Position numbers and translations under genes: made by a program. 48,550 bases of DNA from Christensenellales bacterium (lineage in GTDB: Bacteria > Bacillota > Clostridia > Christensenellales > UBA1242), in the NCBI GenBank assembly GCA_050943075.1, contig JBMNOM010000001.1, positions 1 through 48,550 of the forward strand, in the 5' to 3' direction. The notes under the pieces are model-generated. The model was not told the origin of the DNA and made no database searches. It saw nothing but the letters and a program-made list of their open reading frames with translations. Shown here one piece after another: positions 1 through 48,550 of the stretch. Position 1 is the stretch's first letter, and the number at the start of each line of letters is the position of its first letter.

Positions 1-2
1 CT

Positions 3-695
3 AAGGAAATTTTAAACGAGATTACCGGATCAAACTTACAAGAAGTTTTAACTGAATATTACAAACTTATTAAGTTTGACAAGTCAATTAAAGAAGAAGA
101 TTTTAATAATCATAAAAACAGTGGTGGCTTAATTTTATATGCAATTAATAATATCATTGATAAGCATTCACACGAACAAGCTCAACACTTTCAAAACAGT
201 GCGCGCATTGCAGCACGTTTTGCAACCGAACTTAAACTTAACATTCAAGACAGAAGAAATTTAATTTTGCTTGCAAAATATCACGACATTGGCAAAATTA
301 ATGTGGACAAAGAAATTTTGAACAAACCGGGAAAATTAACACAAGAAGAATGGGAAATTATTAAAAAACACCCAATTCATTCCTACAACATTTTGAAACC
401 ACTTAACTTTATGAAAGAAGTTGCAGAAGGTGCACTTTGTCATCATGAAAGATACAATGGAAATGGCTATCCAAACAACCTTAGAGGAGAGGAAATTCCT
501 CTGCTTGCAAGAATTATTTCCATTGTTGACACCTACGAAGTTTTAACAAGTGGAAAAGTTTATAAACCCGCTGTTTCAGTTGAAGAAGCACTTAAAGAAT
601 TGCAAAGATGCGCAGGCACTCAATTCGACCCAAAACTTGTTGATTGTTTTGTTAAATTCATTTTGAAAGAACATAATAAGGAACAAACAAAATAA
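3..695 (+). CDS. HD-GYP domain phosphohydrolase (c-di-GMP phosphodiesterase-like), 5' end cut by window edge
   Basis: The frame is open from base 3 to TAA at 693-695. The translation has the HD signature (KYHDIGK) and HHERYNGNGYP, a variant of HHExxDGxGYP. A hairpin terminator follows. Confidence 0.85.
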   Translation, partial: KEILNEITGSNLQEVLTEYYKLIKFDKSIKEEDFNNHKNSGGLILYAINNIIDKHSHEQAQHFQNSARIAARFATELKLNIQDRRNLILLAKYHDIGKINVDKEILNKPGKLTQEEWEIIKKHPIHSYNILKPLNFMKEVAEGALCHHERYNGNGYPNNLRGEEIPLLARIISIVDTYEVLTSGKVYKPAVSVEEALKELQRCAGTQFDPKLVDCFVKFILKEHNKEQTK

Positions 696-708
696 AAAAC
701 ATTAACCA

Positions 709-735
709 AACAGCAAATCACTTGCTGTTTTTTTC
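709..735 (+). terminator. Rho-independent terminator after the HD-GYP gene
   Basis: 8-bp stem aacagcaa/ttgctgtt (709-716 with 722-729), 5-nt loop, then a T-run. Confidence 0.7.
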
Positions 736-816
736 TTGCAATTAATTAAGCAAAAATGACAATTAATAAAAATTTTTTAATTTAATCCTTATCATTTGAA
801 AATTAATCAAAAACTT

Positions 817-856
817 TAAAAAAACAAATATCACAATTAATGATATTTGTTTTTTG
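817..856 (-). terminator. Rho-independent terminator of the collagen-like gene (symmetric, could act both ways)
   Basis: 10-bp stem acaaatatca/tgatatttgt (824-833 with 841-850), 7-nt loop, A-run on one side and T-run on the other. Confidence 0.7.
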
Positions 857-867
857 TTGTTTCATTT

Positions 868-1611
868 TTAAGCAAAACTTACGTTGTCCAAGTCCATGGA
901 TTGCTCGCCTTCAGCATCAACAACAAAGTCAATTCTCACACCTGTTGCATCAATTGGCGCAGGCGTGGTGTATATGGTGAAAAACTGAAAACTTCTGTCG
1001 CTATCAGACAAGTCTTGCTGCCTAACCATAATCTCCGCCCCAAGAACATCTCCACCTGGGGTTAAAAAGTTTACAGTTGCCACAAAGCCAACTTGCGCTC
1101 CTTCACCATGAGCAAAAAATGAAAATTCATAAATACATCCTGGCGTGATGTCTTCAATAACTTGTGTTAAAATTCCATCATCTTCAACGTTAACTGCTGA
1201 TTCTCCAGTGTGCACTCTGCCTTGCTGAGTCACTTGTGAAATTGCAGCTGGCGTTGTTGAAGTCCAACCTGTTGGAATATCTCCTGTAAATAATTCCATT
1301 CCACCATTAACAACAAGGTTTCCCAAAAATGGACAAGCGCTTTCCCCAGTTGCACCAGTGCTTCCGGTTGCACCTGTGGCTCCAGTTGCTCCAGTTGCAC
1401 CTGTGGCACCAATTGCTCCAGTGCTTCCGGTTGGCCCGGTTGGGCCTGTAATTCCAAATCCAGTTGGCCCTGTTGGACCAGTTGGCCCTGTTGGACAAAT
1501 TATGCAGTCTTGACATGGTGTTTTAATTTTGTCTTCACAAGGTTTAAATTTATGACAACGGCAATGGTTAAAATCTCTGTTGCAAACATTGCATCTATTA
1601 ATACAAAACAT
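868..1611 (-). CDS. Collagen-like triple-helix-repeat protein with Cys-rich N-terminus and globular C-terminal domain (BclA/exosporium-hair-like architecture)
   Basis: 247-aa ORF with SD GGAGAG 5 nt upstream of the ATG. There are 9 Cys in the first 39 aa, then 16 G-X-T triplets (GPT/GAT/GST). The C-terminal ~155-aa non-repetitive domain (NGGMELF..IPTGW..) looks like a jelly-roll/CBM-type head. Confidence 0.85.
1345..1488 (-). repeat. In-frame GXT (GPT/GAT) triplet tandem repeat, 9-nt periodic DNA
   Basis: Codons Gly42-Gly89 of the 868-1611 ORF read [50 protein letters not shown]. This is locally much more GC-rich than the flanks. Confidence 0.9.
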
Positions 1612-1769
1612 CTTTCTCTCCTATTAAATGACACCATCAAAAGAAGGGCAAAAAAAACAAAGGGTGTCACACTTCATTTTATGAATTACAGCAGCATAAA
1701 GTTATGCTAATTGTAAATAAAAACATTATTAATGTATAAAACCTTTTGTGCGTGTCAAAAATTAACACC

Positions 1770-3254
1770 ATGAAAACAATTTGGGAAAACAAAATTAAAA
1801 AATTTGATAAGCTTAATCAAAACATTTCTTGCGACACCCTTATCATTGGTGGCGGAATTGCTGGAATTTGGTGTGCTTATAAATTAACAAAAGCTGGGCA
1901 AAAGGTGTGCGTTTTGTAAGCGAACAGAATTGGAAGCGGGGTGACAGCTGGTTCTTCTTCAATTTTAACCTTTGCGCAAGAACTTTTGTATAACACATTA
2001 ATTAATAAGCACGGAACAGACACCGCAAAGCAATATTTATCCGACACACAAAAAGCAATTAAAGAAATTGTGCAAGTTGTGAAAGAAGAAAAAATTAATT
2101 GCGATTTGCAAGAAACAAATTTTGTTTTATACAGCACAAAATTGTGTGGGGCAAAAAAAATTGTTAAAGAAAAAAAGGCTTTTGAAACACTTGAGTTGAA
2201 TTTGGATTTTGTAAGTTTAACAGAACTGCCCCATCAATCCAAAAAAGCCCTTCTTGCAAAAGGCTCATTTTTGCTTGACCCCTTAAAACTAATGGCCGGC
2301 CTTGTGGATTATTTGGTTAAAAATGGCGCACAAATTTTTGAACAAACTTTTGTGACAAGCCAACCAGATGGCAAAATTTTAAAAATTGACAACAATACAA
2401 TCCATGCCAAAAACTTCATTGTGGCAACTCATTACCCTTTCATTAATTTTCCTGGGTTTTACTTTTTAAAATTGTATCAAAGCCAAAATTATACAATTGT
2501 GTTTAAACCCTCACAAAAACAAGAAAGTTTTGCACTGAACACAACTTACGAGTGTATTGACAAAAATGGCTTTGAATATCGCAGAGTGGGAAAAAACATT
2601 TTGTGTTTGGGTCCAGACGTGCGCACTGGCAAAAAAACATATCACAGCAAATATAGAATTATTGAAGAGCATTTAAAAGAGGATTTTTCAGAATATAAGG
2701 AAATCACACGTTTCAGCGCGCAAGATTGCATCACTGCAGACCAACTTCCCTATGCCGGCCTTTACAGCAATTTTTTAAACAATGTTTATGTTTTGACAGG
2801 TTTTAATAAATGGGGAATAACAAATTCATATATAACCTCAAGCGTGGTTTGCAATATGATAACAAAAAAAATAAGTGGAACAAAAAACATATATGCACCA
2901 GACAGAAACAACTTCTTTGCATCAATAATTCAAACAGTTAAAAACTTGGATGTCGACATTGCAGGCTGGGGTGAAAACTTAATTAGTTTTGACAACAAAA
3001 AAATTGCAAGAATTAAAAAAGGCCAAGGTGCAACTGTTAAAATTAAAGGAAAACGCGTTGGAATTTACCGTGATAAAAATAACAAACTTCATTGTGTAAG
3101 TGCAACTTGCACACACCTTGGTTGTGCATTAAAATGGAACAAAGATGAAACAAGTTTTGACTGTCCTTGCCATGGCTCACGCTTTAACACCAGCGGCAAA
3201 GTGCTTAACAACCCTGCATTTGAAAACTTGAAAAAAATTGATTTGGAAAACTAA
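1770..3254 (+). pseudogene. FAD-dependent oxidoreductase fused to a C-terminal Rieske [2Fe-2S] domain, interrupted by one in-frame TAA (1917-1919)
   Basis: ATG 1770 gives MKTIWEN..DTLIIGGGIAGIWCAYKLTKAGQKVCVL, then TAA. The same frame continues ANRIGSGVTAGSSS.. for 445 more codons to TAA 3252-3254. The GxGxxG Rossmann motif lies upstream of the stop. The Rieske motifs CTHLGC and CPCHGS are intact near the C-terminus. Confidence 0.7.
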
Positions 3255-3303
3255 AACAAGGCCACGATTTCATATGATTTAAGAAAACTTTAATAAAAAC
3301 AAT

Positions 3304-3331
3304 AAAAACCCGCAAAAAAATGCGGTTTTTT
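3304..3331 (+). terminator. Rho-independent terminator after the oxidoreductase gene
   Basis: Stem ccgca/tgcgg (3310-3314 with 3321-3325), A6 loop, then T6. Confidence 0.6.
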
Positions 3332-3434
3332 CATTAAAAAAATTAAAAAATACTTTTAACAGCAAAACAATATAAGTTTGAAAAATAGCTTATATTTGTT
3401 AAGTAAACAAAAAAATGATAACAAATTTTAAATA

Positions 3435-3443
3435 TGATATAAT
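3435..3443 (+). promoter_or_regulatory. Extended -10 element TGaTATAAT immediately upstream of the glycosylase ATG
   Basis: TG at 3435-3436 and TATAAT at 3438-3443. Only 6 nt separate the -10 from ATG 3450, and there is no SD. Confidence 0.4.
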
Positions 3444-3449
3444 AAAATT

Positions 3450-3977
3450 ATGGAAGAAAAAAGAATTTCAAACACATTGTTATTACAGCAAGACGCCCTG
3501 CAAGCAGTTTATTTTTTACTTGGCAAAATTATTGTGCGTAAGATAAATAATGATATAATTAGAAAAAGAATAACCGAAGTTGAAGTTTACAAACAAGACG
3601 ATTCCGCTTGCCATGCTTTCAAAGGCAAAACAAAAAGAAATGCACCTCTTTTTGGAGACGCTGGCACAATTTATGTTTATCTTTGTTATGGTTTGCACAA
3701 TATTGTAAACATTGTCACAGGGGAAAATGGCAACGCCCAAGGCATTATGTTGCGCGGTTTAGACAACACTTTTGGAAGCGGAAAAGTGGGCAAAATTTTG
3801 CACGCAAATTTAAGTTTAAACTTTCAAAACATAACAACAAGTGATGAGCTTTGGCTTGAAGATGATGGCTTTATTGTTAATCCAAAAAACGTTATAACAG
3901 AAAAACGCATTGGCATTTCTTACGCAAAAGAAGAAGATCAAAACAAACTTTGGCGCTTTCGCTTGAAAGGCTTTTGA
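3450..3977 (+). CDS. mpg: DNA-3-methyladenine glycosylase (Mpg/AAG family)
   Basis: 175 aa with the family-typical blocks ITEVEVYKQDDSACHAFKGKTKRNAPLFGDAGTIYVYLCYGLHNIVNIVT. It ends at TGA 3975-3977, just before a strong hairpin. Confidence 0.85.
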   Translation: MEEKRISNTLLLQQDALQAVYFLLGKIIVRKINNDIIRKRITEVEVYKQDDSACHAFKGKTKRNAPLFGDAGTIYVYLCYGLHNIVNIVTGENGNAQGIMLRGLDNTFGSGKVGKILHANLSLNFQNITTSDELWLEDDGFIVNPKNVITEKRIGISYAKEEDQNKLWRFRLKGF

Positions 3978-4001
3978 AGTAATTTTAAAATATTTAACAA
4001 T

Positions 4002-4040
4002 AAAAAAAGATGCAATTTTTATTGCATCTTTTAATTTTTT
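4002..4040. terminator. Bidirectional Rho-independent terminator between the convergent mpg and MerR-family genes
   Basis: 12-bp stem aaaagatgcaat/attgcatctttt (4005-4016 with 4021-4032), tttt loop, A-run upstream and T-run downstream. Confidence 0.75.
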
Positions 4041-4113
4041 AACAAAAGAACAGTGTTTTTTGCGTGTTTTTCTTTAATTTTTTTGTTTTTTTATAATAAA
4101 ATCATAAAAAACA

Positions 4114-4902
4114 CTATTTCACAGGTACTTGAATTTCAGTTAAAAATTCCTCTTCACTTTCTTTGTTCCAAACGCCGTCTATATATCTTTCTCTTGGATG
4201 GTCAATAATTTCATATCCATTTTTCTTAATGTATTCCAAAACAAAAGCATACGCCTGGCCAATGCTAGAATAACTTCCCTTGTGATAAATGCACACACTA
4301 CTCACAGCATCAAGTTTTTTAAACTTAATTACATCGTTAGACTTTCCTTCTTCAATTACCGCTTGAGAATAACGATATTTAATGTTTTTGTCACGATATT
4401 CACCATCAAGATATTCTGAAAAACAATAATCAGGTTCAATGCATTTAATGTTTGGGTTTAATGCAAAACATTCTTGTGCGCTTTGCAAAATAAATTCGGT
4501 TAGTTTTGAAAAGTCTTCCAAAACCCCTTCTTTATAATACACAACAACTTCTGGCAACTGCTTAACAACAACTTCATATTTCATTTTTTCATCTCCCAAT
4601 AAATAATTAATTTTTGCGAGCTTTACATTGTATTCATTAAGTGCCTTTTGCAAATCTTGCTTTTTTCTGTTTAAAGAAGCGTTAAAATCATTTCCTTGCA
4701 TAATTTCCTTAATTTCCTCAATTGAAAAACCAATTTGCCTTAATGAAATCACTTTTGAAAGTTCCAATAATTTGCTTGAATCATAATAGCGATAACCATT
4801 AACATCCACATAAGACGGCAACAAAATTTTTTCTTTTTCGTAGTATCTTAATGTTTTAACCGTTGTCTTTGCAAGAGCGGAAAACTCACCAATTTTATAC
4901 AT
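4114..4902 (-). CDS. MerR-family transcriptional regulator with C-terminal GyrI-like effector-binding domain (BmrR-like architecture)
   Basis: 262 aa with an N-terminal MerR HTH (YKIGEFSALAKTTVKTLRYYEKEKILLP), a central coiled-coil-like linker and a ~150-aa C-terminal domain. SD GAGG lies upstream of ATG 4902. The stop is TAG. Confidence 0.85.
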   Translation of the reverse strand: MYKIGEFSALAKTTVKTLRYYEKEKILLPSYVDVNGYRYYDSSKLLELSKVISLRQIGFSIEEIKEIMQGNDFNASLNRKKQDLQKALNEYNVKLAKINYLLGDEKMKYEVVVKQLPEVVVYYKEGVLEDFSKLTEFILQSAQECFALNPNIKCIEPDYCFSEYLDGEYRDKNIKYRYSQAVIEEGKSNDVIKFKKLDAVSSVCIYHKGSYSSIGQAYAFVLEYIKKNGYEIIDHPRERYIDGVWNKESEEEFLTEIQVPVK

Positions 4903-4921
4903 TTTTAACCTCGCTGACTAA

Positions 4922-4952
4922 AGTTTATTCTATGCTCTAAGGGGAGAGTCAA
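4922..4952 (-). promoter_or_regulatory. Putative MerR-type promoter: TTGACT - 19-bp spacer - TAAACT
   Basis: The minus strand reads TTGACT(4952-4947) ctccccttagagcatagaa TAAACT(4927-4922). The spacer is exactly 19 nt, and the ATG lies about 20 nt downstream. Confidence 0.5.
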
Positions 4953-5148
4953 GGCTTTTTTAAAACAAAAAAACAATTTTTTGAAAACTTTATGCTTCTT
5001 TTCAAAAACAATAACCCGCCACTTCATTTAATACTTTAATAATAACACATATAAAACAAATTCGCTTCTTAAGAATTAATTTAGCTTGCATTTTGTGTAA
5101 AGTGCTTTATTTTTTTATTTTCTGTTTTTATTTATATTAAATATTGCT

Positions 5149-5174
5149 CTGGTTTGGGTTGCTGGTTTGGGTTG
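5149..5174. repeat. Perfect tandem duplication of a 13-mer (ctggtttgggttg x2)
   Basis: 5149-5161 is identical to 5162-5174. A related tttgggttg recurs at about 5230-5238, on the other side of the 5185-5217 hairpin. Confidence 0.9.
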
Positions 5175-5184
5175 CTTCATCAAC

Positions 5185-5217
5185 AAAAACAAGGCGGGTT
5201 CTTCCCGCCTTGTTTTA
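5185..5217. terminator. Strong symmetric hairpin terminator with no annotated gene attached
   Basis: 10-bp GC-rich stem acaaggcggg/cccgccttgt (5189-5198 with 5204-5213), extendable by A:T pairs. 5-nt loop, A-run upstream and T-run downstream. Confidence 0.6.
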
Positions 5218-5425
5218 AGTAAAGAAACCCTTTTGGGTTGATCTTTACACTTTTAATATGTGCAGTCAAAATTAAATTATTCAAAAAATTTAAAAATTTT
5301 CTTAATTCGTCCAAAATTTAAAAATTTGCACTAATTAAACTTTTAATAAGCATAAAATAGAAAAAAACATAGTAAAAACAAAAATTTAGTTAGAAAAACA
5401 ATCATAAATAAATATCAATTAATGA

Positions 5426-5454
5426 TTGACAAAAAGGGCAAAAATTTATATAAT
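5426..5454 (+). promoter_or_regulatory. Consensus sigma-A-type promoter of tRNA-Thr
   Basis: TTGACA (5426-5431), 17-nt spacer, TATAAT (5449-5454). The tRNA starts 25 nt downstream. Confidence 0.7.
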
Positions 5455-5479
5455 ACTTTTGCTTTTTGCAGCATTAAAT

Positions 5480-5555
5480 GCTGATGTGGCGCAGTCGGTA
5501 GCGCACATCCTTGGTAAGGATGAGGTCACGGGTTCAAATCCCGTCATCAGCTCCA
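5480..5555 (+). tRNA. tRNA-Thr (anticodon GGT), CCA end encoded
   Basis: Hand-folded cloverleaf. Acceptor stem GCTGATG/CATCAGC, D stem GCGC/GCGC, anticodon stem CATCC/GGATG. The anticodon loop is TTGGTAA, with GGT at 5513-5515. T arm ACGGG-TTCAAAT-CCCGT, discriminator T, CCA at 5553-5555. Confidence 0.95.
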
Positions 5556-5557
5556 TT

Positions 5558-5583
5558 AAAAAGCCCCTTTGGGGGCTTTTTTC
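5558..5583. terminator. Rho-independent terminator after the tRNA (symmetric; may also serve the convergent glycosyltransferase gene)
   Basis: Stem agcccc/ggggct (5562-5567 with 5572-5577), 4-nt loop, flanked by an A-run and a T-run. Confidence 0.75.
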
Positions 5584-5703
5584 CTTTGCTTATCTTTAAG
5601 CAAAAGTGCAGACATTTTTTGTCTGCAAATGGAGCCTATCAGCGTTTACTTTCCAAATAATTACAAAAAACACAACTTTAGGGTTGTGTTTTTTCATATA
5701 TTA

Positions 5704-7053
5704 TTATTTATTTGCTTTAATTTTCTTTTCAGCCTTTGGCTTTTTTGCTTTGATTTTCTTTTCGGCTTTTGGTGGTTTTGCCATCTTACGGTTTGATTTT
5801 TCTGCTTTTTTGATTGCAAGTTTTTCAAGCTGTTTGTCGCTATTTGCAAGCATTTTTTTAATTTGTTTAACAAGTTGTGAGGCTTCTGTTTTGTTTAAAG
5901 GCTCGGCCTTTGTGTAAACCACATTTTCTGCTGTTTCAACCAAATTTCCAACTTCAAAAATTGCGTTTGGTTTACGCACTTTAAGTGCACCTTGTTTTAA
6001 TTCTTCAAGTTTGTAATTGTTGTCGTATAAATCTGTTAAAGTTTTTTGAAGTGGTTTTTTTGTGCTGTAATTTAACGCTGCTCCACTTTGCACCAAAAAC
6101 TTCATATTTGCTTTTTCTTGTTCTGCCAAGTTAACTGGCAAAAGCATTGGAATCCCTTTGTTTAAGCTTTCTGTCACGGAAATTCCGCCTGCTTTACCCA
6201 CCAAAATGTCCGCAGCGCTCATAACTTTTGAAACAAAGTCAATAAAGCCATAGTTAAACACTTTGTGTTTTGTTTTGGCTGCTTTTAAAAGTGAATCAAT
6301 TTTCTTTTTGCTTTGAGTGTCTTTACCATTCACAACCACAATTTGAAGTGGACGCTTAACTTTGAGAAGTTTTTTGAAAATTTTAACATTTTGTCCAAAA
6401 CCGCCACCGCCAAACATTAAAAGAACAGTAAACATGTTTTGAGCAAGCCCAAGTTCTTCTCTGGCTTGGCTTTTTGAAAAGTATTCACTAAACTCTTTTT
6501 TAACTGGCAACCCAATTGTAATAATTTGCTCTGGCTTAAACCCTTTATAAATTAAATCTTCATACATCAATTCTGTTGGCGAAATTACTTTATCAATGCC
6601 AATTGATGCCTCCCAAAATGGATGCACAGCATAATCTGTGACAATTGAAATTGTTTTGGCAGGGATTGGGTAAATTTTTCTTAAATTTGATATTATAATC
6701 GAACCAAAAAAATGAGTGCATATAATCACATCAGGTTCAAAAAGATATATATCTTGTAAAAGCCCAGCAGATTCCTTAAGAATTGTGCTTTGTGCCGCCA
6801 CTTTGTTGCGTTTTTCTGGGTCGGTTTTTTGAAACGCCCTGTAAAACATGTTGTAAATTGGCATTGCATATTTACATGCTGCCATATAGCCTTCGTTTAT
6901 CACTTTTTGTTTAAGTAAAGGCGAATATTTTTTAAATAAGTCAATAACTTTAACTTTGTTGTTAGGATTTTGTTCCAAAAGTGATTTTATCGCTTTTGCA
7001 ATTGAGTTGTGCCCTTCACCAGCTGTCACGGTCACAATCATGATTTTTTTCAT
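5704..7053 (-). CDS. ugtP: UgtP/YpfP-type (MGDG-synthase N-domain + GT28 C-domain) diacylglycerol glycosyltransferase with Lys-rich C-terminal extension
   Basis: I place the start at ATG 7053, with SD AGAAGGA upstream. The 25 codons further upstream in the ORF track have no SD. MKKIMIVTVTAGEGHNSIAKAI.., LLMFGGGGFG and GKAGGISVTESL are typical of this family. The last ~70 aa are Lys/Ala/Glu-rich. Confidence 0.85.
   Translation of the reverse strand: MKKIMIVTVTAGEGHNSIAKAIKSLLEQNPNNKVKVIDLFKKYSPLLKQKVINEGYMAACKYAMPIYNMFYRAFQKTDPEKRNKVAAQSTILKESAGLLQDIYLFEPDVIICTHFFGSIIISNLRKIYPIPAKTISIVTDYAVHPFWEASIGIDKVISPTELMYEDLIYKGFKPEQIITIGLPVKKEFSEYFSKSQAREELGLAQNMFTVLLMFGGGGFGQNVKIFKKLLKVKRPLQIVVVNGKDTQSKKKIDSLLKAAKTKHKVFNYGFIDFVSKVMSAADILVGKAGGISVTESLNKGIPMLLPVNLAEQEKANMKFLVQSGAALNYSTKKPLQKTLTDLYDNNYKLEELKQGALKVRKPNAIFEVGNLVETAENVVYTKAEPLNKTEASQLVKQIKKMLANSDKQLEKLAIKKAEKSNRKMAKPPKAEKKIKAKKPKAEKKIKANK
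5707..5772 (-). repeat. Tandem 33-nt coding repeat (PKAEKKIKAKK / PKAEKKIKANK) at the 3' end of the glycosyltransferase gene
   Basis: Codon-by-codon reading of 5707-5739 and 5740-5772 gives two near-identical 11-aa units. Confidence 0.85.
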
Positions 7054-7350
7054 GTTAATTCCTTCTTTGTCAAAATATAGTATATTTATTTTTATTAAAA
7101 AAAACAAAACATTAATTATTACAATCAACTTTTGTTTGTATGGTTTTGTTTATCAACAAATATATTGTATCACAAATTTAAAACAATGTTAACTAAAAAA
7201 TTACACTAGAATAACAACCGATTTTTTTTAAAGCGCGAATATAGTCGAAAGGTAATTTTATGTCTTTTAAAAATGATTTCAAGTGCGCTTATTAGTTTAT
7301 ATTTTGCAGTTATACAATTATGTTTTTTGTGATAAATATTGGAAAAATTG

Positions 7351-7359
7351 TGATATAAT
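7351..7359 (+). promoter_or_regulatory. Extended -10 element TGaTATAAT just upstream of the methyltransferase ATG
   Basis: TG at 7351-7352 and TATAAT at 7354-7359. Only 9 nt lie before ATG 7369, with no convincing SD. It is the same 9-mer as at 3435-3443. Confidence 0.35.
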
Positions 7360-7368
7360 TGAGTTGAT

Positions 7369-8664
7369 ATGAAAATTAAAATTGAAAGATTGGGAATTAA
7401 TGGCGAAGGAATTGCAAGCCTTAATGACGGCAAAATTGGATTTGTTGAATACGCTTTGCCTGGCGAAGTTATTGAAGGCACAATTTACCAAAACAAAGCA
7501 AAATTTTGTAGGGTTAAATTAGAAAGTGTGGAAAAGCCTTCCAAGCACAGAGTGGCTGCTCCATGCCCTTATTTTGGCGTTTGCGGTGGTTGTGATGTGC
7601 AACACATGTATTTTTCTTACCAACTTGAATTTAAAAAACTTAAAGTGCAAGACTGCCTTAAAAAGATTGCAAAAATTGACTTTGATATTAAAGAAATTAT
7701 TAGCGCAAACAGTTATAATTACAGAAACAAAGTTGTTTTTCCAGTTAGGTTTCAAGACGGAAAAACTGTTATTGGCTTATTTAAAAAACAAAGCCACCAA
7801 GTTGTTGAGATTGAAAATTGCTTGATTGCAGACAACAAAATTGTTGAAGCTTTTAAAATTATTAAAAACTATTTGCTTAATTCAAACCTTGTTGGGTTTA
7901 ATGAAAAAACTTTGAAAGGCGATGTTAAATATTTTGTTTTACGTCATATTAGCAATCAAATTTTGTTAACACTTGTTTGCACAAGAAAAATTAATTTTGA
8001 CAACCTTTATGCCATTTTAAAAAGCAATTTTGATGCTGTTGGCTTGTCAATTGTTGTTAGTGACAACAAAGATATTATGTCGGGAAAATATGTGCACATT
8101 GCTGGAATTGAAGCAATTGAACTTGAAGAGTTTGGGATTAAATATTCCATTGATAACAGAGGTTTTTTGCAAGTTAACAATGAAATTAAAACTTTACTTT
8201 ACAAAAGTGTTCTGGAGCAAATTGAAAACAATGATATTGTGATTGACGCATACAGCGGCGCGGGGCTTATGTCTGCTATAATTTCAAAAAAATGCAAAAC
8301 AGTGAGTGCAATTGAAATTAACAAAAGTGCGTGTGAAAGCGCAAAAAACTTGGTTGAAAGAAACAACATTAACAACTTAACAATTTACTGCGCAGATGTT
8401 AAGGAGAAACTTGGTGAATGCATTGAAAAAACAAGCAATCCAGTTGTTATTTTGGACCCACCGCGAGCGGGCTGTGAAAAAGAAGTTTTGCAAATTATTG
8501 AAAACAAAGCAAAGAAAATTGTTTACATTTCATGCGATCCAGCCACTCTTGCAAGAGATTTAAGTTTTTTTAAAACTTATTATAAAATTGACAAAATCAC
8601 CTTGTTTGAAATGTTCCCTCAAACAAGCCATGTTGAAACTTTGGTTGTATTATCGCGCTTGTAA
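7369..8664 (+). CDS. 23S rRNA (uracil-C5)-methyltransferase, RumA/RlmCD (TrmA) family
   Basis: 431 aa with an N-terminal TRAM-like segment, the Fe-S Cys cluster CPYFGVCGGCDVQH, SAM motifs DAYSGAGL and LDPPRAGC, and the catalytic-Cys block YISCDPATLARD. Confidence 0.85.
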   Translation: MKIKIERLGINGEGIASLNDGKIGFVEYALPGEVIEGTIYQNKAKFCRVKLESVEKPSKHRVAAPCPYFGVCGGCDVQHMYFSYQLEFKKLKVQDCLKKIAKIDFDIKEIISANSYNYRNKVVFPVRFQDGKTVIGLFKKQSHQVVEIENCLIADNKIVEAFKIIKNYLLNSNLVGFNEKTLKGDVKYFVLRHISNQILLTLVCTRKINFDNLYAILKSNFDAVGLSIVVSDNKDIMSGKYVHIAGIEAIELEEFGIKYSIDNRGFLQVNNEIKTLLYKSVLEQIENNDIVIDAYSGAGLMSAIISKKCKTVSAIEINKSACESAKNLVERNNINNLTIYCADVKEKLGECIEKTSNPVVILDPPRAGCEKEVLQIIENKAKKIVYISCDPATLARDLSFFKTYYKIDKITLFEMFPQTSHVETLVVLSRL

Positions 8665-8890
8665 TTTAATGATTAACCCACTGAGAAATATTTGATTTTA
8701 AGCAAAAAATGAGGTCTAAAACATACGCGCAAAACTATTCCCATGTCAAAAAACTTAAATTTAAGCGGAAGAACAAAATAAAAAGCAAGTTAATTAAAAG
8801 CTTGATTAAGCAAGAAAACTTGAATTAAATTTTTAAGGTTTGCTGTATTTATATTTCTTTTTTTAATTTATAAAAAAAACACCAGAAATT

Positions 8891-8926
8891 AAAAAAAGGC
8901 CACACAAATTTTGTGTGGCTTTTTTA
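8891..8926. terminator. Bidirectional Rho-independent terminator between convergent genes
   Basis: Stem gccacac/gtgtggc (8899-8905 with 8913-8919), flanked by A7 and T6. Confidence 0.8.
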
Positions 8927-8936
8927 AACTTTAAAA

Positions 8937-10385
8937 CTAATTCACATAATTTATTATTGTTTTGTATAATTCAAGATTGTAAATGTCTGTTATTTCAATT
9001 AAAGTTGCAATTGAATCATCTTCATTTGTTGCCGCCGCAAATTGCATAAAGGCATTTTGTTTCACCCAGTAATTGTTTTCATATTCAGCTGTTCCGCTAA
9101 AATAGTTCCCAATAATACCGCCAGTAAGCTCTGCTTGTTGGCAAATTGCCATTGAAATGCTGTTTTTAATGTTTCCATTTGAAGTTGCAGCAATTCCGCC
9201 ATTTGAAGAAATGTAATTGTTTGGGTTTTGTTCTGTTATTGCAATTATTGTGTTTTCAAAACTTAAGCAATTTTCAATGTATCCAAAACCAAAACCAGAA
9301 ATTCCGCCTGCATAAGCAGAAGCAGTTTGAGAGTGGCTTTTTATGTCACCATCGTTAATGCTGAATTTAACCAATGTGTTTGTTTGTGCTTGCCCAACAA
9401 TGCCTCCGCCACTTATTGTGTCTAGCCCAGTTAAATTGACATTGCCTTTATTAATTGTGCCATCCACAAGTGCGTTTGATAGTAAATGACCAACAATTCC
9501 ACCCGCCCAAACTCTGCTGTTTGTGGAGTGTGCTGTAATCAACCCAAAGTTTTTTGATTTGTAAATTATACCTTTGCTCTCGTATGAAATTCCGCCTGCC
9601 ATTAACACCCAGTTAAGCCTTTCATTTGTCACAGATAAATTAGCTTTATTGATGCAATTTTTAATTAAACCATTTTGGTCATTAAAGCCACAAATTCCGC
9701 CAACATCTTGATTAACTGCAGTTAAATTAACAAAATTTTTGCCATCTTCAACCCTGCCACTGTTAAAACCAACAATGCCGCCAATGAAGTGCGTTGATTC
9801 AATGTTTAAAGATGAGAATGTGATTTCATTTAAAGCTTTGTTTAAAGAACTTATTTTTACATCTTTGACAATATTATTGTTTTCGCCCACCAATAAGCCA
9901 AAATGTGTGTTTTCAGAGTCAAAAGTTATGTTTATGTTTGTGATAAACAAATCAATATGTTTTATAATTCCAAAATTTTCTTGCGCCACAAAACCAAAAT
10001 TGCTTGTTGAAACAATTGAATCATAATTAACTTTAATATTACCATTTTTAATTACGGCATTTTGGTTTACATGGTTGAAAATTGGTTTGTTTGTTGTTAT
10101 TGTGCGTCCATTTAAGTTGAAATGAGAAGAAAATGAAGAAATTGTTTGTGCTGCAGTGAAATCAATGTTTCGCATAAGTTTTATGTAAGCATTTTCCTTT
10201 TGAAGCGCCCTGTCAAAATCATCAACTGTGTAAATTTTGTAGGGGTTTTGCTGCGTTCCAGTGCCATATTTAAACTCATCAGTTGTGGCAAAAAAAACAA
10301 CTGATGCCATTGCCAAAACAGCACCCACCAATGAAACAACAAATTTCCAATTTGAAAAACTGAAAAATTTATTTCTTTTTATCAT
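8937..10385 (-). CDS. Membrane-anchored GLUG-motif repeat protein (single-module paralogue of the giant proteins)
   Basis: 482 aa with SD AAGGAAG upstream. An N-terminal hydrophobic helix (FVVSLVGAVLAMASVVFFA) is followed by the cap NPYKIYTVDDFDRAL. About 8 repeats follow, such as GGIVGFNSGRV, GGICGFNDQNGLIKNC, GGIVGHLL, GGIVGQAQ, GGISGFGFGYIENC and GGIIGNYFSG. Confidence 0.8.
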   Translation of the reverse strand: MIKRNKFFSFSNWKFVVSLVGAVLAMASVVFFATTDEFKYGTGTQQNPYKIYTVDDFDRALQKENAYIKLMRNIDFTAAQTISSFSSHFNLNGRTITTNKPIFNHVNQNAVIKNGNIKVNYDSIVSTSNFGFVAQENFGIIKHIDLFITNINITFDSENTHFGLLVGENNNIVKDVKISSLNKALNEITFSSLNIESTHFIGGIVGFNSGRVEDGKNFVNLTAVNQDVGGICGFNDQNGLIKNCINKANLSVTNERLNWVLMAGGISYESKGIIYKSKNFGLITAHSTNSRVWAGGIVGHLLSNALVDGTINKGNVNLTGLDTISGGGIVGQAQTNTLVKFSINDGDIKSHSQTASAYAGGISGFGFGYIENCLSFENTIIAITEQNPNNYISSNGGIAATSNGNIKNSISMAICQQAELTGGIIGNYFSGTAEYENNYWVKQNAFMQFAAATNEDDSIATLIEITDIYNLELYKTIINYVN

Positions 10386-10496
10386 TCAAACTTCCTTTTT
10401 CCTTATTTATATATTTAATTCTTTGTTAATTATATAACACATTAAAATTAATTTGTTAAATGAATAACAGCAAATTTGCAAACAAATTTTAATTAA

Positions 10497-11288
10497 TTAT
10501 TTTAATTGTTTAAACGCTTGCTCGATTACATTTTGCAAATCCGGCTTGAAATTTGTGTTTTCGCAACTTAATAAAAGCAAATATTCAACATTGCCATCTC
10601 CACCAACAATTGGTGAATGCGTGAGATTATTAACATAAAAATTGTGTTCGTTCCATTTTTTAATCACTTCATAAAGCACATCATAATGCACTTTTTTGTT
10701 GTTTATTATGCCTTTAAATTTTTTGGCAATGATCGCTCCACACTCAAACTGTGGTTTAACCAAACTGATGATTTGAACATTTTTGTTTTGATAGGTTTGT
10801 TTTAATTTTTCCATCAATAACTTAGTTGAAATAAACGAAACGTCAATTACAATAATTTGAGCGTCCTCAATAATTTGTGGGGCAATGTTTCTAAAATCTG
10901 TTTGCTCGTAAAGAGCAACTTTTTTGTTTTCTTTAATTTTTTTGTGAAGTTGGTCTTTGCCAACATCAATGCAAACAATTTTGCCAACATTTCTTTGCAA
11001 AAGCACATCGGAAAAGCCGCCTGTGGATGAACCAATGTCAACTGCATTTTTGCCCTCCACATCCACGCCAAAAAAATCAAGTGCTTTTTCAAGTTTATAT
11101 GCGCCCCTTGAAACATATTTGGTCACTTCGCCTTGAATTGTGATTTGGTCGGCTGGATTACAAAGAAATGACGCTTTTTTTACAACATTGCCATTAACCA
11201 AAATAACACCATCTTTAATTGCTTTTTGCGCTTTTTCTCTGCTTTCAAAAAAACCTTTGGTTTTTAAAAAGTTGTCAAGCCTTTCCAA
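10497..11288 (-). CDS. tlyA: TlyA-family rRNA 2'-O-methyltransferase (S4-like + FtsJ-like domains)
   Basis: 263 aa. TTG start at 11288 with GGAGG 6 nt upstream. The sequence contains RLDNFL.., KYVSRGAYKLEKAL and DIGSSTGGFSDVLLQ. Confidence 0.85.
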   Translation of the reverse strand: MERLDNFLKTKGFFESREKAQKAIKDGVILVNGNVVKKASFLCNPADQITIQGEVTKYVSRGAYKLEKALDFFGVDVEGKNAVDIGSSTGGFSDVLLQRNVGKIVCIDVGKDQLHKKIKENKKVALYEQTDFRNIAPQIIEDAQIIVIDVSFISTKLLMEKLKQTYQNKNVQIISLVKPQFECGAIIAKKFKGIINNKKVHYDVLYEVIKKWNEHNFYVNNLTHSPIVGGDGNVEYLLLLSCENTNFKPDLQNVIEQAFKQLK

Positions 11289-11422
11289 TTTCGCCCTCCA
11301 AAATTGTTTTTTAATATGTTAATTATACCATAAAATGAAGATTTGTATTAAATTAAAATGTTTTTAATTTTAGCAAATTTGCAAATTTTGGTTTAATAAG
11401 ACACTTAATTTTTAACTTGGTA

Positions 11423-11451
11423 TTGCAATTGTGTTTGTTTTGTTTTATAAT
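11423..11451 (+). promoter_or_regulatory. Putative promoter of the 341-aa unknown gene
   Basis: TTGCAA (11423-11428), 17-nt spacer, TATAAT (11446-11451). SD AGGAGA lies upstream of GTG 11473. Confidence 0.5.
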
Positions 11452-11472
11452 TGTAACATAGGAGAATTGTAG

Positions 11473-12498
11473 GTGCTTTCATTTAACAAAGATGGCAGAA
11501 TTGAAGTGAAATACACTGATATTGCAGACACTTTTAAAGAAACTTCTAGGTTTAACTACACTGGCGGCAAGCTTAACTTTTTGTTTGAGTTTGGTGGCAA
11601 AGTTTTTTATTTTAAAGCCAACGGGCTTTACACTGAAGACCAAAAAGAAGTGCTTGCAACCATTGCTGGAAAACCACTTAACACAAAAATTAGCAAACCT
11701 TTACTTGCAACTTTCACAGACAAAGACGGCGCGGTTTTCGATGGCATTCTTTCCCCTGATTTTGTTAAAGACAGAAAAAACACAGAAGTTGTTCCCTACA
11801 CCAAAATTATTACAGACCACAACAAAGTTTATGTTATTCAAAGCGTGGAATACATAATGAGCGCTGTTAAAGAATTTGCGAAAAACAATAAATTGACAAT
11901 TGACGCTAATCTTGTTAACGATTTGAAACTGCTTGCCTTTTACAACTTTGCAATTGGCCAACAAGATTTTAATTCATCTAACATTGAATTTGCAATTACA
12001 ACTGATGAAAATGGCGTTAAAACAATTTCCTTGTTGCCTACGTTTGACAAAAGCATTAGCCTTTTTAACAAAGTTGATGGCGCGCTTGGAATTATGTATA
12101 TTTCCAACGTGCTTGTTGAAAAAAGACCAGAACTTGCTGTTAATGACTTATACTATTTTATGACACTTTCAAGAGAAGAACATGACCACGGCCAACATTA
12201 CAGAATTTTACATGAACTTGCTTTTGAAATTGGAAAAAACCCTGTTTTGGAAAAAGCATTTATCGCTTACGCAAATTTTGATTTTGAAAAAGAAATTGGA
12301 AAATTTGAAAACACAACTGGTTTTAAATTTGCAGACAAACACAAAAAACGCGCAATTATCTTCTTTAACACAAACAAAAAAATGTTAACTGCAACTGTTT
12401 TAAGACATAATCCAAGAATTAAAGCTGCTTTTGATAAAACAAAAACTAATGATAATTTGATTGAAGACAACACAATTCAAAATGAAGTAGGCTTTTAA
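11473..12498 (+). CDS. Hypothetical protein; possible atypical kinase-fold (HipA/APH-like catalytic-loop pattern)
   Basis: 341-aa ORF with GTG start, a good SD, its own promoter and its own terminator. I recognised no family with certainty. The motif QQDFNSSN (D-x4-N) is followed 27 residues later by LLPTFDKS. Confidence 0.7.
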   Translation: MLSFNKDGRIEVKYTDIADTFKETSRFNYTGGKLNFLFEFGGKVFYFKANGLYTEDQKEVLATIAGKPLNTKISKPLLATFTDKDGAVFDGILSPDFVKDRKNTEVVPYTKIITDHNKVYVIQSVEYIMSAVKEFAKNNKLTIDANLVNDLKLLAFYNFAIGQQDFNSSNIEFAITTDENGVKTISLLPTFDKSISLFNKVDGALGIMYISNVLVEKRPELAVNDLYYFMTLSREEHDHGQHYRILHELAFEIGKNPVLEKAFIAYANFDFEKEIGKFENTTGFKFADKHKKRAIIFFNTNKKMLTATVLRHNPRIKAAFDKTKTNDNLIEDNTIQNEVGF

Positions 12499-12514
12499 TC
12501 GCTTAAAAAATTAA

Positions 12515-12552
12515 AACAAAAACAACTTGGTTGATTCCAAGTTGTTTTTTTG
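12515..12552 (+). terminator. Rho-independent terminator after the 341-aa gene
   Basis: 10-bp stem aacaacttgg/ccaagttgtt (12521-12530 with 12537-12546), 6-nt loop, T7. Confidence 0.75.
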
Positions 12553-12703
12553 TGTTAAACATTTTGTTTTTGTTTTGCAATATTGCTTTTAATTTTTCAA
12601 ATTTTAATTTACATTTACTAACTTTGTTATTTTAAATTTTAACTTAAAATAATTAATTTTTTTAATAATTTAATAAAAAACATATAAAAAACGCTTAAAA
12701 ACA

Positions 12704-12737
12704 TAAAAAAAAGTGAATTTTACTTCACTTTTTTTAA
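12704..12737 (-). terminator. Rho-independent terminator of rpoC
   Basis: Stem aagtgaa/ttcactt (12711-12717 with 12724-12730), extended by A:T pairs. The minus-strand transcript ends in a T-run. Confidence 0.65.
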
Positions 12738-12764
12738 ATTTTATTTTTTAATCATTTTTATTGA

Positions 12765-15700
12765 TTATGCGTTATCTGCATTTTTAAGTTCAACTTCCAC
12801 AGGCATAATTGCTCTGTATTTTTTGAGCCCTGTTCCTGCTGGGATGAGTTTACCAATGATGATGTTTTCTTTAAGACCAGTTAAGTTGTCTGTTTTACCT
12901 TTGATTGCTGCATCTGTTAAAACTCTTGAGGTTTCTTGGAATGATGCTGCTGAAAGGAATGATTCTGTGCTTAATGACGCTTTTGTAATTCCCAAGAGAA
13001 TTCTCTTTGCCATTGCAGGAACTTTTCCTTCTTGCAAAATTCTTTCGTTTTCAGCTTCATAAACCATGATGTCACAAATTTCGCCTGGAAGCAAGTTTGT
13101 GTCGCCTGAACTTTCAACTTTAACTTTCTTAAGCATTTGACGAATGATAACTTCAATGTGTTTGTCGTTAATTTTAACGTCTTGTGCTCTATAAACTGAG
13201 ATAACTTCTTTAAGAAGATAGTCTTGAAGACCACGCACACCTTTAATTCTTAAGAGTTCTGAAGGGTTGATTGAACCATCTGTAATTTGTGTGCCAGGTT
13301 CAACTGTATCGCCTGTTTTAACTTTTAAGAAAGCAGGTTTTTTAATTGATAATTCAACTGGGTCGTTGTCTGTTAAAATTGTCACAACAAATTCTTTTGC
13401 TTCTTCTTTAACTTTAACTGTTCCAGCAACTTCTGAAATGATTGCTTCACCTTTTGGTCTTCTTGCTTCAAAAATTTCTTCAACACGAGGAAGACCTTTT
13501 GTGATATCGGCAGCAACCGCCACACCACCAGTGTGGAAAGTTCTCATTGTAAGCTGTGTACCTGGTTCACCAATACTTTGAGCGGCAATAACACCAACTG
13601 CTTCACCAACTGGAACAACATCTTTGCCTGCCATGTTTCTGCCATAACATTTAGCACAAACACCGCTTTTTGCACGGCAAGTTAAAAGTGTTCTAATTGC
13701 AACTGTTTTAATCCCAGCAGCTGTAATTTGTTTTGCTTGCACTGGGGAAATCATTGTGTTTGCTTCAACAATGGTTTCTTTTGTTTTTGGATCGATAACT
13801 TTGTCAACTGCAAATCTGCCAACAATTCTTTCTTCAAGTGTTTCAATTACAGAGCCGTCAATAACAAGATCTGAAATAAATGCACCTTTAACTTTTTCCC
13901 CTCTTGTTTCAAAGCAGTCTTCTTCGTTTACAACAACTTCGTGTGAGATGTCAACAAGTCTTCTTGTTAAATAACCTGAGTCAGCTGTTTTAAGCGCTGT
14001 ATCTGCAAGACCTTTTCTGCCACCACGAGATGACAAGAAGTATTCAAGTGGAGTAAGACCTTTAGAGAAGTTTGATCTAACAGGAATATCAACTTTTTGG
14101 CCTGATGTGTTGCTCATAATACCACGCATTCCCGCAATACTATTTAATTGCACCGCATTACCTCTGGCTTGTGATGAAATCATCATCTTAATTGGGTTTG
14201 CATCTTCCAAGTGTTCAAACACTAAGTCTTGCACTTGTTTTGTTGCAGCATTCCAAAGTTGAATGTTCGCTGTTAATTTTTCGTCGTTTGTAATGAGCCC
14301 TCTTTGAAGAAGTTTTTCGTTTTCCATAACTTTTTCTTCAGTTGCTTTCAACACTACTTGTTTCTTTGGTGGCTCAGCCATATCGAATGCGTTAATTGTG
14401 ATAACGCCAAGTGTTGAATATTTATAACCAAGTTCTTTAAGTTTGTCAACCACGATGGCGCACTCTGTTGTGCCGTGTTTGTCAAATGTTAAACTTGTAA
14501 TTTTCTTAAGTTCGCTTTTTTTAACTGGCATGTTAATTTCAAGATCTAACATATTTTCTGGTTTTGATCTGTCTGTGAAACCAAGGTCTTGTGGGAAAGC
14601 TTTATTGAAAATAATTCTTCCAAGAGTTGTTTGCAAGCGTTTTGAATACACTTTGCCATCAATTTCTTTTTCAACTCTAACCATAATTTCAGCTTGAAGA
14701 TCAAGTTCGCCAGTTTGGTATGCAATCATTGCTTCTTGTTCATTTGCGTAAATGCTTCCTGCACCAAGAGCATCTTTTTTGGACATTGTTAAATAATAAC
14801 ATCCAATAACGATATCTTGCGCTGGTGTAATGATTGGTTCACCATCAGACAACTTCAAAATGTTGTTGCTTGCAAGCATTAATGTTCTTGCTTCTGTTCT
14901 TGCATCAATGCTAAGCGGAATATGGATTGGCATTTGGTCACCGTCGAAGTCAGCGTTAAAGCCCGCACACACAGATGGGTGAAGTTTAATTGCCTTACCT
15001 TCAACAAGCACTGGTTCAAACGCTTGCACAGAAAGTCTGTGAAGTGTTGGAGCACGGTTTAAAAGCACTGGGTGATCTTTAATCACTTCTGCCAAAACGT
15101 CCCAAACAATTGGTTTTTCTCTTTCAATTAAACGTTTTGCACTTTTAATGTTGTGTGATTGGTTAAGTTCCACAAGGCGTTTAATAATGAAAGGTTTGAA
15201 GAGTTCAAGCGCCATTTCTTTTGGCACACCGCATTGGTAGATTTTTAGTTCTGGACCAACAACGATAACTGAACGGCCTGAATAGTCAACTCTTTTACCA
15301 AGCAAGTTTTGACGGAATCTACCTTGTTTACCAACAAGCATTGCTGTTAATGATTTCAAATCTCTTGCTTTTGAGCCTTGAACAGCTTTACCTCTTTTAC
15401 CATTATCAATTAAAGCATCAACTGCTTCTTGAAGCATTCGCTTTTCGTTTCTAATGATAACATCAGGTGCTCCAAGTTCGATAAGTTTTTTAAGGCGGTT
15501 ATTTCTATTAATAACTCTTCTGTATAAGTCGTTTAAGTCGCTTGTTGCAAATCTGCCACCATCAAGTTGCACCATTGGACGTAATTCTGGTGGTAAAACT
15601 GGAATAACGTCAAGCACCATCCATTCTGGTTTGTTTTTGCTGATTAAGAACGCTTCAACAACGTCAAGTTTTTTAATTGCTTTAACTCTCTTTTGACCTT

Positions 15701-16298
15701 TTGCGGTTAAAAGTTGTTCTTTAAGCTCTTTGCTTTCTTTTTCCAAGTCAACTTGTGAAAGCAATTTTTTCATAGCTTCAGCACCCATGCCAGCAACAAA
15801 GCTGTTTGGACCAAATTTTTCAATTGCTTCACGATATTCTTTATCTGTAATAATTTGTTTATACACAAAATCTGTGTTTTTTGGATCAATCACGATGTAG
15901 TTAACATAATACACAACTTGTTCAAGAATTTTTGGGCTGATGTCAAGCAATGTTCCAATTCTTGAAGGAATGCTTCTTAAGAACCAAATATGTGTGACTG
16001 AAGCAGCAAGTTCAATGTGTCCCATTCTTTCTCTTCTAACCTTGCTTACTGTCACTTCAACGCCACATTTGTCACAAATCACACCTTTATATCTGATGCG
16101 TTTGTATTTTCCACAATGACATTCCCAGTTTTTTCTTGGCCCGAAAATTCTTTCACAGAAAAGCCCGTCTTTTTCAGGCTTTTGTGTTCTGTAATTGATT
16201 GTTTCTGGTTTTGTGACTTCACCATGAGACCATTCTCTTATTTTTTCTGGTGATGCGATTCCAATTTTTATGGAATCAAAATTGTTTAATTCAAACAT
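12765..16298 (-). CDS. rpoC: DNA-directed RNA polymerase subunit beta'
   Basis: 1177 aa with the zinc motif [15 protein letters not shown] and the catalytic NADFDGDQM. Beta' blocks are conserved throughout. SD GGAG lies upstream. Confidence 0.98.
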
Positions 16299-16312
16299 CT
16301 TGTTTGCTCCTA

Positions 16313-19300
16313 TTATTCATTATCAAAATCTACAAAATCATCAAACATTCCACTGGAATCAAACACTGGCAAGTCGTCGTCTTCAAACAATCCAGCATTT
16401 TCTTCGTCGCGTTTGTTTTCTTCAATTTCACTTTCAAGTGCTTTGTTTGAAGCTGGTGTGATGTCAAAGTCAAGTGTGATGTCTTTGAGTTCTTCTTCAA
16501 CTTCTCTTGAGAGAGAGATGTCTTGTTCGTCGTATGATAATTCTTGAATTGAAATTTCTTGTTTATTTTCAGTTAAAATCTTGATGTCAAGTCCAAGAGC
16601 TTGCAATTCTTTGATTAAAACTTTAAATGATTCTGGAATTCCAGGTTCTGCAATTGGTTGTCCTTTAACAATTGCTTCAAATGTTTTAACTCTACCAACA
16701 ACGTCGTCGGATTTAACTGTTAAAATTTCTTGCAATATGCTGGAAGCGCCATAAGCTTCAAGAGCCCAAACTTCCATTTCACCAAATCTTTGTCCACCAA
16801 ACATAGCTTTACCGCCAAGTGGTTGTTGTGTGACAAGTGAGTAAGGTCCAATGCTTCTTGCGTGCATCTTAGAGTCAACCATGTGGTCAAGTTTAAGCAT
16901 ATACTTATAACCAACTGTTGCTGTGTTTGCAAATTTTTCTCCTGTTCTTCCATCGTAAAGCTGAACTTTACCATTTTCCGGGAAATTGTTTTCAACAAGA
17001 AGTTTCTTAATAACGTCAATTTCAGCTCCGTCAAACACAGGAGTTGCAACTTTCCAACCAAGTGAACCAGCCACAAGCCCTAAGTGCACTTCCAACACTT
17101 GTCCCACGTTCATACGTGATGGAATACCAAGTGGGTTAAGCACAATGTCAAGTGGTTGACCATTTGCCATGAATGGCATATCTGCTTCTGGCAACACTCT
17201 GGAAACAACACCTTTATTACCGTGACGTCCAGCCATTTTGTCACCCACAGAAAGTTTTCTTCTTTGAGCAACGTAAACTTTAACCATCATGTTAACGCCT
17301 GGCTCAAGATCGTCTTTGTTTTTCTTTGAGAACACTTGAACATCAACCACAACACCGCCACGGCCGTGTTGAACTCTTAATGATGTATCTCTAACTTCTC
17401 TTGCTTTTTCACCAAAGATTGCTCTTAAAAGTCTTTCTTCTGGTGTTAATTCAGTTTCACCTTTTGGTGTCACTTTACCAACTAAGATATCTCCTGCTCT
17501 AACTTCAGCACCCACTCTAACAATTCCGTTTTCGTCAAGGTTTTTAAGTGCTTCTTCGCCAAGGTTTGGAATATCTCTTGTAATTTCTTCATCGCCAAGT
17601 TTGGTTGCACGACATTTAATTTCTTCAACTCTTAATGTAATTGAAGTGTAAATATCTTCTTTAACAATTCTTTCACTGATAAGAATCGCGTCTTCGTAGT
17701 TGTAGCCTTCCCAGTTCATATAACCGATAAGCACGTTTTTACCAAGAGCAAGTTCACCATTTTCAATGGAGTATCCGTCAACAATAACTTCGCCTTTCTT
17801 AACTCTTTCACCTTTAACTACGCATGGTTTTTGGTTAACGCAAGTGTCTGCGTTTGTTTTTGCAAATTTTGTTAAGTAGTAATAGTCAACTTGACCATTA
17901 TCTGCTTTAACTCTAACTTCTGTGCTGCTTACGTAAGAAACAACACCATCGTTTTTAGCCAAGATAACTGCGCCACCATCATGGGCAATCATGGCTTCCA
18001 TACCTGTTCCAACAATTGGAGCGGATGGTCTTAAAAGAGGAACTGCTTGACGTTGCATGTTCGCACCCATAAGAGCACGAGAAGAGTCGTCGTTTCCAAC
18101 AAATGGAATAAGTGAAGTTGCAGCTGAAATGAATTGTTTTGGAGCAACGTCCATGTGTGTAATTTTTGAAGCTGGAACTTCCATAATTGTGTCTTTGTGA
18201 CGGCAAATAATTCTCTTGTTAACAAATTTGCCTTCTTCGTCAAGTGGTTCTGTGGCTTGGGCAATGTATGCTTCGTCTTCAATGTCTGCCATGTGATATT
18301 CATAAGTGTCAAGCACTCTGCCTGTTGCTTTATCAACTGGACGATATGGTGTTTCAAGGAAACCATATTCGTTAACTTTTGAGTAGTTTGCAAGTGTGCT
18401 TATAAGACCAATGCTTTGACCTTCTGGTGTTTCAATAACGCAAATTCTGCCATAGTGTGTATAGTGAATATCACGCACTTCTGCACTTGCTCGTTCTTTT
18501 TTAACACCGCCTGGACCAACTGCAGAGATTTTTCTCTTTTGAGTTAACCCTGAAAGTGGGTTAATTTGATCCATAAGTTGTGACAACTGGCTGGATACAA
18601 TAAAATCTTTAAGTGCTTTGTTGATTGGGCGTGGGTTTATGATTTGTGCAGGGGTAATTTCTGAAAATTCTTTTCCTTGCAATGTTTCTTTAATGTTTGC
18701 TGCAAGTTTGTTAATACCTGAGCGGAAAGCATTTGAAAGAAGTTCGCCAACTGTGGCAATTCTTCTGTTTGACAAGTGGTCAATGTTGTCAATTTGTCCA
18801 ATGCCTACCAACAAGTCAAGATAATAGCTGATTGTTGCCAAAATATCATCCATTGTAAGTGTTGTGATGATGAGGTTTTTAGCATTGTCTTTAATTGCTT
18901 GCAATCTTGCTTGTTTTGTTTTGTTTTCTTTCAAAATTTGTTGCAATGTTGGGAAGTAAACTTCTTCTGTGATTCCAAGTTCTGCTTCATCAACACCCAA
19001 AACGTTTGCAAGACGAACACGATTATTACCTCTAACCAAGTGTTTTTTGCCATGAATTGAAAGCAAAACTTCGTTAATTCCAGCGTCTTGAATTCTTCTT
19101 GCAACTTCTGCAGAAATCACTTCTCCTTCTTTAACAACAATTTCATCTTCAATTGCAATGTTTTCTGCTGCTTTTTGGCCTTTAATTCTGTTTGCAATGG
19201 AAAGTTTTTTGTTAAGTTTGTATCTACCAACTTTTGCAAGGTTGTAATATTGGTCAGAGAAGAAGAACAAGTTTAAGTAGTTTCTTGTGCTTTCTGCTGA

Positions 19301-20041
19301 TGGAACATCAGTTGGTCTTGTTTTTCTTGCAAATTCAAGCAACGCTTCTTCTTGTGTTGTTTGAGGTTCTCTGTCAAGAACGTTTTTGATGTAATCGTTA
19401 TTTCCGTAAAGTTTTAAAATTTCTTCATTTGTGAAACCAAAACATTTTAAGAAAACGCCAAGTGTGATTTTGCTGCCTCTGTCAAGAACAACTTTCAAAA
19501 CTTCATTTGCAGCCTGTTCAATTTCAATCCACATACCACGTGTTGGAATTAATTGAGAGCGCAATGTTGAATTGTCGTTTTTTTCCCTTGTGAAGTATGC
19601 ACTTGGTGAACGCACGATTTGTGAAACAACAACTCTTTCAATTCCGTTGAACACAAAAGAACCCTCATGTGTCATGAGAGGAATGTCCCCAAGGAAAACA
19701 TCTTGGTCAACAGCTTCGCCTGTTTCTTCAACAACAAACCTTGCTTTAACTTTTAAAGGAATTGAGTAAGAAGCGCCTCTTCTTTTACATTCCTTAATTG
19801 AGTATTTTGGTTTTGTGGTTAAATCTGTTCCCAAAAGATAGAGTTTTGCCTTTCCGCTGTAATCGCTGATTGGTGAAAACTCGTCAAGAACTTTTTGTAT
19901 CCCAGTGTCCAAAAATTCTTGGTAGGCATTTTTTTGGATTTCGAGTAAATCTGGTACAGGTAAAATTTCTTTAAGCTTGCCAAAAGAATATCTTGTGATT
20001 TTGCCAGATTTGATTTTTTTAAAGTATGGACTTTCTTGCAT
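16313..20041 (-). CDS. rpoB: DNA-directed RNA polymerase subunit beta
   Basis: I place the start at ATG 20041, with AAGGAG 8 nt upstream. The ORF-track start at 20119 is a GTG without an SD. 1242 aa with the conserved blocks [15 protein letters not shown] and [15 protein letters not shown], and an acidic C-terminal tail. Only 14 nt separate it from rpoC. Confidence 0.97.
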
Positions 20042-20193
20042 TCTGAACGCACTCCTTAAATAAAATGTCTGTCTTTGCGAATGATAATAAAAACAAAAAA
20101 ACGACAAAGCAACCTTCACTTCGCCCTTTATCTAAAAATATTTAATTTGTTAGTTGTTTTGAAATTACCACTTTTCGCACTTATAACTAATTA

Positions 20194-20222
20194 AGTTTAA
20201 CACCAAAGACTTTCATTGTCAA
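20194..20222 (-). promoter_or_regulatory. Putative rpoBC promoter TTGACA-17-TAAACT
   Basis: On the minus strand, TTGACA (20222-20217), 17-nt spacer, TAAACT (20199-20194). This lies about 150 nt upstream of the rpoB ATG. Confidence 0.5.
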
Positions 20223-20228
20223 TGCTTT

Positions 20229-20272
20229 TAATTAAATTTTATATAAAAAATAATTAAATTTTATATAAAAAA
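20229..20272. repeat. Perfect 22-bp tandem duplication (taattaaattttatataaaaaa x2)
   Basis: 20229-20250 is identical to 20251-20272. It sits immediately upstream of the putative rpoB -35, in an UP-element-like position. Confidence 0.9.
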
Positions 20273-20353
20273 ATAACTAAACTAAATAATTAACATCTTA
20301 TTCCAATTATAAACAAATCATTACAAAAAATTAATATTATTTTGTTTTTCGAC

Positions 20354-20387
20354 AAAAAAAATAGGCTTTTTAAAACCTATTTTTTTG
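20354..20387 (-). terminator. Weak candidate terminator after the 3,357-aa gene
   Basis: Stem atagg/cctat (20361-20365 with 20376-20380) plus 3 A:T pairs with a bulge, flanked by A8 and T7. This is the only hairpin between the giant genes and rpoB. Confidence 0.4.
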
Positions 20388-20394
20388 TCTTTAT

Positions 20395-23300
20395 TTATAC
20401 TGTTGCTTGAGTGCCAACTTGATTGTATCTGTTTTCCCAGAAAGTTTGTGCCATGCTTTCAAAAACACCAGTTGAAGAATTAAATATTCTTAAAAGAATG
20501 TAGTCTTTACCGTCTTGTGCCACGCTTTCTGCGTTGTAAACAACTTGGTTTGCCTTATAAGTTGGAACAAAACCAGTTGGTTGGTCAACTGAACCTTTGT
20601 TCATATATCCAACAATGTGCCCCCAACTTATATAATGTGTTGGTCCTTCGCCAATTTGTTGAAGAATGCGCAAGTAAAGCACAATTCTTCCAGTGAAACC
20701 TGAATTTGAATCAAATGAAAGTGTTAAGCTGTCGGCAACATCGGAATCGTTAAACACAAAACCAACAAGTCCGCCTGCGTAAAGCTCGTCAAATGCCACA
20801 TTGTATGTGTCGTATTTAACTCTAACTTCACTTTCAGATTTTGAACCTATAATTCTAACATTTAATGCAACACCATCTTTTGCTTTGCTGATTAAACCAA
20901 CAAGCCCACCAATGAATGCTGTGCCTTTGTTATCAATGTTTTCAAGCCCAATTGTGCCGCCTTTTGAAATTGAGTTTACAATTATGTTTGCGTCTGCAAA
21001 ACCATTTGAAACCAAAGTTGCTTCATTAAGTTTAATTGGAGCGGTTGCTTTTTGAGTTATTGCACCAACAAGCCCACCAACAATTATTTTACCTTTAACA
21101 CTACCGTTAAATGTGACACTTTCAAGTTTTCCACCAATCATTTCAGCCACAACACCGCCAACGCGGTTAACTGTTGGGGCTTCAAATCTGATGTTGATTA
21201 CAACATTTTTAAGCAAGCCACCTGCAGCAAGTTCGCTGTTTTGCAAGTTGCCTTTGCTTCCCATTAAGCCAACCACACCGCCAACCCCATAAGGATTGTA
21301 AGGTGAAGTTCTGAACAAGGTTGTGTGTGCGTTTTGTGAATTTGAATTCACATAAACATCTGTCATTTGTCCATAAAACTCGGCTGCAACAAGTGCTGAA
21401 TATGTTGCACCTTGAACAAATTGTCCAGTTTCAACTTCAAGGCGAACATTGTTAATTTTAACGCCGTTGCCAACGCCACCAAACACAAGTGATGCCCATT
21501 CTGCCATTGCAACAATTTGCCCGTTTGATGTCACACTTGAAATTGTTCCTGTGCCACCTGCAACCGCCACAACTGGGGCTGCGTAAGAAAGTTTTGAAAG
21601 AAGTGTTGTTTGATGATTTCTAAACAAGAAGTAGCTTCCAATTCCATCTGTTAAAATTTCGTTTGGATTAAGTGTTTTGTTGCTTCTGAAAATTGCATTA
21701 ACAGAAACACTTGATTTAACTGTGTGAATTACATAGTTTGCAGTTGCTCTTCCAATTATTCCACCAACAATGTTTTTTCCAATTATGACATTTGTGTTGT
21801 CACTTGATGATGCGTTTTCAACTTTAATGTTGAATATCACACCTGCGTCAAGTGTTCCTGCAAGCCCACCAACAACATTGACGTTTGGCAAGTTAATTGA
21901 AAGTGGTTTTACGCTTAAGTTTTTAACAGAACCTTGTGAAGATGAACCATTGCCAATTTTTGCAAACAATCCACCTGAGGCAAATGTTGCCGCGCTGTCC
22001 ACAACAAACCCAGAAATAATCATTCCATTTCCTTCAATATCACCAACTAAAATTGTGTTGTAAAGACGTGAAACTGGATTTACACTGTCATAATTAATGT
22101 CGGAAACAATTCTGTAATATTTTGTGTTAAAGCTTCCGCTGTTTGAAGAAAGAATTCTAAATTCAAGTTCTTGTGCAGAAATTATTAGTGTTGGATTGTG
22201 CAAACTGCCTTGTGCGTGTTCGCCCACATTTGTGTAGTAATATGTTATTTCACCTGTTTCTTTGTTTTCAACAGTTCTGTCCATATCAATTTCCATCTTG
22301 CTTTCTGCAATTAAGTTTGGACTAACAAGTTCTGGTTTGCCCAAAATGAACACTTTTGAATTGTTGTTGAATTGGCTTTCTTGTGTCATAGTTGGTCTAA
22401 ACCAAACACCATGAGAAACCGCTGTTGAGTTTGTGAAATTATAGTTTTTAAAGAATGATGAGTTTGAATCTGTGAATTCTTGAATTGTTAATGGTTTTAA
22501 GAATTCTGGGTTAACCATTGAGTTTGTGGTGTTAATTGAAGCGTTTATATTTGCTGTTATATCACGCAAATAGAAGCTGTCTTTAATTATTCCCATTGAG
22601 GTGATGTCGTCGATGTAAACAAAACCAAAACTTGTTTCAACTGCATTGTTTTTAAGCATTGATGTTGAATATGCCCTAACAACTTCACCTTTGTTATAGA
22701 ACACAAAACCTGCCGCTTTTGAAGATGTTTGAAGTGGAATATTGGAGTAAGAATCTTGCACCAAACCATTGTTTTCAAACACAAAGCCCGCCGCCTCGGT
22801 TGATGATAAAATGACTTTTGATGTGTCGTTTGCATAAATTGGCAACATGAAAAGCCCTGTGTGTTTCCCAGAAACATAAGACATTATAATTTGTCCGCCA
22901 CTTTCTGAATATTGCCCATTGTAAACAACAAATCCTGCTGTTTTGTTTTGCGATTCATTAACACTTGCTGTGTTTATAATTAATGATTCTGCAACATAAC
23001 TGCTTGAAATTTTGCCAATGTTATATCCAACAAAACCGCTTAAGTTTGCAGCAGCAGAAATTGTCATTTTAACACGTGAGTTTGTTATATACCCTTGGTT
23101 AAAGCCCACCAAACCTGCAACATAATTTGAAACAACTTGGTTTTGGCTGAAGAGAACTTTAACAGATGTATTTCCCGCTGTGACAACTTCAACATTTGAA
23201 ACAATGCCTCTGTTAATTCCCGCAAGAAGTCCAAAGTAAATTGTTTTTGCACTCTCTGCTTGTGTTAATGTGACAATTGCAGATTGCACAACTTCAATTT

Positions 23301-26300
23301 TTAAGTTTCTTAGTAAAGTTTTTTCTGGAATGCTTGCAAATATGCCCATATATTGAGAATCTGCATTAAATGAAAGATTACTTGCCAAAACAAATTTATA
23401 ACTATTACCATCAAGCCCTGCAATTGCAGTTGTGATTGGTGTGTGGTCGTGTGGAATAATTATGTCATTTGTTAAAATGTAGTAAGAATTTGGATTCATG
23501 GCAATAAGTTCTTCATAACTTGCAACTGGTGTTGGAGTGTCCATTGAACTTATTTGATAAATATTCATCACAAATTCCACTTGTGTGATGTTTTGTGTTG
23601 TGGAATATTCTGCCTTGCCTTGTTTGTAATCATAACCATATTCAAAACCAAATTTATACATTGGGTTTTTGTCAGAAACAATTTTGTAAGGTGTGAAAAC
23701 CAAATTGCCCCTTGACTTCACAATTGTGAAATAACCATTTGTGTCATTTAATGAAACAAGTGTTGTGCCATTTGGAATTGAAGTATTGTTGTTAATTGTT
23801 CGCCAGTTAGCACTGTCTTCCAAGAACTCATAACCACCATCACCAGTTGGGGTTGCCATTTGATAGCGCCAAATGCCGCTGTTTGCCAAGTTGTTTTCAA
23901 ATGCTTTAACGCCTTCAACAACAGTTAAAATTGAAGAGTTGTATTCAGCAGTTAAGCCATTTAAAAACTCTGTTTTAAATGTGTATGTGTCGCCAATTGG
24001 AACACTGACAATTCCATTTGAGCCATCCTTAATAATGGAATATTCGTTGTTTTTAAGCACAATAAAGTCAACAATCACAAAGTTAATTGTGTGTATTTCA
24101 CTTCTTAATGCTTGTCCATTAATAATTTTTTGCCCATAAACACTAATTGTTCCTGCAATATTGTTTTCAGGATATGTGCTTATTACTTGGCTTACAGAAA
24201 TTGTTCTGTTTGCTTTTGAAATTGCTAAATATTCAGCATTTGTTGTAGTTAAGAAAATTTCGCTTTCAAGATATCCATTAGATTGAATTGTGAAGGAATA
24301 ATTTTTTCCTCTTGCAAGATAGAAGTTTTCATTTTGATCTTTATAATTATTATTTATATTAATAGTCACATCTTTTTTAAATTTAACATTAACAGTTTTA
24401 ACTGTTTCAAATGCAATTTGGTTGCCTTTGTAAGCCTTGAAAGCAAAGTTGACAGTTTGTCCATTTGTTGCTCCTGCTTGGCTTAAAGCATATTTTATGT
24501 AGATGTCACTTGTGATTAAACTTTTGTCAACTCTTAAACCTTTGTCTAAAAGAACTGCACCTCTAACTGTGTTTCCGCTTTGGTCAATTAAGGAAATGAT
24601 TGCACTTAAATTGTCGTTTAAGAGAACAACATCCAAGTAATCAAATTGTGAAAACACTGGGTAAACTTGCACTTTGAAGTGGTTTGGATTTGTTGCTTGT
24701 GGGTCAACAAAATTGTTTTCTTCTTTTCCAGCTTCAATGTCTTGAGAAGTTGAACCTTCAAAAGATTGCACAATTATGTTTGCAATTTGCTGTGTTAAAA
24801 TTTGCACTTCAATGTTCAAACTTATTTGTGCTTTTTCATCTTGATATCTAAAATTGTAATTTGCAATGCTTGCAGAGTCTTCTTTAATTGTTAAACTTGC
24901 ATTAAATCTTTGTGCTATGTAATTCAATTTAATAAAACTTGTTAAATCATAATTTTCATCTTTAACATCATACTCACTGCTGTTTTCATTTTTTAAGAAA
25001 AGTTCGAATGAATATGTCACATCAATTCTTTCGTCAAGAGTGAAAACTGTGTTTGTGTCAAGATTTAAGCTTTGGCTAAATGCCCCATTTTCAAACCTTA
25101 ACATTTTTGTGATGGGATTAATTTCAATTATAATTTGTTTTGTTTGGGTGTTTTGCCCAACGTGTTTTGTAATTTCAATGGCAATTTTCTTATTTTCCAA
25201 GTTTTCTTCTTGGTTTTTAAAGAAATTTTCTGGTAAGAAGTTTGCAACTGAAATGTTATAAATTTTATTTATGTTTGTAATTGTGAAATAATTTCCTGCA
25301 ACCATGTCTGAATTAATCACTTTAAATTGTGTTAAATTCAAATTGTCAGAAAAATCATCTGTTGTTAATTTAACTTCATAGTCAAAGTTATCAATTGGCT
25401 CGGCTTTAACGCTTGAAATGTTGCTTTCAATTTTGCTTGCGCCAATTAAATGCATAACAGGAATATTAACAGAAGTGTCCACTTCTTCATTTTTTAAGAA
25501 TGTAGATGAATAAACATTTCCGTCAGAATAAACAACTTCAAGTTTTGCTTTAATTTCAATTGTTGTTCGTCCAGTTGAATTAATTGCTCTTAATTGATAA
25601 GTTGCATTATTTTTCTCAAACAAAACAGTTTGAATTGCGTCATAACTGTAATCTGTTGCGTAAAGCGTGAAGTCGTTTGAATTAACAAGTGGAATATCAT
25701 ATCCACCAAAATCATTGGCATCCAAAGTTTCATAAAACACAGATGTTAGAACAACATTGTTCAAAGTGTTAATGTTAATTAAACTGCCTGCCGCACCAAC
25801 ATTAATGCTGTCTGCAATAATAAGTTCTTTTGAGCCATCTTTATAAAGTGCAAAGTTGCTTGCAGCGTTTGCAATGTAAATTACAACATCTTTGTAAATC
25901 CTTTGGTTTAGCATACTTGTAATTCTAATTTGTGCAAAGCCTGTTTGCATAATTCTTAATTGACTGCTGCTTAAAACTGTGATTGTGTTTGGGTTAAATG
26001 AATAAATTGACACTTCGCCTTCTGTGACAAATGGCAATGAGTATGTATTAATTGTGTTAAGCAAAGCTTGGTCTTGTTTGTTAAGCGCTTCATAATAGTA
26101 TAAATACGCCATTGAAACGCTTCCTTCTTCACTTGCAAGAACATTTTCCTCAAGTGGTGTTGCACTTAATGTTGCAAGCGCTTCTTCAAACACTTGCCCA
26201 ATTTCTCCAATCAACATATCGCCATAATAGTTTGTTAAACTTGGAGAAATGTTAAAGTCAACAAATCTGCGTTTGCCTGTTGGCAAAGGTTGTCCATCTG

Positions 26301-29300
26301 GAACGCTAACACCAACATAAGTTTGTGCAAGGAAGTGTTTTTGCGCTGCAAGAGTGTCGTTAATTTCAATTCCTTTTTGCGCTGTTGCATCAAACCCAAA
26401 AACGTTAACATTGTTTTCATCTGCTGCAACTGCACCAAAACTACCTGAATAAAGTTGTGAGGCATCTTTTCCAAGTGATGTGCCATCTTCAATTGCTTGA
26501 AGTGCAAGATATTCTGTTGTTGAGCCATTGTTTATGCCAAATAATCCACCAAAGTAAGCAGTTGTTTCACCTCTATTTCTTCCATGAACTTTAACTCTGG
26601 ACACAATTAATTTTAAGAATTGTGTTCCAATGTTTTGTCCAACAAGACCACCAACAACGTTGTATGCTTGTGCAAATTCAATTTTGCCGCCAACTTTAAG
26701 CAAGTTGTCAAATTTTTTGTTTGAAAACTCTGCTTGTAAGTCGCCAATGTTTAAAGCATTTTGTGTGTGAATTTGCCCAGCATTTTGCCCAGCAAGAGCG
26801 CCAATATAGAAGTTAAAGGCAGATTCAGAACCGCTTTCGCCCGCTGGTTTCAAGGTCATTTCTGCATAAGCAAAGTAAATGTCTTTGCCGTATAGTTTGT
26901 AATTTGAAATGTAATTTCTTCTAACAATTTCGCCAGCTGTTGTGTTGTGACCTGTTATGCCACCAAAATAACTTTGTGCTGAAAGTGATGCTGTTGAGAA
27001 GTAATTATACATTGTAAATTTGCCAAGCATTGTTAGTGCTGAAACGTTTTGGTTGTAAAAACTTTGTTGAATTCCAGTTTGGTTTTCATATTTATAGCCA
27101 ACTTCATTAACAATTTTACCGCTGTTTTCACCAGCAACACCACCAACATAAATTGGCACTTGTTTTTTAATGTGAACTTGGCTTTCGCTCAATTTGACAG
27201 AAACATTTTTAATAACTGCTTCCGCCCCAATTCTTGCACTAAGCAAACCAATGTAAACTGAATTTACATCAAGGTCATCTTTAACTTGAACGTTAATTTG
27301 TCCCCAAATTGCCAAGTTTTCAATAACACCTGTGCCTGGTTTTGCTTGGTTTTGTGAATCTCTTTGAGGCTCAATACTTGCAAAAAGCCCTGCATACGCT
27401 TTGGAATCTGCAGTTGTGAAATTTGTCACAGAAATCCCTGTAATTGCTGCACCCAAACCACCTCTAATGCTTCCTGTAAACACGCCAAGATTAACAAATT
27501 GAACACCAGAAAAGTCAATTACTGTTCTAATTTCATAGTGTTTATCAAGCCCTAAAATTGAAATGTTTTTAAATTGCTCTGCTGTTGAAATTATAAAAGG
27601 ATTATTAATTCCACCAGTTCCAATTCTTATGTCAATTTGCAAACTTGCGCCAGGCATTGTGGATGCAATTGTTATTGCTGCTTTTGCAACAATAATTAAT
27701 TTTCCTGTTTGTCTAATGTTTTCATTAATATAAGCGCCATTTTCGTTGTATCTAACTCTTGCTCCACCATTTGGCAAAGTTTCAAGTTTAACAAGTTCAC
27801 CTGAAACACCTGTATCTGCCAAAAATTGATATTGCAATTCTTGGTGCACTGCTGTGTCTGGCAAAACATAAGGCATCAAGTCAAATGTTGGGTTTGCTGG
27901 GTCAAGATAAATTAAATTAACCGGAGCTGAAAGCCTAACATTTTTTGGTGCTTCATATCTAACAGGATTAATTTGGAAATATGCGGAATAAATTCTGTCG
28001 TTGTAATTAACTGTGAAGTTAATTCTAAACGATGAATAAATGTCGTTTGTTAAATTGAGTGTAAACTCACCTGTTTCAATGTTGTAAGTTCCGCGTTCTT
28101 TTAAAACAAGCAATTTGTTGTTGTTTGGGTCAACGCTTATGTCCACAGTTGAAGTAAAGTTTTCTGCTTTAAGTTCAATTTTGGATTGCAAACTGATTGG
28201 TTGAGTTTGCAAAACAAGATTAGCCCTTGACAAGTTTTTATAGTAATAACCAAGTTCATTATCACTGTATAAATCAACACTTGTTTGATTAAACATAATT
28301 CTTTCAAGTGGAATGTATGCGTTAACTGCAAGATTTCTTTCAAAAACATAGTTTTCGTAATCTGCGTCTGTTTCCTCAACTTCTTTTAACGAAAAGTTTT
28401 CAACTTTTTTCATTTTAAAAATAAGTGTGAAAACTTGTCGGTCAAAGCCGTTTTCATCTGTTCTGATTGAAAGCATTTTTGTGCTTTCTGAAAACTCCAC
28501 AAGTGAAGTTGTTGAATTTGTTGGCAAAACACTAAGTGTGTAAAGCAAAGTGTTCTTTAAGTTAAAATTGCCAGGTGTGATTTTGAAAATTAATTGTAAA
28601 TTTGCCTTGTATTGAAGTGTTGGATTTGTTAAAGCATCTCTAACCAATTCAACCCCAATTTTTTCAAGACCATTATTTGGGTTGTATGTGCGTTTTGAAG
28701 TTGTTGAAGATTTTAATGGGTCAAAATCAAGTTCAACCGAAGTCACACTGTCCACAACATCAACTGTGAAATCACGCGAAACATTGCCAACGCGAATATT
28801 CCATCTTCCGCTTCCAACAGAAAGTGGAGTAATTTTTAAAACAATATATTTTTTGCCATTGTAAATTTCTTCTGTGCTTTCAACTTCAACACGTGCAAAA
28901 AGTGAGGCATCTTGCGTTTTTGCCCCAATTTGCACATTGCCTGTGTAGGCATCAATGCTGTTAACATAAAATCCGCGGAAAAGTTTTTGTCCTTGTGTTT
29001 TTTCCAAGAACAATCTGCCATCTCTCCATTCTTCATCAATAGATAATGATTCTGCACCTTTTTTAACAACAAAGTTAAGTTGATATGTTTTAAAACTTGT
29101 GTTTTCATCAAGTTCTAATTCACTTCCATAAAACATTTTTAAATTTAAACTAATTATAAACTCATTTGTTGATGCAACGCCGCGTGCAACAATTGGTTTT
29201 GTTATGTCTGTGATTGTTTCTGGAAGTGGTTTTTTGTCGTATGTAAACTCAATGTAGTCTTTAACTTCACCACTTAAACCACTTGATTTATTGTAAGAAA

Positions 29301-30468
29301 CTTCAATTTTGTCAAAGTTTGCGTTTAATGGAAAAATTGAAATTAACGCTTGCAAATTAACGGCTGAATTAACACCTGATAAAAGAATATTTGTTTCCGC
29401 CTCATTTTCAAGTTTGTTGTTAATTAAAATGTTGTCTGGATATTCCAAAATTTCCACATCAAAAGTTCTTACAATTTCATAATCCAAATCTTCATAGTCT
29501 TTATAGTAAGCAACAAATTTAATTCTTGTTGTTAAATTTGGTTTGATTGCTTGCAAGTTAAAATGAAAAATTGTTGCGTTCTCTGTGATAGTTTTGTAAT
29601 TGTCCACATTTGTTTGCAAAATTGCTGCAATGTCATTTTCAACAATTGCTTTAACAGCAATTAATGGTGATGTTGTGAACGCTGCAACATTAAGTTCAAT
29701 TGAAGATAGGTCTGACCTGTTTGAAACAAGAATGAGTTTGTCTGCTTGTGTTGTTTGTGTGCCTTGTTCAATTGAAACAAGTTCTCCAAGCCCTTTAAGA
29801 ACTTTAACTTCTTCAATTTCGTTAACAAATTCAACAACATATTCTTGAACTTGCGTTATGTATGGGGAAGAAACATAAATTTTTGCGCTTGTTTTGCCAG
29901 CGTATTCTTCGCTGTTTGCGTCAACTTTTGTAATTTCTTCACCTTTTTCATTTTTGAAAATTAATGTTTTTTGTAATGTTGTTGATGGGTAAAATTCAAA
30001 AAGATTGGAATTTAAAATTAATGGTTTTGAATATTTTTCCCCTCTAACTGCATAAAGAGCTGATGCTTTGAGTGCAAAACTTTCAACTTTTTCTGCAATT
30101 GTAATTTTAACTGTTAAATTGTTTCCACCTTCTGCAATTGCTTTAAGATTAACAAGTGCATCAGCTTTTAATGCTTTAAATTTAACTGTTGTTTTATTTG
30201 TTTGATTACTGAAACTCAGCACTTCAACTTGTGAAATTGAGTTTGAATCTGTTGTGAAAAACAACCTTCCACTTGCATTTTTTGGCAAGGAAGAAACAGT
30301 GAAAGAAATTGTTTTTTCTTCTCCAACAAACATGGAAAGAACACCAGAAGTATCCCCCTCGTAGCTTGCTGTTATTTTAATATCCTTTAAGGTAAGCCCG
30401 CACGCTGTTAAAAGCAGCGAGCTTGCCATTATTAATGTGAATATTAAGGATTTTAAAAACTTTTTCAT
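20395..30468 (-). CDS. Giant surface lipoprotein (3,357 aa) with Ig-like segments and GLUG-type solenoid repeat blocks
   Basis: Uninterrupted ORF with SD AAGGAGA 6 nt upstream of ATG 30468. The signal peptide MKKFLKSLIFTLIMASSLLLTAC carries a lipobox. Three blocks open with cap-like motifs (e.g. NNPFIISTAEQFKNI at about 27560-27617). Each is followed by GG[ILV][VAF]G / AGFV..N.G.I repeats. Confidence 0.9.
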   Translation of the reverse strand: MKKFLKSLIFTLIMASSLLLTACGLTLKDIKITASYEGDTSGVLSMFVGEEKTISFTVSSLPKNASGRLFFTTDSNSISQVEVLSFSNQTNKTTVKFKALKADALVNLKAIAEGGNNLTVKITIAEKVESFALKASALYAVRGEKYSKPLILNSNLFEFYPSTTLQKTLIFKNEKGEEITKVDANSEEYAGKTSAKIYVSSPYITQVQEYVVEFVNEIEEVKVLKGLGELVSIEQGTQTTQADKLILVSNRSDLSSIELNVAAFTTSPLIAVKAIVENDIAAILQTNVDNYKTITENATIFHFNLQAIKPNLTTRIKFVAYYKDYEDLDYEIVRTFDVEILEYPDNILINNKLENEAETNILLSGVNSAVNLQALISIFPLNANFDKIEVSYNKSSGLSGEVKDYIEFTYDKKPLPETITDITKPIVARGVASTNEFIISLNLKMFYGSELELDENTSFKTYQLNFVVKKGAESLSIDEEWRDGRLFLEKTQGQKLFRGFYVNSIDAYTGNVQIGAKTQDASLFARVEVESTEEIYNGKKYIVLKITPLSVGSGRWNIRVGNVSRDFTVDVVDSVTSVELDFDPLKSSTTSKRTYNPNNGLEKIGVELVRDALTNPTLQYKANLQLIFKITPGNFNLKNTLLYTLSVLPTNSTTSLVEFSESTKMLSIRTDENGFDRQVFTLIFKMKKVENFSLKEVEETDADYENYVFERNLAVNAYIPLERIMFNQTSVDLYSDNELGYYYKNLSRANLVLQTQPISLQSKIELKAENFTSTVDISVDPNNNKLLVLKERGTYNIETGEFTLNLTNDIYSSFRINFTVNYNDRIYSAYFQINPVRYEAPKNVRLSAPVNLIYLDPANPTFDLMPYVLPDTAVHQELQYQFLADTGVSGELVKLETLPNGGARVRYNENGAYINENIRQTGKLIIVAKAAITIASTMPGASLQIDIRIGTGGINNPFIISTAEQFKNISILGLDKHYEIRTVIDFSGVQFVNLGVFTGSIRGGLGAAITGISVTNFTTADSKAYAGLFASIEPQRDSQNQAKPGTGVIENLAIWGQINVQVKDDLDVNSVYIGLLSARIGAEAVIKNVSVKLSESQVHIKKQVPIYVGGVAGENSGKIVNEVGYKYENQTGIQQSFYNQNVSALTMLGKFTMYNYFSTASLSAQSYFGGITGHNTTAGEIVRRNYISNYKLYGKDIYFAYAEMTLKPAGESGSESAFNFYIGALAGQNAGQIHTQNALNIGDLQAEFSNKKFDNLLKVGGKIEFAQAYNVVGGLVGQNIGTQFLKLIVSRVKVHGRNRGETTAYFGGLFGINNGSTTEYLALQAIEDGTSLGKDASQLYSGSFGAVAADENNVNVFGFDATAQKGIEINDTLAAQKHFLAQTYVGVSVPDGQPLPTGKRRFVDFNISPSLTNYYGDMLIGEIGQVFEEALATLSATPLEENVLASEEGSVSMAYLYYYEALNKQDQALLNTINTYSLPFVTEGEVSIYSFNPNTITVLSSSQLRIMQTGFAQIRITSMLNQRIYKDVVIYIANAASNFALYKDGSKELIIADSINVGAAGSLININTLNNVVLTSVFYETLDANDFGGYDIPLVNSNDFTLYATDYSYDAIQTVLFEKNNATYQLRAINSTGRTTIEIKAKLEVVYSDGNVYSSTFLKNEEVDTSVNIPVMHLIGASKIESNISSVKAEPIDNFDYEVKLTTDDFSDNLNLTQFKVINSDMVAGNYFTITNINKIYNISVANFLPENFFKNQEENLENKKIAIEITKHVGQNTQTKQIIIEINPITKMLRFENGAFSQSLNLDTNTVFTLDERIDVTYSFELFLKNENSSEYDVKDENYDLTSFIKLNYIAQRFNASLTIKEDSASIANYNFRYQDEKAQISLNIEVQILTQQIANIIVQSFEGSTSQDIEAGKEENNFVDPQATNPNHFKVQVYPVFSQFDYLDVVLLNDNLSAIISLIDQSGNTVRGAVLLDKGLRVDKSLITSDIYIKYALSQAGATNGQTVNFAFKAYKGNQIAFETVKTVNVKFKKDVTININNNYKDQNENFYLARGKNYSFTIQSNGYLESEIFLTTTNAEYLAISKANRTISVSQVISTYPENNIAGTISVYGQKIINGQALRSEIHTINFVIVDFIVLKNNEYSIIKDGSNGIVSVPIGDTYTFKTEFLNGLTAEYNSSILTVVEGVKAFENNLANSGIWRYQMATPTGDGGYEFLEDSANWRTINNNTSIPNGTTLVSLNDTNGYFTIVKSRGNLVFTPYKIVSDKNPMYKFGFEYGYDYKQGKAEYSTTQNITQVEFVMNIYQISSMDTPTPVASYEELIAMNPNSYYILTNDIIIPHDHTPITTAIAGLDGNSYKFVLASNLSFNADSQYMGIFASIPEKTLLRNLKIEVVQSAIVTLTQAESAKTIYFGLLAGINRGIVSNVEVVTAGNTSVKVLFSQNQVVSNYVAGLVGFNQGYITNSRVKMTISAAANLSGFVGYNIGKISSSYVAESLIINTASVNESQNKTAGFVVYNGQYSESGGQIIMSYVSGKHTGLFMLPIYANDTSKVILSSTEAAGFVFENNGLVQDSYSNIPLQTSSKAAGFVFYNKGEVVRAYSTSMLKNNAVETSFGFVYIDDITSMGIIKDSFYLRDITANINASINTTNSMVNPEFLKPLTIQEFTDSNSSFFKNYNFTNSTAVSHGVWFRPTMTQESQFNNNSKVFILGKPELVSPNLIAESKMEIDMDRTVENKETGEITYYYTNVGEHAQGSLHNPTLIISAQELEFRILSSNSGSFNTKYYRIVSDINYDSVNPVSRLYNTILVGDIEGNGMIISGFVVDSAATFASGGLFAKIGNGSSSQGSVKNLSVKPLSINLPNVNVVGGLAGTLDAGVIFNIKVENASSSDNTNVIIGKNIVGGIIGRATANYVIHTVKSSVSVNAIFRSNKTLNPNEILTDGIGSYFLFRNHQTTLLSKLSYAAPVVAVAGGTGTISSVTSNGQIVAMAEWASLVFGGVGNGVKINNVRLEVETGQFVQGATYSALVAAEFYGQMTDVYVNSNSQNAHTTLFRTSPYNPYGVGGVVGLMGSKGNLQNSELAAGGLLKNVVINIRFEAPTVNRVGGVVAEMIGGKLESVTFNGSVKGKIIVGGLVGAITQKATAPIKLNEATLVSNGFADANIIVNSISKGGTIGLENIDNKGTAFIGGLVGLISKAKDGVALNVRIIGSKSESEVRVKYDTYNVAFDELYAGGLVGFVFNDSDVADSLTLSFDSNSGFTGRIVLYLRILQQIGEGPTHYISWGHIVGYMNKGSVDQPTGFVPTYKANQVVYNAESVAQDGKDYILLRIFNSSTGVFESMAQTFWENRYNQVGTQATV
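30400..30468 (-). other. Type II (lipoprotein) signal peptide of the 3,357-aa protein
   Basis: MKKFLKSLIFTLIMASSLLLTA|CG. The Cys codon TGC is at 30400-30402. Confidence 0.75.
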
Positions 30469-30522
30469 AGTGTTTCTCCTTGCCTTTTTGCAATGTGTAA
30501 AAGTTTGTTTTTGTTTTACTTC

Positions 30523-33500
30523 CTATTCCTCAGGAATTGGAATTATTGTAAGTGTGAAGAGTGTTCCATTTGGTAAACCAAGCACAACAGTTCCACCTTG
30601 ATTGTAAAAAGCATCTTCTGCTTCTTCGTTGTTGTAATAGCCTTCAATTGTGTTTCCCTCAATTGTTATTGAGTTAACAGCAATAATTAAGCCTGCGCTT
30701 CCGCCATTTTCTCCATTTGAGCCATTTCCAGCAATAATTTCGCCTGTGTTTGAAATGAGCCCCATATTCAATCTGTTGCTTTCAAAACTCATTAAAACGC
30801 CATAGTAAATATTAATTTGAGGATCTCCATCTTCGTCAACATAATCTTCAGTGTAGAAGTTGTAAACCACAATGCCGGCTGCATTTCCACCAGGTTGTCC
30901 TGTTGCGCCATTGCCAGCGGTAATATTACCAGTGTTTTCAGATTTTGTGATACCTCTTAACAAGTTACCATTTTCATCATAAGCTGGGCTACTACTATCG
31001 TTTGAACCATTGTAAATTGCAATTCCGGCAGCGTCGCCACCTTTGGTTGCTTCAATGATAATACCATCGTTTTCTTGAGTTTCTTTGCCTGCTTTGATGT
31101 CGCCAAAGTTTTTAGCGCCAGTAATTAGCCTTTGGTTAACACCAACAATACCAGCAGCATTGCCGCTTTTAGATGTTAAGTTGTAGAAGTTTAAAACATT
31201 TGAAATTGTGCCGTTATTATTAACAGAAATTCCATAAATTTCATCGTTTGCAATTATGGTTTTAACATCGCTTGCGCTTCCAATTCTTACATTGTCAATT
31301 AAGCCATTATTGTTAATTGCAACACCAGAAAGTGAGAAAAATCCATCAAATCCAATTCCAGTAATTGTTCCTCTATTATCGAAGATGAACGATTTATATA
31401 GAACAGATTGTTCTTCATCAACTGAATTTTGCAATGTTATTTTTTTAGAAGTCATACTTCTTAAACTTCCATTGAAAACATTAATTACTGTTTTATTTTC
31501 TGTCATATTTTCAACAGGGATTGAAATATCGTAATCTAAGATAAAGTCTTTGTCAGAGCCCAAATTAGCAAGAAGAACAAACTCTGCGAATTGTGCTTTG
31601 GTTTTAATTTCATTGTTATCTGGTAGCAATAATCCTTGTGCATTAACACTGGAGAATGTCGAGCTAATGAAATTAAATGTTATGTTTGTTGCACTTGGAA
31701 GTTGTGCTTGACCATTTTCATCGCTATTAATCAAAATATATTGATCTTTTGTTTGGTTATATGAAATTGTGCTTCCTGCATCAAAATTAATTCCACTTTG
31801 ATGATTATCTGTCCCCTTATTATTGAAAAGAATTTGATTAATACTGTCAAATTTTTCACTATAATTATCGATTGCTAATCTAATATTAAGATTTTCAATT
31901 TTTCCTCGTCCAGATAATAGTGACAAGCTTGGATAAGAACCATTAATTATAATTTTTGCATTTCTAGTATCACTGATTTTTCCGTTTATTGTTCCGTAAA
32001 AACTTGGAAGAGGCTCATAAACATCGGCTGCATAATCTTCAGGTTTAGCATGACCAGATGGCGTTTTTGCAAACCTAAAATCTCTGGTTAGATAGTATAT
32101 AACATTATCGTTTTGATATGTATTATTAATAAATATGGCTCTTCTAAGGTCGCTCCAATCATTAATTATAAAGTTTCCATTTGCATCAACATTAACCTTT
32201 GATCCGCCAACATTAGGCACAGTTGTAACTTTTTCAATTTCATAAGGACTGCCACCTATGCCTCCTGGAGTTGTGTAATAATCATTATAAAATAATAATG
32301 CTGTTTGATAAATAATTTTTATATTTCCAAGATTTTTATATGTAAAATATGATGCTTTTCCTTTTCTTAAATCACTATTTTGTAATGAAATATCATCAAA
32401 ACTATATAATTCAAGTGCAACATCTAATAATTCATAAGAATTGCCGTTGAATCCTGCATTTCCGCCAGTTCCACCATGTCCACCAAAGCTATATACAGCA
32501 TCATATAAGGCAAACCAGGGGTTCACATTTTGAAAATCTAGTTCAGCTAGGGATTTTCCTAAAACACCATGTCCGCCAATTCCACCTTTACCACCATATC
32601 CACCTCTGCCTTCAAGTCCTGCAATTGCAATTGGCTGAATTAATGATTTTGCGTTTGATTGAGCAATTTTTGAATTTCCAATTCCTATATAATGAGCAAT
32701 TATTGAACTTCCACCATTTCCACCGTCTCCGCCATTTCCGCCGTTTCCGCCATGGAAACGATCGTTTTTAAGTTCACTCAATCTATCAAAGAATTTAAAA
32801 AATTCAATTGAGGCCTTTTCTCTATTTCCATGTCCACCATCTCCGCCATATCCACCATCGCCACCAGTTCCACCATGGCCGCCAATAATAATGCCAAAAT
32901 TGTTTCCTGTTACATAGCTTTCTGAGCTTATTGATTTTGAAGCAACGCCGCCAATTATGCTTGCATTGCCACCAGGAAGTCCATCTTTTCCATTTTCACC
33001 TGGAAGCCCGTAATCTGTATCAGGACTATCCACAGCATTAAGTCCACCGCCGCCATCTACAATTGTTGGTGAATTGATACTAATTGAATATAGTTTTTTA
33101 CCAATGATACCAACTGTTTCATATGAAGTTGTGCCATCATCAGCCACTAATTCATCGATATAGTCCGACAATGCGGCATATCTCCAAATAATCATAAGTC
33201 TATCTAATGGAAGAGGATCTTTGTAAAGTTGTATGCTTTTTTGCTTATATTTTAAATAAATGTTATTAAGCAAGGTTTGATATAAATTCATTGCTTCTGA
33301 TGAATAAAAACCTTTGTTGTAAAAGTATTTATAAATGTCTCTTACCAATTCAGTTGAGTCAAAACGATAATAACCATTTACAATTGTTATTAATTTAAAT
33401 TTATATAATAAACTTGGATTATTAATAAACCTTTCAACATATTCATTATATAAATTTATAAATGTTTGTCCTAGGTTTTCAAGTGTTGTAAGACCCTCTG

Positions 33501-36500
33501 ATTCATCATTATTGGCGTCTGTTCTTCCAATTCCCAAATATTGTTCGTTTTCAACTTCATAAATTTCTGAATCTGTATAGGCAACCACTGTATAGAAATA
33601 CTTAATGAATGTTTTTTCTTCTTGTGTTAAATATAATCCACCAGTCTTTGTGTCTATGTCAGATTGTTGTATTAACTTATCCAATAATGCATTGTCTCTA
33701 CCATAACCTTGTCCACCATTTCCTGCAATTAATGCACCAAAGTTATTGCCATCAATAATTTCAGCATTTTCGTTGTTAATTGCAACAATTCCACCAATTT
33801 TTGATGCAGATATTGAGTTCGTTCTATGTATGATACTTTCGATATCTTGATATCTTGCATTTTGTCCATCATTTGAAGTGATAACAGCAAAATTGTTAAC
33901 AGATTTAATTTTTGCAAAATTGTTAATTGCCAAACCAGAAAGATTGTTTTTACTATCTGTCACGTCTTCATTAAGCAATTCACCATTTTTTATAATTGAA
34001 CCATATACATTGATGTTTTGCAATAAACCATAGTTTTTATTTACAAACAATGAGTTGTAATAATATGATTTACTTATTGTTCCCAACACATTTAAGTTTG
34101 TGATTGTGGAATCAGCACTTACGCTGTTAATTAAAAATTGTTTTATTGTATCACTGTTAAACTTGTAACTTAACAATTTGTTATTACCATAGATTATTCC
34201 ATCGAATGAATCAATGAACATTTTTACCATGCTGCTGTTGTAATAATCTGATATATCAATATTATTCATTAAAATAATACTAAATGTGCTTGTAACTTCA
34301 TTTCTATATCTGCTTAAAGCTGTTTTCAATTCAGCAAGATTGTAAATTAAGTAAGGTTTTTCTTTTGTTCCATTACCTTGTAAAGTAGTAACATCTTGTG
34401 GCAATGCGCGATTACTTGGTGTTTGTTTAACATCTTGAAGTGTTTTGTTAAACAAAGTGTAAACTGATTCATCAACCACAATTTCGTTATTTTCAGTAAC
34501 AAATTCTTTTCTAACAAGACCATGATTATAGTTTGCAGCTTGGCTGTTTTGACTTGGGCGGTAACCAATTCCATAGGTGTTGTTTTCAAGCAATTCAGCA
34601 TTTTCATTCTCAATATGAGATGAGTAAACAAAGCCATAGTTTTCGTTGCCGTAAATGTCGTTAGAACTGCTTACATTTAAGAATGTTGCTGCAATTCCAC
34701 CTGCATTAATTGTTGCGTCGTTTTCAGATAAACTTGGGTTGATTAAACGAACAATAACATTTCCTGTGTTGATTGTTGATTTAATTGAACCGCCATTAAG
34801 TTTTCCAACAATTCCACCTGCATAGCCATAGTAATTTGAAACAACTGAAACACCAAGATTTTTGGAATTTTCAATTAAGCTGTTTGTTGCAAGCCCTGCA
34901 AATGCACCAACAACACCTGTGCCAAATTTGTCTGGATTATCCATAACAACTTGTCCGTTTGCCAAAGTGAGGTTGTGAATTTCGGTTTCGTTAATTGTTG
35001 AGAAGAAACCATTGTTTGTTTTTTGGTTTTCTTGGTTTGATAAAACTCTAAAACCAGAAATTGTGAAATCATTACCAAAAAGTTTAAGTTTGTTTAATGA
35101 CATTGAATTCCAGTTCCAGCTTGATTGTTCATCAAGTGCACTGAATGTATCTCCATCATCAAACCTACCCATTGCGTCTGTTATGATAATGTCATTTGTT
35201 AAGTAAACATTTTTATTAACACTAATTTGTAACAAATCATCTTTTTGTTTTAAAATTCCCAAGTTTGAAATTAAGTAATCTTTGTCTATTGAAGTTAAAA
35301 CTCTCATGTAATCAAAACTTGAAGAATTATAATTTCTGCCAAATGTTAAATAACCAAAGTTGTAATTTACCTTAAATTCAAAGTTTGTGTTAACACTTGG
35401 TTGCATTGAAAATAATTGTTTTGTGATTAATTTTTGTGCTGTTCCAGCTTTGCTTTCAACACCAGTTGCATAAATGTCATAAGCATTTGTGTCGTTTGCA
35501 CTGTAACCAAACACATTGTTAAGTGATGTGAGTGCTTTTGTTTCACTTTCTTTGTTAAATGCGTTAACTGCATTTGTGTAAGCAAATGAATTTCTAACAC
35601 TTGGGCCTGCATTATTGTTATTCAAAAATGCAACATTTTGATTATCAGCACCAAATGAATATGCAATTCCAAATGGTGTTTTAATATATCCGCTTGAAAT
35701 TGATGTTTTGATGTCGCCTTCGTTAATTCCAACAAAACCAGAAGTTATTGGTCTAATTGTGAATGAACTACCATTAATTTGAATGAAATCTGCAAAGTCT
35801 TGTTCCACAAACAAATTGTTGTTAATTGCTGTGTTTGATGTTGTTTTAACATCAGTAATATTGTTAATTTCAATGTTTGTTAAACTATCGGCAATAAAAC
35901 CTTTATTCAACCCAACAATGCCACCAACAAGGTTTGTGTTTGTAATTAAAAGTTTTGCGTAAAATTCATTGCTGTATGTCGCAAAATCTTGTGAAACATA
36001 TTCTTTTCCTTTAACAGCACTTGCGTAAATTACACCATGGTTAACTGCTGAAAGTGCTCCATAAATTGTGAATGGGTAGGAATAAACGCTTTGGCCATAT
36101 TTGTAAAGATAACCTGAATATCCTTCTGGATAAACATAGTTTTGTTCAATATCAAGTGTTAAATTAAGCCCAGAAATGAATGATTTTTCATCAATTTCAT
36201 TAAACACGCGTTTTTCTGTGTTCTTAAGCTGAATTTGTTTTCCATTTCCAATAATTGCAATGTTGCTGATAGAAGTTTCGCCAAGTTTAATTGCAGGTTG
36301 GTTAAATGTTTGAATGTCACCAAGTGTAAAATATGTTCTAAAATCTTTTCTTAATGTTCTTGCTGACAATGAAGTTGAAGAAAATTCGCTTGAAGAGTTA
36401 ATTTCATAAGGGTTTAATTTATGTCCATTCTTAACAAGTTTACCATCTCCATCAACAGCAAATAGTGAATTTTCTGCTGACAAAATTGTTCTAATTAATG

Positions 36501-39500
36501 ACTCGCCCATTTCATTAAGCAATTCTTCATAAGTTAAGTTTTCTGCAAATATTTTTTCACTTGTGAGGAATAAGCTTGAATGAGTTGTTAAGTTGATTTG
36601 GCTTGAATAATAGTTGTTTGAACCTTGTTCAGTGTTTGCTGCACTTAATGTTTTGTTTCCTGCAACAGCATCTAGCCAAACTTTTTCATTAATTCTGTTT
36701 GTGTAAAGTGTTGTTAAAATTTTATTGTTTTTAACAAGTGTATTGTTTGAAGATGTTCCAACAAGCCCACCAATATAACTTGATTTTGTTTCTGCCACGC
36801 TTGCTAGTGGTTGATAAATTAAGTTAATATCACCAAACGCAATGTTGCCTTCCAAAAGAACTTGTTTGGAATAAATTGTGCTTGAACTTGTTTCAACATT
36901 TGTTGGAACTTTAATTCTTCCAATTAATCCACCCGCATTAATTGAAGAATTGTCATGGCGAACAATGTCAAAAGAAGTGTTAACAATGTTTCCTGTTCTG
37001 TCTGTTGTTGTTCTGCCATCAATTGTTTTTAATGAATATGATGGTGTTAAATCGTTAACTTTAGCATCCAAAACATCAAGATAGCCAACCAATCCGCCAG
37101 CATCAACTTGTTTTGAATTTTCAATTTTAACAACTTGATTTGTGTTGTTTTTGAAAATGTTGGATTCATTTGATGAAGAATTAAGGCTTCCAATAATTCC
37201 ACCAAATCGAACAAAGGCTGAACCAGAATTTGTTGAATTGTTTGAAATTTTTGGGTTAAACAATTTTCCAACAAGGTTTGATGAAATTGTCACAGTGTTG
37301 TTTGCTTCGCCTGCAATACCACCAACATACAAATTGTTTTGGTTTGCTCTAATGTCAAATGAAGTTGGAATGCTTCTTAAATCATCACTTTCTTCACCCT
37401 TACCAACAACAACGTTATCAATTTTTAAAAGCCCTTTAACATTACCCACAACACCACCAATGTGAACATTTGAGTAATTTTCAGTTTGAGTTGGCAATTG
37501 ATTTTGGAATGCAACTGATGGTTTGATGTTAAGTTTTGTGTTTTCTGTGAATGCTGTGTGCACATTGCCACCTGCAAAACCAAACAAACCACCAATGCTT
37601 GCACTGCTTGCAGCATTGTTGTCCCCTGCCTTAAATTTGGCAGCAAAATCAAAGCTTACTGTTGTGGCAACTTCTTTTGCTGGCTCAAGCAACATAATTG
37701 AAGCATTGCCAACAAAACCTGCCAAACCACCTGCTTTAAGTGTGTAATAATCGCTTTCTAAACTACTTCCAGTTAAAGAGATGAAGAGGTTTTGAATGAT
37801 TGCTGCTGGGCCACGATTTGTAAAGCCCAAAGTGTCTCTTGAAAACTCAACGCTTCCTTGAACAACCGCACCAATTATTCCACCAACATTAATGTTTTTA
37901 ACAATTGAAACTGATGGATCATTTGCTGTGATTGAAGAGCCATCAATGTTAATTCCGTTTCTATTATTAACATTAATTTTAATGTTTTTGAATGTTGTTT
38001 TAATGTCACTTGTTGCTTTTGCAGTGATTAAACCCGCATAGAAGTTTGCATCTTTATTTACTGCTTGGCTTGTCACATATTGCATCATAATTTTCTTTGT
38101 TGTTGTGTAATTTACTTCAAGGTTTTCAAACGTTGAGTTAATTGCATGCCCAACAAGCAATGCCGCATTGCGAGATTCTGTGACAATTCTTGAGTTGTTA
38201 ATTATAATATTTTTGAAAATTGCAACGCTTGATTGTTCCACCAAAAGTGCCGAGCCTTTCATAATGTCAATATCATTGTGATAGCCTGAATCTTGAATTA
38301 CAAAATCGCTGAACACAGCACCATTTGTTGCAATCCCAATTAATGCTTCTTTAAGAGCATAACCACTAAAGCCATATTCTGGAACTGGTTTTCCTACAAG
38401 TTCTTCATTTTCTGGTGTATAGCCTTTCAAAACACCACTAAATGATTGAATTTGTTTAAATGTTTCATCAGTTAAACTGCTTAAATCAATAATTTTATTT
38501 TGAGAATCTGGCCCGCCTGCAATGATGATGAATGTTTTGTCTGGATAAGTTGCCATTAATGCAAAATCTGCAGCTGTTCTAATGTAGATGATTGAAGATG
38601 AAACTGTGAACACAATGCTTGGCAACAAGTTGCCTGTTTTTCTTTCCCAGTTGTTTTCATCCCAGTCATTATTTCTGAAAATGATGTCCATTTGAACAGC
38701 GTCAACTGCAACATCTCTAATTTCGTTTAATGGAACAACCTTGTCTGTGATTGTTTTTGGATCATTTTGAGTTCCGCCAATGATAGATTTTTGCAAATAA
38801 TAGTTTTCATTTGCTTTGATGAAATAATTTGTTGTGTAAATTTTTGGCGTTAACAATCCATTGTATGTTTCAGGAATCATGAAGAGATCTGAAATGAGTG
38901 AATTTGGTGAGTCACTTGTTCTTGCAACTGAATGAGCTGAATAATTTATTGAAGCAATGAATTGTTTTGCTTTTGTGTCGTATGTGTATGCATACAAGTC
39001 GTAAATGTCTTTTGTTTCAATTTTGTTGTTTGCACCCAAAATTGTTGGTTGTGTTTTGTTTAAATATGTAATTGTATTAAGACCATCAATAATTATGAAC
39101 ACCTCTTCATAATCATTAAATGTGCTTGGTGCAACAAATTCAACAAAACCAAATGCACCACCTGCACCAGCTGCAAACTCTTCTTGCACACCCACAATTT
39201 TTTCTTTTGATGAAGCAGATTTCAAATCGCCAAAGTGGTAAAGTTCTTGAATTAAAACTGTGCCAATTGGTTTAAGATTTCTGTATTCTGTGTCAACTTT
39301 AAAGTCGCCAATTGCGCCAATAAGTCCGCCAACAAAACGAGCGTTTGTGCCAATTACGTTAACTTTTGCATAGGAATTTGAAAGTTCACCAGAGAACACT
39401 TGACCAACAAGCCCACCCACGAAAAGTGGCTCGTAGTCTGCATTTGCTTCAATGAATAATGTTTCATTTCCTCTTGTGAATGTCAAGTTTGTGTTGTAGT

Positions 39501-42500
39501 AGTTTGCAATGTTGTTTTCAATTGTTTTTTGCAACACTGCTGTGTGTTCAATTTTGGATTGTGTTAAATTGCCAAACAATTCGCCCACAAGTCCGCCCGC
39601 TGCATATTTATATGAAATGATTTTTTGAGTTGCGGTTTGTGTGTTTGCAACAACTTCATACGATAAATCACGCAAGAAAGTGTTAAGCCCAGAATAGCCC
39701 AAAACACCACCAACAGTTGCTGCTCTTATTTGATTCATGCCAAACACTTTAAGGTTTGCAGAAGCTGAATAAGACATCACTCTGTCTTTAAAGTAGAATT
39801 TTTGTCCAAGTTTGTCTTCTGTGAAAATGTCAACAACACCAGCAATGCCACCAGCATAGCTTAATGTTTGGTTATTCATTAACGCAAGGTTTTCTTTTCT
39901 TATATATGTTTGTCTTTCAAACGAGGTTTTGTTAAAGAAGTCTGCTGTCACAGAAACATTTGTTGTGGTTAAACTGATGATTTCTGAATTACCTGTCACC
40001 AACCCCACAATTCCGCCCACAATGTTTTGTCCTAAAACAAGCGCAGTTTGTGAGTTGTTTTGTGCAAAGAGATTGATGTTTACAATTTTGGAATTATTAA
40101 TTGCACCAGCAACTGCACCAACGTGTGTTATGTTTGAAGCATTAATTCCAAGCAAACCAATGTTCAAGTTTTTAATGATGGAGTTCTTTTCAAGATATGC
40201 AAACATACCATAGAATTTTTGAGTGTTATTCACACTTGAAACAAGTTCTATGTTTGAAATTGTGAAGTTGTTTCCATCCACAATTGCTGCATTTGTTAAA
40301 CGCATTTCTGAAGATGACAATTTGTAATCTTCGCCTTGTGAAGAAGTTAAATCATAAAGATTAATGTTTGCAAGAATTCTGTAATTTCCAAACACTGCTT
40401 TTTGTTCAAGGTTGAAATATTGTTGAATTGGAGTTGATTTTGAAAGGCCAAATACATCGTTAAACTCTTTTGCATTTCTAATTAAAATTGGGTTTGAAGA
40501 TGAGCCATAAGCATAGCCATCTGCATAAACCAAGTTTGCATTTCCTTGTCCTTCAACATGTCTGCTTGAAATTGCAATGTCATTTGCACTAATCAAGTCA
40601 ATTCCTTTTGATGTTGTCATAAACCAAACACCATCTTTTGTGTTTGCATTTGCAAATGAGAAACCATAGAAAAGTTCTGTGTTTGTTAAACTGTCAACTC
40701 TTAAAGCACCTGAATCGTAAAGTTCTTCAGTGTCGCCACTTCCAGTTGTTGTGTTAAGTGGAGCGTAATAATAGCTGTTTGTAATTGTGCCTGTGTTAAG
40801 CAAGTTGGAGTGTGAGTCAACCCCTGTGAAACTCATTTGAGTTGACTTGCTGTTTTCAATCACGCTTGATGAAAATGTTCTTTGAATTAAACCTTGGTTG
40901 TTGTAAACAAAACCAGCGCTATAACTCCCCGCATTGCCCGCTCTATCTTTAATCATGATATTGCTGTAGCTGTCGGAAATTTCCCCAGTGTTTAAGAACA
41001 CAAAACCAGCACCAACACTTGAAGTTGAAATGCCTGAACCTGTTGTTCTAATTTCGTTTGGATATCTTGTGTTGTAAGCACCTTTTGAATATGAAAGGCT
41101 TATTTTACCAGTGTTTGTGCCTGCAAAACCAGCTGTTGTTGTTTGACGTCCAACTGTTGTTGCATTTTGAATTTCAATGTTGTTTGTGAACGAGCTTGCA
41201 ATAAAGCCAGAGTTTGTTCCAACAAAACCATTGATGTTTCCTTGTGCTGAAAGTGTGAAAATTTGAAGTGGGTTTGTAATTGTTTGCAAGTATGAGTTTT
41301 GAACAACTTTAAACTCTGTTCCGCCCACGCGTGAGTTTGTGATATAACCCGAGCCATTGTTGTTTAAAACAAAGCCTGCAATATTGCTTGTCACATTGCT
41401 TGGAATGCTTGTGCCAGTTGTTCCTGTGGCATAAAGCACATAAATTCCTGGTGTTGGGTTTGCAACATTTGGCATTAAGTTGTTCATCTTGTAAGCCAAA
41501 ACATGAGAATTTGTGATTATACCATTGTTTTCAATGGCAAAGCCCGCAATGTTAATTGTTTTAAATTTTGCTGTGTTAATTGTTATTGTGTTTAAATGGT
41601 AATAGTTAACAATAACGTTTTTAATTGTTGTTGAAGATGTGACATTTCTGAAAAGTGCAAGCGATAAACTTGAAACTTCTTGTTCTTCCATTAAATCAAA
41701 ACTCATAATTGAAATAACTTTATTATTTCCGTCAAAGCTTTTAATTTTTGAAGTGTCAAATGGAACATAATTGTAAAGTTCAATATTTTCCATCAAAATG
41801 TAGTCTTGTGAAACATCTTGGTTTTGAATGTCCAAAAATTCTTGTGCTGTGTGAATTTGAGTTGGATTATCTTCATCTGTGTATGCTGTCACATTAATTG
41901 TGAAGTCATAAGTAAATTCTCTCACCATTCCATCTGGTGTTTTATATGTGAACAACAAGCGCATTTTTTGTTGCCCTGTTCTTGCACCAATCACACTTAA
42001 TGTGTTTGGAGCACTTGCACCTTCTGACACAGAAGAAGCAGGGGTTGAAGCGCCATCATCAATAAAGTCAAAGTCCACAATTCCTGATTTAATCACTTGT
42101 CCGTTTGCAGAAAGCACTTTTGTTGTTGAGCCATTTGCATTAACGTAATACAAATTGTTTAAGAAGTTTTTGTAAACGTATGAATTTGTGTCGCCTTCAT
42201 GATAGTTCAAAATGTAAGGCAAAGTTGAATTTGCTGGTTCAACATTATACAAGTAATTATATTTTCTAAATTTTTCAACTTGTGCTCTTAAAGCGCTAAC
42301 AGCCTCATTAAATTCTGGCATTGTTGCGCTGTAATCTCGCCACTCTGTTGTGTCAAAATCAAATTCAAGCAATTTTGAAATGCCAATGTAAATATTCAAA
42401 ACATTTGTGTTAAATGAATCTGTTTTTAATCTAAAGCTTTCTTTGTCAATTAAGAAGTCCACAACTGTCACTTTAACTTCACTTGTTGCAACTTCTTGCA

Positions 42501-45500
42501 CGTTTCCAATTTCGCGTTTAACTTTTGCAACAACTCTAAATGTTGGTGAAGTTGCACTGATGAATCTTGCAAGTTCTGAAACATAAAGTGAAATTGTGTA
42601 TGTTTTTGTGTTAAGCGCATTGTCAACAGTTTCTGTCACACCGCCAAATTCAATTCCAGTGATGATTGCACCGCTGTCGCCATCGTTTGGAGAAATGGTC
42701 AAGCTGTCCAAAGTTTGGTCGGCTGCAACTTTAACTTCCAATGTTGCTGAAGTTCCACGAGCCACAACTTCGCTTTCTTTTCCATTAATTTTAATTTCTG
42801 CACTTTGTAATGCTTGAGTTGAAAGAATGTAGTTTGTGCTGAACAATTCTTCTTTGTTTGAGTCATACGCCTTAATTGTAATTGTGAAAACAACGTCTTT
42901 TTTTACATTTTGTGGAATACTTGCAAAAATGTAAAGATTTGCCAAGTTGCTTTGTGCTATTTGTTCCATTGCTTGCAAGCTTGATTTTGAAATTGCAATT
43001 CCATTTTCAACCGCTCTAAAGCCAGTTGTTGCCTTGAAGAATTTTGCATTTTCAAATTTCATTAAATCCAAAAGAACGCTGTTGCCATCAACAACATCGC
43101 TTGTAATTTCAAGGCTGTCATAGTAAGCATAGGCTGGGAAAAGATCAATGCTTAAAAGCGCTGATTTTCCAGGAGTGATTAAGTTTGTTGGTTCTGATTT
43201 GAAAACATAACCTTCAGTCATGTAAAAGTAGTTAAATTCTCTGCTTCTAACTCCAACAAATTCAATAACTTGAGAGTCAATTTCAACATTAAACACGCCA
43301 AACACGTTTGGATGTTCCACTGGTGAAATTTCAAATGACAATTTTAATCCATTGAAGTTATAGTCTTTAAATTCGTCTGCAATTTCAAGTTTTAAGGTGT
43401 AGAAGTTTCTTGTTTTGTCACCTTCAGTTGTTTGTCTAACAAGGTTTAAAACAAGTTGTTTGCTGTCGCCAACAAACATTTCTTCATAAGCGTATGTTCT
43501 GCCTCTAAAAGTGAATGTCAATGAAGATGTTTGGTCAAAAACTTTAACGTCAAGAAGTTCGTTTGGTGCGTCTGTTAGCACTTCAACATTAACTGTGATG
43601 ACATCTTTTGGTTGAATTCTAACAATGTCTTTAATGTTTGTTTCAATGCTGAAAGCACCAGTGTATGTTTTAATTGAGAATGATTTAATTAATTTTGAGA
43701 ACAAAATGTAATTGTATGTTTCATTTGCATCCAAAATAAGTGGATATGCCCTGAAATTAACCAAACCATCAATTTTTGATGTATCAATTGAGAATATGCT
43801 TGAATTTGTTGAAGAAACAATGTCTTCAGCACTATTAATTGGCTCGAGCACAATTTTCAAATTGTTGTTTTGTTTAAATTCAATTAATCTGTCTGTCACA
43901 ACTCTTGTCACAGAAACATCGGTTGAAATAACTTGTGTTGTGCCTTTTTTAACAGTGATTTGTGGGTTTAAACCAAGCGCTTCGCCATTATAAAGAAGTC
44001 CAACTTCATTAATTTTGTGAATAATGTAAACTTGAACTGTCTTTCTAGCAGAAAAGTCATATTTTAAGAACACATCAAGTGTCAATTCACCTGTTTTTAA
44101 CATTTCCAATGAGTTTGAATTAACAGATGCCGAGTTTGAACCATTTGCAATTTTAACTTTAATGTTTTTACTGCTTGTTCCAAAAAGAGTTTGGAAACCA
44201 AGTGTGTTCCATGCTTTAATTTGCGCGCTTTCTGCTGTTGTTAAACCAACTGAACTTAAAGGCTCATACATGAAGAAAATTGCGTTTAATTTGTTTTCTG
44301 AAACAAGCACATTTTCTGAATTAATGAAGCCCAAGTCGTAAATAATTTGTGAATCAACTTCGTCGTTTTTAATTTCTTTTAAGTAAGGATATCCGCCATT
44401 ATTTTCAAAACCAATTGCCCATGGTGAACTTGTTGAAATGACAACACCTCTGTCAGAATAAAACCTAATAACAGTTTGTCTGTCTGCGTTAAAGAGAGAT
44501 AAACCATTTGAATAATATTGTTTGTTATCGTTGATAAACGAGTAAATTTCTGAATTTGCTTGGTCTGGAAGGTATGTTAAAATGTATGAATTTTTAATAT
44601 TTAAACTTAAAGTGCCAGTGTAAGCAAGCACACTTCCATTATATTGTGAAACAAGTAAAACACTTGCTAAAGCGTTAATGCCATTAATTCTTGCAAACAC
44701 TTTTTCAAACCTTGCGTTTGACAATGCGTTGTATGCAATTGCACCCACAGCCACGCCACTTAAGGCAGTTTTGTTGTGATATGAATATACATAAGAGTTT
44801 AAAATTACGCCACTTGTCACAGCACTAATTCCACCAACAATTGAGTTGCTTGTTAAAATTCCGCCATAAACTTCGTTGTCTGTGTTGTCGTTTTCATATC
44901 TGTAAAACTCAACCGCTGCGCCATTAATTTCACCATTGTTGTATGCTGCAATTCCGCCAACAAAACCTGTGCTTGCGTTAATTAAACCAAAGAAAGCACT
45001 GTTTAAAATTTTGCCTGTTGCGTTGTTTGTGCCAACAAGCCCGCCAATTGTTTCTCCGCCGCTAATCATTTGAATTTTGCTTGGAGCATATTTTCCACCT
45101 TTAAGGAAGGTGTCAACTATCACCCCTGTGATTGTTCCGCTGTTTGTAAGCGCAACAAAACCGCCATTAGCAACTTCAATTTCACCAACAATAATCAAGT
45201 CTTTAACAATTGCATTTTGTGAAAGAGAAGCAAAAAGTGTTGTTTTTAATGGAGTTAAATTGTTGTTTGTGAAGTTTATAACATGTTTTTCTGTTGTGCC
45301 TTCTTCTTTTCCATAAAGCCCACCGCTGAAATCTTTTGCTTCCCAGTTTGCTGGAACAACAACGTCATTTTTCAAGGTGTAGTGTGCAGTGAAATCTTCA
45401 ATTTCTTCCAAAGATTCAATTCTAAATGATGTGCTTTGGCTTTTTCCATCTGCCACAATTATTTTGAATGTTTTATAAACTTTGTTGTCTTGAATGATTT

Positions 45501-48414
45501 CAGGTTGATTTAAAGAGTTAATTATAAACGCGTCTTGTGGAATAATTTTAATAATTCCAGTTCCGCCAGTTTTTAATTCTGTGTTCAAGTTAATTAAACC
45601 AGTGTTTTCATCAATGCTTAAAATGTTTGAATTTGTGCCAGTGTCTGGCTCAAAGAAATATTTCAATTTTTTGTTAAATGCGTTTTGATTTCCAGCAGCA
45701 GCTGCAATGAAGAAACTTCTGTCTTCATTTTTGTTAACATTAAGATAAATTCCATTTTCCTCGTTAACATTATAAACTTCAACTGAAGAAACTTTAACCG
45801 CACTTCTAATTGTCATTTCAACTTTAAGAGTGATGACTTTGTTAAATTCACGAATTTGGAACAAAATTTGTCCGCCAGTGTATTTATCAATTACAGTTTC
45901 TGGGTCGGTTGATGTGCGCAAAGCAGTCACTAAATATTCGCCTTCTTTGCCTTCTTGTTTGTGAACAGAAACGTGAACATTTTTGTCGTTAATGCTTGTT
46001 GAAACTGCCAAATTGTTTGAAGTTTGCAAAATTTCGCTGTATGTTGCTGGTGTTTTTCCAAAGTTTACAGAAAGTTTTAATGTTGCTTGTGCATAAGCTT
46101 TGTTGTAAAAACCAACTGTTTCAAGTGAGTATAAATCAAGTGCGCCTGAACTGATTTCAAAGCTTGTCACAGGTTCATAAACTTCAACTAAGAAGAATTT
46201 AACAACACTTTCCTCTTGAGTTGTTGACCTTAATTCTTGATACATTCCATTTTCCGACATTTGGAAAACTTGGCCGCCAAAACTTGCCCTAACCAAAACT
46301 TTGCCAACTTTAAGCGCTGTGATTAATCCAAACGATTTTAAGTCGGTTGCTCTTATTACGCCTGTGTTATCAGCATATGAAACAAGTTCAATGTCTTCAT
46401 CTGCCAATTTAATATCATAGTCAATAAAACTAAATTCAACGTTATATGTGTTTTTTAATAAATTTGTTAAGAAACTCACGGTTGAGCCATTTTTAATTGC
46501 AAGTTTAAAGTCAATGCCTGGAAGTTTGTTGACAACATATTCACCAACAGAGGAAGATTGATTGCTAGCAACTGAAGAAATTTGAACATTTGCTTTGAAA
46601 GGCACAAGAGTGTGAACTTTCAAACTAATTGCTCTGCCATTACCAAAACTAATTCCCAAAATCGAGGTTGCAACTTCATTATTTGCTTTTGAAGAAACTT
46701 GAACAGAGTAAATTTTAAATTCGTCTGCAACTTCTTCTTCTCTTAATGTGTTTTTGTTAACAATAATGTTGTCGCCATTTGTAAAGCTGATGAAGTTTGC
46801 AACTTCTGCATCAGCAGGATAAACTTTGAAGTAAAGCCTTTGTGTTTCAACTTTGCTGCTGTCGAAATACGTGTTTGCATTTTCTGGGTTTTCAAAACCA
46901 ACAAACTCTGCTTGCGACACGCCTTTTTTCACACTAAAGTTAATAATTGCTTCTTTTTTGTTTTCGCCATTGTTATAGTATTTTGCGCCAAAACGTGTTT
47001 CAACAATAATTTGTGCATCAGAAACATTTTTGCTTGCGTTTGCAACAATGAAAATTTCTTGGTTTTCTTTAACTTCAAGTTCACCATCACTGTTTAATGC
47101 AAGCAAAACTAAACGGCTTGCAGATTGACGCACATAAATATTGATGTTGTTTTCATTTGGAGTTTCTGGTGAGTAATCTGTTGTTTTTAAGAAGAATGTT
47201 TTATATTCTTCCGCAACAGTGCTTGGAGAAATTCCAAACTTCAATGACAAACCTTCTTCAAGTGCATAGTTTGTGAAAAGTGTGTATGTTTGAGCATCCT
47301 CTGCCATTTGGTTGTTTATGTAAATGTTTTCAATTATGTCGTAAGACAAAATTTCAACACGGTTTTCTTCTGTGGAGTAAGAATAGTTGTAGCCGTCGTA
47401 AGATATTTTAAAATACAAACGTGAAAGCCCACTTTGTTTTGCAGCTTTCAAGTCAACACTTAAATATTTATCAGCTTTTTTGTAATTTGTGGAAACAACT
47501 TGAACAAAGTCTGTTGTAAGTGAACTATCTTCAAGAACATAACTAATTGTCACGTCTTTGTCAATGTTCAATTTGTCAAGTTGAATTTTAACAGTTTCAT
47601 TTGCAAAGCTTGAGCCAGGGCCAGTTGCAGGAGCATTTGTTGCCACGTAAACTCTTGCAAAATTGTTTTCTTCTTTTTGCAAAGTTTGTTCAAGTGAATT
47701 TGTTAATGTGTACATTTCTTTTGTGATTGGAGTTAAAATGTCAAAAGTAAGTGAAACAGAATTAACATCTTCTTGGTCGGACATTGCTTTAACAGAAATT
47801 GTTTTAATTGAAACTGGTGTGCCTTCAGCAACACGCAAAACGCCATTTTGCAAAGTGATGAATTCTGGCGCTGGATTGTTTTCAATTTCAAATGTCACAT
47901 TTTTTTGGTCTGTGTGTTCTGGAACAAATTCCACAAGGCTGTTATCAACGACAGTTTGTCCGCCACGCAAAACAAAGTTTTTGAAATTTGATTGTTTTGC
48001 AAGAATTTGTCTAACAGGTTCAATAACCTTAACTGTGAACATTGTTTTTTTGTTTATGTTTTGTTTTGAGGAAACAGTCACGTATGATGTGCCTTTTGTG
48101 ATGGCTTTAATTGTGAGTTCAGTTTTTCCATTTCCAAGGTAGGTTTGTTTGTAAATGGAGATGTTTTGATTTTCAACAGATATGTAAATATCAGACAAGA
48201 TATCTTCGCTTGCCCCTTTTGCCTGTATCACAACTTTTTCTAAATTGTTTTCTGTTTTTCCAAGAAAAATTTCAACTTCATTTTTTGAAGCTGTAAAAAC
48301 TAAATTTTTTGTTTGGTCGCCACACGCTGCCAAAATTCCGGAAAATAAAACCAATAAAGTCATTAACAAAGTTAAAACAACTTTTTTTGATTTATACATT
48401 TTTTCACTCACCAT
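30523..48414 (-). CDS. Giant surface lipoprotein (about 5,963 aa) with Ig-like segments, about nine GLUG-type solenoid blocks and an internal polyglycine island
   Basis: Uninterrupted ORF ending at TAG 30523-30525. GGAGG lies 4 nt before ATG 48414, 7 nt before the in-frame GTG 48411 and 19 nt before ATG 48399, so any of these could be the start. The signal peptide ends in the lipobox ..LFSGILAAC. Cap-like motifs include SSNPILIRNAKEFNDVFGLS (40441-40500) and GTKEKPYLIYNLAELKT (34321-34380). Confidence 0.9.
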   Translation of the reverse strand: MVSEKMYKSKKVVLTLLMTLLVLFSGILAACGDQTKNLVFTASKNEVEIFLGKTENNLEKVVIQAKGASEDILSDIYISVENQNISIYKQTYLGNGKTELTIKAITKGTSYVTVSSKQNINKKTMFTVKVIEPVRQILAKQSNFKNFVLRGGQTVVDNSLVEFVPEHTDQKNVTFEIENNPAPEFITLQNGVLRVAEGTPVSIKTISVKAMSDQEDVNSVSLTFDILTPITKEMYTLTNSLEQTLQKEENNFARVYVATNAPATGPGSSFANETVKIQLDKLNIDKDVTISYVLEDSSLTTDFVQVVSTNYKKADKYLSVDLKAAKQSGLSRLYFKISYDGYNYSYSTEENRVEILSYDIIENIYINNQMAEDAQTYTLFTNYALEEGLSLKFGISPSTVAEEYKTFFLKTTDYSPETPNENNINIYVRQSASRLVLLALNSDGELEVKENQEIFIVANASKNVSDAQIIVETRFGAKYYNNGENKKEAIINFSVKKGVSQAEFVGFENPENANTYFDSSKVETQRLYFKVYPADAEVANFISFTNGDNIIVNKNTLREEEVADEFKIYSVQVSSKANNEVATSILGISFGNGRAISLKVHTLVPFKANVQISSVASNQSSSVGEYVVNKLPGIDFKLAIKNGSTVSFLTNLLKNTYNVEFSFIDYDIKLADEDIELVSYADNTGVIRATDLKSFGLITALKVGKVLVRASFGGQVFQMSENGMYQELRSTTQEESVVKFFLVEVYEPVTSFEISSGALDLYSLETVGFYNKAYAQATLKLSVNFGKTPATYSEILQTSNNLAVSTSINDKNVHVSVHKQEGKEGEYLVTALRTSTDPETVIDKYTGGQILFQIREFNKVITLKVEMTIRSAVKVSSVEVYNVNEENGIYLNVNKNEDRSFFIAAAAGNQNAFNKKLKYFFEPDTGTNSNILSIDENTGLINLNTELKTGGTGIIKIIPQDAFIINSLNQPEIIQDNKVYKTFKIIVADGKSQSTSFRIESLEEIEDFTAHYTLKNDVVVPANWEAKDFSGGLYGKEEGTTEKHVINFTNNNLTPLKTTLFASLSQNAIVKDLIIVGEIEVANGGFVALTNSGTITGVIVDTFLKGGKYAPSKIQMISGGETIGGLVGTNNATGKILNSAFFGLINASTGFVGGIAAYNNGEINGAAVEFYRYENDNTDNEVYGGILTSNSIVGGISAVTSGVILNSYVYSYHNKTALSGVAVGAIAYNALSNARFEKVFARINGINALASVLLVSQYNGSVLAYTGTLSLNIKNSYILTYLPDQANSEIYSFINDNKQYYSNGLSLFNADRQTVIRFYSDRGVVISTSSPWAIGFENNGGYPYLKEIKNDEVDSQIIYDLGFINSENVLVSENKLNAIFFMYEPLSSVGLTTAESAQIKAWNTLGFQTLFGTSSKNIKVKIANGSNSASVNSNSLEMLKTGELTLDVFLKYDFSARKTVQVYIIHKINEVGLLYNGEALGLNPQITVKKGTTQVISTDVSVTRVVTDRLIEFKQNNNLKIVLEPINSAEDIVSSTNSSIFSIDTSKIDGLVNFRAYPLILDANETYNYILFSKLIKSFSIKTYTGAFSIETNIKDIVRIQPKDVITVNVEVLTDAPNELLDVKVFDQTSSLTFTFRGRTYAYEEMFVGDSKQLVLNLVRQTTEGDKTRNFYTLKLEIADEFKDYNFNGLKLSFEISPVEHPNVFGVFNVEIDSQVIEFVGVRSREFNYFYMTEGYVFKSEPTNLITPGKSALLSIDLFPAYAYYDSLEITSDVVDGNSVLLDLMKFENAKFFKATTGFRAVENGIAISKSSLQAMEQIAQSNLANLYIFASIPQNVKKDVVFTITIKAYDSNKEELFSTNYILSTQALQSAEIKINGKESEVVARGTSATLEVKVAADQTLDSLTISPNDGDSGAIITGIEFGGVTETVDNALNTKTYTISLYVSELARFISATSPTFRVVAKVKREIGNVQEVATSEVKVTVVDFLIDKESFRLKTDSFNTNVLNIYIGISKLLEFDFDTTEWRDYSATMPEFNEAVSALRAQVEKFRKYNYLYNVEPANSTLPYILNYHEGDTNSYVYKNFLNNLYYVNANGSTTKVLSANGQVIKSGIVDFDFIDDGASTPASSVSEGASAPNTLSVIGARTGQQKMRLLFTYKTPDGMVREFTYDFTINVTAYTDEDNPTQIHTAQEFLDIQNQDVSQDYILMENIELYNYVPFDTSKIKSFDGNNKVISIMSFDLMEEQEVSSLSLALFRNVTSSTTIKNVIVNYYHLNTITINTAKFKTINIAGFAIENNGIITNSHVLAYKMNNLMPNVANPTPGIYVLYATGTTGTSIPSNVTSNIAGFVLNNNGSGYITNSRVGGTEFKVVQNSYLQTITNPLQIFTLSAQGNINGFVGTNSGFIASSFTNNIEIQNATTVGRQTTTAGFAGTNTGKISLSYSKGAYNTRYPNEIRTTGSGISTSSVGAGFVFLNTGEISDSYSNIMIKDRAGNAGSYSAGFVYNNQGLIQRTFSSSVIENSKSTQMSFTGVDSHSNLLNTGTITNSYYYAPLNTTTGSGDTEELYDSGALRVDSLTNTELFYGFSFANANTKDGVWFMTTSKGIDLISANDIAISSRHVEGQGNANLVYADGYAYGSSSNPILIRNAKEFNDVFGLSKSTPIQQYFNLEQKAVFGNYRILANINLYDLTSSQGEDYKLSSSEMRLTNAAIVDGNNFTISNIELVSSVNNTQKFYGMFAYLEKNSIIKNLNIGLLGINASNITHVGAVAGAINNSKIVNINLFAQNNSQTALVLGQNIVGGIVGLVTGNSEIISLTTTNVSVTADFFNKTSFERQTYIRKENLALMNNQTLSYAGGIAGVVDIFTEDKLGQKFYFKDRVMSYSASANLKVFGMNQIRAATVGGVLGYSGLNTFLRDLSYEVVANTQTATQKIISYKYAAGGLVGELFGNLTQSKIEHTAVLQKTIENNIANYYNTNLTFTRGNETLFIEANADYEPLFVGGLVGQVFSGELSNSYAKVNVIGTNARFVGGLIGAIGDFKVDTEYRNLKPIGTVLIQELYHFGDLKSASSKEKIVGVQEEFAAGAGGAFGFVEFVAPSTFNDYEEVFIIIDGLNTITYLNKTQPTILGANNKIETKDIYDLYAYTYDTKAKQFIASINYSAHSVARTSDSPNSLISDLFMIPETYNGLLTPKIYTTNYFIKANENYYLQKSIIGGTQNDPKTITDKVVPLNEIRDVAVDAVQMDIIFRNNDWDENNWERKTGNLLPSIVFTVSSSIIYIRTAADFALMATYPDKTFIIIAGGPDSQNKIIDLSSLTDETFKQIQSFSGVLKGYTPENEELVGKPVPEYGFSGYALKEALIGIATNGAVFSDFVIQDSGYHNDIDIMKGSALLVEQSSVAIFKNIIINNSRIVTESRNAALLVGHAINSTFENLEVNYTTTKKIMMQYVTSQAVNKDANFYAGLITAKATSDIKTTFKNIKINVNNRNGINIDGSSITANDPSVSIVKNINVGGIIGAVVQGSVEFSRDTLGFTNRGPAAIIQNLFISLTGSSLESDYYTLKAGGLAGFVGNASIMLLEPAKEVATTVSFDFAAKFKAGDNNAASSASIGGLFGFAGGNVHTAFTENTKLNIKPSVAFQNQLPTQTENYSNVHIGGVVGNVKGLLKIDNVVVGKGEESDDLRSIPTSFDIRANQNNLYVGGIAGEANNTVTISSNLVGKLFNPKISNNSTNSGSAFVRFGGIIGSLNSSSNESNIFKNNTNQVVKIENSKQVDAGGLVGYLDVLDAKVNDLTPSYSLKTIDGRTTTDRTGNIVNTSFDIVRHDNSSINAGGLIGRIKVPTNVETSSSTIYSKQVLLEGNIAFGDINLIYQPLASVAETKSSYIGGLVGTSSNNTLVKNNKILTTLYTNRINEKVWLDAVAGNKTLSAANTEQGSNNYYSSQINLTTHSSLFLTSEKIFAENLTYEELLNEMGESLIRTILSAENSLFAVDGDGKLVKNGHKLNPYEINSSSEFSSTSLSARTLRKDFRTYFTLGDIQTFNQPAIKLGETSISNIAIIGNGKQIQLKNTEKRVFNEIDEKSFISGLNLTLDIEQNYVYPEGYSGYLYKYGQSVYSYPFTIYGALSAVNHGVIYASAVKGKEYVSQDFATYSNEFYAKLLITNTNLVGGIVGLNKGFIADSLTNIEINNITDVKTTSNTAINNNLFVEQDFADFIQINGSSFTIRPITSGFVGINEGDIKTSISSGYIKTPFGIAYSFGADNQNVAFLNNNNAGPSVRNSFAYTNAVNAFNKESETKALTSLNNVFGYSANDTNAYDIYATGVESKAGTAQKLITKQLFSMQPSVNTNFEFKVNYNFGYLTFGRNYNSSSFDYMRVLTSIDKDYLISNLGILKQKDDLLQISVNKNVYLTNDIIITDAMGRFDDGDTFSALDEQSSWNWNSMSLNKLKLFGNDFTISGFRVLSNQENQKTNNGFFSTINETEIHNLTLANGQVVMDNPDKFGTGVVGAFAGLATNSLIENSKNLGVSVVSNYYGYAGGIVGKLNGGSIKSTINTGNVIVRLINPSLSENDATINAGGIAATFLNVSSSNDIYGNENYGFVYSSHIENENAELLENNTYGIGYRPSQNSQAANYNHGLVRKEFVTENNEIVVDESVYTLFNKTLQDVKQTPSNRALPQDVTTLQGNGTKEKPYLIYNLAELKTALSRYRNEVTSTFSIILMNNIDISDYYNSSMVKMFIDSFDGIIYGNNKLLSYKFNSDTIKQFLINSVSADSTITNLNVLGTISKSYYYNSLFVNKNYGLLQNINVYGSIIKNGELLNEDVTDSKNNLSGLAINNFAKIKSVNNFAVITSNDGQNARYQDIESIIHRTNSISASKIGGIVAINNENAEIIDGNNFGALIAGNGGQGYGRDNALLDKLIQQSDIDTKTGGLYLTQEEKTFIKYFYTVVAYTDSEIYEVENEQYLGIGRTDANNDESEGLTTLENLGQTFINLYNEYVERFINNPSLLYKFKLITIVNGYYRFDSTELVRDIYKYFYNKGFYSSEAMNLYQTLLNNIYLKYKQKSIQLYKDPLPLDRLMIIWRYAALSDYIDELVADDGTTSYETVGIIGKKLYSISINSPTIVDGGGGLNAVDSPDTDYGLPGENGKDGLPGGNASIIGGVASKSISSESYVTGNNFGIIIGGHGGTGGDGGYGGDGGHGNREKASIEFFKFFDRLSELKNDRFHGGNGGNGGDGGNGGSSIIAHYIGIGNSKIAQSNAKSLIQPIAIAGLEGRGGYGGKGGIGGHGVLGKSLAELDFQNVNPWFALYDAVYSFGGHGGTGGNAGFNGNSYELLDVALELYSFDDISLQNSDLRKGKASYFTYKNLGNIKIIYQTALLFYNDYYTTPGGIGGSPYEIEKVTTVPNVGGSKVNVDANGNFIINDWSDLRRAIFINNTYQNDNVIYYLTRDFRFAKTPSGHAKPEDYAADVYEPLPSFYGTINGKISDTRNAKIIINGSYPSLSLLSGRGKIENLNIRLAIDNYSEKFDSINQILFNNKGTDNHQSGINFDAGSTISYNQTKDQYILINSDENGQAQLPSATNITFNFISSTFSSVNAQGLLLPDNNEIKTKAQFAEFVLLANLGSDKDFILDYDISIPVENMTENKTVINVFNGSLRSMTSKKITLQNSVDEEQSVLYKSFIFDNRGTITGIGFDGFFSLSGVAINNNGLIDNVRIGSASDVKTIIANDEIYGISVNNNGTISNVLNFYNLTSKSGNAAGIVGVNQRLITGAKNFGDIKAGKETQENDGIIIEATKGGDAAGIAIYNGSNDSSSPAYDENGNLLRGITKSENTGNITAGNGATGQPGGNAAGIVVYNFYTEDYVDEDGDPQINIYYGVLMSFESNRLNMGLISNTGEIIAGNGSNGENGGSAGLIIAVNSITIEGNTIEGYYNNEEAEDAFYNQGGTVVLGLPNGTLFTLTIIPIPEE
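32440..33062 (-). other. Polyglycine (GGxGGxGG) motif cluster inside the 5,963-aa protein
   Basis: Reverse translation was checked at 32821-32880 (GHGGTGGDGGYGGDGGHGNR) and 32701-32760 (RFHGGNGGNGGDGGNGGSSI). Further runs are VDGGGGLN.., GRGGYGGKGGIGGHG and GGHGGTGGNAGFNG. Confidence 0.85.
48322..48414 (-). other. Type II (lipoprotein) signal peptide of the 5,963-aa protein
   Basis: (MVSEK)MYKSKKVVLTLLMTLLVLFSGILAA|CG. The Cys codon TGT is at 48322-48324. Confidence 0.75.
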
Positions 48415-48493
48415 ATTTCCTCCAAATGTAAACAAAAACTGTTCTGAAAAGGCATATTATATATAAATTTATTTTAGAGAATTTTTATAAATA

Positions 48494-48517
48494 TATACTC
48501 TCTATGTAGAGAGTATA
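48494..48517. promoter_or_regulatory. Perfect 11+2+11 bp palindrome (candidate operator) overlapping the -10 of the giant-gene promoter
   Basis: TATACTCTCTA-tg-TAGAGAGTATA, verified base by base. On the minus strand its first 6 nt are the -10 hexamer. Confidence 0.6.
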
Positions 48518-48540
48518 ATAAAAAGGCGCTTTCAAGTCAA
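48512..48540 (-). promoter_or_regulatory. Putative promoter of the giant-lipoprotein operon: TTGACT-17-TATACT
   Basis: On the minus strand, TTGACT (48540-48535), 17-nt spacer tgaaagcgcctttttat, TATACT (48517-48512). This lies about 95 nt upstream of the start codon. Confidence 0.55.
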
Positions 48541-48550
48541 ATTAAATAAA

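What the first reader, a model, noticed from the sequence alone, without database searches (positions are those of the whole stretch)
20395..48540. Two tandem giant lipoprotein genes (about 5,963 and 3,357 codons) forming a putative 28-kb operon directly upstream of rpoBC
Seen: two uninterrupted minus-strand ORFs (48414->30523 and 30468->20395) take 27,966 of 48,550 nt. Both begin with a basic n-region, a hydrophobic core and a lipobox (GILAAC and LLLTAC). Neither ends in an LPxTG-like or hydrophobic C-terminal anchor. Both start with several ~90-100-aa beta-rich segments that look like bacterial Ig-like (Big_2-type) domains. They then alternate such segments with long runs of ~20-30-aa repeats centred on GG[ILV][VAI]G or AGF[VA], followed by xNxGxIxN[SC]. 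I read these as the Pfam-defined GLUG motif, probably forming a beta-solenoid. Only 54 nt separate the genes, with a strong SD and no hairpin. One promoter candidate lies at 48512-48540, and the only terminator-like hairpin is at 20354-20387. Inference: this is one very long transcript encoding two lipid-anchored fibrillar surface proteins, possibly adhesins or a surface coat. By eye I found no catalytic motif (no HExxH), so the function is open. Proteins of this size are rare and would be a large fraction of the coding capacity if the genome is small, which I cannot tell from this window.
Basis: partly seen in the sequence, partly recalled or inferred. Interest (0 to 1): 0.8.

Follow-up and report, generated by a model that had tools for sequence, protein, structure and literature searches.

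The report
Giant lipid-anchored surface proteins beside rpoBC
Two enormous genes (5,963 and 3,357 codons) encode lipid-anchored cell-surface fibres that belong to a large, unnamed protein family found in tiny-genome gut Clostridia, where they are the best candidates for attachment to a partner or host.

Summary
Two uninterrupted minus-strand ORFs, A (48414->30523, 5,963 aa, 652 kDa) and B (30468->20395, 3,357 aa, 369 kDa), sit upstream of confirmed rpoB/rpoC. Each starts with a lipoprotein signal, and the lipobox Cys is the only cysteine in each protein.

Pfam, NCBIfam and PDB sequence searches find nothing significant. GLUG is only a recurrent sub-threshold hit, and Big_2 is absent. AlphaFold plus Foldseek show right-handed beta-helix modules, closest to the beta-helices of 3n6z and the S. 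pneumoniae IgA1 protease. They also show tandem Ig-like beta-sandwiches in at least one spacer.

A and B are paralogues. An exhaustive HMMER scan finds 836 clusters at E<=1e-30. The best 150 are mostly 5,000-7,700 aa, and 125 of 135 long members carry a lipobox. A B-type gene precedes rpoB in 45 of 61 related uncultured Clostridia. Named relatives belong to family UBA1242, which has genomes of about 0.7-1.6 Mb and a predicted partner-dependent lifestyle. A-B adjacency recurs in one other species; three other contigs carry the A-type gene at another locus.

The N-terminal half is conserved and the C-terminal part is hypervariable.

Best reading: N-terminally lipid-anchored adhesin-like fibres, probably co-transcribed here. 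The function is inferred, not shown.

The parts
48512..48540 (-). Sigma-70-type promoter candidate for gene A (TTGACT-17-TATACT), 98 nt upstream of the ATG and 10 nt from the contig end
   Evidence: One search gives 10 of 12 matches. Near-consensus TTGACA/TATAAT-type hexamer pairs also lie upstream of A-type genes in relatives L086, L087, L002 and L085; they were read by eye from the printed sequence and the spacers were not measured. Promoter-like matches are not enriched over shuffles, so this is a candidate only.
48494..48517 (.). Perfect 10-bp inverted repeat TATACTCTCT-ACAT-AGAGAGTATA overlapping the -10 hexamer (operator-like)
   Evidence: -13 kcal/mol as RNA, z -4.1. Function unknown; conservation was not tested.
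30523..48414 (-). Gene A: 5,963-aa (652 kDa, pI 5.0) giant lipoprotein. SD GGAGG lies at 48423-48419.
   Evidence: The same 5,963-aa protein is on record as P0016, from a 48,550-nt contig held by NCBI and JGI. It aligns collinearly with its closest relative P0023 over A7-4907 at 37.7% identity.
48322..48414 (-). A signal peptide and lipobox (residues 1-31, GILAA|C). Cys31 is the only cysteine in A.
   Evidence: A lipobox is present in 125 of 135 family members of at least 4,000 aa.
45613..48321 (-). A residues 32-934: N-proximal non-helix region, proposed stalk (fold not established)
   Evidence: No GLUG-like units, no internal sequence repeats, no Pfam hit. Weakly conserved in the family.
44473..45612 (-). 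A residues 935-1314: first beta-helix module with GLUG-like units
   Evidence: Iterated profiles built from B modules hit A935-1217 and 1076-1314. Repeat units at 1123-1169.
41983..44472 (-). A residues 1315-2144: second non-helix region. Residues ~1740-1990 are predicted as tandem Ig-like beta-sandwiches.
   Evidence: In the AF2 model, pLDDT is mostly 60-89 (a few blocks lower) only for tile residues ~400-650. Foldseek gives 82 PDB matches at E<=1e-3; every one of the 50 shown contains Ig-like or other beta-sandwich domains (CfaB pilin, Sap S-layer, RET cadherin-like, Fabs, intimin D00-D0, BcpA).
33469..41982 (-). A residues 2145-4982: near-continuous array of about seven homologous right-handed beta-helix modules. 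Residues 2145-3300 are the family-conserved core and the part homologous to B2298-2927.
   Evidence: BLASTP of A against B gives 28% identity. Module-start (cap) HMM hits lie at 2179, 2637, 3997 (weak), 4374 and 4682. Profile hits lie at 2145-2564, 2611-3046, 3272-3576, 3583-3863, 3985-4372, 4325-4650 and 4636-4982. Conservation is shown.
32215..33468 (-). A residues 4983-5400: segment with no counterpart among the 134 long top-ranked family members compared. By eye it is a helix-prone stretch followed by Gly-rich GGxGG runs, which are encoded by 9-nt-period arrays at 32709-32884.
   Evidence: No Pfam hit.
30526..32214 (-). A residues 5401-5963: C-terminal region with further GLUG-like units and one module cap at 5599. 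It is shared only with the three closest relatives.
30469..30522 (-). 54-nt A-B spacer with SD AAGGAGA (30481-30475) and no hairpin
   Evidence: In relative L084 the equivalent spacer is 17 nt.
20395..30468 (-). Gene B: 3,357-aa (369 kDa) giant lipoprotein, paralogue of A. Layout: signal 1-23 (LLLTA|C, the only Cys), non-helix 24-951, module 952-~1400, non-helix ~1401-2306, modules 2307-~2700 and 2754-~3300.
   Evidence: An identical protein and 100% identical DNA occur in the Logan assembly of SRR31066172. Orthologues lie upstream of rpoB in 45 of 61 related species.
20351..20389 (-). Intrinsic-terminator-like hairpin with a U-tract, 6 nt after the B stop codon
   Evidence: -16.1 kcal/mol, z -6.0, 0 of 200 shuffles fold as well. 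L084 has a hairpin with a T-run at the same place.
20194..20222 (-). Separate rpoB promoter candidate (TTGACA-17-TGnTAAACT). It marks the downstream boundary of the giant-gene unit.
   Evidence: L084 has a TTGACA/TGGTAAAAT hexamer pair at the same position, read by eye. rpoB and rpoC are confirmed.

Best explanation
A and B are paralogous, N-terminally lipid-anchored, fibre-like cell-surface proteins.

Proposed mechanism, step by step:
1. A promoter at about 48540-48512 probably drives one ~28-kb transcript. It ends at the hairpin 20389-20351, upstream of the separately promoted rpoBC. (Inferred from sequence signals.)
2. Each product is exported by Sec. It is diacylglyceryl-modified and cleaved at its single cysteine (A Cys31, B Cys23), so the N-terminus sits in the outer leaflet of the cytoplasmic membrane. 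(The motif is shown; the lipidation is inferred.)
3. The first ~2,100 residues form a stalk that carries the rest through and beyond the wall. This stalk is ~930 aa of non-helix, one beta-helix module, then ~850 aa of non-helix that is at least partly Ig-like beta-sandwich. (Inferred.)
4. A conserved pair of GLUG-type right-handed beta-helix modules follows. In A, about six more modules and a unique Gly-rich segment come after that. This distal part is the fastest-evolving part of the family. (Conservation and variability are shown.)
5. The distal part binds a ligand on a partner cell, host surface or glycan. (Inferred.)

The organism is most likely a UBA1242-like, genome-reduced gut Clostridium that is predicted to depend on a partner. 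That makes attachment the most likely role.
For: Real genes:
- A and B are uninterrupted over 17.9 and 10.1 kb in 33% GC DNA.
- There are no long nucleotide repeats that could have collapsed in assembly.
- An independent Logan contig is 100% identical across both gene junctions.
- One species-level cluster keeps 6,535-6,545-aa ORFs in 8 separate assemblies.
- Complete B orthologues measure 2,877-3,251 aa.

Lipid anchor:
- Both proteins match the lipobox pattern.
- The signal is conserved in 125 of 135 long family members and in all 5 complete B orthologues.
- The lipobox Cys is the only Cys in 9,320 residues, against 1.31% Cys in the 11 other window proteins.
- There is no other hydrophobic segment and no LPxTG.

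Folds:
- A beta-helix is modelled at pLDDT 85-95. The best PDB matches are 3n6z and the IgA1-protease chains 7uvl and 6xjb at probability 1.00, with 6xja at 0.98.
- GLUG is the recurrent best Pfam hit, though sub-threshold.
- Ig-like beta-sandwiches are predicted at about A1740-1990.

Binding rather than catalysis:
- The invariant columns of the conserved core are almost all N, G or hydrophobic residues, plus two Ser (S212, S259) and one Asp, the D of a DGN cap motif.
- There is no HExxH and no enzyme family in Pfam or NCBIfam.
- The pneumococcal IgA1-protease beta-helix binds the IgA1 Fab (PMC7695701).
- The adhesins L. reuteri SRRP and PfbA are among the fold matches.

Polarity of variation:
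- The family core, A~1650-3300, is conserved in most of 134 members. Beyond 3300, similarity is detectable only in the closest relatives.
- Within one species, diversity is 0.3-0.4% over most of the N-terminal part and core (up to 1.6% in one window), against 1.2-3.1% at residues 4500-6000.

Importance to the clade:
- A B-type gene lies upstream of rpoB in 45 of 61 related species.
- 836 representative clusters score E<=1e-30.
- UBA1242 genomes are 0.67-1.6 Mb, lack standard transporters for sugars, amino acids and peptides, and are predicted to be partner-dependent (PMC12306168).
- 28 kb is therefore about 2-4% of such a genome.

Transcription unit: supported by sequence signals and by the same tilS-like | A | B | terminator | promoter | rpoB layout in L084.
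Against: - There is no expression, localisation or binding data.
- Lipidation rests on the motif only. The lgt and lsp genes could not be looked for because only this window was available.
- The N-terminal ~930 aa of both proteins has no established fold.
- The second AF2 model is poor overall (mean pLDDT 49.5).
- Foldseek E-values for the beta-helix are modest (5.8e-4), and parallel beta-helices are also typical of polysaccharide lyases, hydrolases and phage depolymerases.
- In three other contigs the A-type gene is not followed by a B-type gene and rpoB, so co-transcription is not a conserved requirement.
- 16 of 61 related species lack a giant ORF upstream of rpoB. These include close relatives (L004, L005).
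- Placement of the window in UBA1242 is inferred from rpoB similarity (65-81%) to MAGs, of which only two named genera are documented as UBA1242.
Confidence: 0.6

Rival explanations
1. The proteins form a protective surface coat. They would make a dense, S-layer-like or glycocalyx-like brush that shields a fragile, reduced-genome cell from phage, bile, immune factors or predators, without binding a specific partner.
For: - The lipid anchor, great length, acidic pI and lack of any catalytic motif fit a coat as well as they fit an adhesin.
- The B. anthracis Sap S-layer assembly domain is among the Ig-like fold matches.
- The genes are present clade-wide.
- A hypervariable distal part is also expected under phage or immune pressure.
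Against: - There is no SLH, CWB2 or other S-layer family hit.
- The Sap match is a generic Ig-like similarity with low TM-scores.
- Known S-layer proteins are much smaller and self-assemble in two dimensions, and nothing here suggests a lattice domain. This point rests on general knowledge.
- 16 of 61 relatives lack the gene at this locus.
Confidence: 0.2
2. The proteins are surface-tethered enzymes. One or more of the parallel beta-helix modules would be a polysaccharide lyase, a glycoside hydrolase or a depolymerase acting on mucin, dietary glycans or a partner's capsule or wall. Alternatively a module could gate a protease, as in IgA1 proteases.
For: - Fold matches include GH55, PL6 alginate lyases, pectate lyases, phage tailspike depolymerases and IgA1 proteases.
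- Giant proteins of Omnitrophota were linked to cell-wall degradation (bioRxiv 10.1101/2023.11.21.568195).
Against: - These enzyme matches have low probabilities (0.1-0.85) and TM-scores around 0.1-0.2. The probability-1.0 matches cover only the non-catalytic beta-helix of IgA1 proteases and 3n6z.
- No Pfam or NCBIfam enzyme family, no Peptidase_M26 domain and no HExxH were found.
- The invariant core residues are Asn, Gly or hydrophobic residues, plus two Ser and one Asp in the DGN cap motif, not an acidic or basic catalytic cluster.
- A profile search against PDB sequences finds nothing.
Confidence: 0.12
3. The proteins are contact-dependent competition effectors, that is, polymorphic toxins. 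The long conserved N-terminal part would deliver a variable C-terminal toxic domain into neighbouring cells.
For: The family has a conserved N-terminal half and a highly variable C-terminal part.
Against: - The variable part is about 2,600 aa of further beta-helix modules, not a short toxin domain.
- There is no toxin or immunity family hit.
- The downstream genes are B/rpoB or radC, not small immunity genes.
- There is no T5SS, T6SS, T7SS or LXG feature. The export signal is a lipoprotein signal, which would keep the protein tethered.
Confidence: 0.04
4. The ORFs are an assembly artefact or decaying pseudogenes, read by chance or through chimeric joining.
For: The contig comes from a metagenome. 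Some relatives in short-read MAGs show the gene split into several ORFs (L001, L002).
Against: - The window has no long repeats.
- An independent assembly is identical across the A-B and B-rpoB junctions.
- The same gene order occurs in another species.
- Full-length orthologues exist in hundreds of clusters.
- One species cluster is intact in 8 assemblies.
- An 18-kb stop-free frame in AT-rich DNA cannot arise by chance.
Confidence: 0.02

Closest known systems
GLUG-motif beta-helix domains: the N-terminal beta-helix of Streptococcus pneumoniae and Gemella IgA1 metalloproteases (PDB 6xja, 6xjb, 7uvl, 7uvk) and Bacteroides ovatus BACOVA_03286 (PDB 3n6z)
   Same: - They are the best structural matches to the conserved module of A, at Foldseek probability 0.98-1.0.
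- They share the short GGhhG...N.G.I coil motif.
- GLUG is the recurrent top Pfam hit.
- The pneumococcal beta-helix is a ligand-binding, non-catalytic domain that contacts the IgA1 Fab (PMC7695701).
   Different: - All Pfam GLUG scores stay below the gathering score (at most 19.1 bits against 20.5).
- There is no sequence-level match to any PDB chain, even with a profile.
- There is no M26 peptidase domain, no HExxH, no G5 domain and no LPXTG.
- Here the modules are repeated 3 times in B and about 9 times in A, inside lipoproteins of 3,357 and 5,963 aa.
Gram-positive beta-solenoid adhesins: Limosilactobacillus reuteri serine-rich repeat protein binding region (PDB 5nxk) and S. pneumoniae PfbA (PDB 4mr0)
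   Same: Both are surface proteins whose binding region is a right-handed parallel beta-helix. Both appear among the fold matches (ranks 20 and 39).
   Different: - The matches are weak (probability 0.69 and 0.05).
- Those proteins are sortase-anchored by a C-terminal LPXTG motif and are far smaller. This rests on general knowledge.
- A and B are anchored at the opposite end by a lipid and lack serine-rich repeats.
Giant fibrillar surface adhesins of bacteria (for example S. aureus Ebh, Salmonella SiiE, Pseudomonas LapA, Marinomonas MpIBP); comparison from general knowledge
   Same: They are very large (0.3-1.5 MDa), modular and acidic. They are built from strings of beta-sandwich domains, with a ligand-binding region far from the anchor.
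   Different: - Those use a C-terminal TM or LPXTG anchor, or type I secretion with an outer-membrane retention module. They consist of many near-identical tandem repeats.
- A and B have an N-terminal lipobox, no near-identical repeats at DNA or protein level, and beta-helix modules as the main building block.
Giant genes of Omnitrophota and gut Clostridia described by West-Roberts et al. (bioRxiv 10.1101/2023.11.21.568195)
   Same: They are very long ORFs found in metagenomes of small or partner-dependent bacteria. They are beta-rich and were proposed to act in cell-cell interaction.
   Different: - Those proteins are 10,000-85,000 aa. They have many transmembrane regions and SecA-like domains (Omnitrophota), or RCC1, Listeria-Bacteroides repeat, dockerin or LRR domains (Clostridia).
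- None of these features is present here. This family is not mentioned in that paper's passages on Firmicutes, Clostridia, lipoproteins, beta-helices or rpoB.

Membership tests
Bacterial lipoprotein (signal peptidase II substrate; PROSITE PS51257-type signal) | Positively charged n-region, hydrophobic h-region, and lipobox [LVI][ASTVI][GAS]-C with the Cys at position 15-35 | tested here: met
   A has LVLFSGILAA-C31 with K5, K8, K10 and K11. B has IMASSLLLTA-C23 with K2, K3 and K6. Both match the pattern.
Bacterial lipoprotein (signal peptidase II substrate; PROSITE PS51257-type signal) | The signal is conserved in homologues, so it is not a chance match | tested here: met
   125 of 135 family members of at least 4,000 aa match, as do all 5 complete B orthologues.
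Bacterial lipoprotein (signal peptidase II substrate; PROSITE PS51257-type signal) | Lgt and Lsp are present in the genome, and the Cys is actually acylated | not testable with these tools
   Only this 48.5-kb window is available, and there is no biochemical data.
Pfam PF07581 GLUG motif | HMM score at or above the gathering score (20.5 bits) | tested here: not met
   There is no hit when whole proteins are scanned. On short tiles the best scores are 19.1 bits (E 0.0016, B2447-2471), 16.1, 14.7, 14.0 and 12.4 bits.
Pfam PF07581 GLUG motif | Recurrent ~20-45-aa coils carrying GGhhG followed by N.G.I | tested here: met
   The motif occurs 16 and 8 times, against about 0.2 and 0.07 expected. The window's own repeat HMM finds about 30 and about 16 units.
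Pfam PF07581 GLUG motif | Right-handed beta-helix fold like that of solved GLUG-containing proteins | tested here: met
   The AF2 model has pLDDT 85-95 over tile residues 30-400. Foldseek gives 3n6z, 7uvl and 6xjb at probability 1.00 and 6xja at 0.98. That these entries carry GLUG motifs is from general knowledge.
Pfam Big_2 (PF02368) and other bacterial Ig-like families | HMM match to a Big_x, Ig-like or fibronectin-type family | tested here: not met
   No such family appears at E<=10 on the whole proteins or at E<=1 on the tiles.
Pfam Big_2 (PF02368) and other bacterial Ig-like families | Ig-like beta-sandwich fold | tested here: inconclusive
   The fold is met for about A1740-1990: pLDDT mostly 60-89, and 82 PDB matches at E<=1e-3, of which every one of the 50 shown contains Ig-like or other beta-sandwich domains. 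The N-terminal ~930 aa of A and B were not modelled. The rest of the second model is below pLDDT 50.
Sortase-anchored (LPXTG) surface proteins | C-terminal LPXTG, then a hydrophobic stretch and a basic tail | tested here: not met
   Neither C-terminus has such a motif, and neither protein has a second hydrophobic segment.
M26 IgA1 / Zmp zinc metalloproteases | HExxH zinc site and a Peptidase_M26 domain | tested here: not met
   There is no HExxH or HxxEH and no Pfam peptidase hit.
Pectate-lyase-like beta-helix enzymes (PL, GH28, GH55, tailspike depolymerases) | Family HMM match, or a conserved catalytic acidic or basic cluster on the helix | tested here: not met
   There is no HMM match. The invariant core columns are N, G or hydrophobic residues, plus two Ser and one Asp of a DGN cap motif. 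The variable distal modules were not examined residue by residue.
Two-gene operon A-B | Same strand, short spacer, no internal terminator, one promoter upstream and one terminator downstream | tested here: met
   The spacer is 54 nt, carries an SD and has no hairpin. There is a promoter candidate at 48540-48512 and a terminator at 20389-20351. These are sequence signals only.
Two-gene operon A-B | Adjacency is conserved in relatives, and co-transcription has been observed | tested here: inconclusive
   The adjacency is conserved in L084. It is absent in L085-L087, where radC follows the A-type gene. No RNA data were available.

The most novel reading that the evidence does not exclude
The A-type and B-type giant lipoproteins are the attachment apparatus of UBA1242-like, genome-reduced Christensenellales. 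They would be long lipid-anchored tethers whose hypervariable distal beta-helix modules recognise a specific partner cell (another gut bacterium) or host surface. This would let an organism without standard nutrient transporters dock and obtain metabolites. That would be a Firmicutes counterpart of episymbiont attachment in Patescibacteria, built on an undescribed protein family.
Probability: 0.25. Interest if true: 0.8.

Novelty: new variant of a known kind. Interest (0 to 1): 0.62.

Why it matters
UBA1242-type bacteria are uncultured and widespread in animal and human guts. Their genomes are about 0.7-1.6 Mb, and they are predicted to live off partners (PMC12306168). One study links them negatively to chicken body weight (PMC13155120). 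Nothing is known about how they contact other cells.

This analysis shows that many of these genomes keep one or two giant lipoproteins, about 28 kb here, or roughly 2-4% of such a genome. The proteins have no Pfam or NCBIfam match above threshold, no name in the databases queried, and no mention in the papers I could search.

That gives a concrete, clade-wide candidate for the cell-contact machinery. It can be tested with existing metatranscriptomes, with antibodies or cryo-ET on enrichments, and with recombinant distal modules.

It also shows two more general points:
- A large family of 5,000-7,700-aa proteins is invisible to current domain libraries.
- Word-indexed protein searches can miss such a family entirely.

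Tried and rejected
Searches that found nothing:
- Pfam and NCBIfam scans of the whole proteins gave no significant hit.
- PDB sequence searches with A, B and the family profile gave nothing.
- The search for homologous proteins failed three ways: the query was too long, the search timed out on 5,000 aa, and it found nothing for the B N-terminus or the B C-terminus. Yet tblastn finds about 50 orthologues, so the empty results reflect the word prefilter, not true absence.
- The genome-contig scan could not use alignment A1 because it had no conserved stretch. With the A tile it found nothing. Only the rpoB query brought in relatives.

Analyses that came out negative:
- A jackhmmer search for internal repeats among the non-helix segments found none, so the idea of a tandem array of recognisably related Ig domains is rejected at the sequence level.
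- DNA repeat searches found no long repeats, so repeat collapse is rejected.
- The second AF2 model is mostly low-confidence. Only about 250 residues of it are usable.
- The viral fold library gave only generic beta-helix matches.

Readings considered and rejected:
- An IgA1 or Zmp protease: there is no HExxH and no M26 domain.
- A sortase-anchored MSCRAMM: there is no LPXTG.
- An S-layer protein with SLH or CWB2 domains: no hits.
- A polymorphic toxin: there is no toxin or immunity module.
- Mollicutes origin with TGA read as Trp: the ORFs are intact under table 11, and relatives carry spoIIID.

The conservation of the promoter-overlapping palindrome was not examined.

Full report

Yes. The ORF list gives exactly the two minus-strand frames described.
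- A runs 48414->30523 from its ATG and encodes 5,963 aa. The ORF opens at TTG 48435. GGAGG lies 4 nt before the ATG and 7 nt before an alternative GTG.
- B runs 30468->20395 and encodes 3,357 aa.
- Together they take 27,966 of the 48,550 nt.
- The next two minus-strand genes are rpoB and rpoC by Pfam. rpoB most likely starts at ATG 20041, not at the GTG that opens its ORF.

Both proteins begin with a basic n-region, a hydrophobic core and a lipobox: GILAA|C31 in A and LLLTA|C23 in B. Both match a PROSITE-style lipoprotein pattern. The signal peptide is the only hydrophobic segment in each protein. Neither has a C-terminal LPxTG motif or any HExxH. The masses are 652 and 369 kDa, with pI about 5.

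The motif GG[ILV][VAI]G occurs 16 and 8 times, against about 0.2 and 0.07 in shuffles. An HMM built from the window's own units (consensus YVGGLVGENNGGKISNSYSN) finds about 30 units in A and about 16 in B, in clusters.

**2. Transcription signals**

- The A-B spacer is 54 nt. It has AAGGAGA 6 nt before the ATG and no significant structure (z -0.86).
- TTGACT-17-TATACT lies at 48540->48512. It is 10 nt from the contig end, so further upstream promoters cannot be excluded. Promoter-like matches as such are not enriched over shuffles.
- A perfect 10-bp inverted repeat overlaps the -10 hexamer.
- Six nt after the B stop codon, a hairpin with a U-tract folds at -16.1 kcal/mol (z -6.0).
- rpoB has its own TTGACA-17-TGnTAAACT promoter at 20222->20194.

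On sequence signals, then, the two giant genes form one unit that is separate from rpoBC. No RNA data could be consulted.

**3. Are the genes artefacts?**

No.
- There are no long or near-identical DNA repeats. The only arrays have a 9-nt period, lie at 32709-32884, and encode a Gly-rich stretch.
- A Logan assembly of run SRR31066172 is 100% identical over 15,021 nt. It spans the end of A, all of B and the start of rpoB.
- The closest A relative aligns collinearly over A7-4907.
- Complete B orthologues measure 2,877-3,251 aa.
- One species-level cluster of an A-type protein is intact at 6,535-6,545 aa in eight separate assemblies.

**4. What domain libraries say**

Whole-protein scans against Pfam and NCBIfam give nothing at E<=0.01 and only noise up to E=10. 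phmmer against all PDB sequences gives nothing at E<=1. A family profile does not do better.

When shorter tiles are scanned, the GLUG motif (PF07581) becomes the recurrent best hit but never reaches its gathering score of 20.5 bits.
- The scores are 19.1 bits (E 0.0016, B2447-2471), then 16.1, 14.7, 14.0 and 12.4 bits.
- 5 of the 12 sequences in the family alignment match.
- No Big_2 or other Ig-like family appears at any threshold tried.

**5. What structure prediction says**

*First model.* I modelled A2150-3100 with an alignment of ten metagenomic homologues plus the B paralogue.
- Mean pLDDT is 66.9. It reaches 85-95 over tile residues 30-400.
- That stretch shows the regular pattern of 3-4-residue strands that marks a beta-helix.
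- In Foldseek against the PDB, 3n6z ranks first at E 5.8e-4. It is Bacteroides ovatus BACOVA_03286, deposited as a putative IgA1 protease.
- The pneumococcal and Gemella IgA1 proteases reach probability 0.98-1.0, with E-values of 1.3e-3 to 2.6e-2.
- GH55, PL6, pectate lyases, tailspikes and the beta-solenoid adhesins SRRP and PfbA score lower.
- In the pneumococcal enzyme this beta-helix is a non-catalytic domain. It contacts the IgA1 Fab and gates the active site (PMC7695701).

*Second model.* A1340-2185 is poor overall (mean pLDDT 49.5).
- About A1740-1990 reaches mostly 60-89, with a few lower blocks, and is all-beta.
- Foldseek gives 82 PDB matches at E<=1e-3. Every one of the 50 shown contains Ig-like or other beta-sandwich domains, such as pilins, Sap, cadherin-like RET, Fabs and intimin D00-D0.

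The solenoid reading is therefore supported. The Ig-like reading is supported for one spacer only. The N-terminal ~930 residues remain unassigned.

**6. Architecture**

A and B are paralogues. BLASTP aligns A2177-2833 with B2298-2927 at 28% identity.

An HMM of the module start has a consensus close to NP.xI.t.eeF...Y.L..DI.l...f.G.ldGNn.tIs. It marks B952, B2307 and B2754. In A it marks 2179, 2637, 3997 (weak), 4374, 4682 and 5599.

Profiles iterated from the B modules detect further homologous modules in A:
- 935-1314
- 2145-2564
- 2611-3046
- 3272-3576
- 3583-3863
- 3985-4372
- 4325-4650
- 4636-4982

Both proteins share one blueprint:
- signal peptide;
- about 930 aa of non-helix;
- one module;
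- about 830-900 aa of non-helix;
- two modules.

A continues beyond that blueprint with:
- about six more modules;
- a segment at ~4983-5400 that has no counterpart in the 134 long family members compared (helix-prone by eye, then GGxGG-rich);
- a C-terminal part shared only with its three closest relatives.

The non-helix segments show no detectable internal sequence repeats.

**7. The family and its genomic setting**

*Word-indexed search.* It found only ten fragmentary, unnamed homologues for the A core. It found none for two B tiles.

*Exhaustive HMMER scan.* The scan of 1.84 billion representative proteins used the core profile.
- It found 10,081 proteins at E<=1e-3, 2,365 at E<=1e-10 and 836 at E<=1e-30.
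- The best 150 are mostly 5,000-7,700 aa, with a median of 6,358 aa.
- The conserved core lies at about residue 1,800-3,000 in most of them.
- P0016 and P0033/P0157 are the window's own A and B.
- None of the ten clusters inspected carries a name.
- 125 of 135 long members start with a lipobox.

*rpoB as a handle.* The closest species representatives are uncultured gut Clostridia MAGs at 65-81% identity. They include Candidatus Caccopulliclostridium and Candidatus Caccovivens.
- GTDB places both genera in family UBA1242. Their genomes are 1.0-1.1 Mb with 34-35% GC (PMC8035907).
- The window has 30-38% GC.

*B-type gene.*
- In 45 of the 61 loci with at least 9 kb of upstream sequence, the region directly before rpoB is one uninterrupted ORF of at least 2,877 aa.
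- Each of these aligns to B at 26-31% identity (tblastn).
- In L003, the closest relative but with a shorter flank, the upstream ORF is 41% identical to B.
- The five complete ones measure 2,877-3,222 aa and carry lipoboxes.

*A-type gene.*
- In L084 (rpoB 75.5% identical to the window's) the layout matches the window: a tilS-like gene on the opposite strand, A-type (6,454 aa), a 17-nt spacer, B-type (3,251 aa), a terminator, a promoter, then rpoB.
- In three other contigs the A-type gene (6,540, 7,060 and 7,682 aa) follows M23 peptidase-acp-spoIIID, with or without the tilS-like gene. It is followed by radC.
- In those three contigs the A-type gene sits at its own locus. The A-B junction seen here is probably lineage-specific, but no single genome was shown to carry both genes at separate loci.

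Near-consensus TTGACA/TATAAT-type hexamer pairs, read by eye, precede the A-type genes in four relatives.

**8. Evolutionary pattern**

The family evolves fast. B orthologues are about 26-41% identical where rpoB is 66-81% identical.

Variation is polarised.
- Tiles of A from about 1650 to 3300 hit most of the 134 long members.
- Tiles beyond 3300 hit almost none. Full-length BLAST coverage falls steadily to zero by residue ~5000.
- Within one species cluster, pairwise differences are 0.3-0.4% over most of the N-terminal part and core, with up to 1.6% in one window. They reach 1.2-3.1% at residues 4500-6000.
- For a protein anchored by its N-terminus, the fastest-evolving part is therefore the part farthest from the cell.

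A and B also share an odd feature.
- The lipobox Cys is the only cysteine in 5,963 and 3,357 residues.
- The other eleven window proteins average 1.31% Cys. Homologues in other genomes carry 4-69 cysteines.
- Family-consensus Cys positions are Ser here.

**9. Most likely mechanism**

*Shown:*
- the lipoprotein-type signals and their conservation;
- the beta-helix modules, and at least one Ig-like string;
- paralogy of A and B;
- clade-wide presence;
- the proximal-conserved, distal-variable pattern;
- sequence signals for a single transcription unit.

*Inferred:*
- Sec export and Lgt/Lsp lipidation;
- an extended fibre. I estimate very roughly 90 nm for B and 130-160 nm for A, assuming about 3.7 nm per beta-sandwich and 0.48 nm per ~25-aa coil. 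This is my estimate, not a computed result;
- a binding function for the distal modules.

UBA1242 genomes are 0.67-1.6 Mb. They lack standard transporters for sugars, amino acids and peptides. They are predicted to obtain metabolites from other cells (PMC12306168). For such organisms, about 28 kb (roughly 2-4% of the genome) kept for two surface proteins is best explained by attachment to a partner or host surface.

The rivals are a passive protective coat, tethered glycan- or protein-degrading enzymes, contact-dependent toxins, and an artefact. Each is listed with its evidence. None is excluded except the artefact.

**10. Comparison with known systems and novelty**

- At the fold and motif level, the modules resemble GLUG-type beta-helices of IgA1/Zmp proteases and 3n6z. 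They fail the Pfam threshold, and they lack every other feature of those proteases.
- In kind, the proteins resemble giant fibrillar adhesins. They differ in the anchor (N-terminal lipid), in the building block (beta-helix modules rather than near-identical beta-sandwich repeats) and in the absence of recognisable repeats.
- The giant-gene survey of West-Roberts et al. describes other Clostridia giants (RCC1, Listeria-Bacteroides repeat, dockerin). This family is not mentioned in the passages I checked.
- The UBA1242 paper mentions only unspecified hypothetical membrane proteins.
- Searches for GLUG together with beta-helix, and for giant proteins together with Christensenellales, found nothing.

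I therefore class this as a new variant of a known kind: an undescribed, domain-library-invisible family of giant lipoproteins. The interest is moderate to high because of the organisms that carry it, not because of the fold.

Noticed in passing
window 20395-48414 (proteins A and B): Each giant protein has exactly one cysteine, the lipobox Cys (A31, B23). The other window proteins average 1.31% Cys, and homologues elsewhere carry 4-69 Cys. Only the closest A relative (P0023) shares this. Consensus Cys positions are Ser here. The reason is unknown.
   Followed up: partly
window 48494-48517: A perfect 10-bp inverted repeat, TATACTCTCT-ACAT-AGAGAGTATA, overlaps the -10 hexamer of the gene A promoter candidate. 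It looks like an operator site.
   Followed up: no
window 20093-20125 (-): A hairpin (-11.1 kcal/mol) followed by a T-run lies inside the rpoB leader, between the rpoB promoter (20222->20194) and the probable rpoB start at ATG 20041. It may be a leader attenuator.
   Followed up: no
window 16313-20119 (-): The rpoB ORF opens at GTG 20119, but similarity to relatives begins at about residue 27. The real start is probably ATG 20041, which makes the B-rpoB intergenic region 353 nt.
   Followed up: partly
window 868-1611 (-): A 247-aa ORF has a Cys-rich N-terminus (11 Cys) and a Pfam collagen triple-helix repeat (E 1.2e-6). It is a bacterial collagen-like protein, possibly spore-surface related, given spoIIID in relatives.
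   Followed up: no
window 8937-10385 (-) and 11473-12498 (+): Two ORFs have no Pfam match. One is 482 aa with an N-terminal hydrophobic segment. The other is 341 aa with no Cys and no Trp.
   Followed up: no
L085, L086, L087, L002 (relatives): The A-type giant gene has a conserved upstream neighbourhood in other lineages: M23 peptidase-acp-spoIIID, preceded by pth and mfd in L085 and L086, with or without a tilS-like gene. radC lies downstream in L085-L087; L002's contig ends inside the giant gene. This is a different locus from rpoBC. The window and L084 join the two loci.
   Followed up: partly
L004, L005, L006, L013, L016-L018, L025 and others: 16 of 61 related species have no giant ORF upstream of rpoB, and ordinary-sized genes sit there instead. 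They include close relatives by rpoB (78-79% identity). The gene has been lost or moved in a subclade.
   Followed up: partly
L078-L081 (relatives, rpoB 66-68% identical): The ORF upstream of rpoB is longer than 3,140 aa and still open at the locus end. Only its first ~1,200 aa within the locus resemble B or A modules. The last ~2,000 aa before rpoB have no detectable similarity to either, which suggests a different C-terminal extension.
   Followed up: no
method note (versus 31, 65): The word-indexed protein search returned 10, 0 and 0 hits for tiles of these proteins. Yet the family has at least 836 representative clusters by exhaustive HMMER, and about 50 orthologues by tblastn. An empty result from the indexed search is not evidence of absence for such fast-evolving, low-complexity-like proteins.
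   Followed up: yes

What the first reader, a model, noticed from the sequence alone, without database searches (positions are those of the whole stretch)
32240..33640. Compositionally distinct island in the 5,963-aa protein: Tyr-rich helical stretch followed by five GGxGGxGG polyglycine runs
Seen: the solenoid pattern is interrupted in two ways. (i) A Tyr/Leu/Lys-rich, probably helical stretch at roughly 33063-33640 (TQEEKTFIKYFYTVVAY...YKYFYNKGFYSSEAMNLYQTLLNNIYLKYKQ...). (ii) Glycine runs separated by about 15-45 ordinary residues: VDGGGGLNAV..GLPGENGKDGLPGGNA, GGHGGTGGDGGYGGDGGHG, FHGGNGGNGGDGGNGGSS, GRGGYGGKGGIGGHG and FGGHGGTGGNAGFNG, plus PGGIGGSP near 32250. The periodicity is GGx, not collagen GXY, and it occurs nowhere else in either giant protein. 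Known: GGx runs can form polyglycine-II helix bundles or sandwiches, as described for the receptor-binding tip of T-even-type phage adhesins (gp38 family) and for snow-flea antifreeze protein. Similar runs dominate mycobacterial PE_PGRS proteins. Inference: this may be a specialised ligand-binding head, or a Ca-binding or rigid module, embedded in the stalk. In that case it would be the functional tip of the protein.
Basis: partly seen in the sequence, partly recalled or inferred. Interest (0 to 1): 0.65.

Follow-up and report, generated by a model that had tools for sequence, protein, structure and literature searches.

The report
Polyglycine-helix domain in giant surface protein
Near the far end of a 6,000-residue surface lipoprotein of an anaerobic-digester bacterium lies a conserved domain of five glycine runs with a strict three-residue rhythm. 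It is most likely a rare polyglycine-II helix bundle, and one of its variable loops has grown into a 230-residue tyrosine-rich insert found nowhere else.

Summary
All 15 GGxGG motifs of the four large ORFs lie at aa 5185-5395 of the giant protein, and the protein's glycine and tyrosine maxima fall in the island.

The glycine runs belong to one conserved module, aa 4898-4912 plus 5143 to about 5420. This module sits at the same place in the only two detectable homologues. A profile of its core, about 170 aa, finds 191 mostly unnamed proteins; the named ones are archaeal, bacterial, fungal and animal. None has a Pfam, NCBIfam or PDB relative by sequence.

The Tyr-rich stretch is a 230-aa orphan insertion in the module's first loop and is absent from the homologues.

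Every run keeps glycine at each third residue for 5-7 turns. AlphaFold2 gives the runs pLDDT 80-97 with neither helix nor strand, while the loops score low. Among strains, glycine codons change only synonymously, whereas loops and insert take amino-acid changes and an in-frame indel.

Best reading: a polyglycine-II-type bundle scaffold that displays variable loops near the distal end of a lipid-anchored fibre. The fold geometry and any ligand remain untested. It is not homologous to gp38, snow-flea antifreeze protein or PE_PGRS.

The parts
30523..48435 (-). Giant ORF, 5,970 aa from TTG or 5,963 aa from the ATG at 48412-48414. N-terminal lipoprotein signal ending in the lipobox LAAC.
   Evidence: No Pfam family at E<0.01 over the whole length.
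33700..33744 (-). NFGALIAGNGGQGYG (aa 4898-4912). This is the last element before the insert that is shared with the homologues, and it marks the N-terminal edge of the Gly module.
   Evidence: Aligns with NYGTLIGGNGGQGFG in P0002 and NYGALLGGHGGAGYG in P0003. Low pLDDT in the model.
33010..33699 (-). Tyr/Leu-rich orphan insertion (aa 4913-5142; 10.4% Tyr, 11.3% Leu). Predicted mostly alpha-helical at low confidence.
   Evidence: The homologues have a 13-16 aa loop here. No homologue in any search and no paralogue in either giant protein. AF2 predicts 7 helices at pLDDT 34-62.
32968..33009 (-). Run 0, GLPGENGKDGLPGG (aa 5143-5156). G-x-y period, conserved.
   Evidence: Near-invariant Gly columns in A1, A2 and A3. 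pLDDT 80-92.
32827..32883 (-). Run 1, GGHGGTGGDGGYGGDGGHG (aa 5185-5203). Seven Gly triplets in register. Preceded by the strand NFGIII.
   Evidence: Invariant Gly columns. pLDDT 92-97.
32755..32826 (-). Loop 1, NREKASIEFFKFFDRLSELKNDRF (aa 5204-5227). Variable and amphipathic.
   Evidence: Loop length is 17-57 aa across the family. Low pLDDT. Strain substitutions N5204D, S5209L and R5218Y.
32707..32754 (-). Run 2, HGGNGGNGGDGGNGGS (aa 5228-5243).
   Evidence: pLDDT 89-96.
32566..32610 (-). Run 3, GRGGYGGKGGIGGHG (aa 5276-5290).
   Evidence: pLDDT 78-94.
32485..32565 (-). Loop 3, VLGKSLAELDFQNVNPWFALYDAVYSF (aa 5291-5317). Variable; longer and hydrophobic in P0002 and P0003.
   Evidence: Strain substitution L5296R.
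32440..32484 (-). Run 4, GGHGGTGGNAGFNGN (aa 5318-5332). Shared only with the two homologous giant proteins.
   Evidence: Aligns with AGDGGGAGGTGFSGN in P0002 and AGDGGGAGGTGYSGN in P0003. pLDDT only 42-69.
32245..32265 (-). GGIGGSP (aa 5391-5397). A short Gly motif, weakly conserved.
32176..32244 (-). End of the island (aa 5398-5420). BLAST-detectable homology to P0002 and P0003 resumes at aa 5421.

Best explanation
The island is one folded domain with a guest inside it.

The host is a module of about 300 aa, made of aa 4898-4912 plus aa 5143 to about 5420. Its core is four or five glycine runs of 14-19 residues. Each run has Gly at every third position, and usually at two of every three. The runs most likely form left-handed polyglycine-II (polyproline-II-type) helices that pack side by side into a rigid bundle or sandwich. 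The 25-33-aa connections between runs are variable and carry short strands or amphipathic helices on the bundle surface.

The module is an ancestral, conserved part of this giant-protein family. It also belongs to a much wider family that has no annotation.

In this lineage the first connecting loop has been expanded by a 230-aa Tyr/Leu-rich insert, probably alpha-helical, with no relative anywhere.

The protein is lipid-anchored at its N-terminus and the module sits at 82-91% of its length. I therefore infer that the bundle works as a stiff scaffold that displays fast-evolving loops, the Tyr-rich insert included, for binding a surface or ligand in the anaerobic-digester community.

Shown: the runs, their register, their conservation, the insertion, transcription and the strain variation pattern. 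Inferred: the polyglycine-II geometry. Speculative: the binding role.
For: 1. Non-random order. All GGxGG motifs are confined to the island. There are 8 period-3 Gly registers of at least 5 triplets, against 0.23 in shuffles of the same 29%-Gly stretch. A three-residue period matches the three residues per turn of polyglycine-II/collagen-type helices, not alpha or beta structure (geometry as described in bioRxiv 10.1101/2023.11.25.568672).

2. Conservation in homologues. An exhaustive HMMER search of 1.84 billion representatives found, besides the protein itself, six proteins.
- P0002 and P0003 are collinear homologues on both flanks: window aa 4002-4903 and 5421-5935 match P0002 18-969 and 1316-1887. 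L089 is collinear from aa 1275.
- Both carry the Gly module at the same place with the same run order.

3. Wider family.
- The core profile A1 finds 191 proteins at E<=0.001 among the 8,000 candidates that were scored.
- 79 of them match at least 120 profile positions.
- Named sources include Nitrososphaerota, a Cyclobacteriaceae MAG, Endozoicomonas, Penicillium, Botrytis, a wasp and a rotifer.
- Invariant or near-invariant columns are all Gly.
- Register lengths are narrow, with medians of 6-8 triplets per run.
- Loops range over 11-65, 17-57 and 20-43 aa.
- Controls: real hits have a median of 46 bits, reversed sequences 24, shuffled -18 and 9-mer block-shuffled -10.

4. AlphaFold2. Two models give pLDDT 80-97 on runs 0-3 with DSSP calling neither helix nor strand. 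Loops score below 60. pTM is 0.61 for the core.

5. Insertion. The homologues have 13-16 aa where the window has 230 aa. The insert has no homologue or paralogue.

6. Real and expressed. The island DNA is present in at least 20 bioreactor, biogas or digester runs, including two metatranscriptomes. Contigs from other runs span it.

7. Selection pattern. The three strain changes that hit glycine codons of the conserved Gly motifs (G4905, G5186, G5194) are synonymous. Everywhere else in the laid stretch, 20 of 26 changed codons are nonsynonymous, and there is a 6-nt in-frame insertion in the insert.

8. Distal variability.
- Between strains, window 30523-34900 differs by 1-5%, against 0.04-0.3% for most of the remainder.
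- Identity to the L089 homologue falls from 41% (aa 1275-4519) to 29-31% in the regions flanking the island, and BLAST cannot align the island itself.
- Both giant proteins have lipoprotein signals.
Against: - 'Neither helix nor strand at high pLDDT' is only indirect evidence for polyglycine-II helices.
- Foldseek found no PDB match at E<=10. In BFVD it found only weak matches with poor TM-scores.
- Overall model confidence is modest: mean pLDDT 52 and 64.5.
- Reversed sequences keep about half of the profile score. Part of the family signal therefore comes from run spacing and composition, and the remote members are less certain than P0002 and P0003.
- The runs are 14-19 residues long, longer than the 4-11-residue helices tabulated for solved polyglycine-II bundles (PMC13243192). 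The architecture may differ from those bundles.
- Nothing tests binding, and about 570 conserved residues follow the module.
- The strongest strain divergence is at the extreme C-terminus and at 33000-34400, not in the Gly core.
- The strain comparison rests on few substitutions from assembled contigs.
Confidence: 0.5

Rival explanations
1. The module is a purely structural element. In this reading the Gly-run bundle is a rigid joint, cap or stiffener of the solenoid-like stalk with no ligand of its own. The Tyr-rich insert is then a tolerated, nearly neutral loop expansion.
For: - The module is internal: about 570 conserved residues follow it.
- Run-0-like motifs (G.G..G..GG.A) recur in the C-terminal repeats at aa 5841 and 5903. 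This suggests the module is an elaboration of ordinary rungs.
- The insert has no homologue and accumulates changes at a near-neutral ratio.
- Some solved polyglycine-II bundles, such as the one in acetophenone carboxylase, have no assigned ligand (listed in 10.1101/2023.11.25.568672).
Against: - A 230-aa insert is kept in frame, is transcribed, and is present in strains from many digesters.
- The same module occurs as the main part of small proteins, several with signal-peptide-like N-termini, and fused to P-loop NTPases. That argues for a function of its own.
- The distal quarter of the gene is the fast-evolving part, as is usual for interaction surfaces.
Confidence: 0.27
2. The module is a calcium-binding glycine/aspartate module, in the manner of an RTX beta-roll or as proposed for PGRS domains. 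The GGxGGD/N units would bind Ca2+ and fold or stiffen on binding.
For: The x positions of the runs are often D or N (GGDGG, GGNGG), and this holds across the family consensus. The protein is extracellular.
Against: - There is no GGxGxDxUx nonapeptide: the period is 3, not 9.
- No Pfam hit at E<=1, and therefore none to the RTX Ca-binding repeat family.
- AF2 places no strands within the runs, whereas a beta-roll has them.
- The x positions are also H, K, T, Y, R and I.
Confidence: 0.07
3. The glycine runs are a disordered, flexible linker, and the Tyr-rich part is an unrelated spacer. The pattern would then be low-complexity sequence without a fold.
For: - Gly-rich sequence is usually disordered.
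- Profile hits in the PDB are only synthetic GGS linkers.
- Mean pLDDT of the models is low.
Against: - The strict period-3 register and the order and number of runs are conserved in distant proteins.
- Block-shuffled sequences lose the profile score.
- pLDDT is 80-97 exactly on the runs. That is the reverse of what a flexible linker would be expected to give.
- Gly codons change only synonymously between strains.
Confidence: 0.06
4. The runs form a parallel, collagen-like intramolecular assembly. In this reading the 14-19-residue runs with Gly at every third position run in parallel, as a triple helix or parallel sheet of left-handed helices. Each long connection returns the chain along the full length of the bundle. 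That would be an architecture unlike the mostly antiparallel solved bundles.
For: - The runs are long and of similar length, 5-8 triplets.
- Every connection in every family member is at least 11-20 aa long. That is enough to span about 45 Angstroms back.
- Run 0 is G-x-y, and Pfam Collagen weakly hits 7 of 81 members.
- The solved bundles favour antiparallel packing with short turns (abstract of 10.1101/2023.11.25.568672).
Against: - The helix directions in the model could not be read.
- GGx, with two Gly in three, fits multi-neighbour bundles better than a collagen triple helix.
- The correlations between run lengths are weak (rho 0.15-0.48) and are not corrected for phylogeny.
Confidence: 0.1

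Closest known systems
Receptor-binding tip of T-even-type phage adhesin gp38 (Salmonella phage S16, PDB 6F45)
   Same: Both have glycine-rich motifs, conserved as such, separated by segments that vary in sequence and length. Both lie at the distal part of a long fibre. In gp38 the Gly motifs form a polyglycine-II sandwich that serves as a scaffold for binding loops.
   Different: - No sequence relationship: no Pfam family at E<=1, 6F45 absent from the PDB profile hits, and no relatives in viral contigs.
- The runs here are 14-19 residues, against 6-9 in gp38 (PMC13243192).
- The loops here are 25-230 aa rather than short.
- The host is a cellular lipoprotein, and the module is internal rather than terminal.
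Snow-flea antifreeze protein (PDB 2PNE/3BOG)
   Same: Both have runs such as GGHGGNGGNG and GGRGGKGGSG with Gly in a three-residue register. The snow-flea protein is a solved two-layer polyglycine-II bundle.
   Different: - hhalign gives probability 11% over 5 columns, so there is no homology.
- The snow-flea protein is an 81-aa protein with short turns and disulfides. It has no long loops and no flanking domains.
- An ice-binding role is implausible in a mesophilic digester bacterium.
Mycobacterial PE_PGRS proteins (PGRS domain)
   Same: Both have many GGx repeats. AlphaFold and molecular dynamics predict polyglycine-II bundles for PGRS domains (PMC13243192, PMC9436101). Both are surface-exposed, and PGRS domains are polymorphic.
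   Different: - No Pfam family, and therefore no PE domain, is detected.
- There are only five discrete runs in a fixed order, not hundreds of residues of near-continuous repeats.
- The phylum and the export route differ: a lipoprotein signal here.
Glycine-rich domain of ALK/LTK receptor kinases (PDB 7N00, 7NX1), and the Obg N-terminal domain
   Same: These are polyglycine-II helix bundles embedded in large multidomain proteins, where they act as rigid scaffolds. They tolerate diverse flanking segments (10.1101/2023.11.25.568672).
   Different: No Pfam family is detected at E<=1, so neither the ALK-type Gly-rich family nor the Obg family is hit. Neither protein appears in the PDB profile search. 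The run lengths and topology differ.
The unannotated family defined here by profiles A1/A3. Examples: Endozoicomonas numazuensis WP_051786605.1 'collagen-like protein', Penicillium herquei KAJ6028834.1, Nitrososphaerota MDA4117336.1.
   Same: These proteins share the ordered core: GxxGxxGxxGG, then a strand, then GGxGGxGGxGGxGGxG, then a variable loop, then GGxGGxGGxGGxGG, then a strand, then GxGGxGGxGGxGG. In E. numazuensis the module follows a region that matches Peptidase_M26_N.
   Different: - Most members are 250-420-aa stand-alone proteins, or are fused to P-loop NTPases.
- None has the Tyr-rich insert.
- Only P0002 and P0003 share run 4 and the flanking regions.

Membership tests
Glycine-rich polyglycine-II (PPII-type) helix-bundle domains (structural class) | Several sequence runs with Gly at every third residue (three residues per turn), usually GGx | tested here: met
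   Five runs carry 5-7 Gly triplets in register, making 8 registers against 0.23 in shuffles. The family-wide medians are 6-8 triplets per run.
Glycine-rich polyglycine-II (PPII-type) helix-bundle domains (structural class) | The runs adopt ordered left-handed extended helices (phi about -75, psi about +150) packed against each other through backbone hydrogen bonds | tested here: inconclusive
   AF2 gives pLDDT 80-97 on the runs, DSSP calls neither helix nor strand, and pTM is 0.61. The coordinates, dihedral angles and contacts could not be inspected.
Glycine-rich polyglycine-II (PPII-type) helix-bundle domains (structural class) | Detectable structural similarity to a solved bundle (2PNE, 6F45, 7N00, 1LNZ, 5L9W) | tested here: not met
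   Foldseek against the PDB gave 0 matches at E<=10 for the core model and only noise for the long model. Low-confidence loops, and a search method that may handle non-alpha/beta states poorly, may hide a match.
Phage adhesin gp38 family | Sequence homology to gp38 (Pfam GP38, PDB 6F45) | tested here: not met
   No Pfam family at E<=1. 6F45 is absent from the PDB profile hits. The viral contig scan found no relative.
Phage adhesin gp38 family | Conserved glycine-rich motifs alternating with hypervariable segments | tested here: met
   The invariant columns are all Gly. Loops range over 11-65, 17-57 and 20-43 aa and are unalignable between homologues. This is an analogy, not membership.
Phage adhesin gp38 family | C-terminal tip of a phage long tail fibre | tested here: not met
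   The module lies in a chromosomal lipoprotein gene upstream of rpoB/rpoC. It sits at aa 4898-5420 of 5,970.
PE_PGRS | N-terminal PE domain followed by a long, near-continuous PGRS repeat region | tested here: not met
   No Pfam hit anywhere in the protein. There are five discrete runs only.
RTX beta-roll Ca-binding repeats | Tandem GGxGxDxUx nonapeptides matching the Pfam RTX Ca-binding repeat family | tested here: not met
   The period is 3 rather than 9, there is no Pfam hit, and the runs contain no strands.
Collagen triple-helix repeat | Long (G-X-Y)n tracts (Pfam PF01391) | tested here: not met
   Only run 0 is G-x-y, with 4 triplets. Pfam Collagen does not hit the window protein. It weakly hits 7 of 81 family members.
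Snow-flea antifreeze protein | Sequence or profile homology to 2PNE | tested here: not met
   hhalign gives probability 11% over 5 aligned columns. The 2PNE sequence was verified.
   phmmer with the window sequence alone finds P0002-P0007 at whole-library E-values from 1e-11 to 2e-4. The profile finds 191 proteins.
Pfam DUF7932 | Match to the DUF7932 model | not testable with these tools
   The best BFVD structural match by probability (0.93, TM 0.24) is a Terrestrivirus protein named 'DUF7932 domain-containing'. No Pfam model hit any family member. Whether DUF7932 is in the library copy, or covers the Gly module, is unknown. No paper mentions it.

The most novel reading that the evidence does not exclude
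The Gly-run module defines a previously undescribed family of polyglycine-II-type bundle domains. It would be found in Archaea, Bacteria, fungi and animals, and possibly in giant viruses. Its helices would be unusually long, at 15-24 residues, and possibly parallel. Its inter-helix loops would be free to vary and could even host a whole 230-aa domain. It would then be a general loop-display scaffold, used in giant adhesin-like lipoproteins, in small secreted proteins on mobile elements, and in NTPase-linked proteins.
Probability: 0.35. Interest if true: 0.7.

Novelty: new variant of a known kind. Interest (0 to 1): 0.55.

Why it matters
Ordered glycine-rich polyglycine-II bundles are among the rarest protein architectures. 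The review read here lists only snow-flea-type antifreeze proteins, a conserved translation factor (Obg), acetophenone/acetone carboxylases, the phage S16 gp38 tip and ALK/LTK (10.1101/2023.11.25.568672). PGRS domains and some mycobacteriophage tail proteins have been added by prediction or recent cryo-EM work (PMC13243192).

A further family with about two hundred detectable members, whose named sources span several domains of life and which has no annotation, would widen that class. It would also offer small, tractable members for structure determination.

For this organism, the module marks the fast-evolving distal part of a transcribed 6,000-aa lipoprotein. That makes it a concrete candidate for the site where an abundant but uncultured digester bacterium contacts its substrate or its neighbours.

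Tried and rejected
- A word-indexed homology search with the whole island found nothing. The 8,000 candidates were probably swamped by Gly-rich words, and even the protein itself was not returned. The same tool with the insert alone also returned nothing, so its negative results are weak. I rely on the exhaustive HMMER search instead.
- Genome-collection and metagenome-contig scans for the island or the insert found no relatives. A viral-contig scan with the core profile also found none.
- Pfam, NCBIfam and PADLOC searches on the island, the homologues and the small family members gave nothing meaningful. The only hits were weak Collagen matches and Peptidase_M26_N on the Endozoicomonas protein.
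- PDB sequence and profile searches returned only engineered GGS linkers.
- Foldseek against the PDB gave nothing with either model.
- A relationship to the snow-flea protein was rejected by hhalign.
- RTX/Ca beta-roll, collagen triple helix and disordered linker were considered and rejected on period, Pfam results and AF2 confidence.
- Recent slippage expansion was rejected, because the DNA periodicities are imperfect and the Gly codons are mixed.
- Assembly chimera was rejected by independent contigs.
- A gene-wide nonsynonymous/synonymous comparison could not be completed, because the variant list for the whole gene was truncated.

Full report
**Context**

The finding lies in the ORF at 30523..48435 on the minus strand. 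This ORF encodes 5,970 aa from TTG, or 5,963 aa from the ATG at 48412-48414. The 5,963-aa form is identical to the database protein P0001. The N-terminus is a lipoprotein signal (…LVLFSGILAAC). The next gene, 20395..30468, encodes 3,357 aa and also starts with a lipoprotein signal (…SLLLTAC). It is followed on the same strand by rpoB and rpoC.

RpoB is 65-81% identical to uncultured Clostridia MAGs, several of them labelled Catabacter or Christensenella. In most of those loci a homologue of the second giant protein also lies upstream of rpoB. The island DNA is found in at least 20 bioreactor, biogas-fermenter and anaerobic-digester runs. No Pfam family matches either giant protein.

**Checking the observation**

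The island corresponds to aa 4932-5399. All 15 GGxGG motifs of the four large ORFs lie at aa 5185-5395, whereas composition shuffles of the protein give 0.29. The Gly maximum (32 per 100 aa) and the Tyr maximum (14 per 100 aa) of the protein are both here.

The stronger statement concerns the register. Glycine recurs at every third residue for 5-7 consecutive triplets in five runs, which makes eight registers. No register of even four triplets occurs elsewhere in the protein. Shuffles of the 29%-Gly core itself give 0.23, with a maximum of 4 in 5,000.

At DNA level the runs are imperfect 9/18-nt periodicities with mixed GGT, GGC and GGA codons, so they are not a fresh slippage array. Contigs from other metagenomes cross the whole island, including a 5.8-kb contig of X2 that covers 30523-34311. 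Metatranscriptome contigs of X5 cover the insert and runs 0-2. The island is therefore real, in frame and apparently transcribed, with the caveat that RNA libraries can contain DNA.

**Anatomy: one module with an insertion**

An exhaustive HMMER search of 1.84 billion cluster representatives with aa 4920-5420 found the protein itself and only six others.

P0002 (1,897 aa, cut at the start of its contig) and P0003 are homologues of the same giant-protein family. Window aa 4002-4903 and 5421-5935 align to P0002 18-969 and 1316-1887. The P0003 locus, L089, is collinear from window aa 1275 onwards. Its gene is split only by a masked run of N.

Between those flanks both homologues carry the Gly runs in the same order. 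The window reads NFGALIAGNGGQGYG, then 230 aa, then GLPGENGKDGLPGG. P0002 and P0003 read N[Y]G.L.GG.GG.G[FY]G, then 13-16 aa, then GE[TN]G..G…GG.

The Tyr/Leu-rich stretch (aa 4913-5142, window 33010-33699) is therefore an insertion into the first loop of a conserved module. It is not a separate element that precedes the module. The insert has no homologue in the exhaustive search, in the word-indexed search or in metagenome contigs. It has no paralogue in either giant protein. AF2 draws it as seven helices plus a hairpin, but at pLDDT 34-62 and without any alignment depth.

**A wider family**

P0004-P0007 share only the core of about 170 aa. P0004 is the Endozoicomonas numazuensis 'collagen-like protein' WP_051786605.1. 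P0006 is Penicillium herquei KAJ6028834.1. P0005 and P0007 are long proteins with an N-terminal P-loop.

A profile of these seven sequences (A1) found 191 proteins at E<=0.001 among the 8,000 candidates that were scored. Of these, 79 match at least 120 profile positions. Most are 250-420-aa hypothetical proteins. The named sources include Nitrososphaerota and Thermoproteota MAGs, a Cyclobacteriaceae MAG, Endozoicomonas, Craurococcus, Botrytis, the wasp Leptopilina and a rotifer.

The consensus has these parts in order:
- GxxGxxGxxGxxG(G);
- a strand;
- GGxGGxGGxGGxGGxGxxG;
- a variable loop;
- GGxGGxGGxGGxGGxGG followed by I-x-V;
- about 30 aa;
- GxPGxxGxGGxxGxGG.

The invariant and near-invariant columns are all glycine. 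Register lengths are narrowly distributed, with medians of 6, 8, 6.5 and 7 triplets. The three loops range over 11-65, 17-57 and 20-43 aa.

Because the sequence is compositionally biased, I ran controls. The real hits have a median of 46 bits, reversed sequences 24, fully shuffled sequences -18 and 9-mer block-shuffled sequences -10. The order and spacing of the runs therefore carry the signal, not composition alone. However, about half of the score is independent of direction, so the remote members are less secure than P0002 and P0003.

No Pfam, NCBIfam or PADLOC model matches the members. The exceptions are weak Collagen hits and one weak Gly_rich_2 hit.

**Structure**

Two AlphaFold2 runs were made. 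The first covered aa 4860-5450 with 45 sequences. The second covered aa 5130-5350 with 81 sequences.

| Element | pLDDT |
|---|---|
| Run 0 | 80-92 |
| Run 1 | 92-97 |
| Run 2 | 89-96 |
| Run 3 | 78-94 |
| Run 4 | 42-69 |
| Loops | mostly below 60 |

pTM for the core is 0.61. DSSP assigns neither helix nor strand inside the runs and places short strands just before or after them.

A glycine register with period 3, conserved over 15-24 residues and predicted with confidence as non-alpha, non-beta structure, fits polyglycine-II (polyproline-II-type) helices packed into a bundle. The geometry and the list of solved examples are given in 10.1101/2023.11.25.568672 and PMC13243192.

This is an inference. 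I could not read coordinates, so the dihedral angles, hydrogen bonds and helix directions are unverified. Foldseek found nothing in the PDB. In BFVD it found only weak hits to collagen-like phage proteins and mycobacteriophage minor tail proteins. The best probability (0.93, TM 0.24) was for a Terrestrivirus 'DUF7932 domain-containing protein'. I could not follow that lead further.

The runs are longer than the 4-11-residue helices tabulated for solved bundles, and every connection is long. A parallel or otherwise new topology is therefore possible.

**Relationship to known families**

Profile searches of the PDB return only engineered GGS linkers. They do not return 2PNE, 6F45, 7N00, 7NX1 or 1LNZ. 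hhalign against the verified snow-flea antifreeze sequence gives probability 11% over five columns. The Pfam scans detect no family at all, and so none of the gp38, PE, RTX Ca-binding, ALK-type Gly-rich or Obg families. No relative was found in viral contigs.

The module works like a gp38-type scaffold, with conserved Gly motifs and variable segments between them. It is not a member of that family or of any other described family.

**Variation and function**

Strain variants come from contigs of two other metagenomes and one metatranscriptome. Within the laid stretch, the three changes that hit glycine codons of the conserved Gly motifs (G4905, G5186, G5194) are synonymous. Twenty of the 26 other changed codons are nonsynonymous, and a 6-nt in-frame insertion lies in the Tyr-rich insert near aa 4963. 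The numbers are small.

Along the whole gene, strain divergence is concentrated in window 30523-34900, at 1-5% with several in-frame indels. Most of the remaining 13 kb differs by 0.04-0.3%. Identity to the L089 homologue falls from 41% (aa 1275-4519) to 29-31% in the regions that flank the island, and BLAST cannot align the island itself.

The N-terminus is lipid-anchored, so the island lies in the fast-evolving distal quarter of the protein. I read the bundle as a rigid scaffold that displays variable loops and the Tyr-rich insert for binding. That last step is untested.

The main rival is a purely structural joint with a tolerated loop expansion. It is supported by three points. About 570 conserved residues follow the module. 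Run-0-like motifs recur in the C-terminal repeats at aa 5841 and 5903. The substitution ratio is near neutral.

Small family members sit in mobile-element-like neighbourhoods with integrases, PIN/MazE, a D5-type primase and AbiEii. Others are fused to P-loop NTPases. This suggests the module is a portable scaffold used in several settings. No known defence model matches.

**Verdict**

A polyglycine-II-type ordered domain with conserved runs and variable loops is likely, and I give the fold about 0.65. Homology to gp38, snow-flea AFP or PE_PGRS is rejected. The Tyr-rich stretch is re-read as an orphan insertion inside the module. The 'functional tip' idea remains a reasonable but untested inference, at about 0.35.

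I rate the module as a new variant of a known kind of structure. It is of moderate interest, mainly to structural biologists and to those who study giant surface proteins of uncultured anaerobes.

Noticed in passing
window 12765-30468 (- strand): A second giant lipoprotein (3,357 aa, signal ending in LTAC) lies directly upstream of rpoB and rpoC on the same strand. Homologues of it lie upstream of rpoB in most of the related Clostridia MAG loci fetched, so the synteny is conserved.
   Followed up: partly
window 30523-34900 versus 35600-48435: Strain-level divergence within the giant gene is very uneven. It is 1-5%, with several in-frame indels, in the C-terminal quarter. The extreme is 5.3% at 30523-31448 in run X3. 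Most of the rest of the gene differs by 0.04-0.3%.
   Followed up: partly
window 44277-44874; joints 35243->44520 and 36929->47458: One run shows a word-depth spike (104x against about 7x). Contigs of two runs jump 9-10 kb within the gene. This points to internal repeats or a multi-copy segment that confuses assemblers.
   Followed up: no
window 868-1611 (- strand): A 247-aa ORF carries a collagen triple-helix repeat (Pfam Collagen, E=1.2e-6). It also gives weak matches to the Scl and Lcl collagen-like adhesin models.
   Followed up: no
window 8937-10385 (- strand): A 482-aa ORF gives a sub-threshold GLUG-motif match (E=0.0013). The repeats of the giant proteins look GLUG-like by eye, but Pfam does not call them.
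   Followed up: no
L083 5589-7716; L084; L085: In Nitrososphaerota-type contigs the 310-aa Gly-module protein sits in a conserved three-gene cassette of 135, 310 and 255 aa. The cassette lies next to a D5_N primase gene and a PIN/MazE pair. It looks like an integrated element.
   Followed up: partly
L086 5480-7638: The 355-aa family member P0011 and an unannotated 364-aa neighbour are flanked by five integrase or resolvase genes, an IS91-type transposase gene and an AbiEii gene. No PADLOC model matches the pair.
   Followed up: partly
P0005 (1,741 aa), P0007 (850 aa): Two proteins from unnamed metagenome sources combine an N-terminal P-loop NTPase (weak nSTAND3/AAA matches) with the same Gly-run module. 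P0010, from the parasitoid wasp Leptopilina boulardi, has a signal peptide followed by the module.
   Followed up: no
L089 about 9750-9990: The homologous giant gene in MAG GCA_964368245.1 is split into ORFs of 3,278 and 1,310 aa only by a masked run of N. The database protein P0003 is therefore a fragment of a protein of more than 4,600 aa.
   Followed up: yes
PDB 8ZXL/9IUS: A 780-aa chain named 'spindlefibril | axialfibril' matches the snow-flea antifreeze sequence at E=1e-20. It may be another solved glycine-rich assembly. It did not match the module profile.
   Followed up: no
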